The notes below the pieces were generated by a model, which searched no databases, had not been told where the DNA came from, and worked only from the letters and a program-made list of their open reading frames with translations. DNA of 64,000 nucleotides from Microbotryum violaceum. Taxonomy: Eukaryota. The stretch lies in contig CDLV01000006.1 of assembly GCA_001244265.2 (NCBI GenBank), positions 1,922,001 through 1,986,000 on the forward strand. The letters run 5' to 3'. Below, in pieces: positions 1-64,000 of the stretch (position 1 is its first letter; the number at the start of each line of letters is the position of its first letter). The translations under genes and the position numbers were made by a program.

Positions 1-1
1 G

Positions 2-517
2 TTCAGCTGGGGATCCGCCAAGGCCGATGATGCCGAGAAAGCGACCAAGTCGGCCGCTCGTGATGCCGAGTACAAGATCCAGTCCGCCGCCGATTCCGCG
101 AACCGAACTGCACAGGAAGCGGCCAATGCTACCAAACGCGGCTACTACGAAGCCAAAGACTCGGCGGAGCGTGAGCTCGATGCGACGCGCAGGTCTGCTC
201 GCGACGTTGCACAGTATGCCGAGGATGGCGCGAGGGACACGGCGAACGCCGTGAAGCGAGGTGCCGAGGATGCGGGCCGTGTCGCACAGGAGAAGGCCGA
301 GGAGGCCAAGCAAGCGGCTTCGTCGTGGTTCTCGTGGGGGTCAAAGAAGGCCGACGAGGCCGCTGATGTCGCTGCCACCAAGGCCAACGAGACTAAGGAC
401 GCCGCCGTCGGTGCCGGGCAGGGCGTCAAGGACAACGTCAAGGATGGACTCCTGTGGGCCGAGAACAAGGTCGAGTCCGGAGCCCAATGGGCACAGCACG
501 AGACGAAGAAGCTTTAA
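2..517 (+). CDS. LEA-like / hydrophilin repeat protein, 3' part (5' end lies outside the window)
   Basis: Frame 2 is open from the window edge to TAA at 517. Ala/Lys/Glu/Asp-rich helical repeats with a repeated (W)FSWGS-x-KAD motif. Confidence 0.6.
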   Translation, partial: FSWGSAKADDAEKATKSAARDAEYKIQSAADSANRTAQEAANATKRGYYEAKDSAERELDATRRSARDVAQYAEDGARDTANAVKRGAEDAGRVAQEKAEEAKQAASSWFSWGSKKADEAADVAATKANETKDAAVGAGQGVKDNVKDGLLWAENKVESGAQWAQHETKKL

Positions 518-893
518 AAGCACAAATCATAGTTCAATATACTCGATGAGTCGGTGCAATGTAAAATAAGATGTCATGTTATTGTTCCGAGACCGGATAC
601 GCAGCTCGCGGGCACGGAAGTGAAACGCCGTCACCACGCAGAAAAGTAGGGAATTCGTAGAGCCCATTGCTCCATGCATGACAAGTACGGTGTGATACTG
701 CCTTGACAGGCTCGTTGTGCTCCTGATTCTAACATGAAATGACACAACCGATGATTTTCAAGGCCGAGTTGGCACCCCCGAGCTGAGAGCTTGGACCACC
801 TGGACCTTGCGATGATTCGACCGGGAGACCCTTCTCCCTCTTCTCACTCAGGGCGTCTACGCACCAGCACTACGGCCACTGGGACAACACAGC

Positions 894-2040
894 ATGGCCG
901 ACTTTCTCGAGGAGCTGATCGAGTCCAAATTGTCAAAATTACACCTGGATCAAGATAATGAAGAGTTGTCGTCGTTCGTGATCGGGATTGTCAAAGAGGA
1001 TTCCTTTGAGCGTGAGGTGGGTCTACCGGACGTGTAGTGGAAGTAGGACGGGACTGATTCGGTTAATATGATGTAGGACAAGAAGAGTGCTATCCTCGGG
1101 TACCTGGAGAAAGAGGAAGACGGCAAGTCGGATTCAGTTCGCAGCTTCGCACGTCGATTGTCTGGCTGCTGACTTGAAGTTCATGGGGTGCTACAGATGC
1201 GATGGGCGCCTCGATAGACGACCTTCTGGATGTCACAGGCGAGCTCCAGGATCAAGAACGAGCTCGAGAAGCCGAGGAAGCACAACGGATCGCGGAAGAG
1301 AAGAGTGAGTCCCCAGCTCGATACTGGCGTTCAGCTGCTGGGTGCCACATGATTGACCTGACCACCACTTGTATTGCTCTCTATTTGGGATAGAAGAACA
1401 AAATGCGGGGAAGAAGAAGCTCACCCCTGAACAGGAGGCGGCGAAGCAGCAAGAATTCGTGCAGGTCAGTCAGTCAGGACCATTCCGGCGCCAGCCGATC
1501 AGGGGACCCACTCGCAATCAGATCTTGGGCTCACGATGCTACCTTCTTTCTCGCAGGCATATGGTTACGTGGAGGAAGAAGAGGATGCACCCGCCGATGA
1601 AGTCGACCAAGCCTCCGATGCGGTTTTCATCGACCCGCGAGCGCTCAGCAAGAAGGCGAGGAAGAAGGCCGAGCAAAAGCAACTCGCGGCCGGTGTCGGT
1701 GAGTTGCCACCCCGTATTGTTACGTTGTGAAACAACCACCTGATGACCTATCTCTGTGGCTAGATCTACTCATGCTTCCCAACATGAACGCGGCGATTGT
1801 CAAAGGTGCCGAGCTTCAGAGGCGGAAGGAAGATTCTGCCAAAGCGTCGGCCAAGCGGGAAAAGGACAAGGCCGATCTGAAGAAACAAAAGTGGGCAGCA
1901 TAGACCGGGAGCTTGTGAGGACTGCTTACTGACCCCTTCTACCGCCATTCGCTGCCTTGGGAGAATGTTTCAGGGATGACGCCGCCAAGAAGCTCCTGGA
2001 CAAGCAGAAGAAGGCACAGAAAGGGGAACGCAAGGCCTGA
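894..2040 (+). CDS. CCDC43-like coiled-coil protein (multi-exon)
   Basis: Spliced translation MADFLEELIESKLSKLHLDQDNEELSSFVIGIVKEDSFERE|DKKSAILGYLE...LLPNMNAAIV...KKAQKGERKA*. Includes a GC-AG intron at 1123-1196. Confidence 0.7.
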
Positions 2041-2353
2041 TGACACATCCTTAATTTCGTACATGTTGTATTATTCCATATTCACCACAGCTATTGATAC
2101 CCTTCCGTCCATCCATGAAATTCACTTGCTGTGCCGATCAGTGCCGAGCTTGGCGATCATATAGCCGATCATATAGCCGATCATTCACCGGCCTCCACCA
2201 GCCTCCACCGCGGCACGGACTACACCACGGACCTCCACGGACTCGGGCCGTCGAAGGTCTCCTTTTGGCGCGGCGTGTCACCTTCGCTCTTCGCCTCGAC
2301 CCACCTTGTTCGGCGCGCAGACCCTCGTACAGAGCGACCTCGTCACTGCCGTC

Positions 2354-5300
2354 ATGGAGCCAACCCCCGATGAATCCACCGCCGCGCCTGCGATCGCCCA
2401 CCTCACAACTTCCAGAGAGGCCGGCAACGGCCACACGACGGAGCTGGCGAGTGAAACCCAGCCTGACGGCGAGCAGCAAGACGAGGCGGCTGCACCGACC
2501 GAGGAGGAGAATGGCGAAAGGGAGCTTCGAGGTTAGTGAGCAAGTGCTGTTGAAAGGCTCGATCGGCATGAGCTCGAAGCCTGGACGACCTGTCGCTGCG
2601 GATCAGGTGCCCCCGATCGATCAGCCGTCGCAGCCCAGCTTCAAAGGTGGGGTCGGGGGGGTTGGGTGAAGCGGCACGTGTCCACTTGCGCGGTTCGCAG
2701 CCTCCGACAAGCACCCACTCATCTCATGGACGGCTTGACTGCGTGAATGACACATATTGGTCGTTCATCTACGAACAAGGCAGAGCACTGACGGCATTGG
2801 AACTCGCTCGACTCGACGGCGCTCGGGCCCCACGGTCTCGTCATACATTCGCGCCGGCGTCGATACGGTGCACCTTCCTGGAGTGCATTTTTCGCCCCGG
2901 AAATACTCCAACACACTGACGAACCTGTCTGTGCGTCTCTATAGATATCGAAGACAAAAATGAATCCTCTGCCCCCATTTCGGAAGAGCCCATCGGGTCG
3001 AGCGCCGAGTCCGACAAGACTACATCTGCCGCCGCACCGGTACCGACAGAAGAGGGAAAACCCGCTGCGGCCAAAACGGCGGCGGCGGAGAAATCTTCGG
3101 TTGGTCAGATGAAGACAACTGTGCGCAAGATCGGCACGACCGTGTCGACCTCGACCGCCAAAGTACCCGCCGCTGGCAAACCCGTCACGCGCGCCCCACT
3201 GCGAGCATCGATCTCTTCTGCCGCCGGAGCCAAACCGACCGCATCACTTTCGACCTCGACTCGAGTCTCAACAGCTCCCCGAGCATCTCTCTCCGGTGGG
3301 CTGCCCCCCAGACTTCCGGCCGCGGGCGCATCGTCGACGGCCACTCGAGCAAAGTCGTCGGCTCCACCCCTGTCGTCCAGCTCGACCGCGGGTACTGCAG
3401 GTCTCACCGCGCGAGAGCGCAGCAGACTCAACGCCTCAACTGCGGCGAACAAGTCAACTGTGCCCTCTCGACCCGGATCAGCCGCCAGCGCGGCGGGCAA
3501 CACCCTCCGTTCGTCGGTGGCCGACCCCGTCCGCACCACCACCGCGCCAACGGCAACTCGACCGACTCCAACGACCTCGTCGACACGCACGGCCACGGCA
3601 GGTGCGAGCACATCAGGCGTCAGAAGGCCGGCAACATCGTCGACGGCTGCATCGTCGACTGGAGCCGCACACCGTGCACGTGCGAGTGTCGCTTCTGCAG
3701 GAGGGTTGAACGGATCGACGTTGAAAGCTGCGTCTGCCGGTCCTCTGGCTGCGGCAGCCAAGAAGGCCGCCGACGAAGGCCACACCAAGCAGGTCAGTGA
3801 CCCCCTCCATGTGTTTAGTCGTGTCTGAACCCCCGATTAAAGATTTTCTTTCTCAGGTTGCGGACCTTACCTCACAGCTACATAAACTCAGAGTCGAAGC
3901 CGCCGAGAAGCAGCAAGCGGTGGAGTGGGCATCTTCTTCGACGACATCGCTCGAAGCAGCACTGGCCGCGGCCGAAGAAAGGTGTGCCACCCTGCAAGCT
4001 TCTTTGGACGATCTGGAAAAGAAACAAGCTGCCCGCACCGAGGAGTCAGACAAGTTGTCTGAGGAAACCGCCGTGCGCGAGAAACTCGAGGCTAAGATCG
4101 AAGAGAGCCAACAGGCGGTGGAGCAAGCTCGATTAGACGAGGCGGCGTCGAAGAAAGAGTTGGAGCAGGCGCTTGCCTCTGTTGCAGAACTCACGAAGGA
4201 GAAGGAAGAGCTCTCGGCTCAGCTTCAGTCGAAGCAAGACGATCTCGCGGCTAAGCTCAAGTCCGTCGAGGTGAAGCACTCTGCGCTACAAGTCGAGCAT
4301 GTATCTACGCTGGAGCAGCTCGGGATCAAGCACCAAGAAGAGACGAAGGCGATCCAAGAAGCACTGGTGAAGGAGCACGAGGCGGCGATGGCCAAGCTCA
4401 AGGCCGAACATACCCACGCCCTCGACGCATTAGGCGAACACACCAAGGAGATTGCTGGCATCCGGAATCAACTCGATGCGACGCAGAATGACCAAGACAA
4501 GCAGTCCGATTCGCTTCAGAAAGACCATGCCGCAGTCCAAGAGGCTCACGACGCGATCAAAGCGCAACTCACCGTCATCAAGGATGAGCATGCGGCTCAG
4601 ATCAAGGCGATGGAAGACGAACACATGACGACGCTTGATGCAGAGCTGGAAAAACTGCGAACACAGCACGAGACCGACCTTGCTGACGCCAAGACCCCTG
4701 CCGATACCGAAATCAACATTGACGAGATCCGATCACAAGCTGCCGCCGATGTCGAAAGAGCCAAGGCCGCTGCAGAAGCGGAGGTCCAGGGCGCGAGAGA
4801 GCAGATCGAGAAACTCAGGGCTGAACTTGAAGTGAGTCGCGGTGTCGCTGATGATCAGTGATTGGAAACAACAAGCTCATTCTTACTCCGTTGAGCAGAA
4901 CATCAAGTCAGCTCATGCCGAAGCGCTTGCCGAGGTGGAGTCTTCACAGGGGACGGAACTCAAGGCCGCTTACGAGACGGCTCGATCGGCTGCGGCCGAA
5001 GCGCATCAGGAGGAACTTCAGGCTCTGCGCGCCAAAACTGAGAAGACGTTCAAGCAATTACGTGACGCCCATGCGAAGGAGATCGAGGCCTTGGAGCAAG
5101 CGAGGGCGAGCGACGTCACGTCCGCCAAGCAAGAGCTCGAGGGAGAGATCCGGGCGCTCAAAGTCGAACTTGAGGCCAGTACCAGTGTGAGTATTCTTCC
5201 TCTTTTGCGGAGCACTGCATGTGCGGCCCGCTGAATGATACTCTCTTTGCAGGACCTCGCGAAGCGAGATGGTACAGTCCGAACCCTCGAGTCGCAGGTG

Positions 5301-5863
5301 GCATCGCTGGAGGCCGAATCAGCAAAGGAAAAAGAAGCTACTGGATCTGCAGAGACCATTGCTTCAGACGAGGACACTGAGCTCAGGTCAGAGCTGGAGC
5401 AGGCCAAGGCCGACCTCGTGGCCGCTCGATCCGATCTCGCCGACGTCAAGCTCGCGCTCGGCCGCACGCAAGAGGATGCCTTGGCACAGATTAATGCTAT
5501 GACCAAGATCCACGACAAGGTCCTCGAATCCAAGGAAGAGGACCATGTCAATGCCCTTCAGGGGCTGAAGCAACAGCTCTCGATTTTGAAGGAACAGGGT
5601 GCGAAGCAGCAACAATCACCGCCGTCGCCGAGCAAGGGCGGGGATGTCAATTCGTTGCATTTGGCGCACTCGGCCAAGGTTGAGGAGTTGCAAGTCCAGT
5701 GGAGAAGTGAACAGGAAGAACTGCAAGCGGTGAGTGGTCCTTCCGCTTCGAGGTCTTGTGCGTTTAGCTCAACGAGTACTGATACCTTTCTCTCGTCGCT
5801 TCTGTGGATCAGACCGTCGCGAGACTGCAGCGCGAGGTGGATCTCTATCGCAACGCCGAGTGA
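2354..5863 (+). CDS. Long protein: acidic N-terminus, basic Ser/Thr/Ala/Arg-rich disordered region, extended C-terminal coiled coil (possibly cytoskeleton-associated)
   Basis: ORFs 3109-3828, 3797-4861, 4842-5234 and 5235-5978 are joined by GT-AG introns. Heptad-like E/K/A/L/Q composition; ends TVARLQREVDLYRNAE*. Confidence 0.7.
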
Positions 5864-6119
5864 GCGTAGTGCCGTCGGGCCTTCAGTATATAGTAACCAT
5901 CCTTTTTTTCTTATACGTCTCCTTGCCCACAACACTTGGGGCATCGAAGAAGATTGCTCTCCCTTCTCGCATAGTTAGTTCGCATCATATACTTTTCGTT
6001 AGTTTGCTATGACCGTATCGAGATCGTTGCAATACTTTCTCTCTCCAAGACACGTCATTCTAGCATCGAAAAGGAGTTCTAGCTGTATAGCCATTCGAAT
6101 TTCGCACGATTGCAGTCGT

Positions 6120-7700
6120 TCAACAAACGAGCTTTTCATCTCCTTTGCTCTGCACCACCCGTTCGCCCAAATCCCTCCCGATCGTTCGCCCGAACGTCTC
6201 GAGCAACAACTCGAAGCAAACTTTGGAAATCGCCGCATCGAACCTGCCCTGTGAGTTCAAACGTGAGGACCCACTGATAGATCAGTATCGTCCGCCTTTA
6301 CTGAACTTCTCGTCGCCCCTTTGCTTACTTTCGAAAGCTCATCCCGGATAAAGGCGTGGTTCGCTTGCAGCTCGAGGAACGTCATCTTCAACCCGGCGGA
6401 ATTAAGCTGTTGGCGGATTAGGTTACGTCCCGCAAGCGGCTGTAGAATGACACTCAAGGGATGGTTATGTATGGCTCGTTCGCTAGAGGCGCAAGGCACT
6501 GACTGACGACATGGCCATCTTGAGTTCCGAAAATGAGGACGACCTCGCCTTTGAGATCACCCTTCGATGCTCGGACGAGTGAGTCGTCGCCTGTTGAGGA
6601 TAATGCGCCATTGTGTATATCTGATTCAGAGTACGAAGCATGTCTTGGTCGGCATATACGCCTCTGGTTCAAATACAGACCGATCTCACTTGCCCGTTGG
6701 GAAGTAGCAGACCGAGGCCAAGACTCGAGGATCGAGAGCGTTCTGGGCGAGGCGAGGTGAGCGGTACGTCAGAAGAGATATCTACCGACGAGGTCTGAAT
6801 GACCGTGGTAGCCATCACCTACCCTGAATGCCAAATGGCCACCCAAGCACATTCCTGTCGTTCCGATCCGACCGTTGCAGTTCTGTCCGTGCAGATCCGA
6901 GAGATTTGGATCAGCGATGAGCGAAAGCCGTTATATCGTGTAGGCCTCACTTTGTGTTCCATCAAGAGGTCGACCGCCTACAGAGGAATTGTTGTCAGTT
7001 TATGTGCACATGGTAGAGAGCTCTCCAAAGGTACCTTCTTGGCATCCTCGTCATAGGCACTCAGGACCTTCTTGACCTTGTAGGCGTTCCCAGCATCCGT
7101 ACCCGGCACATCATAGGCGAGCGCGGCAGGACCTGTGAATTCGTGGAAGACAACTGGGCATGCAACGATATATCCCTGTGAAGCGATCGAGTTGGCGAAG
7201 CGAAGGACAGGACCGGTCACCTGCGGGATAAGTGATATGGAGTTGGAGGTGAGTGAGAGGTGGGGGTTGTCCCGGCCCGCCCCACGATGAGGGAGCGGTC
7301 ACCCAGATAATGAAGCCTGGGAATGCTCACATTGTAAATTTCGGACCATACTACTACTCCTGGGAACTTGGCGTTGGGATATTCTGGCATTCTGTCGTGG
7401 GTGTAGAGAGGGGTCAGCTCAGCGTCATCAGGGGCGGTTTCTAGGGGGACATTGCGGTGAGGGTGCTGATGCTGGTGTACTGAAGCAAGTAACAGTGGCA
7501 GGGAGACTGAACCGGACGAGCTCTCACTTTGGCTTGACGACAAATATGGTCATGGGCCCCTGCGAGTGCCAGACGTGGTGTGGGAAACATCGGTCGACAA
7601 ACTCGGAAGTGGGGGAGAGGGACCCCCTCGCAGCGACCAAGGCCGAGTGGCCACTCACAGTTGCGGTCGAGACCTCGTGTTCACTTTGTTCGATCAACAT
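6120..7700 (-). CDS. Dienelactone hydrolase family (alpha/beta hydrolase)
   Basis: MLIEQSEHEVSTAT|GPMTIF...FPGVVVWSEIYN|VTGPVLRFANSIASQGY..., nucleophile motif GMCLGGHLAFR, and QANHAFIRDELSK. Confidence 0.9.
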
Positions 7701-8215
7701 GATCGGCTCTCGTCACGAGCTCTGCGTTGAATGGATTCGAGGGTTGAGGTGCGCACGGAACCGAGGCAAGGCGAGCCGGTGCAGCTGGCAGGCCGGCATG
7801 CGCCAGGCGACCCCTTTCCGAGCCTCGCCCGCCGAGTTTACCCAACATTTTCACAGACACACCGAGCTCGCCCCAAGTCATGTCAATCAGACCTTGGGAA
7901 AAGCAAAAAAGTGGTCGCAGCCACCAAAGACGATCAGCCTTCCTTAGCAGAACACTACACCTCTTTTGAATATTCGCCCTCGATGGGGACCGATGGCCGA
8001 CTCGGACTCGGGCCGCTCACGCGCTCACATGCAGTTCAATCGGCCAGTATTCAGCCGGTAAGCCCGGAGCGCAATGGCCGAAGCCGAAGCGCGAGATTCA
8101 TCCCTTCTTGGCGCCTTTTGTACCCTTAACCCGAAGCCATTCTCGTCGCACTCAGAGTCAAGCTCCGCTCCTCGTGCTGATGAGGCGACAACGAATCACA
8201 AGGAACAACGGAACA

Positions 8216-9894
8216 ATGGATACGACGGCCTCAACCTCATCGGGACCGGCAATCTCCCAAGTGGGCGAAGCGACCCCACTCGTCGCTAAGAACTCCAGGC
8301 TACTGTCCTACGATGAGCTCGAGGACTGGCGCAAAGACAATCATTACATCCGTACGGGCTATAGACAAACGCTCAAGTCGTACTATGCTTGCTTCGCGTC
8401 CATCTTTGGAGTTCACAACGAGACGACCAACATTGCAAGTGAGGGCCGCTCGGCGACGTCATACCCGAGTCGTGCACGGGTTTCGTTCCAACTGAACTCG
8501 AATCTTACTCTTCATCGAAGCAGTGGACACATCTGATTGGTGCGATCGTCGCAATAGGCTCCTTGCTGTACCTCGTCATGGCCATCACTCCCCACGAGCG
8601 ATCTCGACACCGCCAAGGTTGGCTCGCACCGCTGGCCGGAATCCCCTATCCGTTCCCGTCGGCTGCTCAGCCGAGCGTGACTTGGATCGATAGCTTCGGC
8701 AAGTCCGATCTCGACGAGCAGCTCAATCCTCGAGAGGACGGAGGCATGCGCTAATCTTCTCCACGGGCTTCGTTATGGCAGGCTTTGGAGTGTTTTTCGT
8801 CAGCGCAGCGACATGCTTGGGTAAGGAGGCCCTCTCCCTGGTTGTATGAAGAGCTTCGGTAACACAAAATTCGCATGTTTCTATTCCGCCCGCAGGCTTC
8901 TCCGCGTCATTTCACGCCCTAGGCTGTCATTCAAAAGAGGTCGGTCCGACGTGACCCCCGAACGGAGTACTTCTAGCAGATTTAACCTCCCGACTTTATT
9001 TTTCCTGAACAGGTCGCACATCGATGGAACAACTTTGACTACGTCGGGATTGTTGTTCTGATATCAGGAACGTTTGTGCCTGCCGTCCGATACGGTTTCT
9101 TCTGTGCGTACTTTTCTCGATGCTACGCAGCCGGCTTCGTCCGACTGACGGCACAGTCAGATTCCATTTTGAAGGTGATCCCCACCTTAGGAATCTCTAC
9201 ATAACCCTCATCTACTCCGCGGCATTATGTGAGCGACTTGAAAGAGTGCATCACTTTACTTTTCGCTCCTTCTGACCTGGAGTGCACCCACTCCCCCTAC
9301 AGTCACCGCTTATACCGTGCTCGCGCCGCACGCCAAGACCCCTGAGTTCCGTCGTTTCCGAGCTTGGGTCTTTATCGCTCTTGGGACAAGTGCGGTGTTC
9401 CCCGTCGGACATGCTGTACTTCGCTATGGGGTTAGTCACAAATCTCATCATTTCCATGGTAAAGATACCTCGCTGATGAATGTACCGAGAACAGTTCGAG
9501 GGAGCATCGAATGGAATCGCGTTGCCTTGGCTCGCTCTTGGAGGTGCACTGTGAATTTTCCTCGATTCGATCTGCGATTGTCACCGTCTGGGCATAGAAC
9601 ACTGACTCCATCATTTCCCGTCGTAGCTACATTGTCGGCGCAGTATTGCACGTCTGACCTCCACACCAAAGCCCGTCTAATTTTCGCCTTCACTGAACCC
9701 CCTCCCACCCTGTTTTTAGATACGCCGAGCGCTGTCCCGAACGATTCCTCCCCGGCCAATTCGACCTCTTTGGATCCTCGCACCAGATCTTCCACGTCTT
9801 GATCATCTTGGCCGCCGCATCGCATTGGGCGGCGATTTCGGAAGGATTCAGGTATTGGCATGGCGAGAGGGGCGGGGTTTGTCCAGTGAGGTGA
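8216..9894 (+). CDS. PAQR / IZH (adiponectin-receptor, haemolysin-III) family membrane protein
   Basis: Motifs WRKDNHYIRTGYR, HNETTNIWTHLIG, FSASFHALGCHS, DYVGI and PERFLPGQFDLFGSSHQIFHV. Two GC-AG introns. Confidence 0.92.
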
Positions 9895-10172
9895 TGGGGA
9901 GAGTCAGAAGGGAGAGGAATAGTAGACCTCGAGTTTCGAGGAGTTTCTCGGCTTAGATGTAGAGGTGTGCAAGGAACCACTGCAATCAATACTCATTAAA
10001 GAGGTAAAGAGGTTCCTCTACGAAGTATCAAGGGACCCGACGGGCGCGCTAGGGAATAAGAATCAAGGAGGTGCGAGAAAGGAGCGGGGATGGGTAAAAG
10101 ACAAAATAATCAACACAAAAAACAAGAAAAAAGTAGGGAGAAAATACGCAATCCGTCTCTCGGTGGCTACGC

Positions 10173-11227
10173 TCAATCGACGCCCATCTTGACCAATCGA
10201 CTCTGCGCGATGTCCCACATGGCCTTGAGCCCGCGGCTTAGTTCGTCCCTCCATGCTTTGGACCCGACGACGTGGGTCTTGATCTTTTCTTGTAGGGAAA
10301 AGAGACGAGGTTCGGGAGTCGAAGGGGAAGGTTCGGGGAGGACGAGGTCGAGTTTCTCCTGTGGAGTGGAATCACGTAAGACGGGTGAATAAGATCGTAT
10401 TGGGATGGGTACAAGTTGGATTTTTTAGTGGGCGACTAACCTCGATTTCGGGCACGATCGCGGCTCGCGGTCGGCCGTTGACGAAGGTGACGAAGCGAAG
10501 ACCGGGAAAGGCTTCTTCGTAAAGCGAGTTGAGCATCTTTGTGGAGTAAGGCGGAAAAGGAGTAGGTATGGTCAGGCTCGACTCAGCTTCGGAAATGTGG
10601 GGGGAAGGTCCGAAGGCCGTGGTCGAGCTTTGTTCTTCAAGAGCAGATTTCGCCTGGGCGCACAGGTCATGCGTGTTCGGTGCACTAAAGCATATCTCTG
10701 ATTGGTTCGGCAGTACGACTCGGTGCTGCTGCAACGGCTCGTCTGGCGGCTTCGAGCTCTCTTGGGCGAAATGGCCGTCTCGGTCTTTGAGGGGTTGCCG
10801 AGCCCCTAAAAGTCGGTCCTCAATCCGAGGTGCTTGCATTCGGACGAGACTCGATCGAAGGAAACGGAAAGCGTATACTTACACTGAGCCTCTTGAGTAC
10901 TTCGCCCGGTGTAGCGCCCTGAGCGGGAGCCTGCTCCTTGCCGCTGAACGAACTCAACCCGATTGTCTCTCCAATCCTCGGATGACTGGCTAAGAACTCG
11001 GCCTGGTCCTGCACGTCCCACGACTCGACGATCGAGGCCGCTCGTTCCAAGAGTTCACGGTAGGTTGAAGGTGGGGAAGATTGGGAGAAGGAGGCGTGTA
11101 GTTGAGGAACAAGGAGTTGAGTCAGAGGAGGCGAGGGCTCGAGGAGGTCCGTTAGGACGGGCACGAGGGATGAGGCCGGGGCGTGAACGAGCAGTGAGAT
11201 CCGGGGAGGGGGTAAGGTTTCCGTCAT
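10173..11227 (-). CDS. OHCU decarboxylase (urate degradation)
   Basis: FLASHPRIGE...S..EQ, LNSLYEEAFPGLRFVTFVNGRPR and ELSRGLKAMWDIAQSRL. Intron 10537-10882 plus a short second intron. Confidence 0.85.
10570..10856 (+). ncRNA. Candidate structured ncRNA with an RNase P/MRP-like core, antisense within OHCU decarboxylase intron 1
   Basis: GGGAAGGTCCGAA (CR-I-like) pairs with TTCGGAC, and many nested helices carry G-U pairs only in + orientation. A P3 domain is not evident. Confidence 0.4.
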
Positions 11228-11744
11228 TGCGATGTGGGATGAAGCTTGACAAGGGGAGGAGAGCGGAAAAGGCAAGGCGGAGAGAGCAAAGGCGAGAGAG
11301 TGACTGGGGGACCGCAAGAGCCAAGACGAGCGACGACGAGCGGGTTGAACGTGGAGCGATCTGCGATAGCGCCGCTGGCCCCTGGGTCTGTGATAAGCCG
11401 CGGAGACCAAGGGTAGTCCAGGGACGATGCAGTGCGAGGAGCCAAGAAGAGATCAATCCAATCAAAGTAGCTCGGATTCGACTCGTACCAAATGGCAAGG
11501 TCAAAGCACGAATGCACAGGTGTTGTCGCTGACTGAATCCGCTCGAATCGACCAGGGACGTGACCCCCAACCTTCGCAAGCTTAAGGCTACACGGCCAGC
11601 CCTTTGGGATGGGGATTTCGCACGGATCCGCTCCTGATTTCCGCAGGGTCTGCCTGGCGCTAGCCTCGCGGTGCTAGATCATACGGATTCCACGGTGGAC
11701 ACGAGAAGAAGTTGAGATTGTCATTTTCTGAGCGCATGAAACCT

Positions 11745-11978
11745 CATAGCAAAAAACGGGGGTATTTCGGGTATGGCTTTGGGAGTGCGCGCTCTGCCGA
11801 GACGATCCCGGCGCCATCCCAGCACCATCCCGGCGCTCGGCGCTCAATTCTAGGACGATCCTGGGATGGTCCCAAGAGGGCGAGCGCGTGCCGGGATGGT
11901 CTGGGATGGCGCCGGGATCGTCTCGGCAGAGCGCGCACTCCCAAAGCCATACCCGAAATACCCCCGTTTTTTGCTATG
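11745..11978. mobile_element. MITE / fold-back element, 234 bp
   Basis: Perfect 78-bp terminal inverted repeats (11745-11822 and 11901-11978) starting CATAGCAAAAAACGGGGG, with CT on both flanks (possible 2-bp TSD). Confidence 0.9.
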
Positions 11979-12424
11979 CTATTGCAGACAGTTAATCAAC
12001 TGTTTGGGGATGCTTAACATCTACTCCATTCTTAGCAACCGCTAGTGAGCTGATGCTGTAATGTTTCTACATACCATATGGATTCCAGAGTACCAAAATC
12101 TAAGTTTTGCAGAAGGGTTTCATAATAAACGCGTACTGGGTACGGACTCATGTTATCCGTACGAGGGAGGGTTGCGCGTGTAGCTCTCAGCTGCTCTCAG
12201 CTCTTCTCAGCTGCTCTCGGTAGCTCTCGGTCATCCCCAGCCGGCCCAGCCTGCTCCGCACTGCTCGCGGCGGGGTGGGCGGCTTCGGGCCGCGAACGCC
12301 GCTTCGGATTTGCGAGTCGTGCCTTAAGAGTAGGTCAGCAGCGATCAGCCCTCAGCGCTCAGCAGTGACAGCTGGGTTCGGCACCGCGGCTTTTGGGTCC
12401 CGACACCACTCCTTCCGCAAGAAC

Positions 12425-13438
12425 ATGGCCCCGAGACCAGCTTTGATCGTTTGTATGGGCACAAGTGGATGCGGGTGAGTGTATCAATTTTGATTCCCGA
12501 CATATCCCTTCCCAGTTTGCCATGTCCTGACACGTTGATCCGCCTCCGTTTGCTCCGTCCGACCCTCTCTCGGTCACCCGCCACGGACTTGCAGTAAATC
12601 GAGCACAGGTCTCGCCGTCGCGCGGGCACTCGGACTGGCTTTTGTAGATGGAGATGATCTGCACCCGGCTTCCAACGTTGTCAAGATGTCTGAAGGCCAC
12701 CCGCTCACCGACAAGGTCCGTTCTCTCGCTACCCCACGTCTTTCCATTCGCAACCCACCCGCCCCCTTCATTCCCAAGTTGCGACCCGGAGCTAACATGC
12801 TATGAATGAGGATACAGGACCGGATACCTTGGCTGCTACGAATCCGGGCGACGGCATTCTACCTCACGTCAGAAGAAGGCGTACAAGCCCTCGGCCACCC
12901 CGTCCCAGCCGAAGCGGACCACATCCAGCCTTCGGACGAGCTCACCTCGGCCCTTGCGCACGTGCACCCGCAGACAATACATCTCGGCGAGGAGATGATC
13001 AAGCGAGGACGCAAGGCCGTCGTGGTCGGGTGCTCGGCGCTCAAGAGAGGGTATAGGGAGTTGTTGAGTGGGAGGAAGGTCCAGCTCGGTGAAGTCTCGA
13101 TCATCGAACCCGAGATCGAGGCGGACAAGCTCGAGACGTACTTTATCTACCGTGAGTGGATTCACACAAGGCTTAGAAAGTATATCTCCCTGACGTCGAC
13201 TCGACGAGCAGTGCACGGTACTCGACCCCTGCTGCTGCACCGCTTGACGTCGCGACCGGGCCATTTTTTCAAAGCGCCGATGCTGGACTCGCAACTCGCG
13301 ACGCTCGAGATCCCGACCGAAGATGAGATCAACGTCAAGAGGATCAACCTTGGGCAAGGGCCGGAACAAGCCGAGGAGGTGGGAATAGAAGGCATCTCGC
13401 AGGCGGCGATCGAGGTCGCTACCGAGTGGGTGGGGTAA
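12425..13438 (+). CDS. Gluconokinase (GntK/IdnK type)
   Basis: P-loop MGTSGCG|KSS, DGDDLHPASNVVKMSEGHPLTD|DRIPWL, CSALKRGYR and HFFKAPMLDSQLATLE. Confidence 0.93.
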
Positions 13439-14051
13439 TTCGCGGCAACTTGAAGTTAGGGGTCGGGGGTCTCCTGCTCAACTCGGTGCACACGTCTAGG
13501 GTCTAAGGCACCCTGAAAAACATCTTTCAAACGTGTTCTAAAAATGCAGCATAATGTCCCTCCGCTGTGATTTTTTACCTTCTATAACAACGTCTCGCCC
13601 AACGCGCAACGCAGAGAGATGTGTGCACTTTGGAGGCCATGCTCTGTGTTGACGGGATAGCTTCGAGCCGGAGACCTGACCTAATCAAATTGACGAGTCC
13701 TGACTTTTGGTGCGACGCCGCTTGCCAGATTTCCCCACGCGGGGTGCTGTTGCGCTCGGACCTCTTCTCCGTGCCGGGCAATTTGGCACATGCTGCACGC
13801 GTCGAGGCGCGTCGCGCGTGTCGCACCAACCACGGGCGGGCGAGGGCGGGCGCGGCCGGTCGCCGGTCAGCCGGTCAGCTGGTCAGCGTCCAAGTGTCCA
13901 AGCGAAGCGCGGCCAGTCCTGCGAGCTCTCTTCCTCTGTCGGACCACCTCGTATGTGCACATACCACACGCACGCCCAGACTGACCCGAGTAGTTGGTGC
14001 CTATCGACCCCACCTGCCTTTCGCCCTCGCTTGTGCGACTCGTGAGACGCG

Positions 14052-17000
14052 ATGAGCACCTCACCTTCGTCGTCCAAGAAGCCCCGCCTCGACGCGCCGC
14101 CCGTGACCTCAGCCTCGAACGGCTCTCTTCCCCTCGTAGCCAATCCAGCCAACGGTTTCATCCCCGACGAAGACGTTGCTGCCCCACCTTCGACCCAAGC
14201 TGGTGCCCATGCCAAGCCTTTGTCGGCCTTGTTCGCGGGCGCGCATCCGGCGAGAGGGCTGTCGCAGCTCAAATCGGCTGTTCAGAATGGCGTCAAGGGC
14301 AAGGCGAGGAACGACAACGACGATGATAAGGTGAACTTTGAGAGTATCCTCAAGGGACTGAATGAGGAAGGTCAGTTGGTGAGCTTGGTATTCTTGAGGG
14401 GCACTATTCCGCAAGACTTTGCATCGGACGATTGGGATACCCCCCGTCTGCCGTCTGCTTGGTGGTACATGGCGACACGAGCCAGCAAGCGAGTGCCGCA
14501 GATTCGAGGCCTCTACACCAGAAACTATTTCCTGTTCATTTTCACCGACGCTCTTATCTCAATTGGGCGGGTTCCAGAGGCAGCGAGCCCGCGCGGCTGG
14601 AGAAAACCTTTAAATCTTCGGCTTCCGATCGAGCCTCGTAACTGACTGCTGCGTTCTCTCACGCAACCTCGATTACATGTTTTCGCAGTGGCAACGGACT
14701 CGAGTGATCAGAAATGGAATCGACCGGCACTGCCTCCGATCGACCCAGACACCGATGCTCTGAGTTCGTCCTTTGAGCTCTGCAAATTGTGTCCAATCCG
14801 CCCACCCGAGCTGACTCATCGACCCCGAATCGGATCACAGTTTTCCAGCAGATCGAGCTCGAAGAACACGTGGTGCCCGGAACGGTCCCGCAGATTCGTG
14901 CATTTGGTGTGACGCAGGTACGTCGTCGTACGCTCCCACCAAAATCGTATCCGCTAGAGCTCATCACTACGAGATGACCACGAGCAGGCTGGGCATTCCG
15001 TGTTGCTGCATATTACGGGCTTCATGCCTTACTTTTGGATTGCTGCGCCAAAGGGCTTTGTGAATGACCACTGTGTCTCGTTGATGGGTCACCTCAATGT
15101 AAGTCCTTTGCCCGACCATGCGTATGTTTTCGGACGCTCAACTCGAGCAAGATTCAATAGGCCATGATCCCAGGTGACGCGAACCCCGTTCACTCGATCA
15201 AAGTCGCACACAAGCGCTCTTTGTGGGGATACAAGGGTGATGGCACCGTGCCCTTCATCAAGATCACCATCAGCGACCTGCGAGCGTACCCCAAAGTCCG
15301 AGGCGCGTTCGAGCGTGGCGAGGTCAACTTTCGGGAACTGTTCACGGGTGAAGCGGTGATGACCTACGAGAGCAACATTGCTTACACGTTGCGGTTCATG
15401 ATTGATCATGGGGTACTTCACCTGTCCCGAGGCCTGTTGTCTCGTTAATGCGAGCTGACAATGCTCGTATGCAATCACAGATTGTCGGGATGAACTGGCT
15501 CGAGCTGCCGCCGGGGACATATCAGATGAAGCGACTGAGCGAAAAGGTGTCAAACTGCCAGCTCGAACTCGAGATCAAGTCAGCCTGCAGATCAACCTTG
15601 CAAAATTGAGATCTCATACTCACGCAGATCCCCTCTTTGTCAGGCACGACGATCTAATCTCGCACGCACCGGAAGGTGGATGGTCTCACATTGCTCCTCT
15701 GCGCGTTCTGTCCTTCGATATCGAGTGCGCCGGTCGCAAAGGTATCTTCCCCGAGGCCGAAATCGATCCCGTCATTCAGATTGCCAACATGGTCACGCGC
15801 CAAGGCGAGACCAAGCCTTTCATTCGCAACGTCTTCACTCTTAACACGTGTTCGCACATTGTCGGCACGGACGTGATCGAGTTCGAGAAGGAGGCCGATC
15901 TATTGACGAGGTGGCGCGAGTTTGTTGACGAGGTCGATCCCGACCTTATCATCGGGTACAACATCTCGCAATTCGATCTGCCTTACCTCATGGATCGAGC
16001 CAAGGTGTTGAAAGCGACCAAGTTCCCTTACCTCGGTCGACTCAAGAACGTCAAGAGCGATGTTAAGGACACCCACTTTTCGTCAAAGGCGTACGGCAAC
16101 CGAGACAACAAAGAGACAACGATCGATGGTCGACTGCAGCTCGATATCCTGCAGGTCATGCAGCGTGACTACAAATTGCGAAGTTATACGCTCAACTCGG
16201 TGTGCGCTCATTTCCTCGGTCAGTTGTTATCTGCGGGTGCAGATGTCTTTGGATGAGCTTGGAGGATCCTGACCGAATTTCCTTCATGTCCCAGGCGAGC
16301 AAAAGGAGGATGTGCACCATTCGATCATCACGGACTTGCAGAACGGTAACGCCGAGTCTCGACGTCGTCTGGCCGTGTATTGTCTCAAGGTGCGCATGTA
16401 TTCCACTGGAAACGAGAAGCTGGCCATCGGAACTGACGCCCTCTCGCACCAGGATGCCTACCTGCCGCAACGAATCATGGACAAGCTAATGTGCTTCATC
16501 AATTACATCGAGATGGCTCGTGTGACGGGAATTCCTTTCAACTACCTTTTGTCGCGTGGTCAACAAATCAAAGTCATTTCGCAACTCTTCCGCAAGGCCC
16601 AGGACACGAACTACCTCGTCCCGGCGTTCCGTTCCGAAGGCTCGGACGAGCAGTACGAAGGTGCGACCGTCATTGAACCCGAAAAGGGCTATTACGATGT
16701 GCCAATCGCGACCCTCGATTTTGCTTCGCTGTACCCTTCGATCATGCAAGCGCACAACCTGTGCTACACCACCTTGCTGGATGCCAAAATCGCCGAGGCG
16801 CTTAACCTCAAGGAGGGCGTCGACTACGTCAGGACCCCCAACAACGGTCGGTCGTCCCTAATCCGCCCGATTTTTCTCCCCAGATACTGACGATCTCAAC
16901 GCCTTCTGCTAGATCTCTTCGTCAAGTCCGAGAAGCGTCGTGGGCTGCTCCCCATCATTCTCGAGGACCTGCTGTCGGCGCGGAAGCGCGCCCGGGCCGA

Positions 17001-18505
17001 GTTGAAGAAGGAGACGGACCCGTTCAAACGTGCTGTGTTGGACGGTCGTCAATTGGCGTTGAAAGTCAGTGCCAATTCGGTGTACGGCTTCACGGGAGCG
17101 ACGGTCGGCAAATTGCCTTGCTTGCAGATCTCGATGAGCGTCACCGCGTACGGGCGACAGATGATTGAAAGGACGAAGCAGGAGGTGCAGGATCGGTACA
17201 ACACCGCGAATGGCTACGAGTACGATGCGACCGTCATCTATGGTGATACCGATTCCGTCATGGTTCGTTTCGGGTGTCCGGACTTGGAGACAGCAATGAA
17301 ACTAGGTGATTTGTGTTTGAACGAGCCTCCGAAGCTATGCAGAACATCTTCTGAAGTGATTGTTAAACCCTCATGACTCTAGGCGCAGAGGCCGCCGATT
17401 TTGTCACACAAAAGTTCGTCAAGCCGATCAAGCTCGAGTTCGAAAAGGTCTACTTCCCATACCTCCTCATTAGCAAAAAGCGCTACGCCGGCCTGTACTG
17501 GACCAAGCCGGAAAAGTACGACAAGATGGATACGAAAGGTATTGAGACCGTTCGTCGTGACAACTGTCGTCTCGTCGTGACCGTCATTGAAACATGTCTC
17601 AAGAAGATGCTCATCGATCGAGACGTCAAGGGAGCGGAGGAGTACACGAAGCAGACGATCTCGGACCTTCTGCAGAACAAAGTCGATCTTTCGCAACTCG
17701 TCATCACCAAAGCACTCGCCAAGGCCGATTACGCCAACAAACAGGCTCACGTCGAGCTCGCGGAACGCATGAGGAAGCGTGATGCCGGATCGGCCCCGGC
17801 GTTAGGAGATCGAGTCGCGTACGTGATTATCAAGGGGACCAAGGACGCTCGCGCGTACGAGAAATCCGAGGACCCACTGTACGTGCTCGAGAACAATATC
17901 CCGATCGACACCAAGTACTACCTCGACAACCAACTGTCCAAGCCGTTGATGCGTATTTTTGAACCGATTCTGGGGGAGAAAGCGAGCTCGTTGTTGACCG
18001 GTGATCATACTCGCATCGTGTCGATCGTGGCACCGACGTCGGGTGGGTTAATGAAATTTGCTGTACGCACGATGACGTGTCTGGGGTGCAAGACGCCGCT
18101 CAAACCGAATCGACCGAGTGAGTCAGGAACGAAAGTGGCGTTACCTCGACGTGCCCCTCCCCTGATCCTTGCTCCCGAACGCCCTCCTTCAGACAAAGCC
18201 GTCTGCGAAAACTGCGCGCCTCGCACGGCCGAGCTGTATGCCAAACAGTTGAACATCACCACCGCGCACGAGACCGCCTATGCACGCTTGTGGACGCAAT
18301 GCCAACGTTGTCAAGGGTCTCTGGTCCAGGATGTGCTCTGCACAAGTAAGGATTGCCCCATCTTTTACATGCGCAAAAAGGCACAAAAGGATGTGGCGGA
18401 GAACGTTTCCGTACTTGATCGATGTGAGTACCTCTTCTATGGGTTTGGAACAGCAGCAGTTGATCCTCTTTTGACCTTGTCGTCACAGTCGATGGTACTT
18501 GGTAG
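14052..18505 (+). CDS. POL3: DNA polymerase delta catalytic subunit
   Basis: SFDIEC exonuclease motif, [30 protein letters not shown], and C-terminal CysA/CysB clusters (CLGC..CENC; CQRC..CTSKDC). Ends DRFDGTW*. Confidence 0.98.
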
Positions 18506-18792
18506 AATTGGCATTCGCAAAAAGCGTGGATTATGTTTCCGAAGTCCTCTCCGACGCCGCCTCACTTTACGAGCTTGCTGTAACTATATCGCATCGTTTT
18601 CATCGATTATCCGCACAGGAAGAGAGTGCACTTATCTTCCCAACATGAAGAAGGTCAATGAGATACACCATGATCGTAGATATTTCATTATACTTTACAA
18701 CATGTCGTCACGTTTCTTCACATTAGACCGTGAACATCATTTCAAAACGGGGCGCTGGCACGGCGATGGTCATTGCCAGTGTGGGCAAAGGG

Positions 18793-21700
18793 CTAAAGAG
18801 CCGCAGATACCGCATCTCCAGTTGCGCCTTGACCGCTTCCGTAACCCAGTAGAGGAGTAGTTGTCGTCGTTGTCCCCCTCTTGTTCCGCGGCGGCAGAGG
18901 CACGGCTTCCATATCGGGCAGATCGCCAAACAAGTCCTCGAGATCCTGTTCTGCCGTTCGCGAGGTTGATGATGGCACACAATTAGAGCTCTCCCTCTTG
19001 TCAGTACTCCTCCCTTCCCTTTGACTCGATCCTTCCGCCCCAGTACTAGGTCCCTCCCTTCCCACCGCCCTCTCCCTGTCCTTGACACTCGATCGGACCG
19101 CTTCGAGCAACTGCTCCCCTCTCGCAACGTACATCTCCAAACGGGTCACATGTTCCCTCGATGCCAGCAGGTCAGCTTCCAGTGAATCTTGGAACGTCGT
19201 CAAATCCCTCAGAGACAAGGCGTGCAAAGGGGTGTCGAGCGCCGAGGCGTGCGAACGGGTGTGCGTGTGTGGCCGAGCGGGAGCGAGGTGATGGTGGTGA
19301 GGGTGCGCGATCGTGTGTGAATGAGCATGGGCGTAGCTATGCTTGTAGGCGTGGCGGGCATGAGCATGGAGATGGGAGGTCAACGCAGCAGCCGGATGGG
19401 TGGCGAGAGGAATGGTCGACGTCGAAGGGGACGGCGTAGCCGTTTCGGCTCGATCCGCCGGCGGAGCCAAGAAGGAGGCAGCAGCGACAAGATCAGGAAG
19501 ACTGTGCCCCAGTGGACTGTTGGCCGTTATCGCCACTGACATCGCGGTATCCTCCGATCCATCTTCGCTCACGCCGCTGCCGAACAAGGTTTCTCCGTTC
19601 ACCGTGTTCGGGGAGGAAAGCCGCGGCTTTTGCTTCGTCGTCTTGCGACGTTTCGGGGCCGGAGGGATCGATTTCTCTTCGACTTGGGGTTTGTCTCCAT
19701 CCACATTGACATTGCCTGCCATGTTTCCCACTCGATTTGGCTGCAAGATCACATAACCGAGCTGCAATCTCAGCAATGCGATCCCTTTCAAGTCTGACAG
19801 AGCCAATGTGGGAAGAAGATCAACACTTACAATGGGTACGCGGCGCCTGCGTTTGATGGTCGTTTTCTTCAGCAAGACTGGTCTTTGTGTCCCGTGTAAC
19901 TTGTAGTAGAGGCCTGACCGGAGGTGCGCCGCGAATGTCGAGGTTCGGCGATCGAGAGCGGATAGCGCACACGAGTTAGATGAAGGCGGCCGGATTGTAA
20001 GGAACAAGACGAAGAGGTCAGCTTTATTTGGTCCACGTGGCCTTGCAACGCCAGAGTTGAGGAACGACGAAGGCGAATGCATCGGCGGTGCGGCGCAAGG
20101 CGAAAGCGAGAGGAAAGTTCGGGGACTGATTGCGGCTCGTCGCGACGGCCCGCCGCGAAACTAGCGCATTCGCGCAGCTGGCGCACCACTTGCGACCTCG
20201 TCGCTCGGGGCCCGCTGCATCCTTCCCTCCCACCACTCCCGCCGATGCAACATCACCCATGGTAGACACGCCGCTGAACGTGGCCAGGGAACGATAAACC
20301 CACCACATGCGTTGCAAGCCACTCGGCCTTCCCCATCTCGTCTCCAAAGCGGCGTCGTTCCTGGATGATCAATAGAACCGAGACAAGGTGTACGGTCAAC
20401 TCCACAGTTCGATCGTGTAGGCATATCACATGCATCGCCACTGACGAGTTTGACAGTTGAAACACTCCATCGCGGTGACTTCCCCACTTGATTCGACCCC
20501 GTTCATTGAGCTCTCTTCGCCTGTATTCGCCGGTGCGGTGGTGTGGATGTGCGCCAAAGTTGAGGACGTCGCAGACTTGCTCGAATGCATCACACGATTG
20601 TTGAACGTGGGGCATCCTTGGCAGCACGACTGCCCACCCGAGCCGTTGCAGACTCCCCCTCCCGGGCATGAACCCGACAGAGGATCGTGGGTAGCCGTCG
20701 CTGACGTGGAAGCCCTGAGCGCTCGAGCGGACGAGGAGGTTGTCGTAGCAGTGGAAGGTCGAGACGACTTGCCCGGTGCCGAGTGAGGGGAGTGGGGAAC
20801 CAAAGGGGAGCCTATCCCCGAGTCGTCAGTGGGCAGCGATCCCGTCGCCGCCCCTGGAGAGGGAGGAGCTCGTAGCACCGAGGCCTGGGTGGAGGGTGAT
20901 CCGACTGCTGATATAGATGCGTTAGATGTAACGCTTGCTAAAGTCGGCCTCGAAGAATCACCCGCGTGAATTTCTGCAGATTCTGCGCCGGAGGGTCGAG
21001 GTCCGGCTCGGGATTTGAGGTAGAGTCCTGGCGTGTGCAACGCGGAGATACGTCAGGGTGTGCAACATTGGACTCCACGAACCAGAGGAAGAAATGAGAA
21101 CATACCGCAGGCGTTACAAATTGGGTTGCCATCCTGGTCTCGCCTCCAGAGAGGGGTCTGGGTCGTTCCGCAAATGAAGCAATCATTTCCCGTCTTTGTG
21201 CTGGGCGTTGCCAAAGTAGCCGAGGCGCTTGAGATGTTGAAAGCCCTCGACGAGCGTTGCCGATGCAGCGGATGAGGCGCTGTGGTCGCCGGTTGTGTCA
21301 GAATGGCCTCGGTCGACGTTGGTGGGCGAATCGCCGAATGTTCGATCGACGACTTGGGCGAGGCTTGCGTCGGCGCGTGCTGATGTGGCGTGTTTGCCAA
21401 TTCGACACCGGGTGAGGTCCTTGGAGATTCCGGACTCCAGCGTGGCGAAACGTCCGTCGTCGAAGTGGACGATTGTGAAGGCGAGGCCCCTTTTGCCCGC
21501 GCTTGATGATGATGGGTCGTCGCATCGCGAGCAGCACCGCTTGCGCCGTTCGTCCACGAGCTGAGCGAAGGTAGCGCAAAGGGTGACTTGGAGCGCACGG
21601 TCAAGGGGACTCGATCGTGTCTTGGCTCAGACGAAGGCGTTGCCCGGCTTGATCTTGCAGTACTACTGCTTCTGCCCGTGAGACCGGCCGCGTCCGCGCT

Positions 21701-21799
21701 CGAGGTAATGCCCGATGAAATCGCACCCTCGTCGCTCGAGCACGGGCGTGAGTCGCCGTGGCGGGAGGCAGGACCCAACAGATTCTGCAGCGACGTCAT
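18793..21799 (-). CDS. sreA: Iron-responsive GATA transcription factor, SreA/Urbs1/Fep1 type
   Basis: Two GATA fingers (CFIC..TPLWRR..CNAC; CFNC..TPLWRR..CNAC|GLYYKLH) separated by the Cys-rich [20 protein letters not shown] region. His-rich tract and coiled coil at the C-terminus. Start codon is inferred. Confidence 0.9.
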
Positions 21800-22399
21800 G
21801 ACGACGTCTGGCACGCCTGGGACTGTCCACAAGTTTGTAGAGGAGATGTGCGTCGTGCGAGACAAGAGTGAACTGAGGGCTTCTTGCCCCCGCGACTGAT
21901 GCAGCAGGCGATCAGTTGCGCCGTGTTCTCGGGTAGGCACGCCGATTGTTCAAGCGACCGCCAACCCGGACGCTCGGAGTTGGTGAAAGAGCTACAAAAC
22001 AGTTCATGTACATCTCCCACCTTTGTGTTGATACATAACCTCGCTCGGGAGCCTATCCCTGGGGTGAAAATCGCACTCGTGGTACAGCGAGGCGTCGCAA
22101 GCGAAATTCATGCATCGTCCGTCGTGACCAATCAACGCGTTCCTAATTCACCGCCCTCGGCGCAATTTCAAATCCGTGTTGAGTGCGTCAGCCCGTCGGC
22201 TTCGACAGCTCGAGGCTCAGCAGTCATCGGAAAATACTTCGGCGCGTTCTGGACATTTCATGCCCATCTCCTGTCTCTGTATATGCCCCACATCTCAATG
22301 CTATCCAAACGGTCGGCGTTGCATGATGCACTACACCGACGCCTGCTCTGACAACACGGCCATTAGAGCGCAAGGGAGCTCTTTTTGCGACCCCTCCGA

Positions 22400-24132
22400 T
22401 CACTCCTTCTTGTTCGCCTTGGCCGCCTCGCGCTCCCTCTTGCGTAGCACACGTTTGCGGATGTCGATATGCAATCGGCGGTTGTATCCGAGCCAGAATG
22501 AACGCGTCATGAGGTTATCGACGACCCACTTCGAAAGGGAGAAACAAGATGCATCCGAGATCGTCAGCGCCAGGGGTCGAAAGTGCTCGGCCCAGAGAGC
22601 CACCTACTTGAACGGGGGCATGACCGTGGTAAGGCGTCGAGATGTGAGGCTGCCCAACAGCCCCACCATTGACACCGATATGTGATAAGGCCGATCCTGT
22701 AAAGAGTGGAGAGTAAACACGAAGAACTCTTAGATTCAGATATTTATCCACCGTCGACGGTTGCGCAGAAATTCGGTCGACTTACGAACATAGGTGCTGG
22801 GAGTGGGGATCATCCAAGAGCTCTTACGAATCTTGCTCAACTTAGACGTCTGTGCAAAGAAGAAGGTTTCGCTATCAAGTCCAGGTCTCTTTGATTCGAT
22901 TCGGCCGCTTGACCCTGCACTCACGATGAAGTAGGCGTTGAGAAGCTCGACCTCGACACCCGTTCCCTTCAACTCGCTTCCGAGAGCTTGCGACCAGGTC
23001 GAAACGAAAGCCTTGCTTGCCGAGTAGACGGCTAACAAGGGAGAAGGCACGAGACCGGCGAACGAGCCTACGGTCAAGATCAGCCCGCGCCTGCGGGAGA
23101 TCATCCCGGGCAGCACCAGCTTGGTCGTCTTGAGGGTCGCATTGCTGGGAATGATAGATCGGCCCAAGCAGTCAGTTTTCGTGGACGTTCATGATTGAAC
23201 GATCTAAAGGAGCGAAGTACGCACATGTTGATCTCGATGATGTCGGCCGAATCTTGATCGGGCAGATCTTGGAAGAACATGGGTTCGTCGTAGCTCTTGC
23301 CCACGTTGTTGACTGCAGGGACACACACAAGTCGGCCTCGGTCCAGAGCTGTGTACTTTCCGCCGGGTTTACGCACTCAGGACACCGACTTCAAGCGATT
23401 CGAGAGCGTTGCCGAAAGCCTTGTAGTCCTCGGACGAAGCCGAAGCAAAGTCGATTGAGTGAACCTGGGTCTTGATCGAGGGGAACTTGGAGGCTACAGG
23501 CAATCAATTGAGACATATGAGCCGGCTTTTCATGCATGGTGATGGGATGTCGACACTACTCACTGATCTCTTGGCTGATCTCTTCGAGCTTGGAAGCCGT
23601 CCTCGAAGCGAGGAAGACGTTGAAGCCAGCAGCGGCCAATTGGAGCGCAAAGTCGCGTCCGATCCCGGCGGTCGCACCGGTGACAACTGTGCATAAATGA
23701 GAGACGTCAGTGCCGATAAGCCGATCAGAAGAAGAGCGCCTGGATCGCTTACCTGCCCACGCCCCTTTCTTGGCTCCGAAACGGGTAAGCTGGATCGAGT
23801 GTGGGGTGACGAGTGACGCGCGAGGCGTGACGCTTCAGGGTGGAGCTCTGCTGTGGTGCATGCGGGGTACACGTGGACGTACGGGAAGTCCAGGACGGGA
23901 AATATCGACGATCATGCGCACAAAGCTGAGGGCATAGCTTCCTAGCCACGCAGCTCCAACGAGCGCAAAAAAGAAGGTCGTCAAGGTGCACTCGTTGGCT
24001 GATGAGTGGACGATGACCCCAAGCGCCAAGGTGAGAAGTCAGGGTCAGACCGAGCGTCCTCTGCGGGAGCTCGTGAAGGAGGAGTTGCTCACCCCATCCT
24101 AGAGCGGTCGCTCGTGCGGCATCGAGAACCAT
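22400..24132 (-). CDS. IFA38: Very-long-chain 3-oxoacyl-CoA reductase (SDR family)
   Basis: N-terminal TM segment, [27 protein letters not shown] catalytic Yxxx[12 protein letters not shown], and LHIDIRKR...KKE*. Confidence 0.9.
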
Positions 24133-24749
24133 GGCGAGCGAAGCGTATCGAGTGCGATGCAGAGTGTCGGAGCAAAAGCAGAGGCGACACTGAGCTCGAA
24201 GAAGGATATTGGGTTGCTGACCGAATCACCGATCGAGCCAAGGCTCTCGACTCCCACGATTTTTGACGGACAGTAGTACTGTTCTTTGCCGTAGCAAAGT
24301 TAGGTCTCAAAGGAAAGAGTAGAGGATTTTCCTATACCTTGAGATGAAATTGCCAATCTAGACCCAGAACACGGCACCCACAGGCGCACACTGGCTGCTA
24401 GTGCCGTGAGGACGGGCGGCCCCGAAACCAGAAACCACGACAGGCCGGGCTGTGGCAGCTGAATCATCCAAGGTCCACTCGTCTGAATACCGAGTCACGG
24501 ATATAATTTCCAGTACGAGACCTTGAGCACTCACAAATTCGGTCTCCAAATCCACAGTGGTGCAATTTTCTCATTCGTCCCCATGTTTTCGATCGCAATC
24601 TTGTCAATTTAAACTTCGCTGAGCACCCGCTGGCACAGACTGGCCCACCCGGCACGTGCGGGTTTCTCCCCTCCGATTTATCTCGCAGCTCGCCTCCGTC
24701 CCTCTCGCCTCGAAACCTACTTTACACTCAGGCAAGCGCCACAAACCCA

Positions 24750-25855
24750 ATGTCAAGCCGTTCGTCGACCGATCTGTCAACGGTCATTCAGTTCGCCTGC
24801 ACGGCCGACGAAGAAGGTGCTGTCCCTTTTCCCTTCTGTCAGCTCGCGGACAACTCGGCCGATCTGCACGTTCAACCCGTGCACGTGACACTCAGAGACA
24901 TTCGACCGTCCTTGCAAGCGGGACAGAGGCCTACGCTGGATGTACAAGGATTCGAAGTCATTGATCACGTGTATGCCGGGTTGCAAGAAGATATCGATGA
25001 CGTTTGGATGGCCGAGTACGAACGACAGATGGAGCGCGTGAGTGAGGTTCATCCACGTAGAACTTGAACTCATCAACGCAGCAGCGATGTCCGTCCGCAA
25101 GTTCCGCAACTGAGCATGCGGTCCGACCTCGAACATGCAGCTTCTATGCCAGCACCTCAAGGCTCGCAGGGTGGTCTCCTTTGCCGGGGTCGCCGTCCGT
25201 CGTCGTAACCCCGAGCTCGATGACGCGCCTATCGATACGGAGAACCTGCAGCCCTCCGCTGGGGCCCACGTCGACGGCAACACCCAGACCGGCCGCGAGG
25301 TGTGCATCAAGGTGTTGGAACTGAGCGATGAAGACGCCGATACTGAACGATACGCCGTGATCAACTTGTGGAGACCGCTCCGAGGACCTTTGATAGACGC
25401 CCCTCTCGCGCTCTGTGACACTCGCACGACGGGGTCCGCAGACATTATCCCGACTCTAGACTTTTATGGACCAGGGAGCTACATCAAATTTTCCGGTTAG
25501 TGCTCCCCCTAGCCTGCCCGCATTCGATGGGTCCTTCCATCTGATCACTGACACTTCAGCTCGCCACGATTATCCCACGCTCGCCCGCGCCGAACAGATC
25601 GGCAGCAGTGGTATTACCTCCGTGACATGATGCCCTACGAGGCACTGCTATTCCGTTGCCAAGACAGCACGAGGCGTGAGTGCCCGTGCGGCCACGTTTG
25701 AGCCACACGGTCGAGCTGAACATCTGAGAAAGGAGACCGCCTCCACAGATCCGGACAAGGGAGGCATCACACCCCACACCGGAGTATGGGATGAAGAGCG
25801 ACGCAATGACTCGTACCGGCAATCCATCGAGGTCCGGTGTGCGGTTCTGTACTGA
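24750..25855 (+). CDS. AsaB/CmcJ-like hydroxylase/desaturase family protein
   Basis: TLDVQGFEVI, AHVD, INLWRPLRGPLIDAPLALCD, WYYLRDM, TPHTG and RQSIEVRC motifs. Confidence 0.8.
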
Positions 25856-26421
25856 AACGTGGGTCGAAAGCCACCCGTCCACAAGCAATATGCTTATCAT
25901 CTCGCAAACCGGCATCCGCATCCATCTGTGACATTGATATTCTCTCGTTTGCGATCTCGCCTGCGAACCTCGTATGTTTACTTGTCTGATTGTGATTGGT
26001 CGGATCATTGCGCCTCCGTGTATGAGAGGATAATTTCGCGAAACACCACAAAAATATAAAAACTGAGACCGTTTTTTGCGCTACGTCAGTACAAAATACT
26101 ACCCCGAGCCAAGCCGTGCCATACGCGTAGATGAAAGCAACGCATTCTTTTTTGGTACTGATACTGACGAACCCCACAATGTCGGACCGCCGCCAACACA
26201 ATCGGCGCTTCGTCTTGCCCTCCTCCCCCGGGGGATCACCTAAAAACGAAAGGAAGCTGCACCTGCACCCACCCAACGTTCTGTTCCCGTGCAAAGCATC
26301 GTGTCCGGCGGCCCCTCGTCGACTGAATTCTGCCCGTATGATCCGACTCCCTGATCGCGTGTATTTCTGAAGATCGAGGGGGCGAATGACAAGTCACGAC
26401 AATTCGAGAGGGGCAGCAAGG

Positions 26422-28898
26422 CTATCGCTCCTGCAAGGCGGAGGCGGAGCTGACAGCGTCGAACGTGTACGCCGAGTACGCCAGGAAAGGCGAAGGGCCC
26501 GAGCCCGCTTGATCATCCATCTGGTCTAATTGAGCCGGACCCCGCACGTAGTCCTGCTGCTGCTGATGCGCGGAGCCGGAATATCTTTGAAAAGTCTGTG
26601 CCGGTTGGGGGTGCTCATATCTCGACGATTGGTACTGTTGCTGGTACTGCTGCTGAACTTGTTGCTCCTGTTGTCGCTGCTGCTTAACCTGTTGCTTCTG
26701 CTTGGCCACCGTTTGCCGGTGGGTTTTCGCTTCGTGCCGGGCCACAGCCTGCGCCTCTTGCTTCTCCACTTTCTTCTGAGCTCGTGCCCGCGAGGGTTTC
26801 GGCGTGAGCGTGTGCATCTTCCTATGATCGTCACGGGTAAAAGAAGGATGCCGCCACCCGGAATATTCGTGCGTCGAGGTGATGTCAAGTTTCGAGATGA
26901 GCTCCGACGGCGACAGGCGAGCGAAGCCGTAGACCTGTACGGCCGGAAAATCACCCGAATGCAACGTCAGTCACGGTTCCGATGAAACGGATGATAGAGC
27001 ATAGTAGACCGTCAACGCAACGACGCAGCAAGCGGTAAACGCCAGAGTAAGCGCGACAATACCTGGAGCGAGCCGAGCTGCGGAGAAAGCACGCCAAGCG
27101 TCCCGGGACCGACACCTCGGCGTATTGTGGACGGTCTTCACGCAGCTATTTCACTCACGTTGAGTTGCCGAGTAAACGCGTGCAGACTCGCATGCTGGTA
27201 GAAGCTGGGTAAGACCTCGGAGAGCAGCCTGGGTTGGGCGTGGCAGACGATGAACGAGGTGCCCGTATCACTGCGCAAGATAAACATTCGAGGAAAAAGA
27301 ATGCAATGTCAGTACTTGTCCAACGGCATTCCCGCAATCGCCGAAAAACTTCTATCGCCAATCGTCTCCACGAAAGCTTCAGGAAAGGCGGCAACCTAGC
27401 AATTAGGAGTTCAGGATCCCGAGGCCAGCGCCACGGTGCCTGACGATCACGCCTAGGTCGGAGCCGACGGCCGGGGCCAACGGAGGCGGAGTGGCGAGCG
27501 GAACACGGGGTCCAGAGAAGCGAACGGAAAATTGGAAACGGGAAACTCACTCCCAGACCATACAATCTTTGAAGCTGCACGGATGGGCGGCGATACGATA
27601 TAGGGGTACAAGGGCTTCGAGCGTCAGCGAGTGTGCTGCGGAACTCCGTACAGGCCTCCAGTGTCAGCGCTCGAGTGAAGACGGCTCACTATTCGGGATG
27701 GGACAGCAGATATTCGAGCTTTGCGATGAAAGGTTTCACGCGTGGGACAGATGCAGTAGGGTCGTTTGTGGCCTGCAAAATGCAGAACGATGCCGAGAAA
27801 CACGAGTCGAGCAAAAGGTCAGCGATATGCCCTCGAGTGGCTGACATCACCACCACGCTCGAGCACGGGTGTTCGCGCGTCGCGTCCAACACAGGAGGCG
27901 GAGGGCACAATGTCACATTGAAAAATGGCGTCGAGCCACCCCGTGTTGTTCGTGATGTTGCATGTCCAGCCTCGCGGGCGTGGTCTGCCGCTCGAGCATG
28001 CGCCGCCAAAGTCGTTCAAGCAATTCACCTTTGCGATTTCGAGCTGATTCGGCGAAACAAAGTCGGGTTCGAATGGCGACTGGGGTCCATCGCCGGACCA
28101 AGAAGACTCGACCAGGGAACCAGGAGGAGAAGCTAACGAGGACGCCGTGTTGGACATGCTCATCTCGAGCAAATCGCCAATGGTCATCTCGTTCTCGGAA
28201 CGTAGCGCGGTCGCGACGGCCGAACTCAACATTGCAGAGTTTCGACCTTGCGGGGTTTGTTGTAGCTGGAACGAGACCCTACGATCTGATGGGCCAGCCC
28301 TTGATGTATGTGGGTGCGGGCTGGTCTCGCCGACGCTCAAGCCCGGGTACGTCAAATCTTGCGGTTCGGAGCGTGGCTCGCCCGTGAGGGGATCCCAATT
28401 ATACCGACTCGATTCGACGGCATGGTACAGCTGGGCGTGGTGCGAGGTAAGTTGCGGTTGGTGCAACTGAACAAAGGACTTGTGAGGTGGGTCGAATGGG
28501 CCTTTCAACGTCGTCGTGGTCGAGAGGGCCGGCTGCGGAGGCCGAAAGTGTTTAGCCGGTGCCTCAACGTGGAGCTGCTGTGGCTGCTGTCCGCCGCCGA
28601 ACAGCGAGTGGACTTGTTGCCCGTACGCCAGAGACGGGCTGTAGCGAGGATCGAACGTGTCGCAGCTCCCCGAATACGAATGTCGTGGCTTCGAGGTGGC
28701 ACTGGTCGAAGTCGAGTCTACTTCCGAGGTCGAAGCGCCGGATGGCGTGGAAGACGAGGTTGTGAACGACGACGATGACGAGGCGCCCGGTGCCGCCACC
28801 GCCGCGTCCGGACCTTGGCGTTGTCGCGACTGTGAGTCGGTGTCGGCGGTCGACCTCTGTAAGCCAATGGAACCGTCATCACCACCTCCACCGGACAT
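26422..28898 (-). CDS. HSF-type DNA-binding domain transcription factor
   Basis: Spliced domain PFIAKLEYLLSHPE(Y)FKDCMVWD|DTGTSFIV...VLPSFYQHASLHAFTRQLN|VYGF...WRHPSFTR, with a Gln-rich C-terminus. Long introns 27773-28028, 27271-27550 and 26935-27158. Confidence 0.85.
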
Positions 28899-30699
28899 GG
28901 TCACGTTTGTGTTGACGCCCGTGGCTGCTCGAGCCAGCTCCGCGGTGATGCTGTACTCCTCGGCGAACACGCTTGCGTCGGAACGAAGGAAACTCTGAGC
29001 TCGACGACGACAACCACTGGACGGGTCTCGACCACTGCGCCCAGGCCCGACCCGGTCGTGCCCAATGTCCCATCTGATCTTGGAAATCACGCGGAGGAGC
29101 TTCGTGGGTTACGTACGTTGGGCAAAACCGCCAGACACTACAACAGAATGTCTTTTTTACAGGAAACATGCTTTTCGCATCTGGCTCCTGTGTCTAATTC
29201 TTTGCTTCTTGGATTCGACAGGGTACATCGGGATTTTAAGCTCATGCCGCGTGCCTATTTTTGGCTTTGTGCATTCCGCATGCAAAATCCCAAAATCCGC
29301 TATTCGGCACTCGCGGCTCGGGCGCCCCGGGGCGGCTTGGGCGAGGGCTTCAGCTCGCGTTCGAATTTCAAATCCGTGGTGCATGCGCATCTCGATACGT
29401 GCACTCAAAAACTACAAAACATAAAAAGAGTTCACAAGGGAGGCTCAATGTAGGAGTTGGATCTGGCTAGGCTAAACAAAGACAAGTCGCCTGCCACTTA
29501 GCACCGCCAGCGTAAGAGTTCCGAATGGTCGAGACTCCCTGCGTCATCAGCACCTTCCATACCATTTTAGTTGAAACCAAGACCACTTGCTCCGAGAATA
29601 ATTTTATTTCACCTACACCTACCTGAGGCTCTCGGTGTCTAACTACCCAGGTAGGTAACGTGCCCCTACGAAATGGTAGGGGGGATCGTCGCGGCCTTGC
29701 CTAGCGAGACTTTAAAGCGGTATTCACTACCCTGGCCCCGGTCGGCCCTCCGCAGGCGTCGGAGTGCATTCCCCGTGGGAAGGAACCTACCTGCTAATCT
29801 ACCAAGGTGTGTGTTATTGCATCTCGGAACGATCAACGCAGGTGAAGCTACTGACCTAGGTACCGCTCGTCAAAGAGGCCTTGCTTGCACGATTCTCAAC
29901 AAGGTACCTTGGACTTTAATGCCTAATCGCCGACATAGGGTGCTTGCAATTCGAACCAACGCATACCTCGGCACAGGAACGAGCGGCGCACCGGGTACGG
30001 TCGAGAGTGGGCTCCGGTGCGGATAGGGTACTACAGGTGATGTAGGGCCTCTATGGCGTCTCTGCTGGCTCTATCATGCTCTACTACACTCAAAAAGTAT
30101 GTATACGGCAAGGGAGACGATACATGCAGATAAGCGGAAGCTGAATCAATTTCGTTTTTTTCGGGGCGTACCGCACATTTGTTGGCGCAGAGGACGCCCC
30201 AAATGGCTCACGCTCCGCCCTAAAAGGCGGACTGGCTCCGAGGTCGGTACGCCCGGGGCCTACGTGAATTGGCACACATACGCTCCGAAACTTTAGATCG
30301 CATCTGTGGCTGCTACAGCGCACTGTATGCACTCTGACAGTCACCAGTTCGGTCTAAGGGTGTGGCTGTACAACCCTTTAGCAGATGAAGCAGATACAAG
30401 TCGATGTCACAAAGTCGAAGCTGTTACTCGGAGCACCGCGCAACGACTGAGGCCGGCCTGCCCTACTAGGCTCTGTACGAACGCTGATATGTGTGCTGTA
30501 GCAATCGCAAACCCCCTTAGTAGAGCATTGATTACAGCACAAAAAGAGATATGGTACATAAAACGATACAGGGGCCGAATTACACAACTGCTATGGTTCT
30601 ACAGGACGCTGTATGCCCACCCAGTGACTTCCTCTGGTTCAGATTGGATGATCTGGACCAAGGGCATTGCAAATAAGTACCACTTCTGCAACATGGGGA

Positions 30700-33484
30700 A
30701 GTAGTGATGTCTCACAGGGCCATCCTCATCGCTATCATTATCGGCGTACCGTTCCGCCGCCAGCTTCTTCGCACTGGAGAATGAGGCGGCTATGTTCGAT
30801 GTGCAAGAAAGAGCTTGGGGGAAGGATCAGCCTGATAGTTTTTTCTGCGCAAACTGGTTTTTGGTCACTTGCCTACGTTCAGATGCTTGATAGTCTTTTT
30901 GGTGTCTTTGATAAATGTCTTCATCAAACTAGAATTTGTGCTCCAAGTTTTCTTGAGTATTGCCTCAGTGGGAACCTGCAACTGATGAAGAGTGACAAGG
31001 AGGCAATGCCGGTCAGCCAAGCCAGCCCACTCTGCCATGCTATTCAGGATACTGACTCACACTCAAGTAAATCTCCCGATTCTTACTTCCTGCCAGTTGC
31101 TTCGCATTGCTGAAAGACCATGCCAGCTTGTTGCCCGGGACCAGCCGGAGATTGACGCTTTCTTCTGGACATGAGACTTCAGCCAGTGCCCGCACTCCGA
31201 GCCCATCCCGAGGAACCCCATAATCATGGACCTTAACTAGCCTCCAAGCTTCACTGATGTAAGCCCATGCGCATGAACGAGCAAGCGAAACACTGTAGTA
31301 AAAAGCCGTATTAGCTCTGGAACACAGGGAGGTCCACAAAGCGGCATACATTAGGCCACTTACATTCTAGAGAGCTTCTTAAATTCGTCTGCGCGCAGAT
31401 CCTTCGTTGACACCACGTTCACACATATGATGCATCTTGTCGTCCTTTGTTCCTCTTTGGAGATCTCGGCATGCAACTTATGTAAGTACAATCCGCATAA
31501 GTTACAGCGGATGAGGTCCTGAGTGAAGGCGACCGGCGTTCCACACAGCCCTCCCGCGGCACAAGTTGGGCATCTGAGCTTGACCATGACAGGCTTGTGC
31601 GCCCGATATTCGTCCTCGAGCAGCGAATGCCCTGGGTGCAAGCCGATAGCCTATGCACAAAGAGGGGATGTTCAGAGAACCGATGGCCGTGACACCACCA
31701 TTGTATGCGCCATCACGTCCCCGAACGTACCTTTTCCAGAATCCTTAACTTGTCAATTTGGTACTTGCGGGCGGAGCCCGCTTCCCTGAATTTTTTGAGC
31801 GTCTGGCGGCCCGCCTGTGCTCCTTCCTCCACGACGCCCAACTCCAGGTCCATGACCTCGTAGCGCTGACGCACCATAGCCACGGTCGGTAGTCAGGGTC
31901 CCTCAGCATTCACATCGGGGTTTCGCTTGCGCGCGCCGTACGTTTGCGCAGCAGATGGCTCGAGGTCGGTAATCATCAATTCCAGCGAGGTCCTCCATCG
32001 CCTTGTCAGAGATGTATTGAGTGATCGCAGCGCAGTCCGGTTTCCTTTGTACACCCACCAGCTATAAGAAGCCGTGGCGCGCAAATCTGGGACGAGCTCG
32101 GTGGCGAGATGCGCAATTGACCCCATTGGATTGAGTCCATCAAATTGATGCCATTGAAGTGGGCCCCTCCAAAGACACATCTTGCGGGCACCGGCGAATA
32201 CGTTTCGAAGCGACAGAAACAAATCGCCGTTATATTCGTATGCGGTTACACCACATGTGTCGGACCGAGATTTGCTTGGCGATGGCCAGATGGTTGGAAC
32301 CTCACAGCGATGCACTGTAACAAACGCAGGTTCGTTAGGGCCAAGACGGAAGCATGGGCTACGTGCTCCTCCCTTTGTGATGAAATTTTTGTAACGTACC
32401 CAGCAGAATAGACTTGAAGGGGCGTGGTGAAAGGCGCTCGGTCACGGATGATGTCACATCGTCGAAGTCGAGGTCAATTTTGCCAAGGGGGATTTCTGAT
32501 GGTAGATTTGACGATTGAGTGAGCCGGTATCGCAGTTGCGCATTGAAGACTCGCTCACCTTCCATATTAAGGACACTGTCGTCGTGACCCAAGAGGTCAT
32601 CATGGGTGTTCGATTCTTCCGAAGAACAAATCGATGCCGCGACGCTGAATTGATGAGACGAAGGCGAGTCGCGAACTCGTGCGGTTTGTACGAGTTCCGC
32701 GCAGAATACTTTGCTGTCCATTCGAGCATGATCCAACGTGTCGTCTCGTTCCTCAGGATCGGCCCCAGCAGAACCTGCAACGGTACCGTAATCGCTCGTC
32801 TCGCCGCGCGGTCGCGACTCGGGGACAGGCGGTTCCAAAGACTTCGGATTGTCCCCTTGGAGCGAAGTCATTGACCTCCTCGATTGTAACTAGAGCGCTC
32901 AAATGGTCGATTTGGGTGGAACGGGCCATGGGTGGAATGTGCCATCATGTCAGTTCAGGAATGGCCCCTGACGATGGACAGTGAACGGGCAGCCGCGACC
33001 ACGGGAATGTCCGTTTGCTCACCGAGCTGTAGTCTACTCGTTGGCGAATCTGTGGCTCGTAAAGCTTTTTCTCCGATCCAGGAGACAGTTCCACTTCATT
33101 GGTAGACTAGAAGCAGTACAGAAAATTAGGGGTGGAAGTAACGATGGTGACTGACGCAGTACGCACCCTTCGCAGTCTGACCGGTGAATGTGAATGGGTC
33201 GCGTCAACGTCGTCGGAGAAGCCTCGCTGGGAGGACCCGGCGGGCTCAACATCCTCAAACACGTCTTCGAGGCTCGATTTCCAATGAGGTCTCGAGCTCG
33301 ATTCATGTATGTGTGTTGGCTCCAAGGGGAAAGGAGCTGAGAACGCCGGTGGCGACGCAGCGGCACCGGGTAGGTCGAGGACTTGGAGACGCGTCCGCCG
33401 CGATTGAAGTCTTGCTTCACGCTCAGATGTCGGAGGTGGGGCATGAGCCTTTGGCGTCCATTTCTTTCGTCTTCCACGGGCCAT
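30700..33484 (-). pseudogene. Spliced cargo gene with a PHD-like zinc finger and a premature stop (boundaries approximate)
   Basis: RCPTC...LIRCNLCGLYLHKLH...RCIIC near 31420-31575. The frame reads through an in-frame TGA at 31893-31895 to a GTACGT donor. No DDE motif recognised. Confidence 0.5.
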
Positions 33485-33742
33485 CGTTGGTGGCCTGGGT
33501 GGTCGACTCAAAGGGAGCACCTTCCGACGCGGGCCCGCAGATGGCCGCGTGTAGCACTGACGCCAAAGTGAGACCTAATTTGTCGGACAAATTAGTCCTC
33601 TGAGTCAAGTCGCCAGGTTGACTTATCCGTCACGGCTAAGTGCGACTTTGCAGGGTTGACAGTAGTTAATGCTGGAGCTAGGTATCGTCTTACCCCCTTG
33701 ATTGCTAGAGCACACATATCAGCGTTCGTACAGAGCCTAGTA

Positions 33743-34206
33743 CACGTGCGGGCGCGATACTTGCGGCGGCCATGAGGGCGGCCGGTGAGGGTCCTCGCCT
33801 CAGGCGAATTCTCAGAGGTCGCCTCAACGGATTCAAGAAATTGTCACCGCATGGCCGCCTCACGCCTCCTGGTGGCCTCCTGGTGACCTCAAGGCGGCGA
33901 GGTGGATGAGGTCGGGCTCGTGTTCACACACCTCGCTTAACACGCTTCAAGCACCCCTGTGATGATGTGATTACAGTTGGGAACACTCTTGGAAACACTC
34001 ATTGCAATGTTGAAACGATGCTGTGGTCATGTCATGAAGCCGCGAGGTGGCCTTGAGGACGCCCGCAGAGGAGGTGAGGCGGGTGCGCCTCCCTGGTCAC
34101 CGTGCGTGCACCGGCTGGTGCCTTTGAGGCTGAACCTTTGCGGCGCGGCTGAGAGCGGGGTCCAAGCGGGGCCTCATGGCGACCACCAGGCGCGCGGCCG
34201 CACGTG
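33743..34206. mobile_element. Tc1/mariner-type MITE nested in the right TIR of the larger element
   Basis: Termini CACGTGCGG...CCGCACGTG with imperfect ~35-bp TIRs. TA is duplicated at 33741-42 and 34207-08. Removing the insert restores the sequence seen in the left TIR. Confidence 0.88.
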
Positions 34207-34690
34207 TAGGGCAGGCCGGCCTCAGTCGTCGCGCGGTGCTCCGAGTAACAGCTTCGACTTTGTGACATCGACTTGTATCTGCTTCATCTGCTAAAGGGTT
34301 GTATAGCCACACCCTTAGACCGAACTGGTGACTGTCAGAGTGCATACAGTGCGCTATAGCAGCCACAGATGCTATCTAAAGTTTTGGAGCGTACGTGTGC
34401 CAATTCACGTAGGCCCCGGGCGTACCGACCTCGGAGCCAGTACGCCTTTTAGGGCGGAGCGTGAGCCATTTGGGGCGTCCTCTGCGCCAACAAATGTGCG
34501 GTACGCCCCGAAATAACCGAAATTGATTCAGCTTCCGCTTATCTGCATGTATCGTCTTCCCTTGCCGTATACATACTTTTTGAGTGTAGTAGAGCATGAT
34601 AGAGCCAGCAGAGACGCCCATAGAGGCCCTACATCACCTGTAGTACCCTGTCCGCACCGGAGCCCACTCTCGACCGTACCCGCGGCGCAC

Positions 34691-35400
34691 AGAGCTGGGC
34701 CGCTAATAGCCTGAGGCCTGTGGTGACACTGGTGAATGTGGTGCCAAGGCGGCGGCGCGGTGAAACTCGAATTTCCGCGGACTTCGAGCACGGTCCAGCA
34801 TGCGTCCACTAAGTTCCGAGTTCTGTGACGGAGTAACTGCTGCACCGGTGAGCTCGACTCGAACTGAACGTTTGATTCTTGACTTTTCCGCGATTGTAAG
34901 GGTTTGGTCCCTCAAAGTCGCGACCTGCTAAATCTGTAATATTCGCTAGGCGCTCGAACTGAGAACCGCCGGCCCTTGCATGTGAAATCCTTGGCCGTGC
35001 CGAGCGACGATCGCCTCTCCACATTACGACTGTGCACGGCCGAAAGCCGGCTTCAGCTAGGTACCTGGACACAGCTCACAAGCCACAAATAAATTCCTTG
35101 CTTAATGCCCGAGCCGTTGCCTCACCGAGTGAAGAATCGTGTAACACGCGCCTCGGCGCCCGTACGAGGTGACCATACAAATCTGAGACAGCGGCCTCAG
35201 CTTCGCCAAGAAGTCTTTGCCGAGGCCTTCTTCTCAAATTCCACGCGTTGGACAAATGGTCCGAGGGTTTAGGGTCGGAAGGTCGAGTGGACAGGTCGTG
35301 ATATTTATCGTCGACTCATCACTGACCGCTCGACCTTCGCCTATGCTTATGGCGACTTTCTAGATTCGGGGTCCTGGCTGCCCCCGCGTGCACTCGAACA
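34691..35400 (-). ncRNA. Candidate structured ncRNA (telomerase-RNA-like or box C/D-like)
   Basis: No convincing ORF and several strong hairpins. CCCTAAACCCT (35274-35264) lies 3 nt downstream of a long hairpin. Confidence 0.3.
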
Positions 35401-35632
35401 AGTTGAGGTGCAATGCTTTCTTATCTCTCGTGCCTGCTAAAACTGTTATGAAAGCAAAACTCGTTACTGCAGAAGATGCGAAGATGTTACAATTGGGTGT
35501 GCGCAATCGGCGGACGGCCTCCGAGTCGATCAAAGAGGATTCGCCGAGGAAGGCTCCAAAGCTAGCATGTAGAGCCATTGGCGTCGCTCTGGGCTCTTCT
35601 ACATCATTCACGCGGGACTGATACTCTAATTA

Positions 35633-37399
35633 CTACTTTTTAGGACGTTTCTTGACCTCCTCCTCGGTGCAGGTGTGGATGCAGACTTTGTTGGGATGAT
35701 TTGGCACTGGACGAAGGAATAGCTCGGGGGGGGGGGGGGGGGGTCAGCACAACAGACTTTCCTTCCGAGTCGTGAACAAAGTTTTGTGAAATCGAGGTTC
35801 CGGAGTTGGACAACTCACCGTTTCCGTTGTGGCCCTTCGACCTGCAAAGCAATGGGATGAAAAAAGAGTCCGTCAGATGTCGGTGAGAGCATACGGTCTC
35901 CGGCAGCAAGAGCTGCGACGCAAGTCGTGACGAACCAGTCGTAAGAAATGGCATCTGCCAAGTATTGAAAGGCATACCGTTTAGCGAGCATGATCAGAAG
36001 GCCGGTTAGTAGTGTAGCATGCACGTACAAGCCAAGTACTGCCCCGTCCGACTAAAGTCGGTCGCCGTGACCGAGCCCTCGTTCAAGGTCCACGTCTTTA
36101 GTCGCGTCCTCGAGGTATGATCCCACATGCTGTATAGAAAGGAGCACTCTCAGCACCCACGAGTAAAGACTGCCCACGGTGACGTCCTTATGAGACGCAC
36201 TTGATCACCCCATCAGAACCTGCTGTGGAGAATGTGCCGAGGGGATGGAACGATATTTCGTTAATCGCGTAGACCGACTGACTGCCCGTCTTGAACCCGG
36301 GCGTTTTCTGCGTCGAGCAAATTTTTGACGGCGATCATGTCAGTATACACCATCCTATTCCGGGCTTTCCTCTCCATACCGAATTTGGCCACGTACCGAA
36401 ATGTCGGCTCGGTGGCATTTGAAGGAAAAGTTATTGGAGCTCTTGGCGTCGTCGACGTACTGAATCGCGACACGGCCCTCGACACTCGTGATCGCGTACC
36501 CGTCACCGTCGGGGAAAGTCGCCAAGGACCTCGTCTGCATCTTCAACGGCGAGGTCATTGTTTTGAAGGGTGTTGTGGGTTGGTCTGGTAGGTCGAAGGG
36601 AGAGAGTCGAGGTTTCCACGCTCAGTGGAGCCTTTGAAAATTTGAAAACAAAAGCCTAGAGACCGGGAACGCACTGAGGTTGAAGATGAGGCAGTGTCGT
36701 TCAGCCGTTCCGACGACCATGAGCGGATATGTCACGTCCAGGGCTAGGTGAAGAAGCGTCGGTCAGGTAGCACAAAGACAGGGGTCCGAGGATGGATCAG
36801 CTCGAGTGTCCTCGCGCACCAATCACCGAGTGCTCGACTGACTGTAACATCGTTCTGGTAGTTGCACCTGCGCCGCTGGTGTGGGTTGTCGCATATCCCA
36901 ATACCGCAATGTCTGTGCACGAGTCGTTGCACAAGATGGAAGGTGAGTTAGCTGATCCCGTCGAGGGCCAAAGCGGGGGTGCGGCTGCAGTGGAGGACCA
37001 ACGAACCTTGTCCCAGGACCCGGTGACGACCATGGGTGAGCCAGGTATGTCGAGCCACTTGACGGATCGTATTGGGGCGTCGTGGGCCGCGAACTGGGTG
37101 GTCTGACCGGTGGCCAAGTCATAGACCCGACCCGCGTTGTCGGCTCCACCGGAGACGATCTTGGTGCCGTCCTTGCTCCACGCGACGTCGAGCACGGGCC
37201 CTTCGTGGGTGTACTGGGACCTCCCTTGGTTCTGTCCGTTGGGTCCGACCTCGAAGATGCGCACTTGGTTCGACCAGGACCCGACGGCGAGCAGGTCCGC
37301 GGCGGGTGACCACGCCAGCGCCGAGATGCCATCGGTCTGTGTGTTTTGCACGACCACATCCGGTTGGTCGGGTGGTTTCACCGCTCCAAACATGCTCAT
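35633..37399 (-). CDS. RAE1: mRNA export factor Rae1/Gle2 (WD40)
   Basis: [54 protein letters not shown], and AYAISYDW|SKG. Ends [10 protein letters not shown]. Confidence 0.95.
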
Positions 37400-37670
37400 A
37401 GTGGCAGAGAAAGGGAGGCTCGACGAGACGCGGGGGAGAGACGAGGATGGGGACGGTGCAGGTAGGTGCAGGTAGGTGCAGGTCGGGTGAGGAGGTGGAG
37501 CCGTGCTCTGCCGCGGTCGGACTCTGAACTCGCGCACACACGCGAGCGAGTACTAGCGCGGTGCCGGCATCGGAAACGAAAGAATGAAAGCAGTCTGAAA
37601 GCACTATTCTCTCAACTCTCCCCACTTTGCGACCGGACAACGCGCCGGATCTCCCTCCTACGCCTTACCA

Positions 37671-37707
<37 letters not shown>

Positions 37708-37710
37708 AGG

Positions 37711-39302
37711 ATGGTGTCGTCGAGCACCTCACGGAATACGGGCAGGAGACCACGTCGTGTACGGCTGCCCCGCGCTCGGACAGGGCTGCTCCGGCTGCTG
37801 CTCGCCGCGGTGGTGCTGAGCGCGTTCGTGTTCGTCGCGGTCGAGGGCAAGGGCCAGGGCAAAACCGGCAAGAAGGCCGCCGCCAAGGCCAAGGCAGCAG
37901 CGGCAGCAGCAGGAGGCACCATCGCAGCCAACACCGCCAAGAGTGGACCGCCAAAGTCCAAGCGAGGCAACACGGAGAAAACAGTGCCGTTGAGGACCCA
38001 TTCTCTCTATGCGCGTACGTGCGCCGAGCCGGCTCCCATCTAACGTGGCCGTAATGGTGGTCTACGCAGCCGCCTCCTCGGCTGCCGTGACCGCGAGCTG
38101 CTGTGGACCATGCGACGCAGTGCATTCGTATCGCACACTCTGACATTGTGCTTTGTACGTTCCATGACCCAGCCTACGTCGACTCGGACCTGCAGAACCG
38201 CTGGTTCGACTTTGGCGGCTCGACCATCATCAACACGAACAAGCACGTACGGCTCACGCAGGACCGTGCATCCCAGGCCGGATGGCTGTGGTCCCGTCTC
38301 GCGCTCGCGCCCAACTCGTTCGAGGTCGAGTTCGAGTTTAGGGTCGACGGCAAGAGCTCGACGCTGTACGGTGATGGGTTCGCCATGTGGTTCACCAAGG
38401 CCCGTGCCGGGACCGGGCCTGCGTTTGGCAGTGCCGATTATTGGGAAGGCCTCGGCATCTTTTTCGATACCTAGTCAGTGTTGTCCCCATTTCGGGGCGA
38501 TATCACCGCGAACTGACTCTTTCCTCTGCATGACCTGCGCAGCGCCAACTCGAGGCACTCTTACTCGTTCCCTCGAATCTACGCCATCAAGAACGACGGC
38601 ACAAAGGCCTATGAGGTCGGCAAGGATGGGCAGAGCCAAGAGATCGGAGGGTGCTCGGTGAGTGGGAAACGTCAAGGTGTGATACCCAGGTGGCTGCAGT
38701 TGGTCGTGGCTGATGATGACACCGAACATCAGCTCGACTTCCGAAGAACAGACGTGACCGCCAAAGGTCGCTTCACCTACTTTCGCGGCAAATTCACAGA
38801 GGTCAGTTCTCTGAGCGACTCTGGAATGAAATCAGTCAATAAAACTGATGACTGAAACGTGCCTCGTTCCTACCCCGTCTCTCCAGCTCGCGATCCAGCA
38901 TGACAAGTGGGATCAATGGACAACGTGTTTTGTGCTCGACGGGTTCGAGCTGCCTGCAAACCCTTTCCTCGGCTTCAGCGCCTTGACGGGAGACGTATCC
39001 GGTCAGTATTCTCACTTCCTGGTTCGAGCACAATTCCTAACCTCATGTCTGACGGTCTATCACAATATCCTTTCAAAACAGACGCGCACGACATCATCTC
39101 CATCACGACCTCCAACATCGCGTATCACCCGCCTTCGGTCGAAAACAGCAATCGACCTCCAGGGTTGCGAGGCATCCCGGGCAAAGCCTTTCTTAGCTTC
39201 ATTGGGCGCTTGCTTAAGTGGTTCGTCTTTTTGGCGATGATCGCCGCGGCTTGGATCGGCTACAAGAATTGGAAAAAGACCAAGAACCACAAGCGGTTCT
39301 AG
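37711..39302 (+). CDS. L-type (legume-like) lectin cargo receptor, VIP36/ERGIC-53 family
   Basis: Hydrophobic signal segment, LRTHSLYAP|YVDSDLQNRWFDFGG, GDGFAMW, GLGIFFDT, FLGFSALTGDVSDAHDI, a C-terminal TM segment and a KRF tail. Confidence 0.92.
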
Positions 39303-39557
39303 AGGGACGAAAGGAGGGGTGCCTCTGAATGGAGGGGGGGCAGAGTACGATTGTACGCGACACTGCCTTTTCCGGCTGTAGATTCGAGCAGGGTCCGAAG
39401 CTGGATGAGAGGCAAGGGCTGGGAGGGCATGTTACGTTTGCATGGGTCTGTTCTCGCTCCTGACCTAGAACCGGTAGAAGGACGCTCGGCGCTCCGAGTC
39501 TCATGCTCGAAATGGTGCAGTTCGCGCCGCGTGTTGTCTTGTGACTACAGATCCCAC

Positions 39558-41229
39558 TTATTTCGCTTCCCAAACATGCAACATGTGATCATAAAATGAG
39601 CAACTCGCGACCACATCCCCTGCCTCCTCTTCCTCCCCTTTCCTATTGAAAGATCTCGCCCAATCGACACCGTAAGCCAAACTCTCATGCCCATCGAACC
39701 TAGTCTTCAACACACACTCCCCTTTCCCTTCCCCCATCCCCTCTCCAAATTCAATGATTTTGAACCCATCATGCATGCACGCGACGAGCAGACGATCGAC
39801 TTGCTCGCGATGCCATTTCAATCGCCAGATCCCACCCCCCGCATCGTAAGTCGTCAAAGGGACGAGGGGTTTCCGTTTATCGAACAGACGGATTTGGGCG
39901 TCGTAGGATCCGACGACGAAGAGGTGGTCGAGGTTCGGGTGCGATTGGATCGAGGTGACCCCGCCTTCGAAGCTGTGGGTGGATCGGAATCAGGTGTTTC
40001 GGCGGTTGAGCTAGGTTAAAATAGGGGCGGTGGTTGTTCGCTCTCGCCCTCTGAGGAATGGTAACGTACCGCTTGTTGACAAAGGTAGGTGAGGCACAAC
40101 CTTGTCTCAGATCCCATCCTTTGAGCTTCAGGTCGTCACCCCCTGATCAGTTGATCGTAAACTCTCAAACCGTCAATGACCCCGGCGGCCACAAGACCGA
40201 CCCCCAAAAAGCTGTTGCCCGAGGCGACGTACCCGTCCATACCGTATTCGGTTCCCAGCCATCAAATGCGGCAATCCAAGCCTCATAATCATGCGCTTGC
40301 CAAGTATCGAGCACTTGCAGACCTCCTATACCTTCAGGCGAAGCTGCTGAGTCCAAGGTCGCGGCTAATGTGCAAATTTCTCCGGATGAGAGGGAGACCA
40401 CGAGATCGGCTGGTCTGAGAGGGGAAAGGTGGGGGAGGGTGACGTGAGATGAAAGAAGAGAGAGGGGGCGATTGGTCAGCATTGATCAGGGAGCGGACAG
40501 CTATAGATCGGACTCACCCTTTCCGAGCGTTCCGGGTCGACCAATCGAGAGAGAGGCACAGTGTCGATTCCAAAGTACATGCCAACGTTTCCAAATGTGA
40601 GAGTCGGTTCTGCAGCAAACACCAACAATTCGTCAGGATTCACCTAGAACTATAAATAAAAACGGAGAGAAGAATCATTTCCGGACCGGCGCCTCCCCAA
40701 AGCCATGGAGTTGCACGTGACCTTTGGCGTCGGCGATGGCCAACGTTGTTCGGCCTCGATAAGGCATGGGCGACCTATGATCGTCCTCCTCCAAGCCATC
40801 AGCAAAAAAGGGTGACAGTACAGTATCGAACCGACCGTACTGACCACTTCATATCCAAGATCGCCGGACCATCAAATCGCTGAAGTTCGGTCCTACGACC
40901 GACGCGAAAGGAGGAGAGGTCAGCGAAGACACACTCGCACCGTCCCACAACGCAGCTCGAACTCACAATTTAGAACCCTTCCGATCAAAATGATACAATA
41001 GACACCTTCCATAGCGCGTGATAGGAGGCGAGGAACCCTTGTCCTCCTGTTCACCGCCCTCCTCGTCGTCCTCTGCGGATCCGTCCCTCTTCCTCAGCGC
41101 CTCTCCCATCGTCTCTTGTTGAACCTGATACGTCCCGCAGACGAAAAGGTCATTTTCCGGATCGGGATGGAATTCAATCGCGTCGGCTGAATAGACGGTA
41201 TCGCATGATGCGAGCGAACGGGCTTGCAT
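39558..41229 (-). CDS. DPH7: Diphthine methylesterase (WD40; WDR85/RRT2)
   Basis: YSADAIEF..FVCGTYQ, WQAHDYEAWIAAF, GGGIWRLKWH, ACMHDGF, HESLAYGVDW and VASCSFYDH. Confidence 0.92.
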
Positions 41230-41594
41230 CGCACCCCGAATGAAGGATGAGTAAGAAGCTCGCGCGGGCGAGAGCATGAGAGAGCAGGTCAAGCGGACTC
41301 AAGAGTGGACCGAATCGACTCTCAAATCACAACCACTCGTTCCCTGCAAGAAGATCTATATCTCTTCAGCCAAAAAACCAGCACCAAACAAGAGACTCGA
41401 CCAAGAAAACGAAGAGATGTAATCGGAACCCAAAACAAACAAATGAAAAAAGGACACGAGCCTATCCAGGGGAAGAAAGATCTATATAATGCTCAACACA
41501 AACCCATTACACTTCTTCCCCGCAAAGAGCATTTTCAAAAAATAAGGCAAGTATTTCATCATCTACTCGCCTTCGCACACGACCCCACGTCCGC

Positions 41595-43351
41595 TCATTT
41601 ACGGCCCGCAATCCATTCCTTGACGACGTCGGCGAACGAGACCATGCACACCGTCTGCCAGATGCCCAAGCCGATACGGGGCGTCACACCGCGGTAGAGA
41701 CCCTTGAGACCGTTCTCCTTGTAGATGTACGATAAGGTGTTAAGCACGGTTGCCTTGCCGGGTTGGCCTGCGCGCTTGCCCTTGGCCATGGATTGCATCT
41801 GAGGAGGTGGGGGTAGGAAGGTTGAATTGGCTAGCCCTCCTGTGGAGGCGTGGCCTTCAATGCAGGTGGACTCACCTCGACTCGTACGACTTCAATCGGT
41901 TGGTTCCAGCACCCCAAAGCACCACCAATGGTCGAAGCGGCGATACGGTCCATCGCTCCCAATCGTTCGCTCTCGGGCACACCACGCGCCTTGCGGATCG
42001 ATTGCTCGGCGAGACGAGCGAATCCCATGCTAATTGGTGAATTCGGCGAGGAAAGGGCAGAGTGTCAGTTGCGTCGTGATATGAAAGGGATGAGATGCAG
42101 TCGTCCCCAATCAGGTGAACTGACCGAGATCCCCAATTGGTCATCTGACGAAGCGCGACAGCGTTGACACCCTGGTTGATACGGCGGAGACCACCCTCAC
42201 GCCACATGTCACCAAAGAGCTTGAAGCTGTACAGCGCGGTAATCCAAGGACGGAACGTCAGCTTTGCATTGAGGGAGAAGAGGGGTTGAGAACGTACGTC
42301 GAAGGGGGCTTGACACCACCGGCGACGAGCTTACTCCTCGTGATCTCGGCCGTCTTCATGCACGTGCAGAAACCTATGAGCAGTATCAAATTTGTATGGC
42401 TAGGTCAGCAATGTGTGGGGGGAAATACCTGCTTGCTGCTTTCTCTGAAGCTTGACAACGCGTGAGAGCCACGAGAGCGAGAGTGGAAAGCAGGACTCAA
42501 CCCATGGTCGCATAAGCTTGGGCAACACCACCCCCCATACCACCTAGCAGTCCGGCCACACCGGGGGAGATGCCCGAGTTGACGGCAAAGCCTTCGATCT
42601 CGGCCGCGGTGAAGAGCAAGACGGCGCCTTTGGTCGAGGCTTCAATCCATGCCCAGGGAATCAGACCTTGGTAGACTGCGACGGACGGAAGGGAGGATGT
42701 GAGTGAAAGAGCGTTGCAAAGCATGGGTACTGTACGTGGCACTTACAGCCCAACACACCACCTCGACCCCACACCTTCCTGAGCGCCTGGCCCATGGTGT
42801 CGGTTCGCGCCGAGGCCATTTGGGTCTTGATCACTTCGAGCGGTTGGCCCAACGTCGTGACCTATTCCATTCGGATGCCCACATGGCATTCGGTGGTGAG
42901 GTTGTGGTGCACGAGGTGAAGACGATTCGATCGAGAGACGGAGCAATCGGCGGCCGTGATACGTGTCAGAGAGAGCGCGCGGCGCGGCGGAGTTTGAGAC
43001 GGAGAACGGAGGTGACGGGCAGCGCCGCGCCGGAGAAACAGCGATTGGAAAAGGAGAGGCGAATGAAACCAAGATTGTCAGTCAGCACTTGGACCGGACA
43101 AGAACCCGTTGTCAAGCTCGGCACTGACCTCGAACATGTTCATCACACCACCGACTGTGCAGCGTGAGCACGGCGCGGGGCGGGCGTTGGGAATCCATCC
43201 AGTCAGCTTCAAGTCAGCTCCGCGCCTGCGCGCTCCTCCCCAGCCGAGCACCAGCTGAGTCACACGAGGACTACTGACCAGCGATGTTGGACCAGGCGAT
43301 CGGTCGTCGTTCTCCCTTCTTGAGAGGGGCTTGAGCTGCCATAGGTGCCAT
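41595..43351 (-). CDS. YHM2: Mitochondrial citrate/oxoglutarate carrier
   Basis: [64 protein letters not shown] and [17 protein letters not shown]. Confidence 0.93.
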
Positions 43352-44033
43352 GATCGGTAGAGATAGGGTGGTGGGTTCGTGGGATGGGTTATCGAACAAG
43401 CGGAGGGGCGACGGGAGTGGGAGTGGGGGAAGCGAGAGTTGAACGTTGAAGTTGAACGTTGAGGCCGTTGAGGCGCGAGAGCACACGTCTAATCTCGTCT
43501 AATTGGGGAAAGCCAAACCCGTTCAACTCGCCGACGCCCGAGAGTCACATGCCTCTCAGCATAGGTTATTTCCAACTTTATTCTCTCAAAAAAAAAAACC
43601 CTTGAGAATTGTCGTCCATTTCGGATCACATGTATTGTGCAACATAAAAAATCGTACCCGTATCGCAGATCCGGGGCTCTCTCGGCCCAGCCATTTCGCG
43701 TACCTCCACCAGCCTGGTCCATTCGTTCGATTTGTGTAGGTCCGGACGAGACACAAGATCGTTCGGTCGCCATCGTTTGAGGAGAAAGCTTCTGTCTTAC
43801 TTCTGCTTTGTTCTTGTTTGGGTGGGCTCCACCCTGCAGCCTTGTGGTCAAGATGGTGTATCCCGTGAACAGTTTTCGCCCTGCCCCAAAACGATCTCAT
43901 CTCGGAAAAACCAGTTATTTCGGTCAGATCCTCTCCAAACGGTCCCACACTGCTTCTTTCACGCCTCGTTACAGTTACAGTTACATACACACACGAAACA
44001 ACCCGACTACCCTCCTCGACCCTTCTCTTCTCT

Positions 44034-44905
44034 TTACCGCCTCAACAAGAGGTACACGTTTTCGCCGACGGTGACGTTGGAGACATGTCGGTAACTCCCC
44101 GACAAAGCCATCAAGAGACCACCGAACGAGGCGTAGGCCGTGACGCGTTCTTGCGTGTCTTGGTCGAATTTGTACACCTAGAGACGTCGGGAGGGAGAGG
44201 GGAGAGGGGTGAGGGATGAGAGTTGGAAAGGGGTGAGTTTTCCTGCCGGCGGAAGTTCCCGCTCTTGTGGGAATGCAATGCAATAAACCCGTTACTCGCC
44301 TTGCCATACATGACGTATTCCCACTCATCGGCAATTCCACCTTCGATCCCTGCCCTCCATCCTCCTGCGGTCTCCTTCTCCCCCTCGGGCAAGAGCGACG
44401 AGGTGAGCGCGAGCGTGAAGGTCGTTTGGGGCGTGATGGGAAGGAGATCGATGTTGACCTGTTTCAAGGGAGTGATCAGGAGAGTTGGCTGGCTCTAGAC
44501 GACCGCGAGAGATGGCCGAGGGGAGATTCTCACGTCGAGTGTCAGGTCCATGTCGTAGTTGGACGAACGAGCTGTCAGTCGCGAGACTGCGAGGGGGAAA
44601 GAATGGAACATGCCAGTGTCAGGCAGCGGAATCAGACCGGTTTCATCTTGTTATACGTACCACGATCAAACTTTTTGCCATCTATCGTTGACGATGAAGG
44701 CAATACGTGGGGGTAATGACGGGCGGTAGACGAAAAATACGTCGGCCATGATCGACGTCGCGAGTGAAGCCAACGAAAGTGAAGAGCGAACGTCAGCGCT
44801 GTGATGGACGTGTCGGTGTGATATGATAGCCTGCGTACCCCTGTCCACGTCGGTGGTGGTGAACATATCTTGGAAGAGAAACGCGGAGGTCTGCGACGAG
44901 CTCAT
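44034..44905 (-). CDS. RPB8: RNA polymerase I/II/III shared subunit RPABC3
   Basis: LFQDMFT..DVD, KFDRVSRL, MDLTLDVN, and ADEWEYVMYGK|VYKF...AYASFGGLLMAL. GC-AG intron at 44178-44299. Confidence 0.96.
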
Positions 44906-45148
44906 GGTGGACCGAAGCTGGGGGGGGGTTGAGCTGTGGGGGACTATGCAGCAGTACCGGTATCAGCGATAAAGGTCCTTGTGGATGTTGCAAGTCTTGA
45001 GATCGTACCTGCGAGGGTGGGAACGCGCGATATGCTATGCCAAGCGGTCGTCAAGTGGTGATCGAATGTGATGCGCAGAAGCCGGCAGGAGCTGCAGGGA
45101 GCTGCTGGCAGGAGCGGAGCTCAACTTGTTGCGAAGTGCCCGCCGCTC

Positions 45149-45152
45149 CTCT

Positions 45153-45187
<35 letters not shown>
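45149..45187. repeat. (CT)n microsatellite in the RPB8/neighbour divergent promoter
   Basis: CT dinucleotide run with one interruption. Confidence 0.9.
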
Positions 45188-45246
45188 GCTTCCGGCGCTC
45201 ATCCTCGGGACTTCCTCGGGCGCGCGCAATTCGGCATTACCCAAGC

Positions 45247-46141
45247 ATGTCTTTCCTCACACCCGCAACGAGACGAGCAACCACAGCCGCAAACAAATCT
45301 TGTCGTACCTGTAGAGCCGCTCAGATCGCCTCCAGCACCCGTCCTACCCCCCGGATCCGTCGTGCCTACTCCACATCCTCAAGCACCTCCCCTCCTTCCG
45401 ACCCACTCTCCTCCTCGGGTCCACCCCCCTCCCGCTTCTTCACCCTCTCGACCCTCTATCCGTTTCTCCTCCTCAGCATCACCACCTCTCTCGCCATAAA
45501 TCTCCGTTCGTCAAGGAATGCGAATGCCACCCAAGTCGCTCATCTGAATGCCCACATCTCGATCTTGGAACGCACTCTGGAACATATAACGTCTACGAAA
45601 GGCGGTTGGCAGGGGTTGACCGAGCAGGAACGAATACGGATAGAAAGGGAGTTGCAATCGATTGGCTTGCGGGAGAGCGGGGAGAAGGATCGACCGGAAT
45701 CCGAGCACACGGGGGAAACGAGTTGGAGCGAAGTGTTTTTTGGCAACAAGGAGAAGAGGTATCAGGCGAGGCAGGCGACGGATGATGACACCGATTGGGA
45801 ACAGGGTCAGTTTGGGGTGTTTGTTGTGTTTGGGGACTGGACGATGACGGAGGAGATGAGCTGATCAAGAGAGGGCCACTCACGTGTGGGGGTGTGTGGG
45901 GGAAATTGGTAACACAGTTTTCAAACAGGCCGACCAGGACGAGATCAACCGGGTCGCCAAGGACCAAAAGCGCAAGAATGCATCCACAAACGCATCGCCC
46001 TCGAGTATATCAGCTGTCAACACTCTGACAGATCACGGCTCAACACGCCAGAGTACAGCGCCACCACTTGGGTCCTCCAACCAACCCACGTCGTTGGAAA
46101 CCAGGAAACCCCCTCCTGCTGCATCTGCAATCTATCTCTAA
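45247..46141 (+). CDS. Unknown, probably mitochondrial single-pass membrane protein
   Basis: Arg/Ser/Thr-rich, acid-free N-terminus ending RRAYS (presequence-like), TM segment LYPFLLLSITTSLAINL, a short coiled coil, and one intron. Confidence 0.65.
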
Positions 46142-46209
46142 AGGTTGTATCAACCAAGCACCTTTTGCACACGTCTCACGAGCGCAACATGAGATCACCC
46201 TTCGACCCT

Positions 46210-48142
46210 TCAGTCTATCTCCATCCCTAATTCCTCCCAAACGTTCTCCAAAGCCTCCCTCCCTAGGGCGATCCATACCCATTCCCCTTCGTCCCCATCC
46301 TCCTCCTCCTCCTCCTCCTGATCGTCCTCACCTTCTTCCACGACCTGCTTGGGCCTGTTCATCGAGCCTCGCACGACGTTGTGGTCCCTAAATTCAGCCA
46401 GGAGTCCATCGACTTGGTCGTTGTGTGCCGCTAGGAGGCGATCCGTCGCGAGTTCTTTGAATCTAAAAGCGGGAAAAGAATAGGAGTCAGTGGGATTCGT
46501 GAAAGAGGTTTCCGAATTCGAGGCTCGCGCACTTGTCCAACAGGATCGCGCAACCCGGTGCCCGGCCTCCACCCCCACCTCCGCCTCCTCCCGCAACGCC
46601 GACTTTGTCCTCCCCTTTCCTAGCCCTCATTAGCTCCAACTGTTGACACGCCAAGAGGTTGAAGATACTCTTGGCTCGATCCGTGACCGAAGCCAAGACG
46701 TGGCGCGTCGACTGCACGAGCGACGACGTGGAAGGGTCTAGGGTCGAACTTAGAGGGAAAATCGTCGAAGGGAAGAGACGGGACAGGGTGCCGTTGTGCA
46801 GGACTTCTGTCGTATAAGGTTGTCGAGTCGAGGCCTCTTGGTAGAGAAAAGTAAAGGAGCGTACGTTGAGGTTCGCTTGATGCCGTTTGAGGTTTGGCGG
46901 TGGTCGAGTCGCTGCCAATGCGGTGGGAAAGAGGAGACCACTTCGGACGTGGTCGATGGAGGCGACGAAGTGGAGGCGGGGCTGGGAAGCGAGCAGAGCG
47001 AGGATGGAGAGAGATTTCGAAGCTCGAAGGCTAGGTGCGTCGAGGCTGTGGACAACGAGGTAGATGTCGAGCAAAGCGGAGGGTGCCGAAGCAAGCGAAT
47101 GTGCGAAACGCTGGGCCCGGGCTTCGATCGCCGAGGTCGAACCTGAGATGACGAGGGTCGCGTCGCTCGAATCATTTGTCGTGGCTTTGGCTTTGCCCTT
47201 CCTTTTGGTCGGAGCAGCGAGGGACTTGGCCGAAGGCTTGTGACCCGATCGCGTCGTCGGGATCGCCTCGAGCAAGTCTTGCCGGATCGCCTCTTTGACG
47301 ATCTCCTCCAAAGCGGTCAGAACGTCCTGCAAAGTTGTCGAAGGATCGTAGCCATTGACGACGACGACGGGACCAAACCTCGTCGACACCTCTTCGGCGA
47401 ACCGGTTCAGGAGCGGGATCTTGCTCCCGACGCCGTGGACCAGGTAGTTGAAGCCTTGCTTCATGTACCAGACCCAGGTGGCGAAGCACCGCAGCGACAG
47501 CTTGTCAAGCGTCGCTTGCAACGAGGCATGGTACGCGTCCATGGCAGGGGCGGTGTCCGAAGCGTGCAGTACCGACAGGTACGAGTCGTGCGTGAAGGGT
47601 TCGTCAACGTGGGCCGAGAGGAGGTTGTCCGAGGTTCTGGAGGTCATCGACGAGGCGAGCAGGTAGGCGTCTCCAGAAGATGAAGTGACGAATGAAGGGG
47701 CGTTGAGGTGCGTCGTTTCCTCGGCGGTCTTGGGGGTCCTTCTGCGATTCCTTCTTGTAGGGGTTGAAGGTTGGCCTCGATCGGATTTAGGAGGTCGTCG
47801 TTGCCCTTCTTCATCCCCCTCATCGTCATCATCGTCGTCCTCCTCCTCCTCCTCCTCCTCATCCTCCTCCTCTTCTTCCTCCTCCTCCTCTGAGTCCTGC
47901 GCCTGCCCTTGGTCCTCCTCCTCCATCATTTGTGATGGACGACGTGCTCCTCGTACAGATGCGCTCGCAGGGGCCTTCTTGGATCGGGTCGTCGTCGATT
48001 TCGACAGTGGGGAAGGCTTGGTAGGCGAATGAGCAGTCGTGGCCGCCGTCGTCGTTCGCCGTCGTTTACTTCCATTCCCATTCCCGCTCCCACTCCCACT
48101 CCCACTCGCATCGCTCCTGTTCGAGGCTCTAGGGTATGGCAT
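46210..48142 (-). CDS. ORC2: Origin recognition complex subunit 2
   Basis: GFNYLVHGVGSKIPLL, VVVNGY, LVVHSLDAPSLR, FVASIDH, YTTE and LLAEFRDHNVV. Confidence 0.92.
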
Positions 48143-48537
48143 GGTCGTGGATGAATCCCGTCCGAGCCCTCCGGTGTGTAATCAGATCGGAAAGGACGCC
48201 GACAGGGCGGGAAGAGGCGCGATCGGCGCGACGCGACGCGTGGTGAGCGTTCTTTCATGACGCGCGTGTAAGAGTCGAGCTCGAATGCGAGATTTAGAAA
48301 TTCGAGCGATCATTTGCTCGGAGCCACCGAAAACACTCAAACCTTTGAGCTCCTATTACTCATCACCCACCCCGACCGAAAAGGACAGCCTTGTGAGCGG
48401 TGTCGCAGAGCACACCGGCTTCCTTGACTTGGAGGGTTCGAGTGTCGAGACAGCGGTCAACTTTGCTACAGAAACTTATACATGCCGTATTCTTACTGGC
48501 ACTCCGCAGCCCCGCCCTCTCATCCCGTTCGTCAACC

Positions 48538-48685
48538 ATGAGTTCGTCGCAGATCTCCGACTTTAGGCTCTTCCAGGACATATTCACCACCATGGACGGG
48601 GTCAGGTGTACGTACATCATTGGCAACCCTCGTTATCTCATCACAGCAGCCACCGCTTTCCCTTACTCTGCTTGGTCTCACTCGG
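48538..48685 (+). pseudogene. Decayed copy of RPB8 exon 1 plus part of intron 1
   Basis: MSSSQISDFRLFQDIFTTMD versus MSSSQTSAFLFQDMFTTTD. Nucleotide similarity continues into the intron (CATCACAGC...TCACTCG). Confidence 0.8.
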
Positions 48686-48699
48686 AGATTTTCCGATTG

Positions 48700-49309
48700 C
48701 GCCGAAACTTTACCCAACCAGGCTCTCCCGCGACATGTTCCGCGATCCCGCTTCCCCTGACTCTCCTTCTTGCCGCTTCCACCTCCATACTGTCTTCTTC
48801 GTCAGTTTCGGCTTGAGCCTCTGTCGCCCCTACTGCATTGGCGCCAAGGAACTTGTTTACCCACCATCGATACGGTCTGCAAGTCCCGTTTCTTGTGGTG
48901 AGCACAACCACCTCGCAAGGCAAATACTGGCTCTCGTTCCGCGTACGTGCATAATCACAGGGGTGCACATCCACAAGCTCGTTTCGATCGCTGCCCGGTC
49001 ATGCTCCTTCCGATACCCAAACCCGGTCTAAGGTTTGGCTTGTTTCGGCATTGTCGCCTCCGTTGACATCGGACAGAGCTGCTTGGGCTTGGTCCGAGGT
49101 CGAATGATGGTCAGGCTAGACAGGCCAGAAAGGGTAGAGCAGGAAAAGATGAATATGACTACTCCGAGAACGATTTGGCCCATGGTAGTGGGGTGGGTGG
49201 TAGGGCGGAGGGTAGGAACACGGCCGTCAAGGGAGCTCGATCTCGCAAGCGCTGTCGAGTACCATCAAGCAGGTCTGCGATTACGTCGGGCGCTGGGCGG
49301 CGGAGACAT
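48700..49309 (-). pseudogene. Decayed copy of the 45247-46141 gene
   Basis: ATGTCT start and patchy collinear matches (AGATCG..CTCC..CCTACCC; CTCTACCCTTTC = LYPF; AGCCTGACCATC), with stops and frameshifts. Confidence 0.55.
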
Positions 49310-50799
49310 GCCCGCACTACCCTAAAATGACCACAGGCCATGGTTTCCGCTTCTGTTACAGCCCCACTTCAAGAAAATCCCCAGTATAGAAAAGCGAAAA
49401 AACCCGATGCGCCTAAAAGCGATGTCAAATTCGATCGGCCCCGACTGCGGATGAACGCGGACGATTCCTTGGTACACAAAATATGCATTGGGTGTTGTCT
49501 CCGGCAGCATCAGTGAAACTTGAAGCTGCTTCCTTGGGAAAGGGGACGGGGGTAAGCTCAACTAAGCCCTCCTACCTCCACAGTGGAGGGTTTCGAGCTT
49601 AGGGTGGGGGGGGGGGGGGGGGGAATGTTGTCAAGATCCACCCTTTGCTTCGAAGCGTCCCTTCCCGCGGCTTGAAAGTGGTTTGCAGTCTTTTGCCCAT
49701 AACTTTCATCTTACTTTTGAGCACCTTCTGGAGCACCCTGTCGCTCTAATATTCGGACAGCACCTTGACCCGTAGCATCATTCGGCCCTCCGTACTTTAT
49801 CCCCGCGCTCGGCGGCATCACTTCCGCGCTGCATCCATGTTTTTCCCCGAGTGTCGAGTCTTGAGAAGACGGATGGCATAGCCCTTACAGCCCCTACGAA
49901 ACGAGAGGTCAAACCAAAATGAATAACACCGTCAACTGCGACACGACGGAAGGACGGAAAGATCTATCCATCTTGGAAATATCCGCGAATCACAAATGGC
50001 AGACAAAAAAAAGGTGAGACTCCTTTCGGTGGAATGGGAAAGATTCAATTCGACGCGAAGTCAAATTAGGTTGTGGATGTAAAGTTTGCAACTAGCAAAT
50101 GACCTAAGCTCGGTTATAAACCTCACTGCTATAGGTGCTTGCCCGAGCACAAGAATGCCCGAGACAAACCACGACGATTGATCGACAGTGCATAGGGACC
50201 AATTTTGGTAGCGCGCTTGTGGTGCTTTAACCTATGAATCTCGGTCGTTTTCTAGTGCTACCTTTGCAAGTTTGCACACCATCAGAGAGGAGGGTTCTTT
50301 TAGCTGTAAAAGGCGCTAAAACAACTTGGTCTACCTTGCACCTGCGGCATAGTCCTTTATAGTCCGGCCGATGCGACTGACTACAAAGGGCGCTGTTGTG
50401 TGGTGTACGTGTCCGGGTACAGTGACTATAAGTTGGGGCTTGCACTGACTTGTCTGAGTAGTCCTGCTGTACTTAAAAATGAGGCTATAATTGTGTCTTC
50501 GGGATTTAAACAGATATCTCATGCTTAAAGTGGTTGTGTATGTGTGCTTCTTTATGGATGCCTGCTTGCATGTATGCATTCGGACGCTTGCCAGTCGCTT
50601 GCCATGCTTTGACAGGGAGACGGACCGCGGAGCGTTACCACGTCACCGGCGGCGCAGCGGCGCGTCACGCTCTGGCTTCCCGCACCATTTCAAGACAGCG
50701 AACCCCACGAGCCGACGACGACCCCACCCACACTTCAGTCAAGAGGCGTAGAGGTCTCGGCACGGAACAAGAGAAGAGAGCGCATTCGAATAACCAACC

Positions 50800-51241
50800 A
50801 TGGTCAGTCGACAGCTCTCGTCTAATTCTCTGGCACACGCTGAACCCGCCTACTCGGACGATCCAGACGGCTCTCTTCAACTTTGAATCGCTGTTGCTCG
50901 TGATCCTGCTCATCATCTGCACGTGCACCTACGTACGAGCGACCGCGCCTGACTTGGTCGATCGCAACAAGGATGGGTGAGCAAGCCTTGTACAAGCACT
51001 CGGGGGGCCCCCAGAGGAGGATTCGTTCGGAAGCTGATCTGTGTGGACTTGCTTTCTCGGGTGGCAGTTTCCTCGGCGTCTTTTACAAATGTGCACGGAT
51101 AGGTGAGCACACGTACTTGCGGCTCTATCGTGCTCAAAATGGCCACTGAGCTCGGTTTCTGTGCTTTCGATAGGGGAACGACTGAGTCCATATGTGGCAT
51201 TGGCGTTGACGGTCGTCGCGTTCCAGATACTACTGCAGTGA
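50800..51241 (+). CDS. KSH1: Protein kish (TMEM167)
   Basis: [26 protein letters not shown]...[20 protein letters not shown]. The first coding exon is only the ATG. Confidence 0.95.
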
Positions 51242-51654
51242 ACACGAAGGTTGGGCAGAAGGGAGCTTCAAAGCTTTGAGATGTACTTGGTACGACGGGT
51301 GTAGTAACATATGCAGAGTTGAATCAATGTGGTGTCGAACCGTAGTTTTCGAGAGCCGAGTACACCGTGGATTGAATGACGGGACGCTGTGCCAAGTGCG
51401 ACGAGGATGGTCAGAAATAGAGCGGGGGGCTCAGATTCATGGAAGCAATGCTTTTCATGTGCAGGACATCGGCCGACGTGGTACTCAGAGCGACTCGGGG
51501 CTGGGTCCGAGCGCGGCTGAGCACTTGAGGCGCAGCGCACCTCTCGACAGCTCTTTGATCCTGCAACCCGACTGCCGCGCGAACGCCAAATCACGTTGGG
51601 GTCGAACGGACACATACCAGACACTCGTCAACCAAGTCACACACACACCCCGCA

Positions 51655-53538
51655 ATGCTGCTGGTGAAGCAACACGTCGAGCGGGACCTGTCTGGTTACG
51701 TCACTCTGCGCCCGCAAGAGGACGAGGACATGTGGCACGCCTACAACCTCATACAACACGGCGACGAACTACGGGCCTCGGCCGTACGAAGGGTCACCAC
51801 CGAATCCTCGACGGGATCGACGACGTCGCATCGCGTGCACCTCAAGTTGACCATCGTCGTCGAGAAGGTGCTCTATTCGGCTCTGGCTGCGGGAGGCGAG
51901 AGTGGCAGTGCAGCTTCCGATTCGTCGAGTACAGCTGGCGCATCGACGCGTGGAGCACCATCACCGGAACAGCTGACGACGGCAGCTACGACGGGGACAG
52001 GCGGTGGATCTCATTCAGCGACGCTGCACGTCTCGGGCAAGGTCTCGTCCGAGAACCCTCATGTCAAAAAGGGCGCGTTCCATACATTGGATCTGGAGAT
52101 CGGTCGCGATTTTACCATCATTAAACAACCGGGGGAATGGGATTCGATCGCAAGGGATAGGGTCGCCGAAGTAACCGAGCCGGGGAGAGGAGCCGAGGTC
52201 GGCGCGATCGTTTGCGGTGAAGGTGAGAGGCAACCTCGGATCTGACGCCCGAGGTTGCGCGGTGAATGGAATATAACTGAAGTGTTGGTGACACCACCTA
52301 GGTATTGCCAACATTTGCGTCGTAACGAACCACACGACCATCATCCGACAACGAATCGACGTCGCCGTGCCGAGGAAACGGAAAGGTGGGGGGACCGCCC
52401 TGGGAGCAGACAAGGTGTGTGAGAGCCGCTCTTTATGGAGAAATAATTTCAAGGACGGAGTTTGTAATTCTCAGGCCCACAATCGCTTCAATCAACAAGT
52501 CTACGCCGCCGTCGTACGGCATTTCGATTTCGACACCATCAAGGTGCTCATCCTCGCCTCACCCGGCTTTACCAAGGAGTCCGTCTACGCTTATATCATG
52601 GAAGAGGCTGTGGTAAGTCGTTGAAAGGTGCACGGGTCAACGAATCAAAGTTTTTGATTGCATTTTACTTGGCTCTCTTCATCAGCGGCAAGGGAACAAG
52701 ACACTGCTGCAGGCCAAATCGAAATTTCTGCTCCTGCATTCGCCCTCGCACCACGTCCACTCGCTTGCGCAGATCCTGTCCAGTCCCGAGGTCAGTTTGG
52801 TATTAGAACTCTCTTTTACGTGCAGGGATGCTGCATTTGTTGGCTTACCTTTGTTTCCCGGGTAAATCCCCTCTTCAGATCTCTTCACAACTTAAAGACA
52901 CCAAGTTCGCTCAGGAGGGTCTGATGCTCGAAAAGTGAGGGGACAGGTCGACCTTATTATGACCCAAGCAGAGTGCAGGGCTGGGACTGACGACAAAACG
53001 TTCGTCTTACAGATTCTTTAAAATGCTTGATGAGAACCCGCTGAGGGCTTGGTATGGCGAGGACCACGTCTTCAAGGCCGCGGATCGGGGCGCGATTGGG
53101 AAGCTGTTGATCTCGGATGAGATTTTCAGGTGGGTTCCGACCGAATTCAACCTGTTGTAGTGGACGAACTGGTCATTCAGAGGAATCAATCTCTCCTCCG
53201 AGTGACAGGTCTCCTATCCCCGCTCGAAGGAAACGGTTCGTTCGCTTGGTCGAAAGCGTCAAAGCCTATGGGGGCGAAGTGCTGATCTTCTCGAGTATGC
53301 ACGAGTCGGGACAACGCAAGTCGTGTCGTCGCTCGAGAGTCGGATCCAAAGAAGCCTGGGACTAATTTTGTCTCGGGGTGTTCCTTTTGCGGCAGAATTG
53401 AATCAGTTGACGGGTATTGCGGCATTATTAACGTACCCTTTGGATGTCGAGGATGTACTGGAGGAGGAGAGGGTCGAAGCGGAGGAGGCAGAGAGAAAGC
53501 AAGAGGAAGAAGAGGGAGATGAGCAAGTGGAGCGATGA
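51655..53538 (+). CDS. DOM34: Pelota / Dom34 ribosome rescue factor
   Basis: [37 protein letters not shown] and [25 protein letters not shown] intron at 53316-53395. Confidence 0.97.
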
Positions 53539-54000
53539 TCGGCGATCTCTTCCTGCGTAGGCTGGGGAGTCTGCGGATGGGAAGTTGGTATACCATAGTA
53601 GCCGTGGTGCTGAAGCTTTCGAGACCCGTTGTTACTCACGACAGAAGTGGTTTCAGCTTCCGTGTGGTGAGAGGTCTTGTCAAGTTCAGCAATGGGGATG
53701 ATCGAGCCGGCCACTGCACTGGTGGCTGGGGCATACGCGGCCCGTGCGAGTGAGGTGGTGCGGTCGGCGCGCGGGGTGGGGTCTCGCGGGAGCTCGCGGG
53801 GTCGTTGCTTCAGCTCGAGCTTGCCTTCTCTGCGCTCAGCTCACGACCCAGCACAACACGACAACCCCTACTTCCGTGAGCCTACGCGACTGGCCGCAAA
53901 CTCTCTTTATACCTCCCACCGATCAGATTCTCGCGCGCGTGTGTGTGTGCCACAAACCATCCCGGCCGCCCGGTTGGTTTCCATTCTCCCGTCTCCCGCG

Positions 54001-57000
54001 ATGAGTTGGCAACCGCAGGCGCAGGGGCTCGACGAATTGCTGCAATGCCTGCGCAACTCGGGGTCACCCGATACCAAGGTTCAGGAGCAGATCCAAGCCG
54101 TGAGTCGCTGTGAGGACGGTGGCGTCGCTGGCGGTGGTGGTGGTGGTCGTAGTTGCTCGTCGTGGCGCGTGCGTGGTCGCGCATGTCGTGGTCTGGTCGG
54201 GCTGCCGCCTCACCGGCTGCTGCGAGCAAAAGAATCAAGGACCCGGCCCCCGGCCACCGGCCACCGACCACCGACCACCGGCCATCGACCACCTCCGCGG
54301 TTCTAGGTACCGTGGCACCCGCGCCCATGCCGGAACCGTACTGACCATTCCTTGGCTTTGCTTTCCCTTACAGCGCCTCGAGTCGTTCAATGAGGTGCCC
54401 GACTACAACTCGTATCTGGTCTTCATCCTGACCCAGCTCCCCGCGGAGGATATGACCGTGCGCTCCATGGCCGGTCTCTTGCTCAAGAACAACATCCGAC
54501 TGCGACTGGACGCGATCCCCGCCGACGTGTTGGCCTACGTCAAGGAGCACGTCTTCGAGGCCATCGCCGACCCGACCCCGATGATCCGCAACACCGTCTC
54601 GACCGTCGTCGACACGCTCCTCATCGGCCTCGGACCCCAGAACTGGCCTGAAGCGTTGGCGCAGTTGATGCAGCTCATCGAATCGACGGACCAGTATGCC
54701 CAGGAGGTGGGTCAGCACAAGTAGTTCTACCGGAAACAGTTCCATCACTGAATTAGTCCGCTCTCGTCGTCCGCAGGGCGCTTTCTCGGCCCTTGACAAA
54801 TTGTGCGAAGACATCCCGCGCCAGCTCGAGCAGATGGAGGTGCAGGGAAACAAGCCGCTCGAGTTCATGATCCCGAAATTTATCCAGCATATCGACGCGG
54901 GCAACCCCAAGATCCGCGCTTACGCCCTCTCCGCCGCGTCGCATTTCATCACGACCGAGAACAACGCGCTCTCGACCCACATCGTCAATTTTATCAACGC
55001 GCTCTTCCGCCACGCCTCGGACGACTCGACCGAGGTCAAGAAGCTCGTCTGCCAGGCCTTGGTCCAATTGCTCGCGAACCGGCCCGACAGTCTGATACCC
55101 CACATGCCCAACGTTGTCGACTTTATGCTCTACGCGACCCAGACGATCGAGGACGAGGAGGTTGCGCTCGAAGCGTGCGAGTTTTGGCTCACTTTTGCCG
55201 AGGACCCCGAACTCATCGAACACCTGCGACCCTTCTTGCCCCGCGTCATCCCCGTGCTCTTGTCGTGCATGGTCTACTCCGAGGACGACATCGCCATCTT
55301 GGACGGCGCCGAAGACGACGCCGCCGTGCCCGACAAGGCTGAAGACATCCGACCTCATCTCTTGTCGTCAAAGGCGCACACCAACGAGCGGATTGAGGGC
55401 CCCAACAGTACAGGGACATTGACGCCGCCGAGCAACAAACCGCGCGACGCACTGGACGACGACGACGAGGAGGATGAAAGTGATTACGAGGACGACGAGG
55501 ACGATGATCCATACACAGAGTGGAACTTGAGGAAATGCTCGGCCGCGGCTCTGGACGTGATGGCCGTCGCATTTGAGACCGAGATGCTCGAGATCCTGCT
55601 CCCCTACCTGAGGGAAAAGCTGTTTTCAACCGAATGGACCGATCGCGAATCCGCTATATTGGCCCTGGGCGCAATCGCGGAGGGATGCATCACCGGCATC
55701 GAGCAACACTTGCCCGTGTTGATGCCCTTGCTCATCAACTCGCTTAACGACCCGAAACCGCTCGTCAGGTCCATCACATGTTGGACAATAGGGCGGTATT
55801 CGAGCTGGACGATCAAGGAGGACGCCACACCCGAGCATAAGCAGCAGTTTTTTATTCCGGCCATGGAAGGCGTGAGTCCTACCGTATCATCGTGGTCTCG
55901 GATGTGCCAATACTCAGACTGACGTGGCTCCACTTTCTTCTCCTGTAGCTCCTGAAAATGTGTCTCGACAACAACAAGCGGGTACAAGAAGCGGGATGTT
56001 CGGCCTTTGCGACACTCGAAGAGGAAGCCGGACCCGAGCTCGAGCCGTACCTCGGCTCGATCCTCGGCAACCTCGTTTTCGCCTTCGAGAAATACCAGCA
56101 AAAGAACTTGTTGATCCTGTACGACGCGATTGGAACACTCGCCGACTCGGTGGCAGGTGCCTTGAATCGACCCGAACACGTCAACGTCCTGATGCCGCCG
56201 CTCATCCGGCGATGGCAGGACCTGAGCGACAACGACCCAGATCTGATCCCGCTACTCGAGTGCCTGTCCTCGGTCGTGATTGCAATCGGGCAAGGGTTCC
56301 TCAGCTACGCGCAACCTGTATTCGAACGCTGCATCGCCATCGTCAAACAGTCGTTGATCGATTTCGAGCAGTACAAGGCGAACCCGGCCCAGGTCGAGGA
56401 ACCGGACAAGACTTTCCTCATCGTTTCGCTCGATCTCTTATCGGGGCTGACCCAGGGTCTCAACACGGCCATCACCGAATTGTATCGATCGTCGGACCCG
56501 CCCGTCCTGTCTTTGCTCGCGATGTGTCTGCAGCACCCCGACCCGCCCGTGAGACAATCGTCGTATGCCCTCTTGGGCGATACCGCCATCTCATGTTTCC
56601 CGATCTTGCACCCCGTCTTGGCCCAGTTCATGCCGGGCGTGATCGCGAGCATCGACGTCGAACCGAGACCGGCCGAAGTGAGCGTATGCAACAATGCTGC
56701 TTGGGCAGCGGGTGAGATCGCCCTGCAGGCCGGAGCCGACATGAAGCCGTGGGTCCAGCCCTTGATGGAACGGATCGTACCCGTGCTCTTGTCGAATAGA
56801 TCGGCTCGAAGTCTGACGGAGAACTCGGCCGTCACGATCGGGAGGTTGGCGATCGTCTGCCCCGACCTCGTCGCACCTCACCTCGAAGTCTTCGTCAGTG
56901 CTTGGTGTCAAGCCTTGGCGGATATTAAGGACAACGAAGAGAAGGATTCGGCGTTCCGGGGGATCTGCGCCGCGATCCAGCTGAACCCGAATGGTATCTC

Positions 57001-57187
57001 AGCTGCGTTTGGATATTTCCTCAACGCAATCGCGCGGTGGCAACGACCGTCCGAGACGTTGCACGACATGTTCAAGACCATCTTGGTCGCTTTCAAAAAC
57101 ATGTCCGACCCGCCGGCGTGGGAGGCCCAACTGGCGCATCTGCCACCACCGATCGTAACCAGGTTACGAGAGCGATACCCGATTTGA
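54001..57187 (+). CDS. KAP104: Transportin-1 / karyopherin beta-2
   Basis: MSWQPQ, AGLLLKNN, VALEACEFW, acidic H8 loop followed by WNLRKCSAAALDV, NKRVQEAGCSAFATLEEEA and NNAAWAAGEI. Confidence 0.97.
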
Positions 57188-57270
57188 TTCGCGTCGTTCT
57201 CCGGTTTTGTTCTCCGCCTTTCGAATCTTGCTGTAGGGGTTTTCTTACACACTCACGAACTCTTCTTCTT

Positions 57271-57395
57271 TTGTTTAGCACCTTGTTTAGCACCTTGTTT
57301 AGCACCTTGTTTAGCACCTTGTTTAGCACACCTCTCTCGCCCCTCTTTTGTTTAGCACTGACTCCCACTCATCATCATCAGCTCTTTGTTTAGCA
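57271..57395 (+). repeat. TTGTTTAGCA(CC) repeats just after the transportin stop codon
   Basis: Five tandem 12-mers (57271-57329) plus isolated copies at 57348 and 57386. Confidence 0.9.
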
Positions 57396-57663
57396 TGGTC
57401 ACCCGTCTCTTTGAACTCGTCAAGGCTTCATGTTTCGTCAAGTTCTCGAAAACCATTTTTTCTTCTTGACGGGAATGCTTGTTCCTCCCAATATATTTGC
57501 AATCGTCCTTCTCTTGGCTCGACTCATCTCGTCACGGCCCAGTTGCTTGCCGTCCGGCCATCCGGATCGCTTTAATATATCATCCGTGCGACATTACAGA
57601 TAAGCACATATTGCACCTAAATGAAGTACAGTCATTTTTGCTACTTTGCATTCTTCATTTGTG

Positions 57664-58744
57664 CTACAGCCCCTTTTGTTTCCGGTACTGCTCGATCTGC
57701 TCGATGCTGATCATCTTGAGCCCCCAATCACGCGCAAACTTGAAGCAGTCGTCGCGCCGGGCCATGGATCCCATCGGGTCGTCGGCCTTGACGAGCTCGC
57801 AGATGATACCTGCTGGTGGTAGACCGGCGAGACGGCAAAGGTCTGTGAGGGAAATAAAAGCATGTTCTCAACCACAGTCCGGGGCGGGAAATTGTCTCCA
57901 CAACTCTCCCCTGGTCGCAAGAGCGCAGAACTTACCAATCGAAGCTTCTGTATGCCCCTTGCGTGCCAAAACACCTCCATCTACGGCGCGAAGAGGTACC
58001 AGGTGACCCGGTCTTGAAAAATCGGCAGCGGTCGAGCTCGGGTCGGTCAATTTGACGGCCGTCAAGGCTCGATCGTGGGCCGAAATGCCGGTCGTCGTTC
58101 CTGCCAGAGTGGGGAGCCAGTGTGAGGGTCAAGGCTGAGACAGCCAAAGACGCCATTGCTACTACTGCGGTACACACTGACCATGTCGGTAGTCCACGGT
58201 CACGGTGTAGGCGGTCTTGTTCTTGTCCTGGTTGTCCTCGACCATCATCTTGATGTCAAGTTCCTCGAGCCGTTGCGCGGGCAGGCAGATGCAGATGTAC
58301 CCTCTGCAAAGTCACATCGCGTAGTCTAAGCCTTCCGCGATCTCTTCCTCGATGCAGCAGCAACCAGACTGACGAGGAATGACGAATGAGCCAGGCCATT
58401 TGCTCGGTCGAGATATTGTGCGCGGCGATGATGAGGTCACCTTCGTTCTCGCGGTCCATGTCATCGACGACGACGACAAACTCGCCGCGCTCGATGTCGA
58501 CCAGCGCATCCTCGATCGAGTCGAGTTGCCAGTGCTCTTCTGCGCCTTGCGTTGACGGTGCGGACGAAGCCGAAGCTGATGCGGATGCGGATGCGGATGC
58601 GGATGCGGATGCCGTCGCCAATGCCGTTGCCGAGGATGAGGACGTAGTCGAAGCCGGCGGAGTTGCTCCATGGCCATGACCCGCACTGGTGTTCCTGACC
58701 CGGGTCGGTGCCTTCTTTGTTCGAGCAGAGGTGGATGTTGACAT
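57664..58744 (-). CDS. RIB3: 3,4-dihydroxy-2-butanone 4-phosphate synthase
   Basis: [55 protein letters not shown] and GIICEL. Ser/Ala-repeat N-terminal extension. Confidence 0.96.
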
Positions 58745-59599
58745 GATGTGCGTTCAGACGAGCTGCGACGACGAATGTCGCGGCGAGTGCTGACTGACTA
58801 TATTCGAGGTGCGAGAAAGAAGAGCCCGCCCCCCCCCCCGGCTATGGCAATCGCGTAATTCTGGGCCGGTCGGTTTGTAGAGCTATTTATTAGTCACGAA
58901 CGCGTCCGCTCCGCACTGTCACGCGCCCGCCGTCTCTCCCCACGCTAGTCTTGGGATAACTCTCGCCACGTGATCCACCGTGCTCTGTTCCATCTCCGGC
59001 TTCTGACCGTCGTCTCACGATCTCACGTTTTCAACTTCGTCGGAAATAGCGTTACCTGCCCTTCAGCTGCTCCCGCCACCAGACCCGGCCCGTGCTGCCA
59101 CGAGTCACAAACTTGTTCAATCTTGGTTCTCGTTCCCACTGCAGTATGATCGGCGGCACAAGCGAGATGAGATGGCTATCCAACGTCGCATCATTCTTGC
59201 CGTGTTCGACAGTCAAGATGGGCGGGCAAACCCCTGCGCACGCCACTCGACTAGCGTGCCAGCCTTTCTTCCCCTACCCCCTCTGCTGGAGAGTGCCCCA
59301 CGGCAGCCTCCTCTACTACAAGGAGTGCGAAAAGATCTAGCAAGCAGTCGGCGAAGTGATTTGGCTCGAGCAGGCCGCGTCGATCAGTAGTAAGAGCAGA
59401 GGGATGCTCACCGATTGGAAGGTTATTACGTTCGACTCATGTGAACCACCTGGCGCGAGCAGGTGCCCGATTGTCGACGACACAGGCTTGAGTGAGTGAG
59501 TGTACATCGACCGTCGTTATTGTGGACCGGAAAACAAAAGCTTTGTTGTATTCATTATATTTAAGCTTAATAATAAGACGATACTGATGTATTCGTAAT

Positions 59600-59790
59600 T
59601 AGTTTGTCGCGCGCTTGTAGGCAATATCATAAGCGCCCTGTTTTTCCTTTTTAATTTTAGTTTTTAATTTTTATTTTATTTTCTATATTTTTTGCGCTTT
59701 TTGCTAAGGCAAAAAATAAAAATAAAATAAGCGCGCGACGAAAAACAGACAAAAAAGGAAAAAATAAAAACAGCAAAAAGACAAAGAACT
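59600..59790. repeat. AT-rich fold-back island
   Basis: A T-rich half is followed by an A-rich half, with inverted GTCGCGCGCTT (59606) / AAGCGCGCGAC (59729). Confidence 0.6.
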
Positions 59791-60903
59791 TAACGATAAT
59801 AGAACTAAAAATCCTCATGAAATAGACCCGCTTGATTAATCAAGCGCTTAGTTGACGTGCAAAACGGCCCTTTCTGCTTCTGTACAGGCTAGTACTGCAC
59901 TTGCTCCGTGACCAGTACATCAAGGTTTCCACCGCCCGCCCGCCCGAGTTCGACCCGTCGCTTCTCCCTTCTGGCGCCCCAGCGGCCCAGATTTTCCCCT
60001 TATTCTTCGCCAAGCCAGAAGTGTGCAATGCCGAAGTCGTTACCGACACGTGATAAACTTCCGGTATGGTGTATGCAGATGGAATAGCCACCGCAAAGTC
60101 ATCCTAAACAATCCAAGCTGGCTGGCCATGATCGGCATCAAGCCTGGCCGGGTCGCCCCTGCGGGGCAGGCAGACGCGATTGATCTTCTGCATGGAAACT
60201 TTAAAACGGATCTTGGTGTGTGCTAGGTTGAAAAATATTCGACACTATCCCCTGCTCATCAAGCTGTGCGTACTTGGTACCCATCCATGGTGCATCGTGT
60301 CTTGCAGCACAGTCACCTCAATTCATAAGATCGTCCGACGATGACCTGGCCCGACGCTGGCGATTTGCTGAGCTCATCCAGCTAACCCGGAGCGAATTGT
60401 TGACACAAACACATAGGAGAGGGATCATACAGAGAGTCCTCGTTGCTCTTCAATCCTAGCAGCTGGGGCTCGATGGCAGGCTCGGGGATGGCATGATCCA
60501 CCACTCGAGGGAGGGAGCAGCGCAGGCACCCCAATGATCCGGGTGACATTCAGCATGAACATCGCTCTCGTATTGACCGTATTCTCGAACTCGGTATCCT
60601 CACTATCGTCAAGCCGAATTCTACGCTCTATAAACGTGAAACAACAGCAACGGGAGCCTGGTGAGTGTATCTCCGGTTGACATAGACGCGGACAGGTGTG
60701 GAGAAAACTCCGCCTCACTCCTCGGGTATCGCAACTCGTCCTCAGTGAAAGCGCCAGTTTCGGGTACACGTAGTTCAGGAAACAGAACCGATGGGGTATT
60801 TGATGAAGGATCAGAACCGAAAAAGAGCGCCCTGCGATCGCGCTCAATGGAAGGCAAGCCCGACTTGCAGCTCCGAATCGTTGAGGATGTCGGATCAGTC
60901 AGC

Positions 60904-62131
60904 GGGTAAGCTGGAATAATCATGGGATAACATTGCGAGTCAGCGGTTTAGACGGGTTGCACAGTCTACGTTCATGATGATGGTAAATCCTTCGGAGCGC
61001 AACGAAGCCTTGTACATTCTGATCGACATGGCGATTGACTGCCGCCGAGGCTCAGAAGCGCCGATCGGAGCAGCCGGGGCCGTGAGCTTAAAATATTAGG
61101 AGTCTCAATGACGTCGCGGGAAAAGCAAAAGGACGAAGTGAATTGATCTCAAAGTTTCATTGGTACTTTGATCTTCAAAGACACTCTTAAAGACCGGGGT
61201 CAAAGCTATCACGTGAAGCATTGAGCATTCCGAGGACGGTTGAGCGTAGGGGCCTCGAGCCTGGCATGAGGTGATCGGAGGGAGCCTTTGCTCGGCAACA
61301 GTCATCGATCGCCATCCAAACGCCAGTACCGCTTGGGGCTGAAAGGGACATCGAGATCTCATCAAAACAAGATTAGCCGCGCCGTCGCAGCAGATGACTC
61401 GTACCTCACCAGATGCTAGTGTCTACGGTGTAGATGAAAAAGCTGAAAACGACTGCGCGAAACGGATGCCACAAGCCCACAAGTACTCTATTTACTGCTT
61501 TATTCGCCCGTATGGTCAAGATGAACGAAACTGATAATCGGCCAGGTGTTGGAAAATCAGCAATGAAACGGCTTTCCTGGCAGAGCCGGATCATTTGAAG
61601 ACCGAATCCTGCGCACTGAGCGCTCGACGCGCGGCGCGCAAGGTGCCGGCCATCGTCGTCTTCTCACCATTCACTGCACCTTTTTGACATACCATGCAGC
61701 AAGCTCAAACATCCGACGAGCACGAAGAAGAAGATCGAGAAAAGGCTCCCTCCGATCGCCTCATGCCAGGCCCTCGGCCCACGCGCTCAACCGTCCTCGG
61801 AATGCTCAATGCTTCACGTGATAGCTTTGACACCGGACTTTAAGAGTGTTTTTGATGATCAAAGTACCAATGAGTACCAACTTTGAGATCAATCCCCTTC
61901 GGCATTTTGCTTTTCCCGCGACGTCATTGAGACTCCTAATATTTTAAGCTCACGGCCCCGGCTGCTCCGATCGGCGCTCCTGAGCCTCGGCGGCAGTCAA
62001 TCGCCATGCCGATCAGAATGTACAGGGCTTCGTTGCGCTCCGAAAGATTTGCCATCATCATGAACGTAGACTATGCAACCCGTCTAAACCGCTGACTCGC
62101 AATGTTATCCCACGATTATTCCATCTCACCC
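60904..62131. mobile_element. Non-autonomous long-TIR element (about 1.2 kb)
   Basis: Inverted arms of about 390 bp (60904-61294 and 61737-62131) with termini GGGT(A/G)AG...; core about 440 bp. TSD is degenerate at best (AGTCAGC/ATTGAGC). Confidence 0.85.
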
Positions 62132-63042
62132 ATTGAGCTTCAAGTCCGGGTCGTGGGTGAGGAGGTGGTTCATGACATCTAGCACTCTAGCGTTTAATTT
62201 TTTCTCTCATTTCCTTCATATGATTCACACTGTAGCATCCGCTTGATGTCTTTAGCCATGTAGATGTTGACACCAACTTCAAGTACAGCGTGAAAGAAAT
62301 GTTGAGTGACTGCGAAATTACCTGCGTCGTGAATTCCGTCGGGATCCGTCAGTCTTTGCCGCACGTGGGCCAGGCCGATCCGACCTGCGTCGGCAAACAG
62401 CGAATGAGAATGAAATCTGAATTTCAGCGAGTCTAAAAAGAGAGACGCTCGTATCGGGCGCTGGACCACATTGACTAGGAAAGGATTCTTCAATGTATGC
62501 GCCGTCGCAGTCCGCCGTCTCTCCTCTCTTCGGCTTCCCATCCCCCCAAACACACTTTCTGGTTTATACAGTGTGAGTCCTTTAATCACTACGCTGGGCA
62601 TCAATCGGCTGTACCCACTAGGTGCCAGCTGAGCACGGTTTCCAATGTGTCCCCCCATTGGTCCGTGCGCACTTGGCTCGTTTCTGGACCTTGCCGAGCA
62701 ATCACGTGCACCCGCCTGAGGGTGAAGAAATCGGTGGATGCTCGGGTCCCGACTTTTTCGAACTTTTTTGAAGTGGGTTGTAATCACACACTTTCCGACT
62801 ACATCAATCACGTTTGACTGTAACGGATTCCTCACTCTTGAGAATGGAAAAGTTGTATTCACAATGCAGGGTGGCTAAAGTGATTACAAGACAGAGAAGT
62901 GTCCACTGGTGAACGATAGATCAACCATCGGCGCAAGCGCAAAACCGGCCAGCGAAAAAAACGAGGGGGTTTACCTATCTTACAACGACACACAAACGAG
63001 AGCGAATTGTACACGGAATGGCGACGAAAGAGAAAAGACAAT

Positions 63043-64000
63043 TTAAGTTGGTACACGACGAACGCTCGAAACGCCATTCCAGACCATGCTGTTCGCGAGA
63101 ACGGATTTTGCGATCATGGTCAGTAAGTTCGGCAGTCCCATCAGCCCACTCATGTCGATAAATAACTGACCGTTCAAGCCAGAACGCTAGCCCCTCACTA
63201 GCATGGCCTCCTGAACTACTCCCGAGTACCATTCCCTCACCCCACAGCGTGTTGTGCGTGACGTCGCTGGCGCCAAACTGGACTTGGAAAGGCGTGAAGT
63301 AGTGGTGGTGGCTGATCGGAGTGAGCAGCGTACCGCTCTACAATTGCACACGAGCAGGCATGAGGCTCAGTGGAACATAAATCCTCGCACTTTACCCGTT
63401 TCTAACTCACAATGAAACCCGTGAGGAAGACGGCAACCGAGTAGAGGCAGAACGTCAGGGACGACTCGAGAATTTGGGCCACGTAAGGCTTGGCGAAGCC
63501 CGGGAACACCTGCGAGTTGTGGAAAAGAATGACAACACAGGTAAGTTGCGAAGCAAGGTCAAATGGGTTCTGAAGCACGTACATTGATGAAGAGCTGAGG
63601 TGCTTGAATGGCAGCTTTGGTACCCATGCGAGACAAGTACCTCCCTGCTCGCCTTGGGCCAAAGTGTTCGCGCGCGAGCAGGGTCACGGCTTGTCGAGGC
63701 GAGGAGGTTGTGACCGTGCCCTTCTTGGTCGATTCGAGCGCACGATCGAAGTCGAGCAGATCGATTCCAAGCTCCTCCGCAAATTTGGCACGCAGTTCTC
63801 CATCCGTGAGTGGTGGAGTGGCGGCACGTGGTGGCGGGGTGACCGAAACCTCCTGGTCGATTAGGGGTGCGGCGACGAGTCGAACTTGAGCGCCCGACAG
63901 GTCGGTCTGAACGTCCATGGCTCGAACTTCTGTAAGATCCGTCTGTGTTTCGATTTCGGCGAGAACGATCGATTGCTGGAGGCGTTGCACAAATGGTCCG
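63043..64000 (-). CDS. 3' part of a tail-anchored, KASH-like protein (5' end lies outside the window)
   Basis: Exons give ETQTD/DVQTD motifs, TM segment SLTFCLYSVAVFLTGFI|SG, then a tail ending FWLER|MVWNGVSSVRRVPT*. Confidence 0.6.

What the first reader, a model, noticed from the sequence alone, without database searches (positions are those of the whole stretch)
14371..54373. Recurring pattern: long introns fold back to a short effective length
Seen: most introns here are about 50-100 nt, but those over ~200 nt carry nested complementary segments in the pre-mRNA sense. POL3 intron 14371-14688: GTTGGTGAG/TTCACCGAC, GGCACT/AGTGCC, GCGGGTTC/GAGCCCGC. HSF intron 27773-28028: CACGGGTG/CACCCGTG, with a stem closing just before GCTGAC. 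HSF intron 27271-27550: TCGCCA/TGGCGA, GACCTAG/CTAGGTT. HSF intron 26935-27158: AGACCGTC/GACGGTCT, ACAATAC/GTATTGT, GCCGAG/CTCGGC. Transportin intron 54100-54373: GGTGGT repeats against CCACCG repeats, and TTGCTCG/CGAGCAA. The SreA and YHM2 introns are listed separately. Established: intramolecular pairing shortens effective intron distance in some S. cerevisiae introns. Inference: a genome-wide structure-dependent intron-definition mechanism that could make splicing of regulators condition- or temperature-sensitive.
Basis: partly seen in the sequence, partly recalled or inferred. Interest (0 to 1): 0.7.

Follow-up and report, generated by a model that had tools for sequence, protein, structure and literature searches.

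The report
Long fungal introns: mostly generic folding
The long introns of this anther-smut fungus are real, but any RNA of their length folds back equally short; only a borderline excess of yeast-type 'zipper' stems remains, while several other long introns appear to need no folding because their branch site sits near the intron start.

Summary
The window is Microbotryum. The five cited introns are real single introns; no hidden micro-exons were found. 22 of 23 quoted motifs exist in the sense strand; the HSF 'CACGGGTG/CACCCGTG' pair is one site read on both strands. The main claim meets its own refutation test. Long introns fold no better than shuffles (mean z -0.17, n=8) or intergenic DNA (-0.13, n=50), and their folded 5'SS-branch distance (25-32 steps) equals controls. 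Only 4 of 11 cited stems reach pairing probability 0.5. A residue survives: 5 of 7 introns with a long 5'SS-branch distance (HSF x3, transportin, SreA; not POL3 or gene B) carry a yeast-type zipper stem in register with the splice signals. Post-hoc P is 0.004, rising to 0.047 when local composition is kept. No melting switch is predicted at 10-55 C, and the transportin hairpin is not kept in relatives. YHM2, RPB8 and gluconokinase introns instead have a likely branch site 46-56 nt from the start plus an AG-free tail. The scan noted both layouts before on other DNA of this genome.

The parts
14371..14688 (+). POL3 (DNA polymerase delta) intron 1, 318 nt; branch site 43 nt from the 3' end; no zipper stem; predicted 5'SS-branch-site pairing
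   Evidence: depth; z -0.11
27773..28028 (-). HSF intron 1, 256 nt; best-folding intron (z -2.6), rod with arms about 27936-27978 and 27832-27895; covers an in-frame cryptic donor at 27845
27575..27689 (-).
   Evidence: spliced joint in three runs
27551..27574 (-). 24-nt micro-exon in the HSF DNA-binding domain, between (not inside) the cited introns
27271..27550 (-). HSF intron 3, 280 nt; z +0.8; zipper arms about 27449-27536 and 27319-27403 when the splice signals are held open
26935..27158 (-). HSF intron 4, 224 nt; z -0.3; interrupted 19-bp zipper 27127-27149 with 26994-27016; last 126 nt AG-free
54100..54373 (+). Transportin intron 1, 274 nt, 67% GC; G-rich 5' half pairs with C-rich 3' half (arms about 54118-54161 and 54223-54296); mostly composition-driven
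   Evidence: z -1.4; 73% of block shuffles also zip
19914..20303 (-). SreA/GATA long intron, 390 nt; 11-bp perfect stem; upstream branch candidate 104 nt from the 3' end with an AG-free tail
   Evidence: (depth)
42862..43128 (-). YHM2-like carrier intron 2, 267 nt; branch consensus at nt 47/51, then no AG until the 3' splice site (distant-branch layout)
44682..44838 (-). RPB8 intron 1, 157 nt; branch consensus at nt 46, 111-nt AG-free tail, followed by a 21-nt micro-exon
12475..12594 (+). Gluconokinase intron 1, 120 nt; branch consensus at nt 56, 64-nt AG-free tail (just outside the finding's range)
   Evidence: (joint)
2532..2944 (+). 413-nt first intron of a coiled-coil gene, longest in the window, not cited; no zipper; not checked against RNA
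   Evidence: (z +0.3)

Best explanation
The long introns are ordinary spliceosomal introns in a short-intron fungus whose usual 5'SS-to-branch distance is about 30-60 nt. Their short folded length is a generic property of any 200-400-nt RNA (shown). They do not share one mechanism. (a) Some, such as YHM2, RPB8, gluconokinase and partly SreA, keep a branch consensus near the 5' end or far from the 3' end and have an AG-free tail; the AG exclusion is shown, and branch use with scanning to the first AG is inferred. (b) Of the seven with a long 5'SS-branch distance, five have G-rich/C-rich or otherwise complementary arms that are predicted to close a yeast-type zipper stem in register with the splice signals. 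These most likely act as modest, constitutive splicing aids or hide cryptic donors (inferred), not as thermosensors. (c) POL3 and gene B splice with no special fold.
For: Generic folding. Zipper in 5 of 7 against 8-36% of matched genomic windows (P 0.0035) and 9-27% of shuffles (P 0.0045). It holds in all five under 22 C, Turner 1999 and Andronescu parameters; without constraints 4 of 5 stay at >=0.96 and HSF intron 4 drops to 0.44. In register 5 of 7, against 5 of 42 frames shifted by 60 nt or more. Arm-to-arm duplex mean z -1.13 against 0.04 and 0.14 in 72 controls (rank test P 0.007-0.011). The HSF rod pairs the in-frame cryptic donor at 27845 with probability 0.99. AG-free tails begin within 10-15 nt of the branch consensus in YHM2, RPB8, gluconokinase and SreA. 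The two long transportin intron-1 orthologues among 7 close relatives (L001, L033) show the same distant-branch layout.
Against: The zipper signal is post hoc (about ten measures tried; energy, distance and longest helix were null) and n is 7, three from one gene. With local composition kept, P is 0.047 for presence and 0.25 for stem energy, and 73% of transportin block shuffles also zip. Upstream and downstream gene flanks zip in 5 of 21 and 4 of 16 windows. SreA's signal depends on choosing the distal branch site (z -1.96 against +0.67). Long orthologous introns of other fungi show no excess (2 of 7). The transportin hairpin has no counterpart in relatives. No structure probing, lariat mapping or covariation data were available.
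Confidence: 0.45

Rival explanations
1. All of the fold-back is a by-product. Long introns are mostly 5'-proximal, GC-rich and promoter-like DNA (regulatory elements, simple repeats), which is self-complementary by composition; folding plays no selected role in splicing.
For: Long introns match upstream regions in GC (0.60 against 0.58) and CGCG/GCGC density (18.3 against 19.0 per kb; short introns 4.3). 8 of 23 first-listed introns exceed 110 nt against 8 of 81 others (a few first-listed are not true first introns). MFE z equals intergenic. Block shuffles absorb most of the zipper signal. Three of the five zippers also form on the antisense strand. No conservation in relatives.
Against: The zipper peaks at the true intron frame and is still P about 0.05 under the strictest null. 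In M. saponariae, 5-nt and 6-nt insertions appear to fall on opposite sides of the same internal loop of the HSF intron 4 stem (my reading of a predicted protein; weak). This rival does not account for the AG-free tails.
Confidence: 0.4
2. One reading: every long intron in the genome is defined through folding, and this makes splicing of regulators temperature- or condition-sensitive.
For: All three long HSF introns and SreA have predicted zippers. Heat-sensitive splicing of structured branch-distant introns is reported in S. pombe (PMC9508853, passages).
Against: POL3, gene B and YHM2 do not fit (3 of 8). Effective distance equals controls. No predicted melting between 10 and 55 C. Housekeeping genes carry long introns too.
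Confidence: 0.08
3. The long introns hide micro-exons, nested introns, snoRNAs or inverted-repeat transposon remnants.
For: Micro-exons do occur here (24 nt in HSF, 21 nt in RPB8), and the window holds inverted-repeat elements. An in-frame alternative donor in HSF intron 1 is used in one species' annotation.
Against: Spliced contigs and depth show single-step removal for HSF x3, POL3 and SreA. Conserved proteins are continuous across the junctions. Rfam finds nothing in these introns. No repeat homology within the window, and none of the 25 longest inverted repeats listed lies within one of the long introns (253 pairs found).
Confidence: 0.05

Closest known systems
Zipper stems of S. cerevisiae 5'L introns (RPS17B, RPS6B, APE2; Rogic 2008 PMC2536676, abstract and sections 3 and 14 read; Rangan 2025 PMC12350175, abstract and sections 9, 14 and 27 read)
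   Same: [quoted passage not shown] Stems hiding cryptic splice sites are also described there.
   Different: Intron-rich basidiomycete with 79-nt median introns and degenerate signals; prediction only. In yeast the 5'SS-branch distance is shorter than in controls and stems are conserved; here distance equals controls and conservation is unshown or absent.
Distant branch points with AG exclusion zones (Gooding 2006, PMC1431707, passages) and S. pombe branchpoint-distant exons (Anil 2022, PMC9508853, passages)
   Same: Branch consensus at the 5' end of an AG-free stretch of 64-220 nt ending at the 3' splice site.
   Different: Here the branch consensus sits at the normal short distance from the 5' splice site. 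Tails fold no better than shuffles, unlike the S. pombe and S. cerevisiae downstream stems; tails are far longer than the 20-40 nt in S. pombe.
Intrinsic end-to-end proximity of folded RNA (10.1101/2020.04.29.069203, passages)
   Same: Explains the short effective length of introns, shuffles and intergenic windows alike.
   Different: Does not explain registration of stems with splice signals, if that is real.

Membership tests
Zipper-stem (5'L) introns | 5'SS-to-branch distance about 200 nt or more | tested here: met
   191-387 nt in 7 of 8 long introns by branch consensus; YHM2 not (47 nt); branch sites not mapped experimentally
Zipper-stem (5'L) introns | Stem >=6 bp, >=10 nt from 5'SS, >=20 nt from branch site, linker 42-85 nt | tested here: met
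   Predicted in 5 of 7 (HSF x3, transportin, SreA); not met for POL3 and gene B; my implementation of the published rule
Zipper-stem (5'L) introns | Stems more stable or frequent than in controls | tested here: inconclusive
   Presence P 0.004, 0.047 with block shuffles; stem energy P 0.25; post hoc, n=7
Zipper-stem (5'L) introns | Folded 5'SS-branch distance shorter than in controls | tested here: not met
   25-32 steps against 28-32 in shuffles and 29-31 in genomic windows
Zipper-stem (5'L) introns | Stem conserved or covarying in close relatives | tested here: inconclusive
   No Microbotryum intron orthologues obtainable; transportin hairpin absent in 7 more distant relatives; indirect hints from two predicted proteins only
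Zipper-stem (5'L) introns | Stem forms in vivo and is needed for efficient splicing | not testable with these tools
   needs DMS probing and mutant reporters
Distant-branch-point / AG-exclusion introns | Long AG-free zone before the 3' splice site | tested here: met
   YHM2 224 nt (P 0.0004), RPB8 115, SreA 106 (P 0.03), gluconokinase 77; short-intron median 32, maximum 94
Distant-branch-point / AG-exclusion introns | Branch consensus at the 5' end of that zone, AGs normal upstream | tested here: met
   position lists; also L001 and L033. HSF intron 4 has a 126-nt zone but its consensus is 32 nt from the end, so not met there
Distant-branch-point / AG-exclusion introns | Lariat actually formed at the distant site | not testable with these tools
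   YHM2 and SreA also have nearer candidates (104 and 62 nt from the end)
RNA thermosensor introns | Structure opens within the physiological temperature range and changes splicing | tested here: not met
   Predicted zipper probability 0.83-1.0 at 10-55 C; prediction only, no condition-resolved RNA

The most novel reading that the evidence does not exclude
Microbotryum enforces a short 5'SS-to-branch span, and long introns obey it by two interchangeable routes: a splice-registered zipper stem built largely from G-rich/C-rich polarity, or a branch site kept near the 5' end with long-range scanning over an AG-free tail. The same orthologous intron (transportin intron 1) uses the zipper route here and the distant-branch route in relatives, and the HSF rod also gates an in-frame alternative donor that would add 61 residues next to the DNA-binding domain.
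Probability: 0.25. Interest if true: 0.6.

Novelty: new member of a known kind. Interest (0 to 1): 0.3.

Why it matters
If the zipper excess holds genome-wide, it would extend the budding-yeast zipper model to an intron-rich basidiomycete and help explain how a short-intron spliceosome tolerates the few long introns. With the distant-branch introns it would give a natural two-route comparison within one genome. As it stands the headline (short effective length) is generic, both layouts are known kinds, and the scan has noted stronger examples of each elsewhere in this genome, so the value is mainly a clear testable prediction.

Tried and rejected
No whole genome held, so no genome-wide test. 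A naive motif scan for introns was too noisy. Introns were curated by hand from a small gene parser; I left out uncertain introns (all of the transposon's, some in the hydrolase, PAQR, RAE1, VIP36, DPH7, ORC2 and two small genes) before the count of 104. No RNA holder was listed on record, but three laid runs showed spliced joints; only 12300-29300 was laid, and 32 joints were not shown. Those contigs are spliced, so they give no intron variants. Null measures: MFE z at 37 and 22 C, antisense z, ensemble distance, longest helix. Rod depth was high only for HSF intron 1 (z 3.6), but 3 of 50 intergenic windows also reached 2.6-3.5, and a fourth 2.58. Coding controls used 22 of 40 windows. Rfam: nothing in the long introns or in 13 orthologous loci. 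The metagenome scan gave 80 transportin loci, none close enough to align introns; 31 loci were splice-aligned to transportin, and 234 of 259 called introns (neighbouring genes included) were kept; three near-duplicates were dropped. Downstream stems in the AG-free tails: not better than shuffles. Variants inferred from read-through annotations (P0121: 2 changes, both unpaired; P0123: 4 changes outside the zipper helices, plus one likely break of an outer pair by my reading) are too few to decide. Literature: seven answered searches listed no paper on intron folding or branch distances in Microbotryum or Rhodotorula; only listings were seen for most, no supplements were read, and subscription journals are largely missing.
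Full report
Setting. The window is from the anther-smut genus Microbotryum: the large transportin exon is 99% identical to an M. silenes-dioicae protein, and the first HSF exon is 100% identical to an M. lychnidis-dioicae protein over 83% of the query. No genome is held, so everything rests on this window plus metagenome orthologues.

Are the introns real? Yes. All five cited intervals run GT to AG. Spliced contigs skip 26935-27158 and 27271-27550 whole and reveal an uncited 115-nt intron (27575-27689) and a 24-nt micro-exon between the cited introns. One contig's leftover length implies 27773-28028 is removed whole, and depth bins fit whole removal of POL3 14371-14688 and SreA 19914-20303 (my arithmetic). 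The resulting HSF protein has the same length and junctions as the annotated one. Transportin intron 1 is fixed by spliced alignment, and its position is kept across fungi. I curated 104 introns (uncertain ones left out): 83 are 50-100 nt, 8 are 111-200 nt and 8 are over 200 nt. The hidden micro-exon refutation does not apply to the dominant isoforms.

Are the cited stems special? 22 of 23 motifs are present in the sense strand; the HSF pair CACGGGTG/CACCCGTG is one site read on both strands. In the folding ensemble 4 of 11 cited stems reach probability 0.5 (both transportin stems 0.80 and 0.93, one HSF 0.62, one POL3 0.51), 3 are 0.43-0.48, and 4 are 0.16 or less. Shuffles of such introns contain 4-19 perfect 6-bp inverted repeats each. 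The total observed is in excess (120 against 81), but POL3 and two HSF introns are at expectation.

The headline claim meets its own refutation test. MFE z-scores against dinucleotide shuffles are POL3 -0.1, HSF -2.6, +0.8 and -0.3, transportin -1.4, SreA +0.8, YHM2 +1.2 and gene B +0.3; the mean is -0.17 with no length trend. Intergenic windows average -0.13, with 4 of 50 at or below -2.5, and coding windows -0.06. The folded 5'SS-to-branch distance is short, but no shorter than in shuffles, with signals free or held open (25-32 against 28-32 steps), or than in GC- and length-matched genomic windows. All 72 control windows fold to 52 steps or fewer. This is the known sequence-independent closeness of RNA ends (10.1101/2020.04.29.069203, passages).

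I applied the positional definition of yeast zipper stems (PMC12350175, sections read; origin in PMC2536676). [quoted passage not shown] With signals held single-stranded, 5 of 7 have a dominant zipper, against 8-36% of matched windows (P 0.0035). This is stable to energy models, and it peaks in the true frame (5 of 7 against 5 of 42 frames shifted 60 nt or more). In HSF intron 1 the rod buries an in-frame cryptic donor that one species' annotation uses.

Against that residue. It came after several null measures. n is 7, three from one gene. Keeping local composition gives P 0.047 for presence and 0.25 for energy, and 73% of transportin block shuffles also zip. Gene flanks zip in about a quarter of windows. 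SreA depends on the branch site chosen. POL3 and gene B have none. Long orthologous introns of other fungi show 2 of 7 and no energy excess beyond one of 15 at z below -2. Transportin intron 1 in seven close relatives is 79-164 nt with no folding excess in the three scored and no similarity to this intron. Long introns resemble promoter DNA in composition. Conservation evidence is indirect and weak: an M. saponariae gene model that reads through part of HSF intron 4 suggests both inner arms are kept and that 5- and 6-nt insertions face each other at one internal loop, but also one broken outer pair (my reading).

A second layout. Short introns have a 5'SS-to-branch distance of median 48 nt (5-95%: 30-61; n=42 with a strict consensus). 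YHM2 intron 2, RPB8 intron 1 and gluconokinase intron 1 keep exactly that spacing (47, 46 and 56 nt) and then run 220, 111 and 64 nt without an AG; SreA has a 104-nt tail of the same kind. The chance of the YHM2 tail under base shuffling is 0.0004. The tails fold no better than shuffles, which favours scanning over looping. The two long transportin intron-1 orthologues show the same layout. This matches distant branch points with AG exclusion zones (PMC1431707, passages) and S. pombe branch-distant introns (PMC9508853, passages). I noted it before looking at earlier scan notes, which report larger cases in this genome and one long hairpin intron (unchecked AI notes, not counted as evidence).

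Temperature. Predicted zipper probability stays 0.83-1.0 from 10 to 55 C, so no switch is predicted, and no condition-resolved RNA was available.

Verdict. Observation partly confirmed, interpretation partly supported. Shown: real long introns, generic short folded distance, AG-free tails starting at branch consensus sites. Inferred: use of those branch sites and a helper role for zipper stems in up to five introns (about 0.45). The by-product explanation is nearly as likely (0.40); the universal, temperature-sensitive model is unlikely (0.08). Both layouts are known kinds, and seven literature searches listed nothing on them in this genus. Interest 0.3.

Noticed in passing
window 50021-50156 (-): U4 spliceosomal snRNA gene (Rfam RF00015, 66 bits).
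   Followed up: no
window 27845 (-): In-frame alternative 5' splice site inside HSF intron 1; the 183-nt stretch is open and annotated as a 61-residue insert in M. silenes-dioicae but not in three other species; predicted fully paired in the rod.
   Followed up: partly
window about 29986-34688: Element with long terminal inverted repeats (about 490 nt in pieces, 96-100% complementary) around a spliced reading frame on the minus strand; probably a DNA transposon.
   Followed up: no
window 60899-61294 and 61736-62136; 11745-11978: Two further inverted-repeat structures (about 400-nt arms at 91-94%; 78-nt perfect arms), MITE-like.
   Followed up: no
window about 48504-48700 (+): Decayed inverted copy of the start of RPB8 (first exon and part of intron 1), upstream of ORC2.
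   Followed up: partly
window 1123, 8435, 8699, 44299, 53316: At least five GC-AG introns among 104 curated, by reading frame; not RNA-checked.
   Followed up: no
window 14371-14378 with the branch site near 14640-14647: The common donor GTCAG is the reverse complement of the branch consensus CTGAC, so folding programs pair the two signals; this lowers computed distances in real and shuffled introns alike.
   Followed up: partly
L001 10100-10263; L033 518-680: Transportin intron 1 of two relatives: branch consensus at nt 56 and 66, then AG-free pyrimidine-rich tails of 108 and 97 nt.
   Followed up: yes
L002 149-389; L074 10513-10950; L078 4835-5276; L068 10476-10757; L077 1385-1642: Transportin intron 2 is long (241-442 nt) in several other fungi while 70 nt here; no Rfam match, no folding excess.
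   Followed up: partly
window 26935-27158 (-): HSF intron 4 has no AG in its last 126 nt (P 0.005) although its branch consensus is 32 nt from the end; unexplained.
   Followed up: partly
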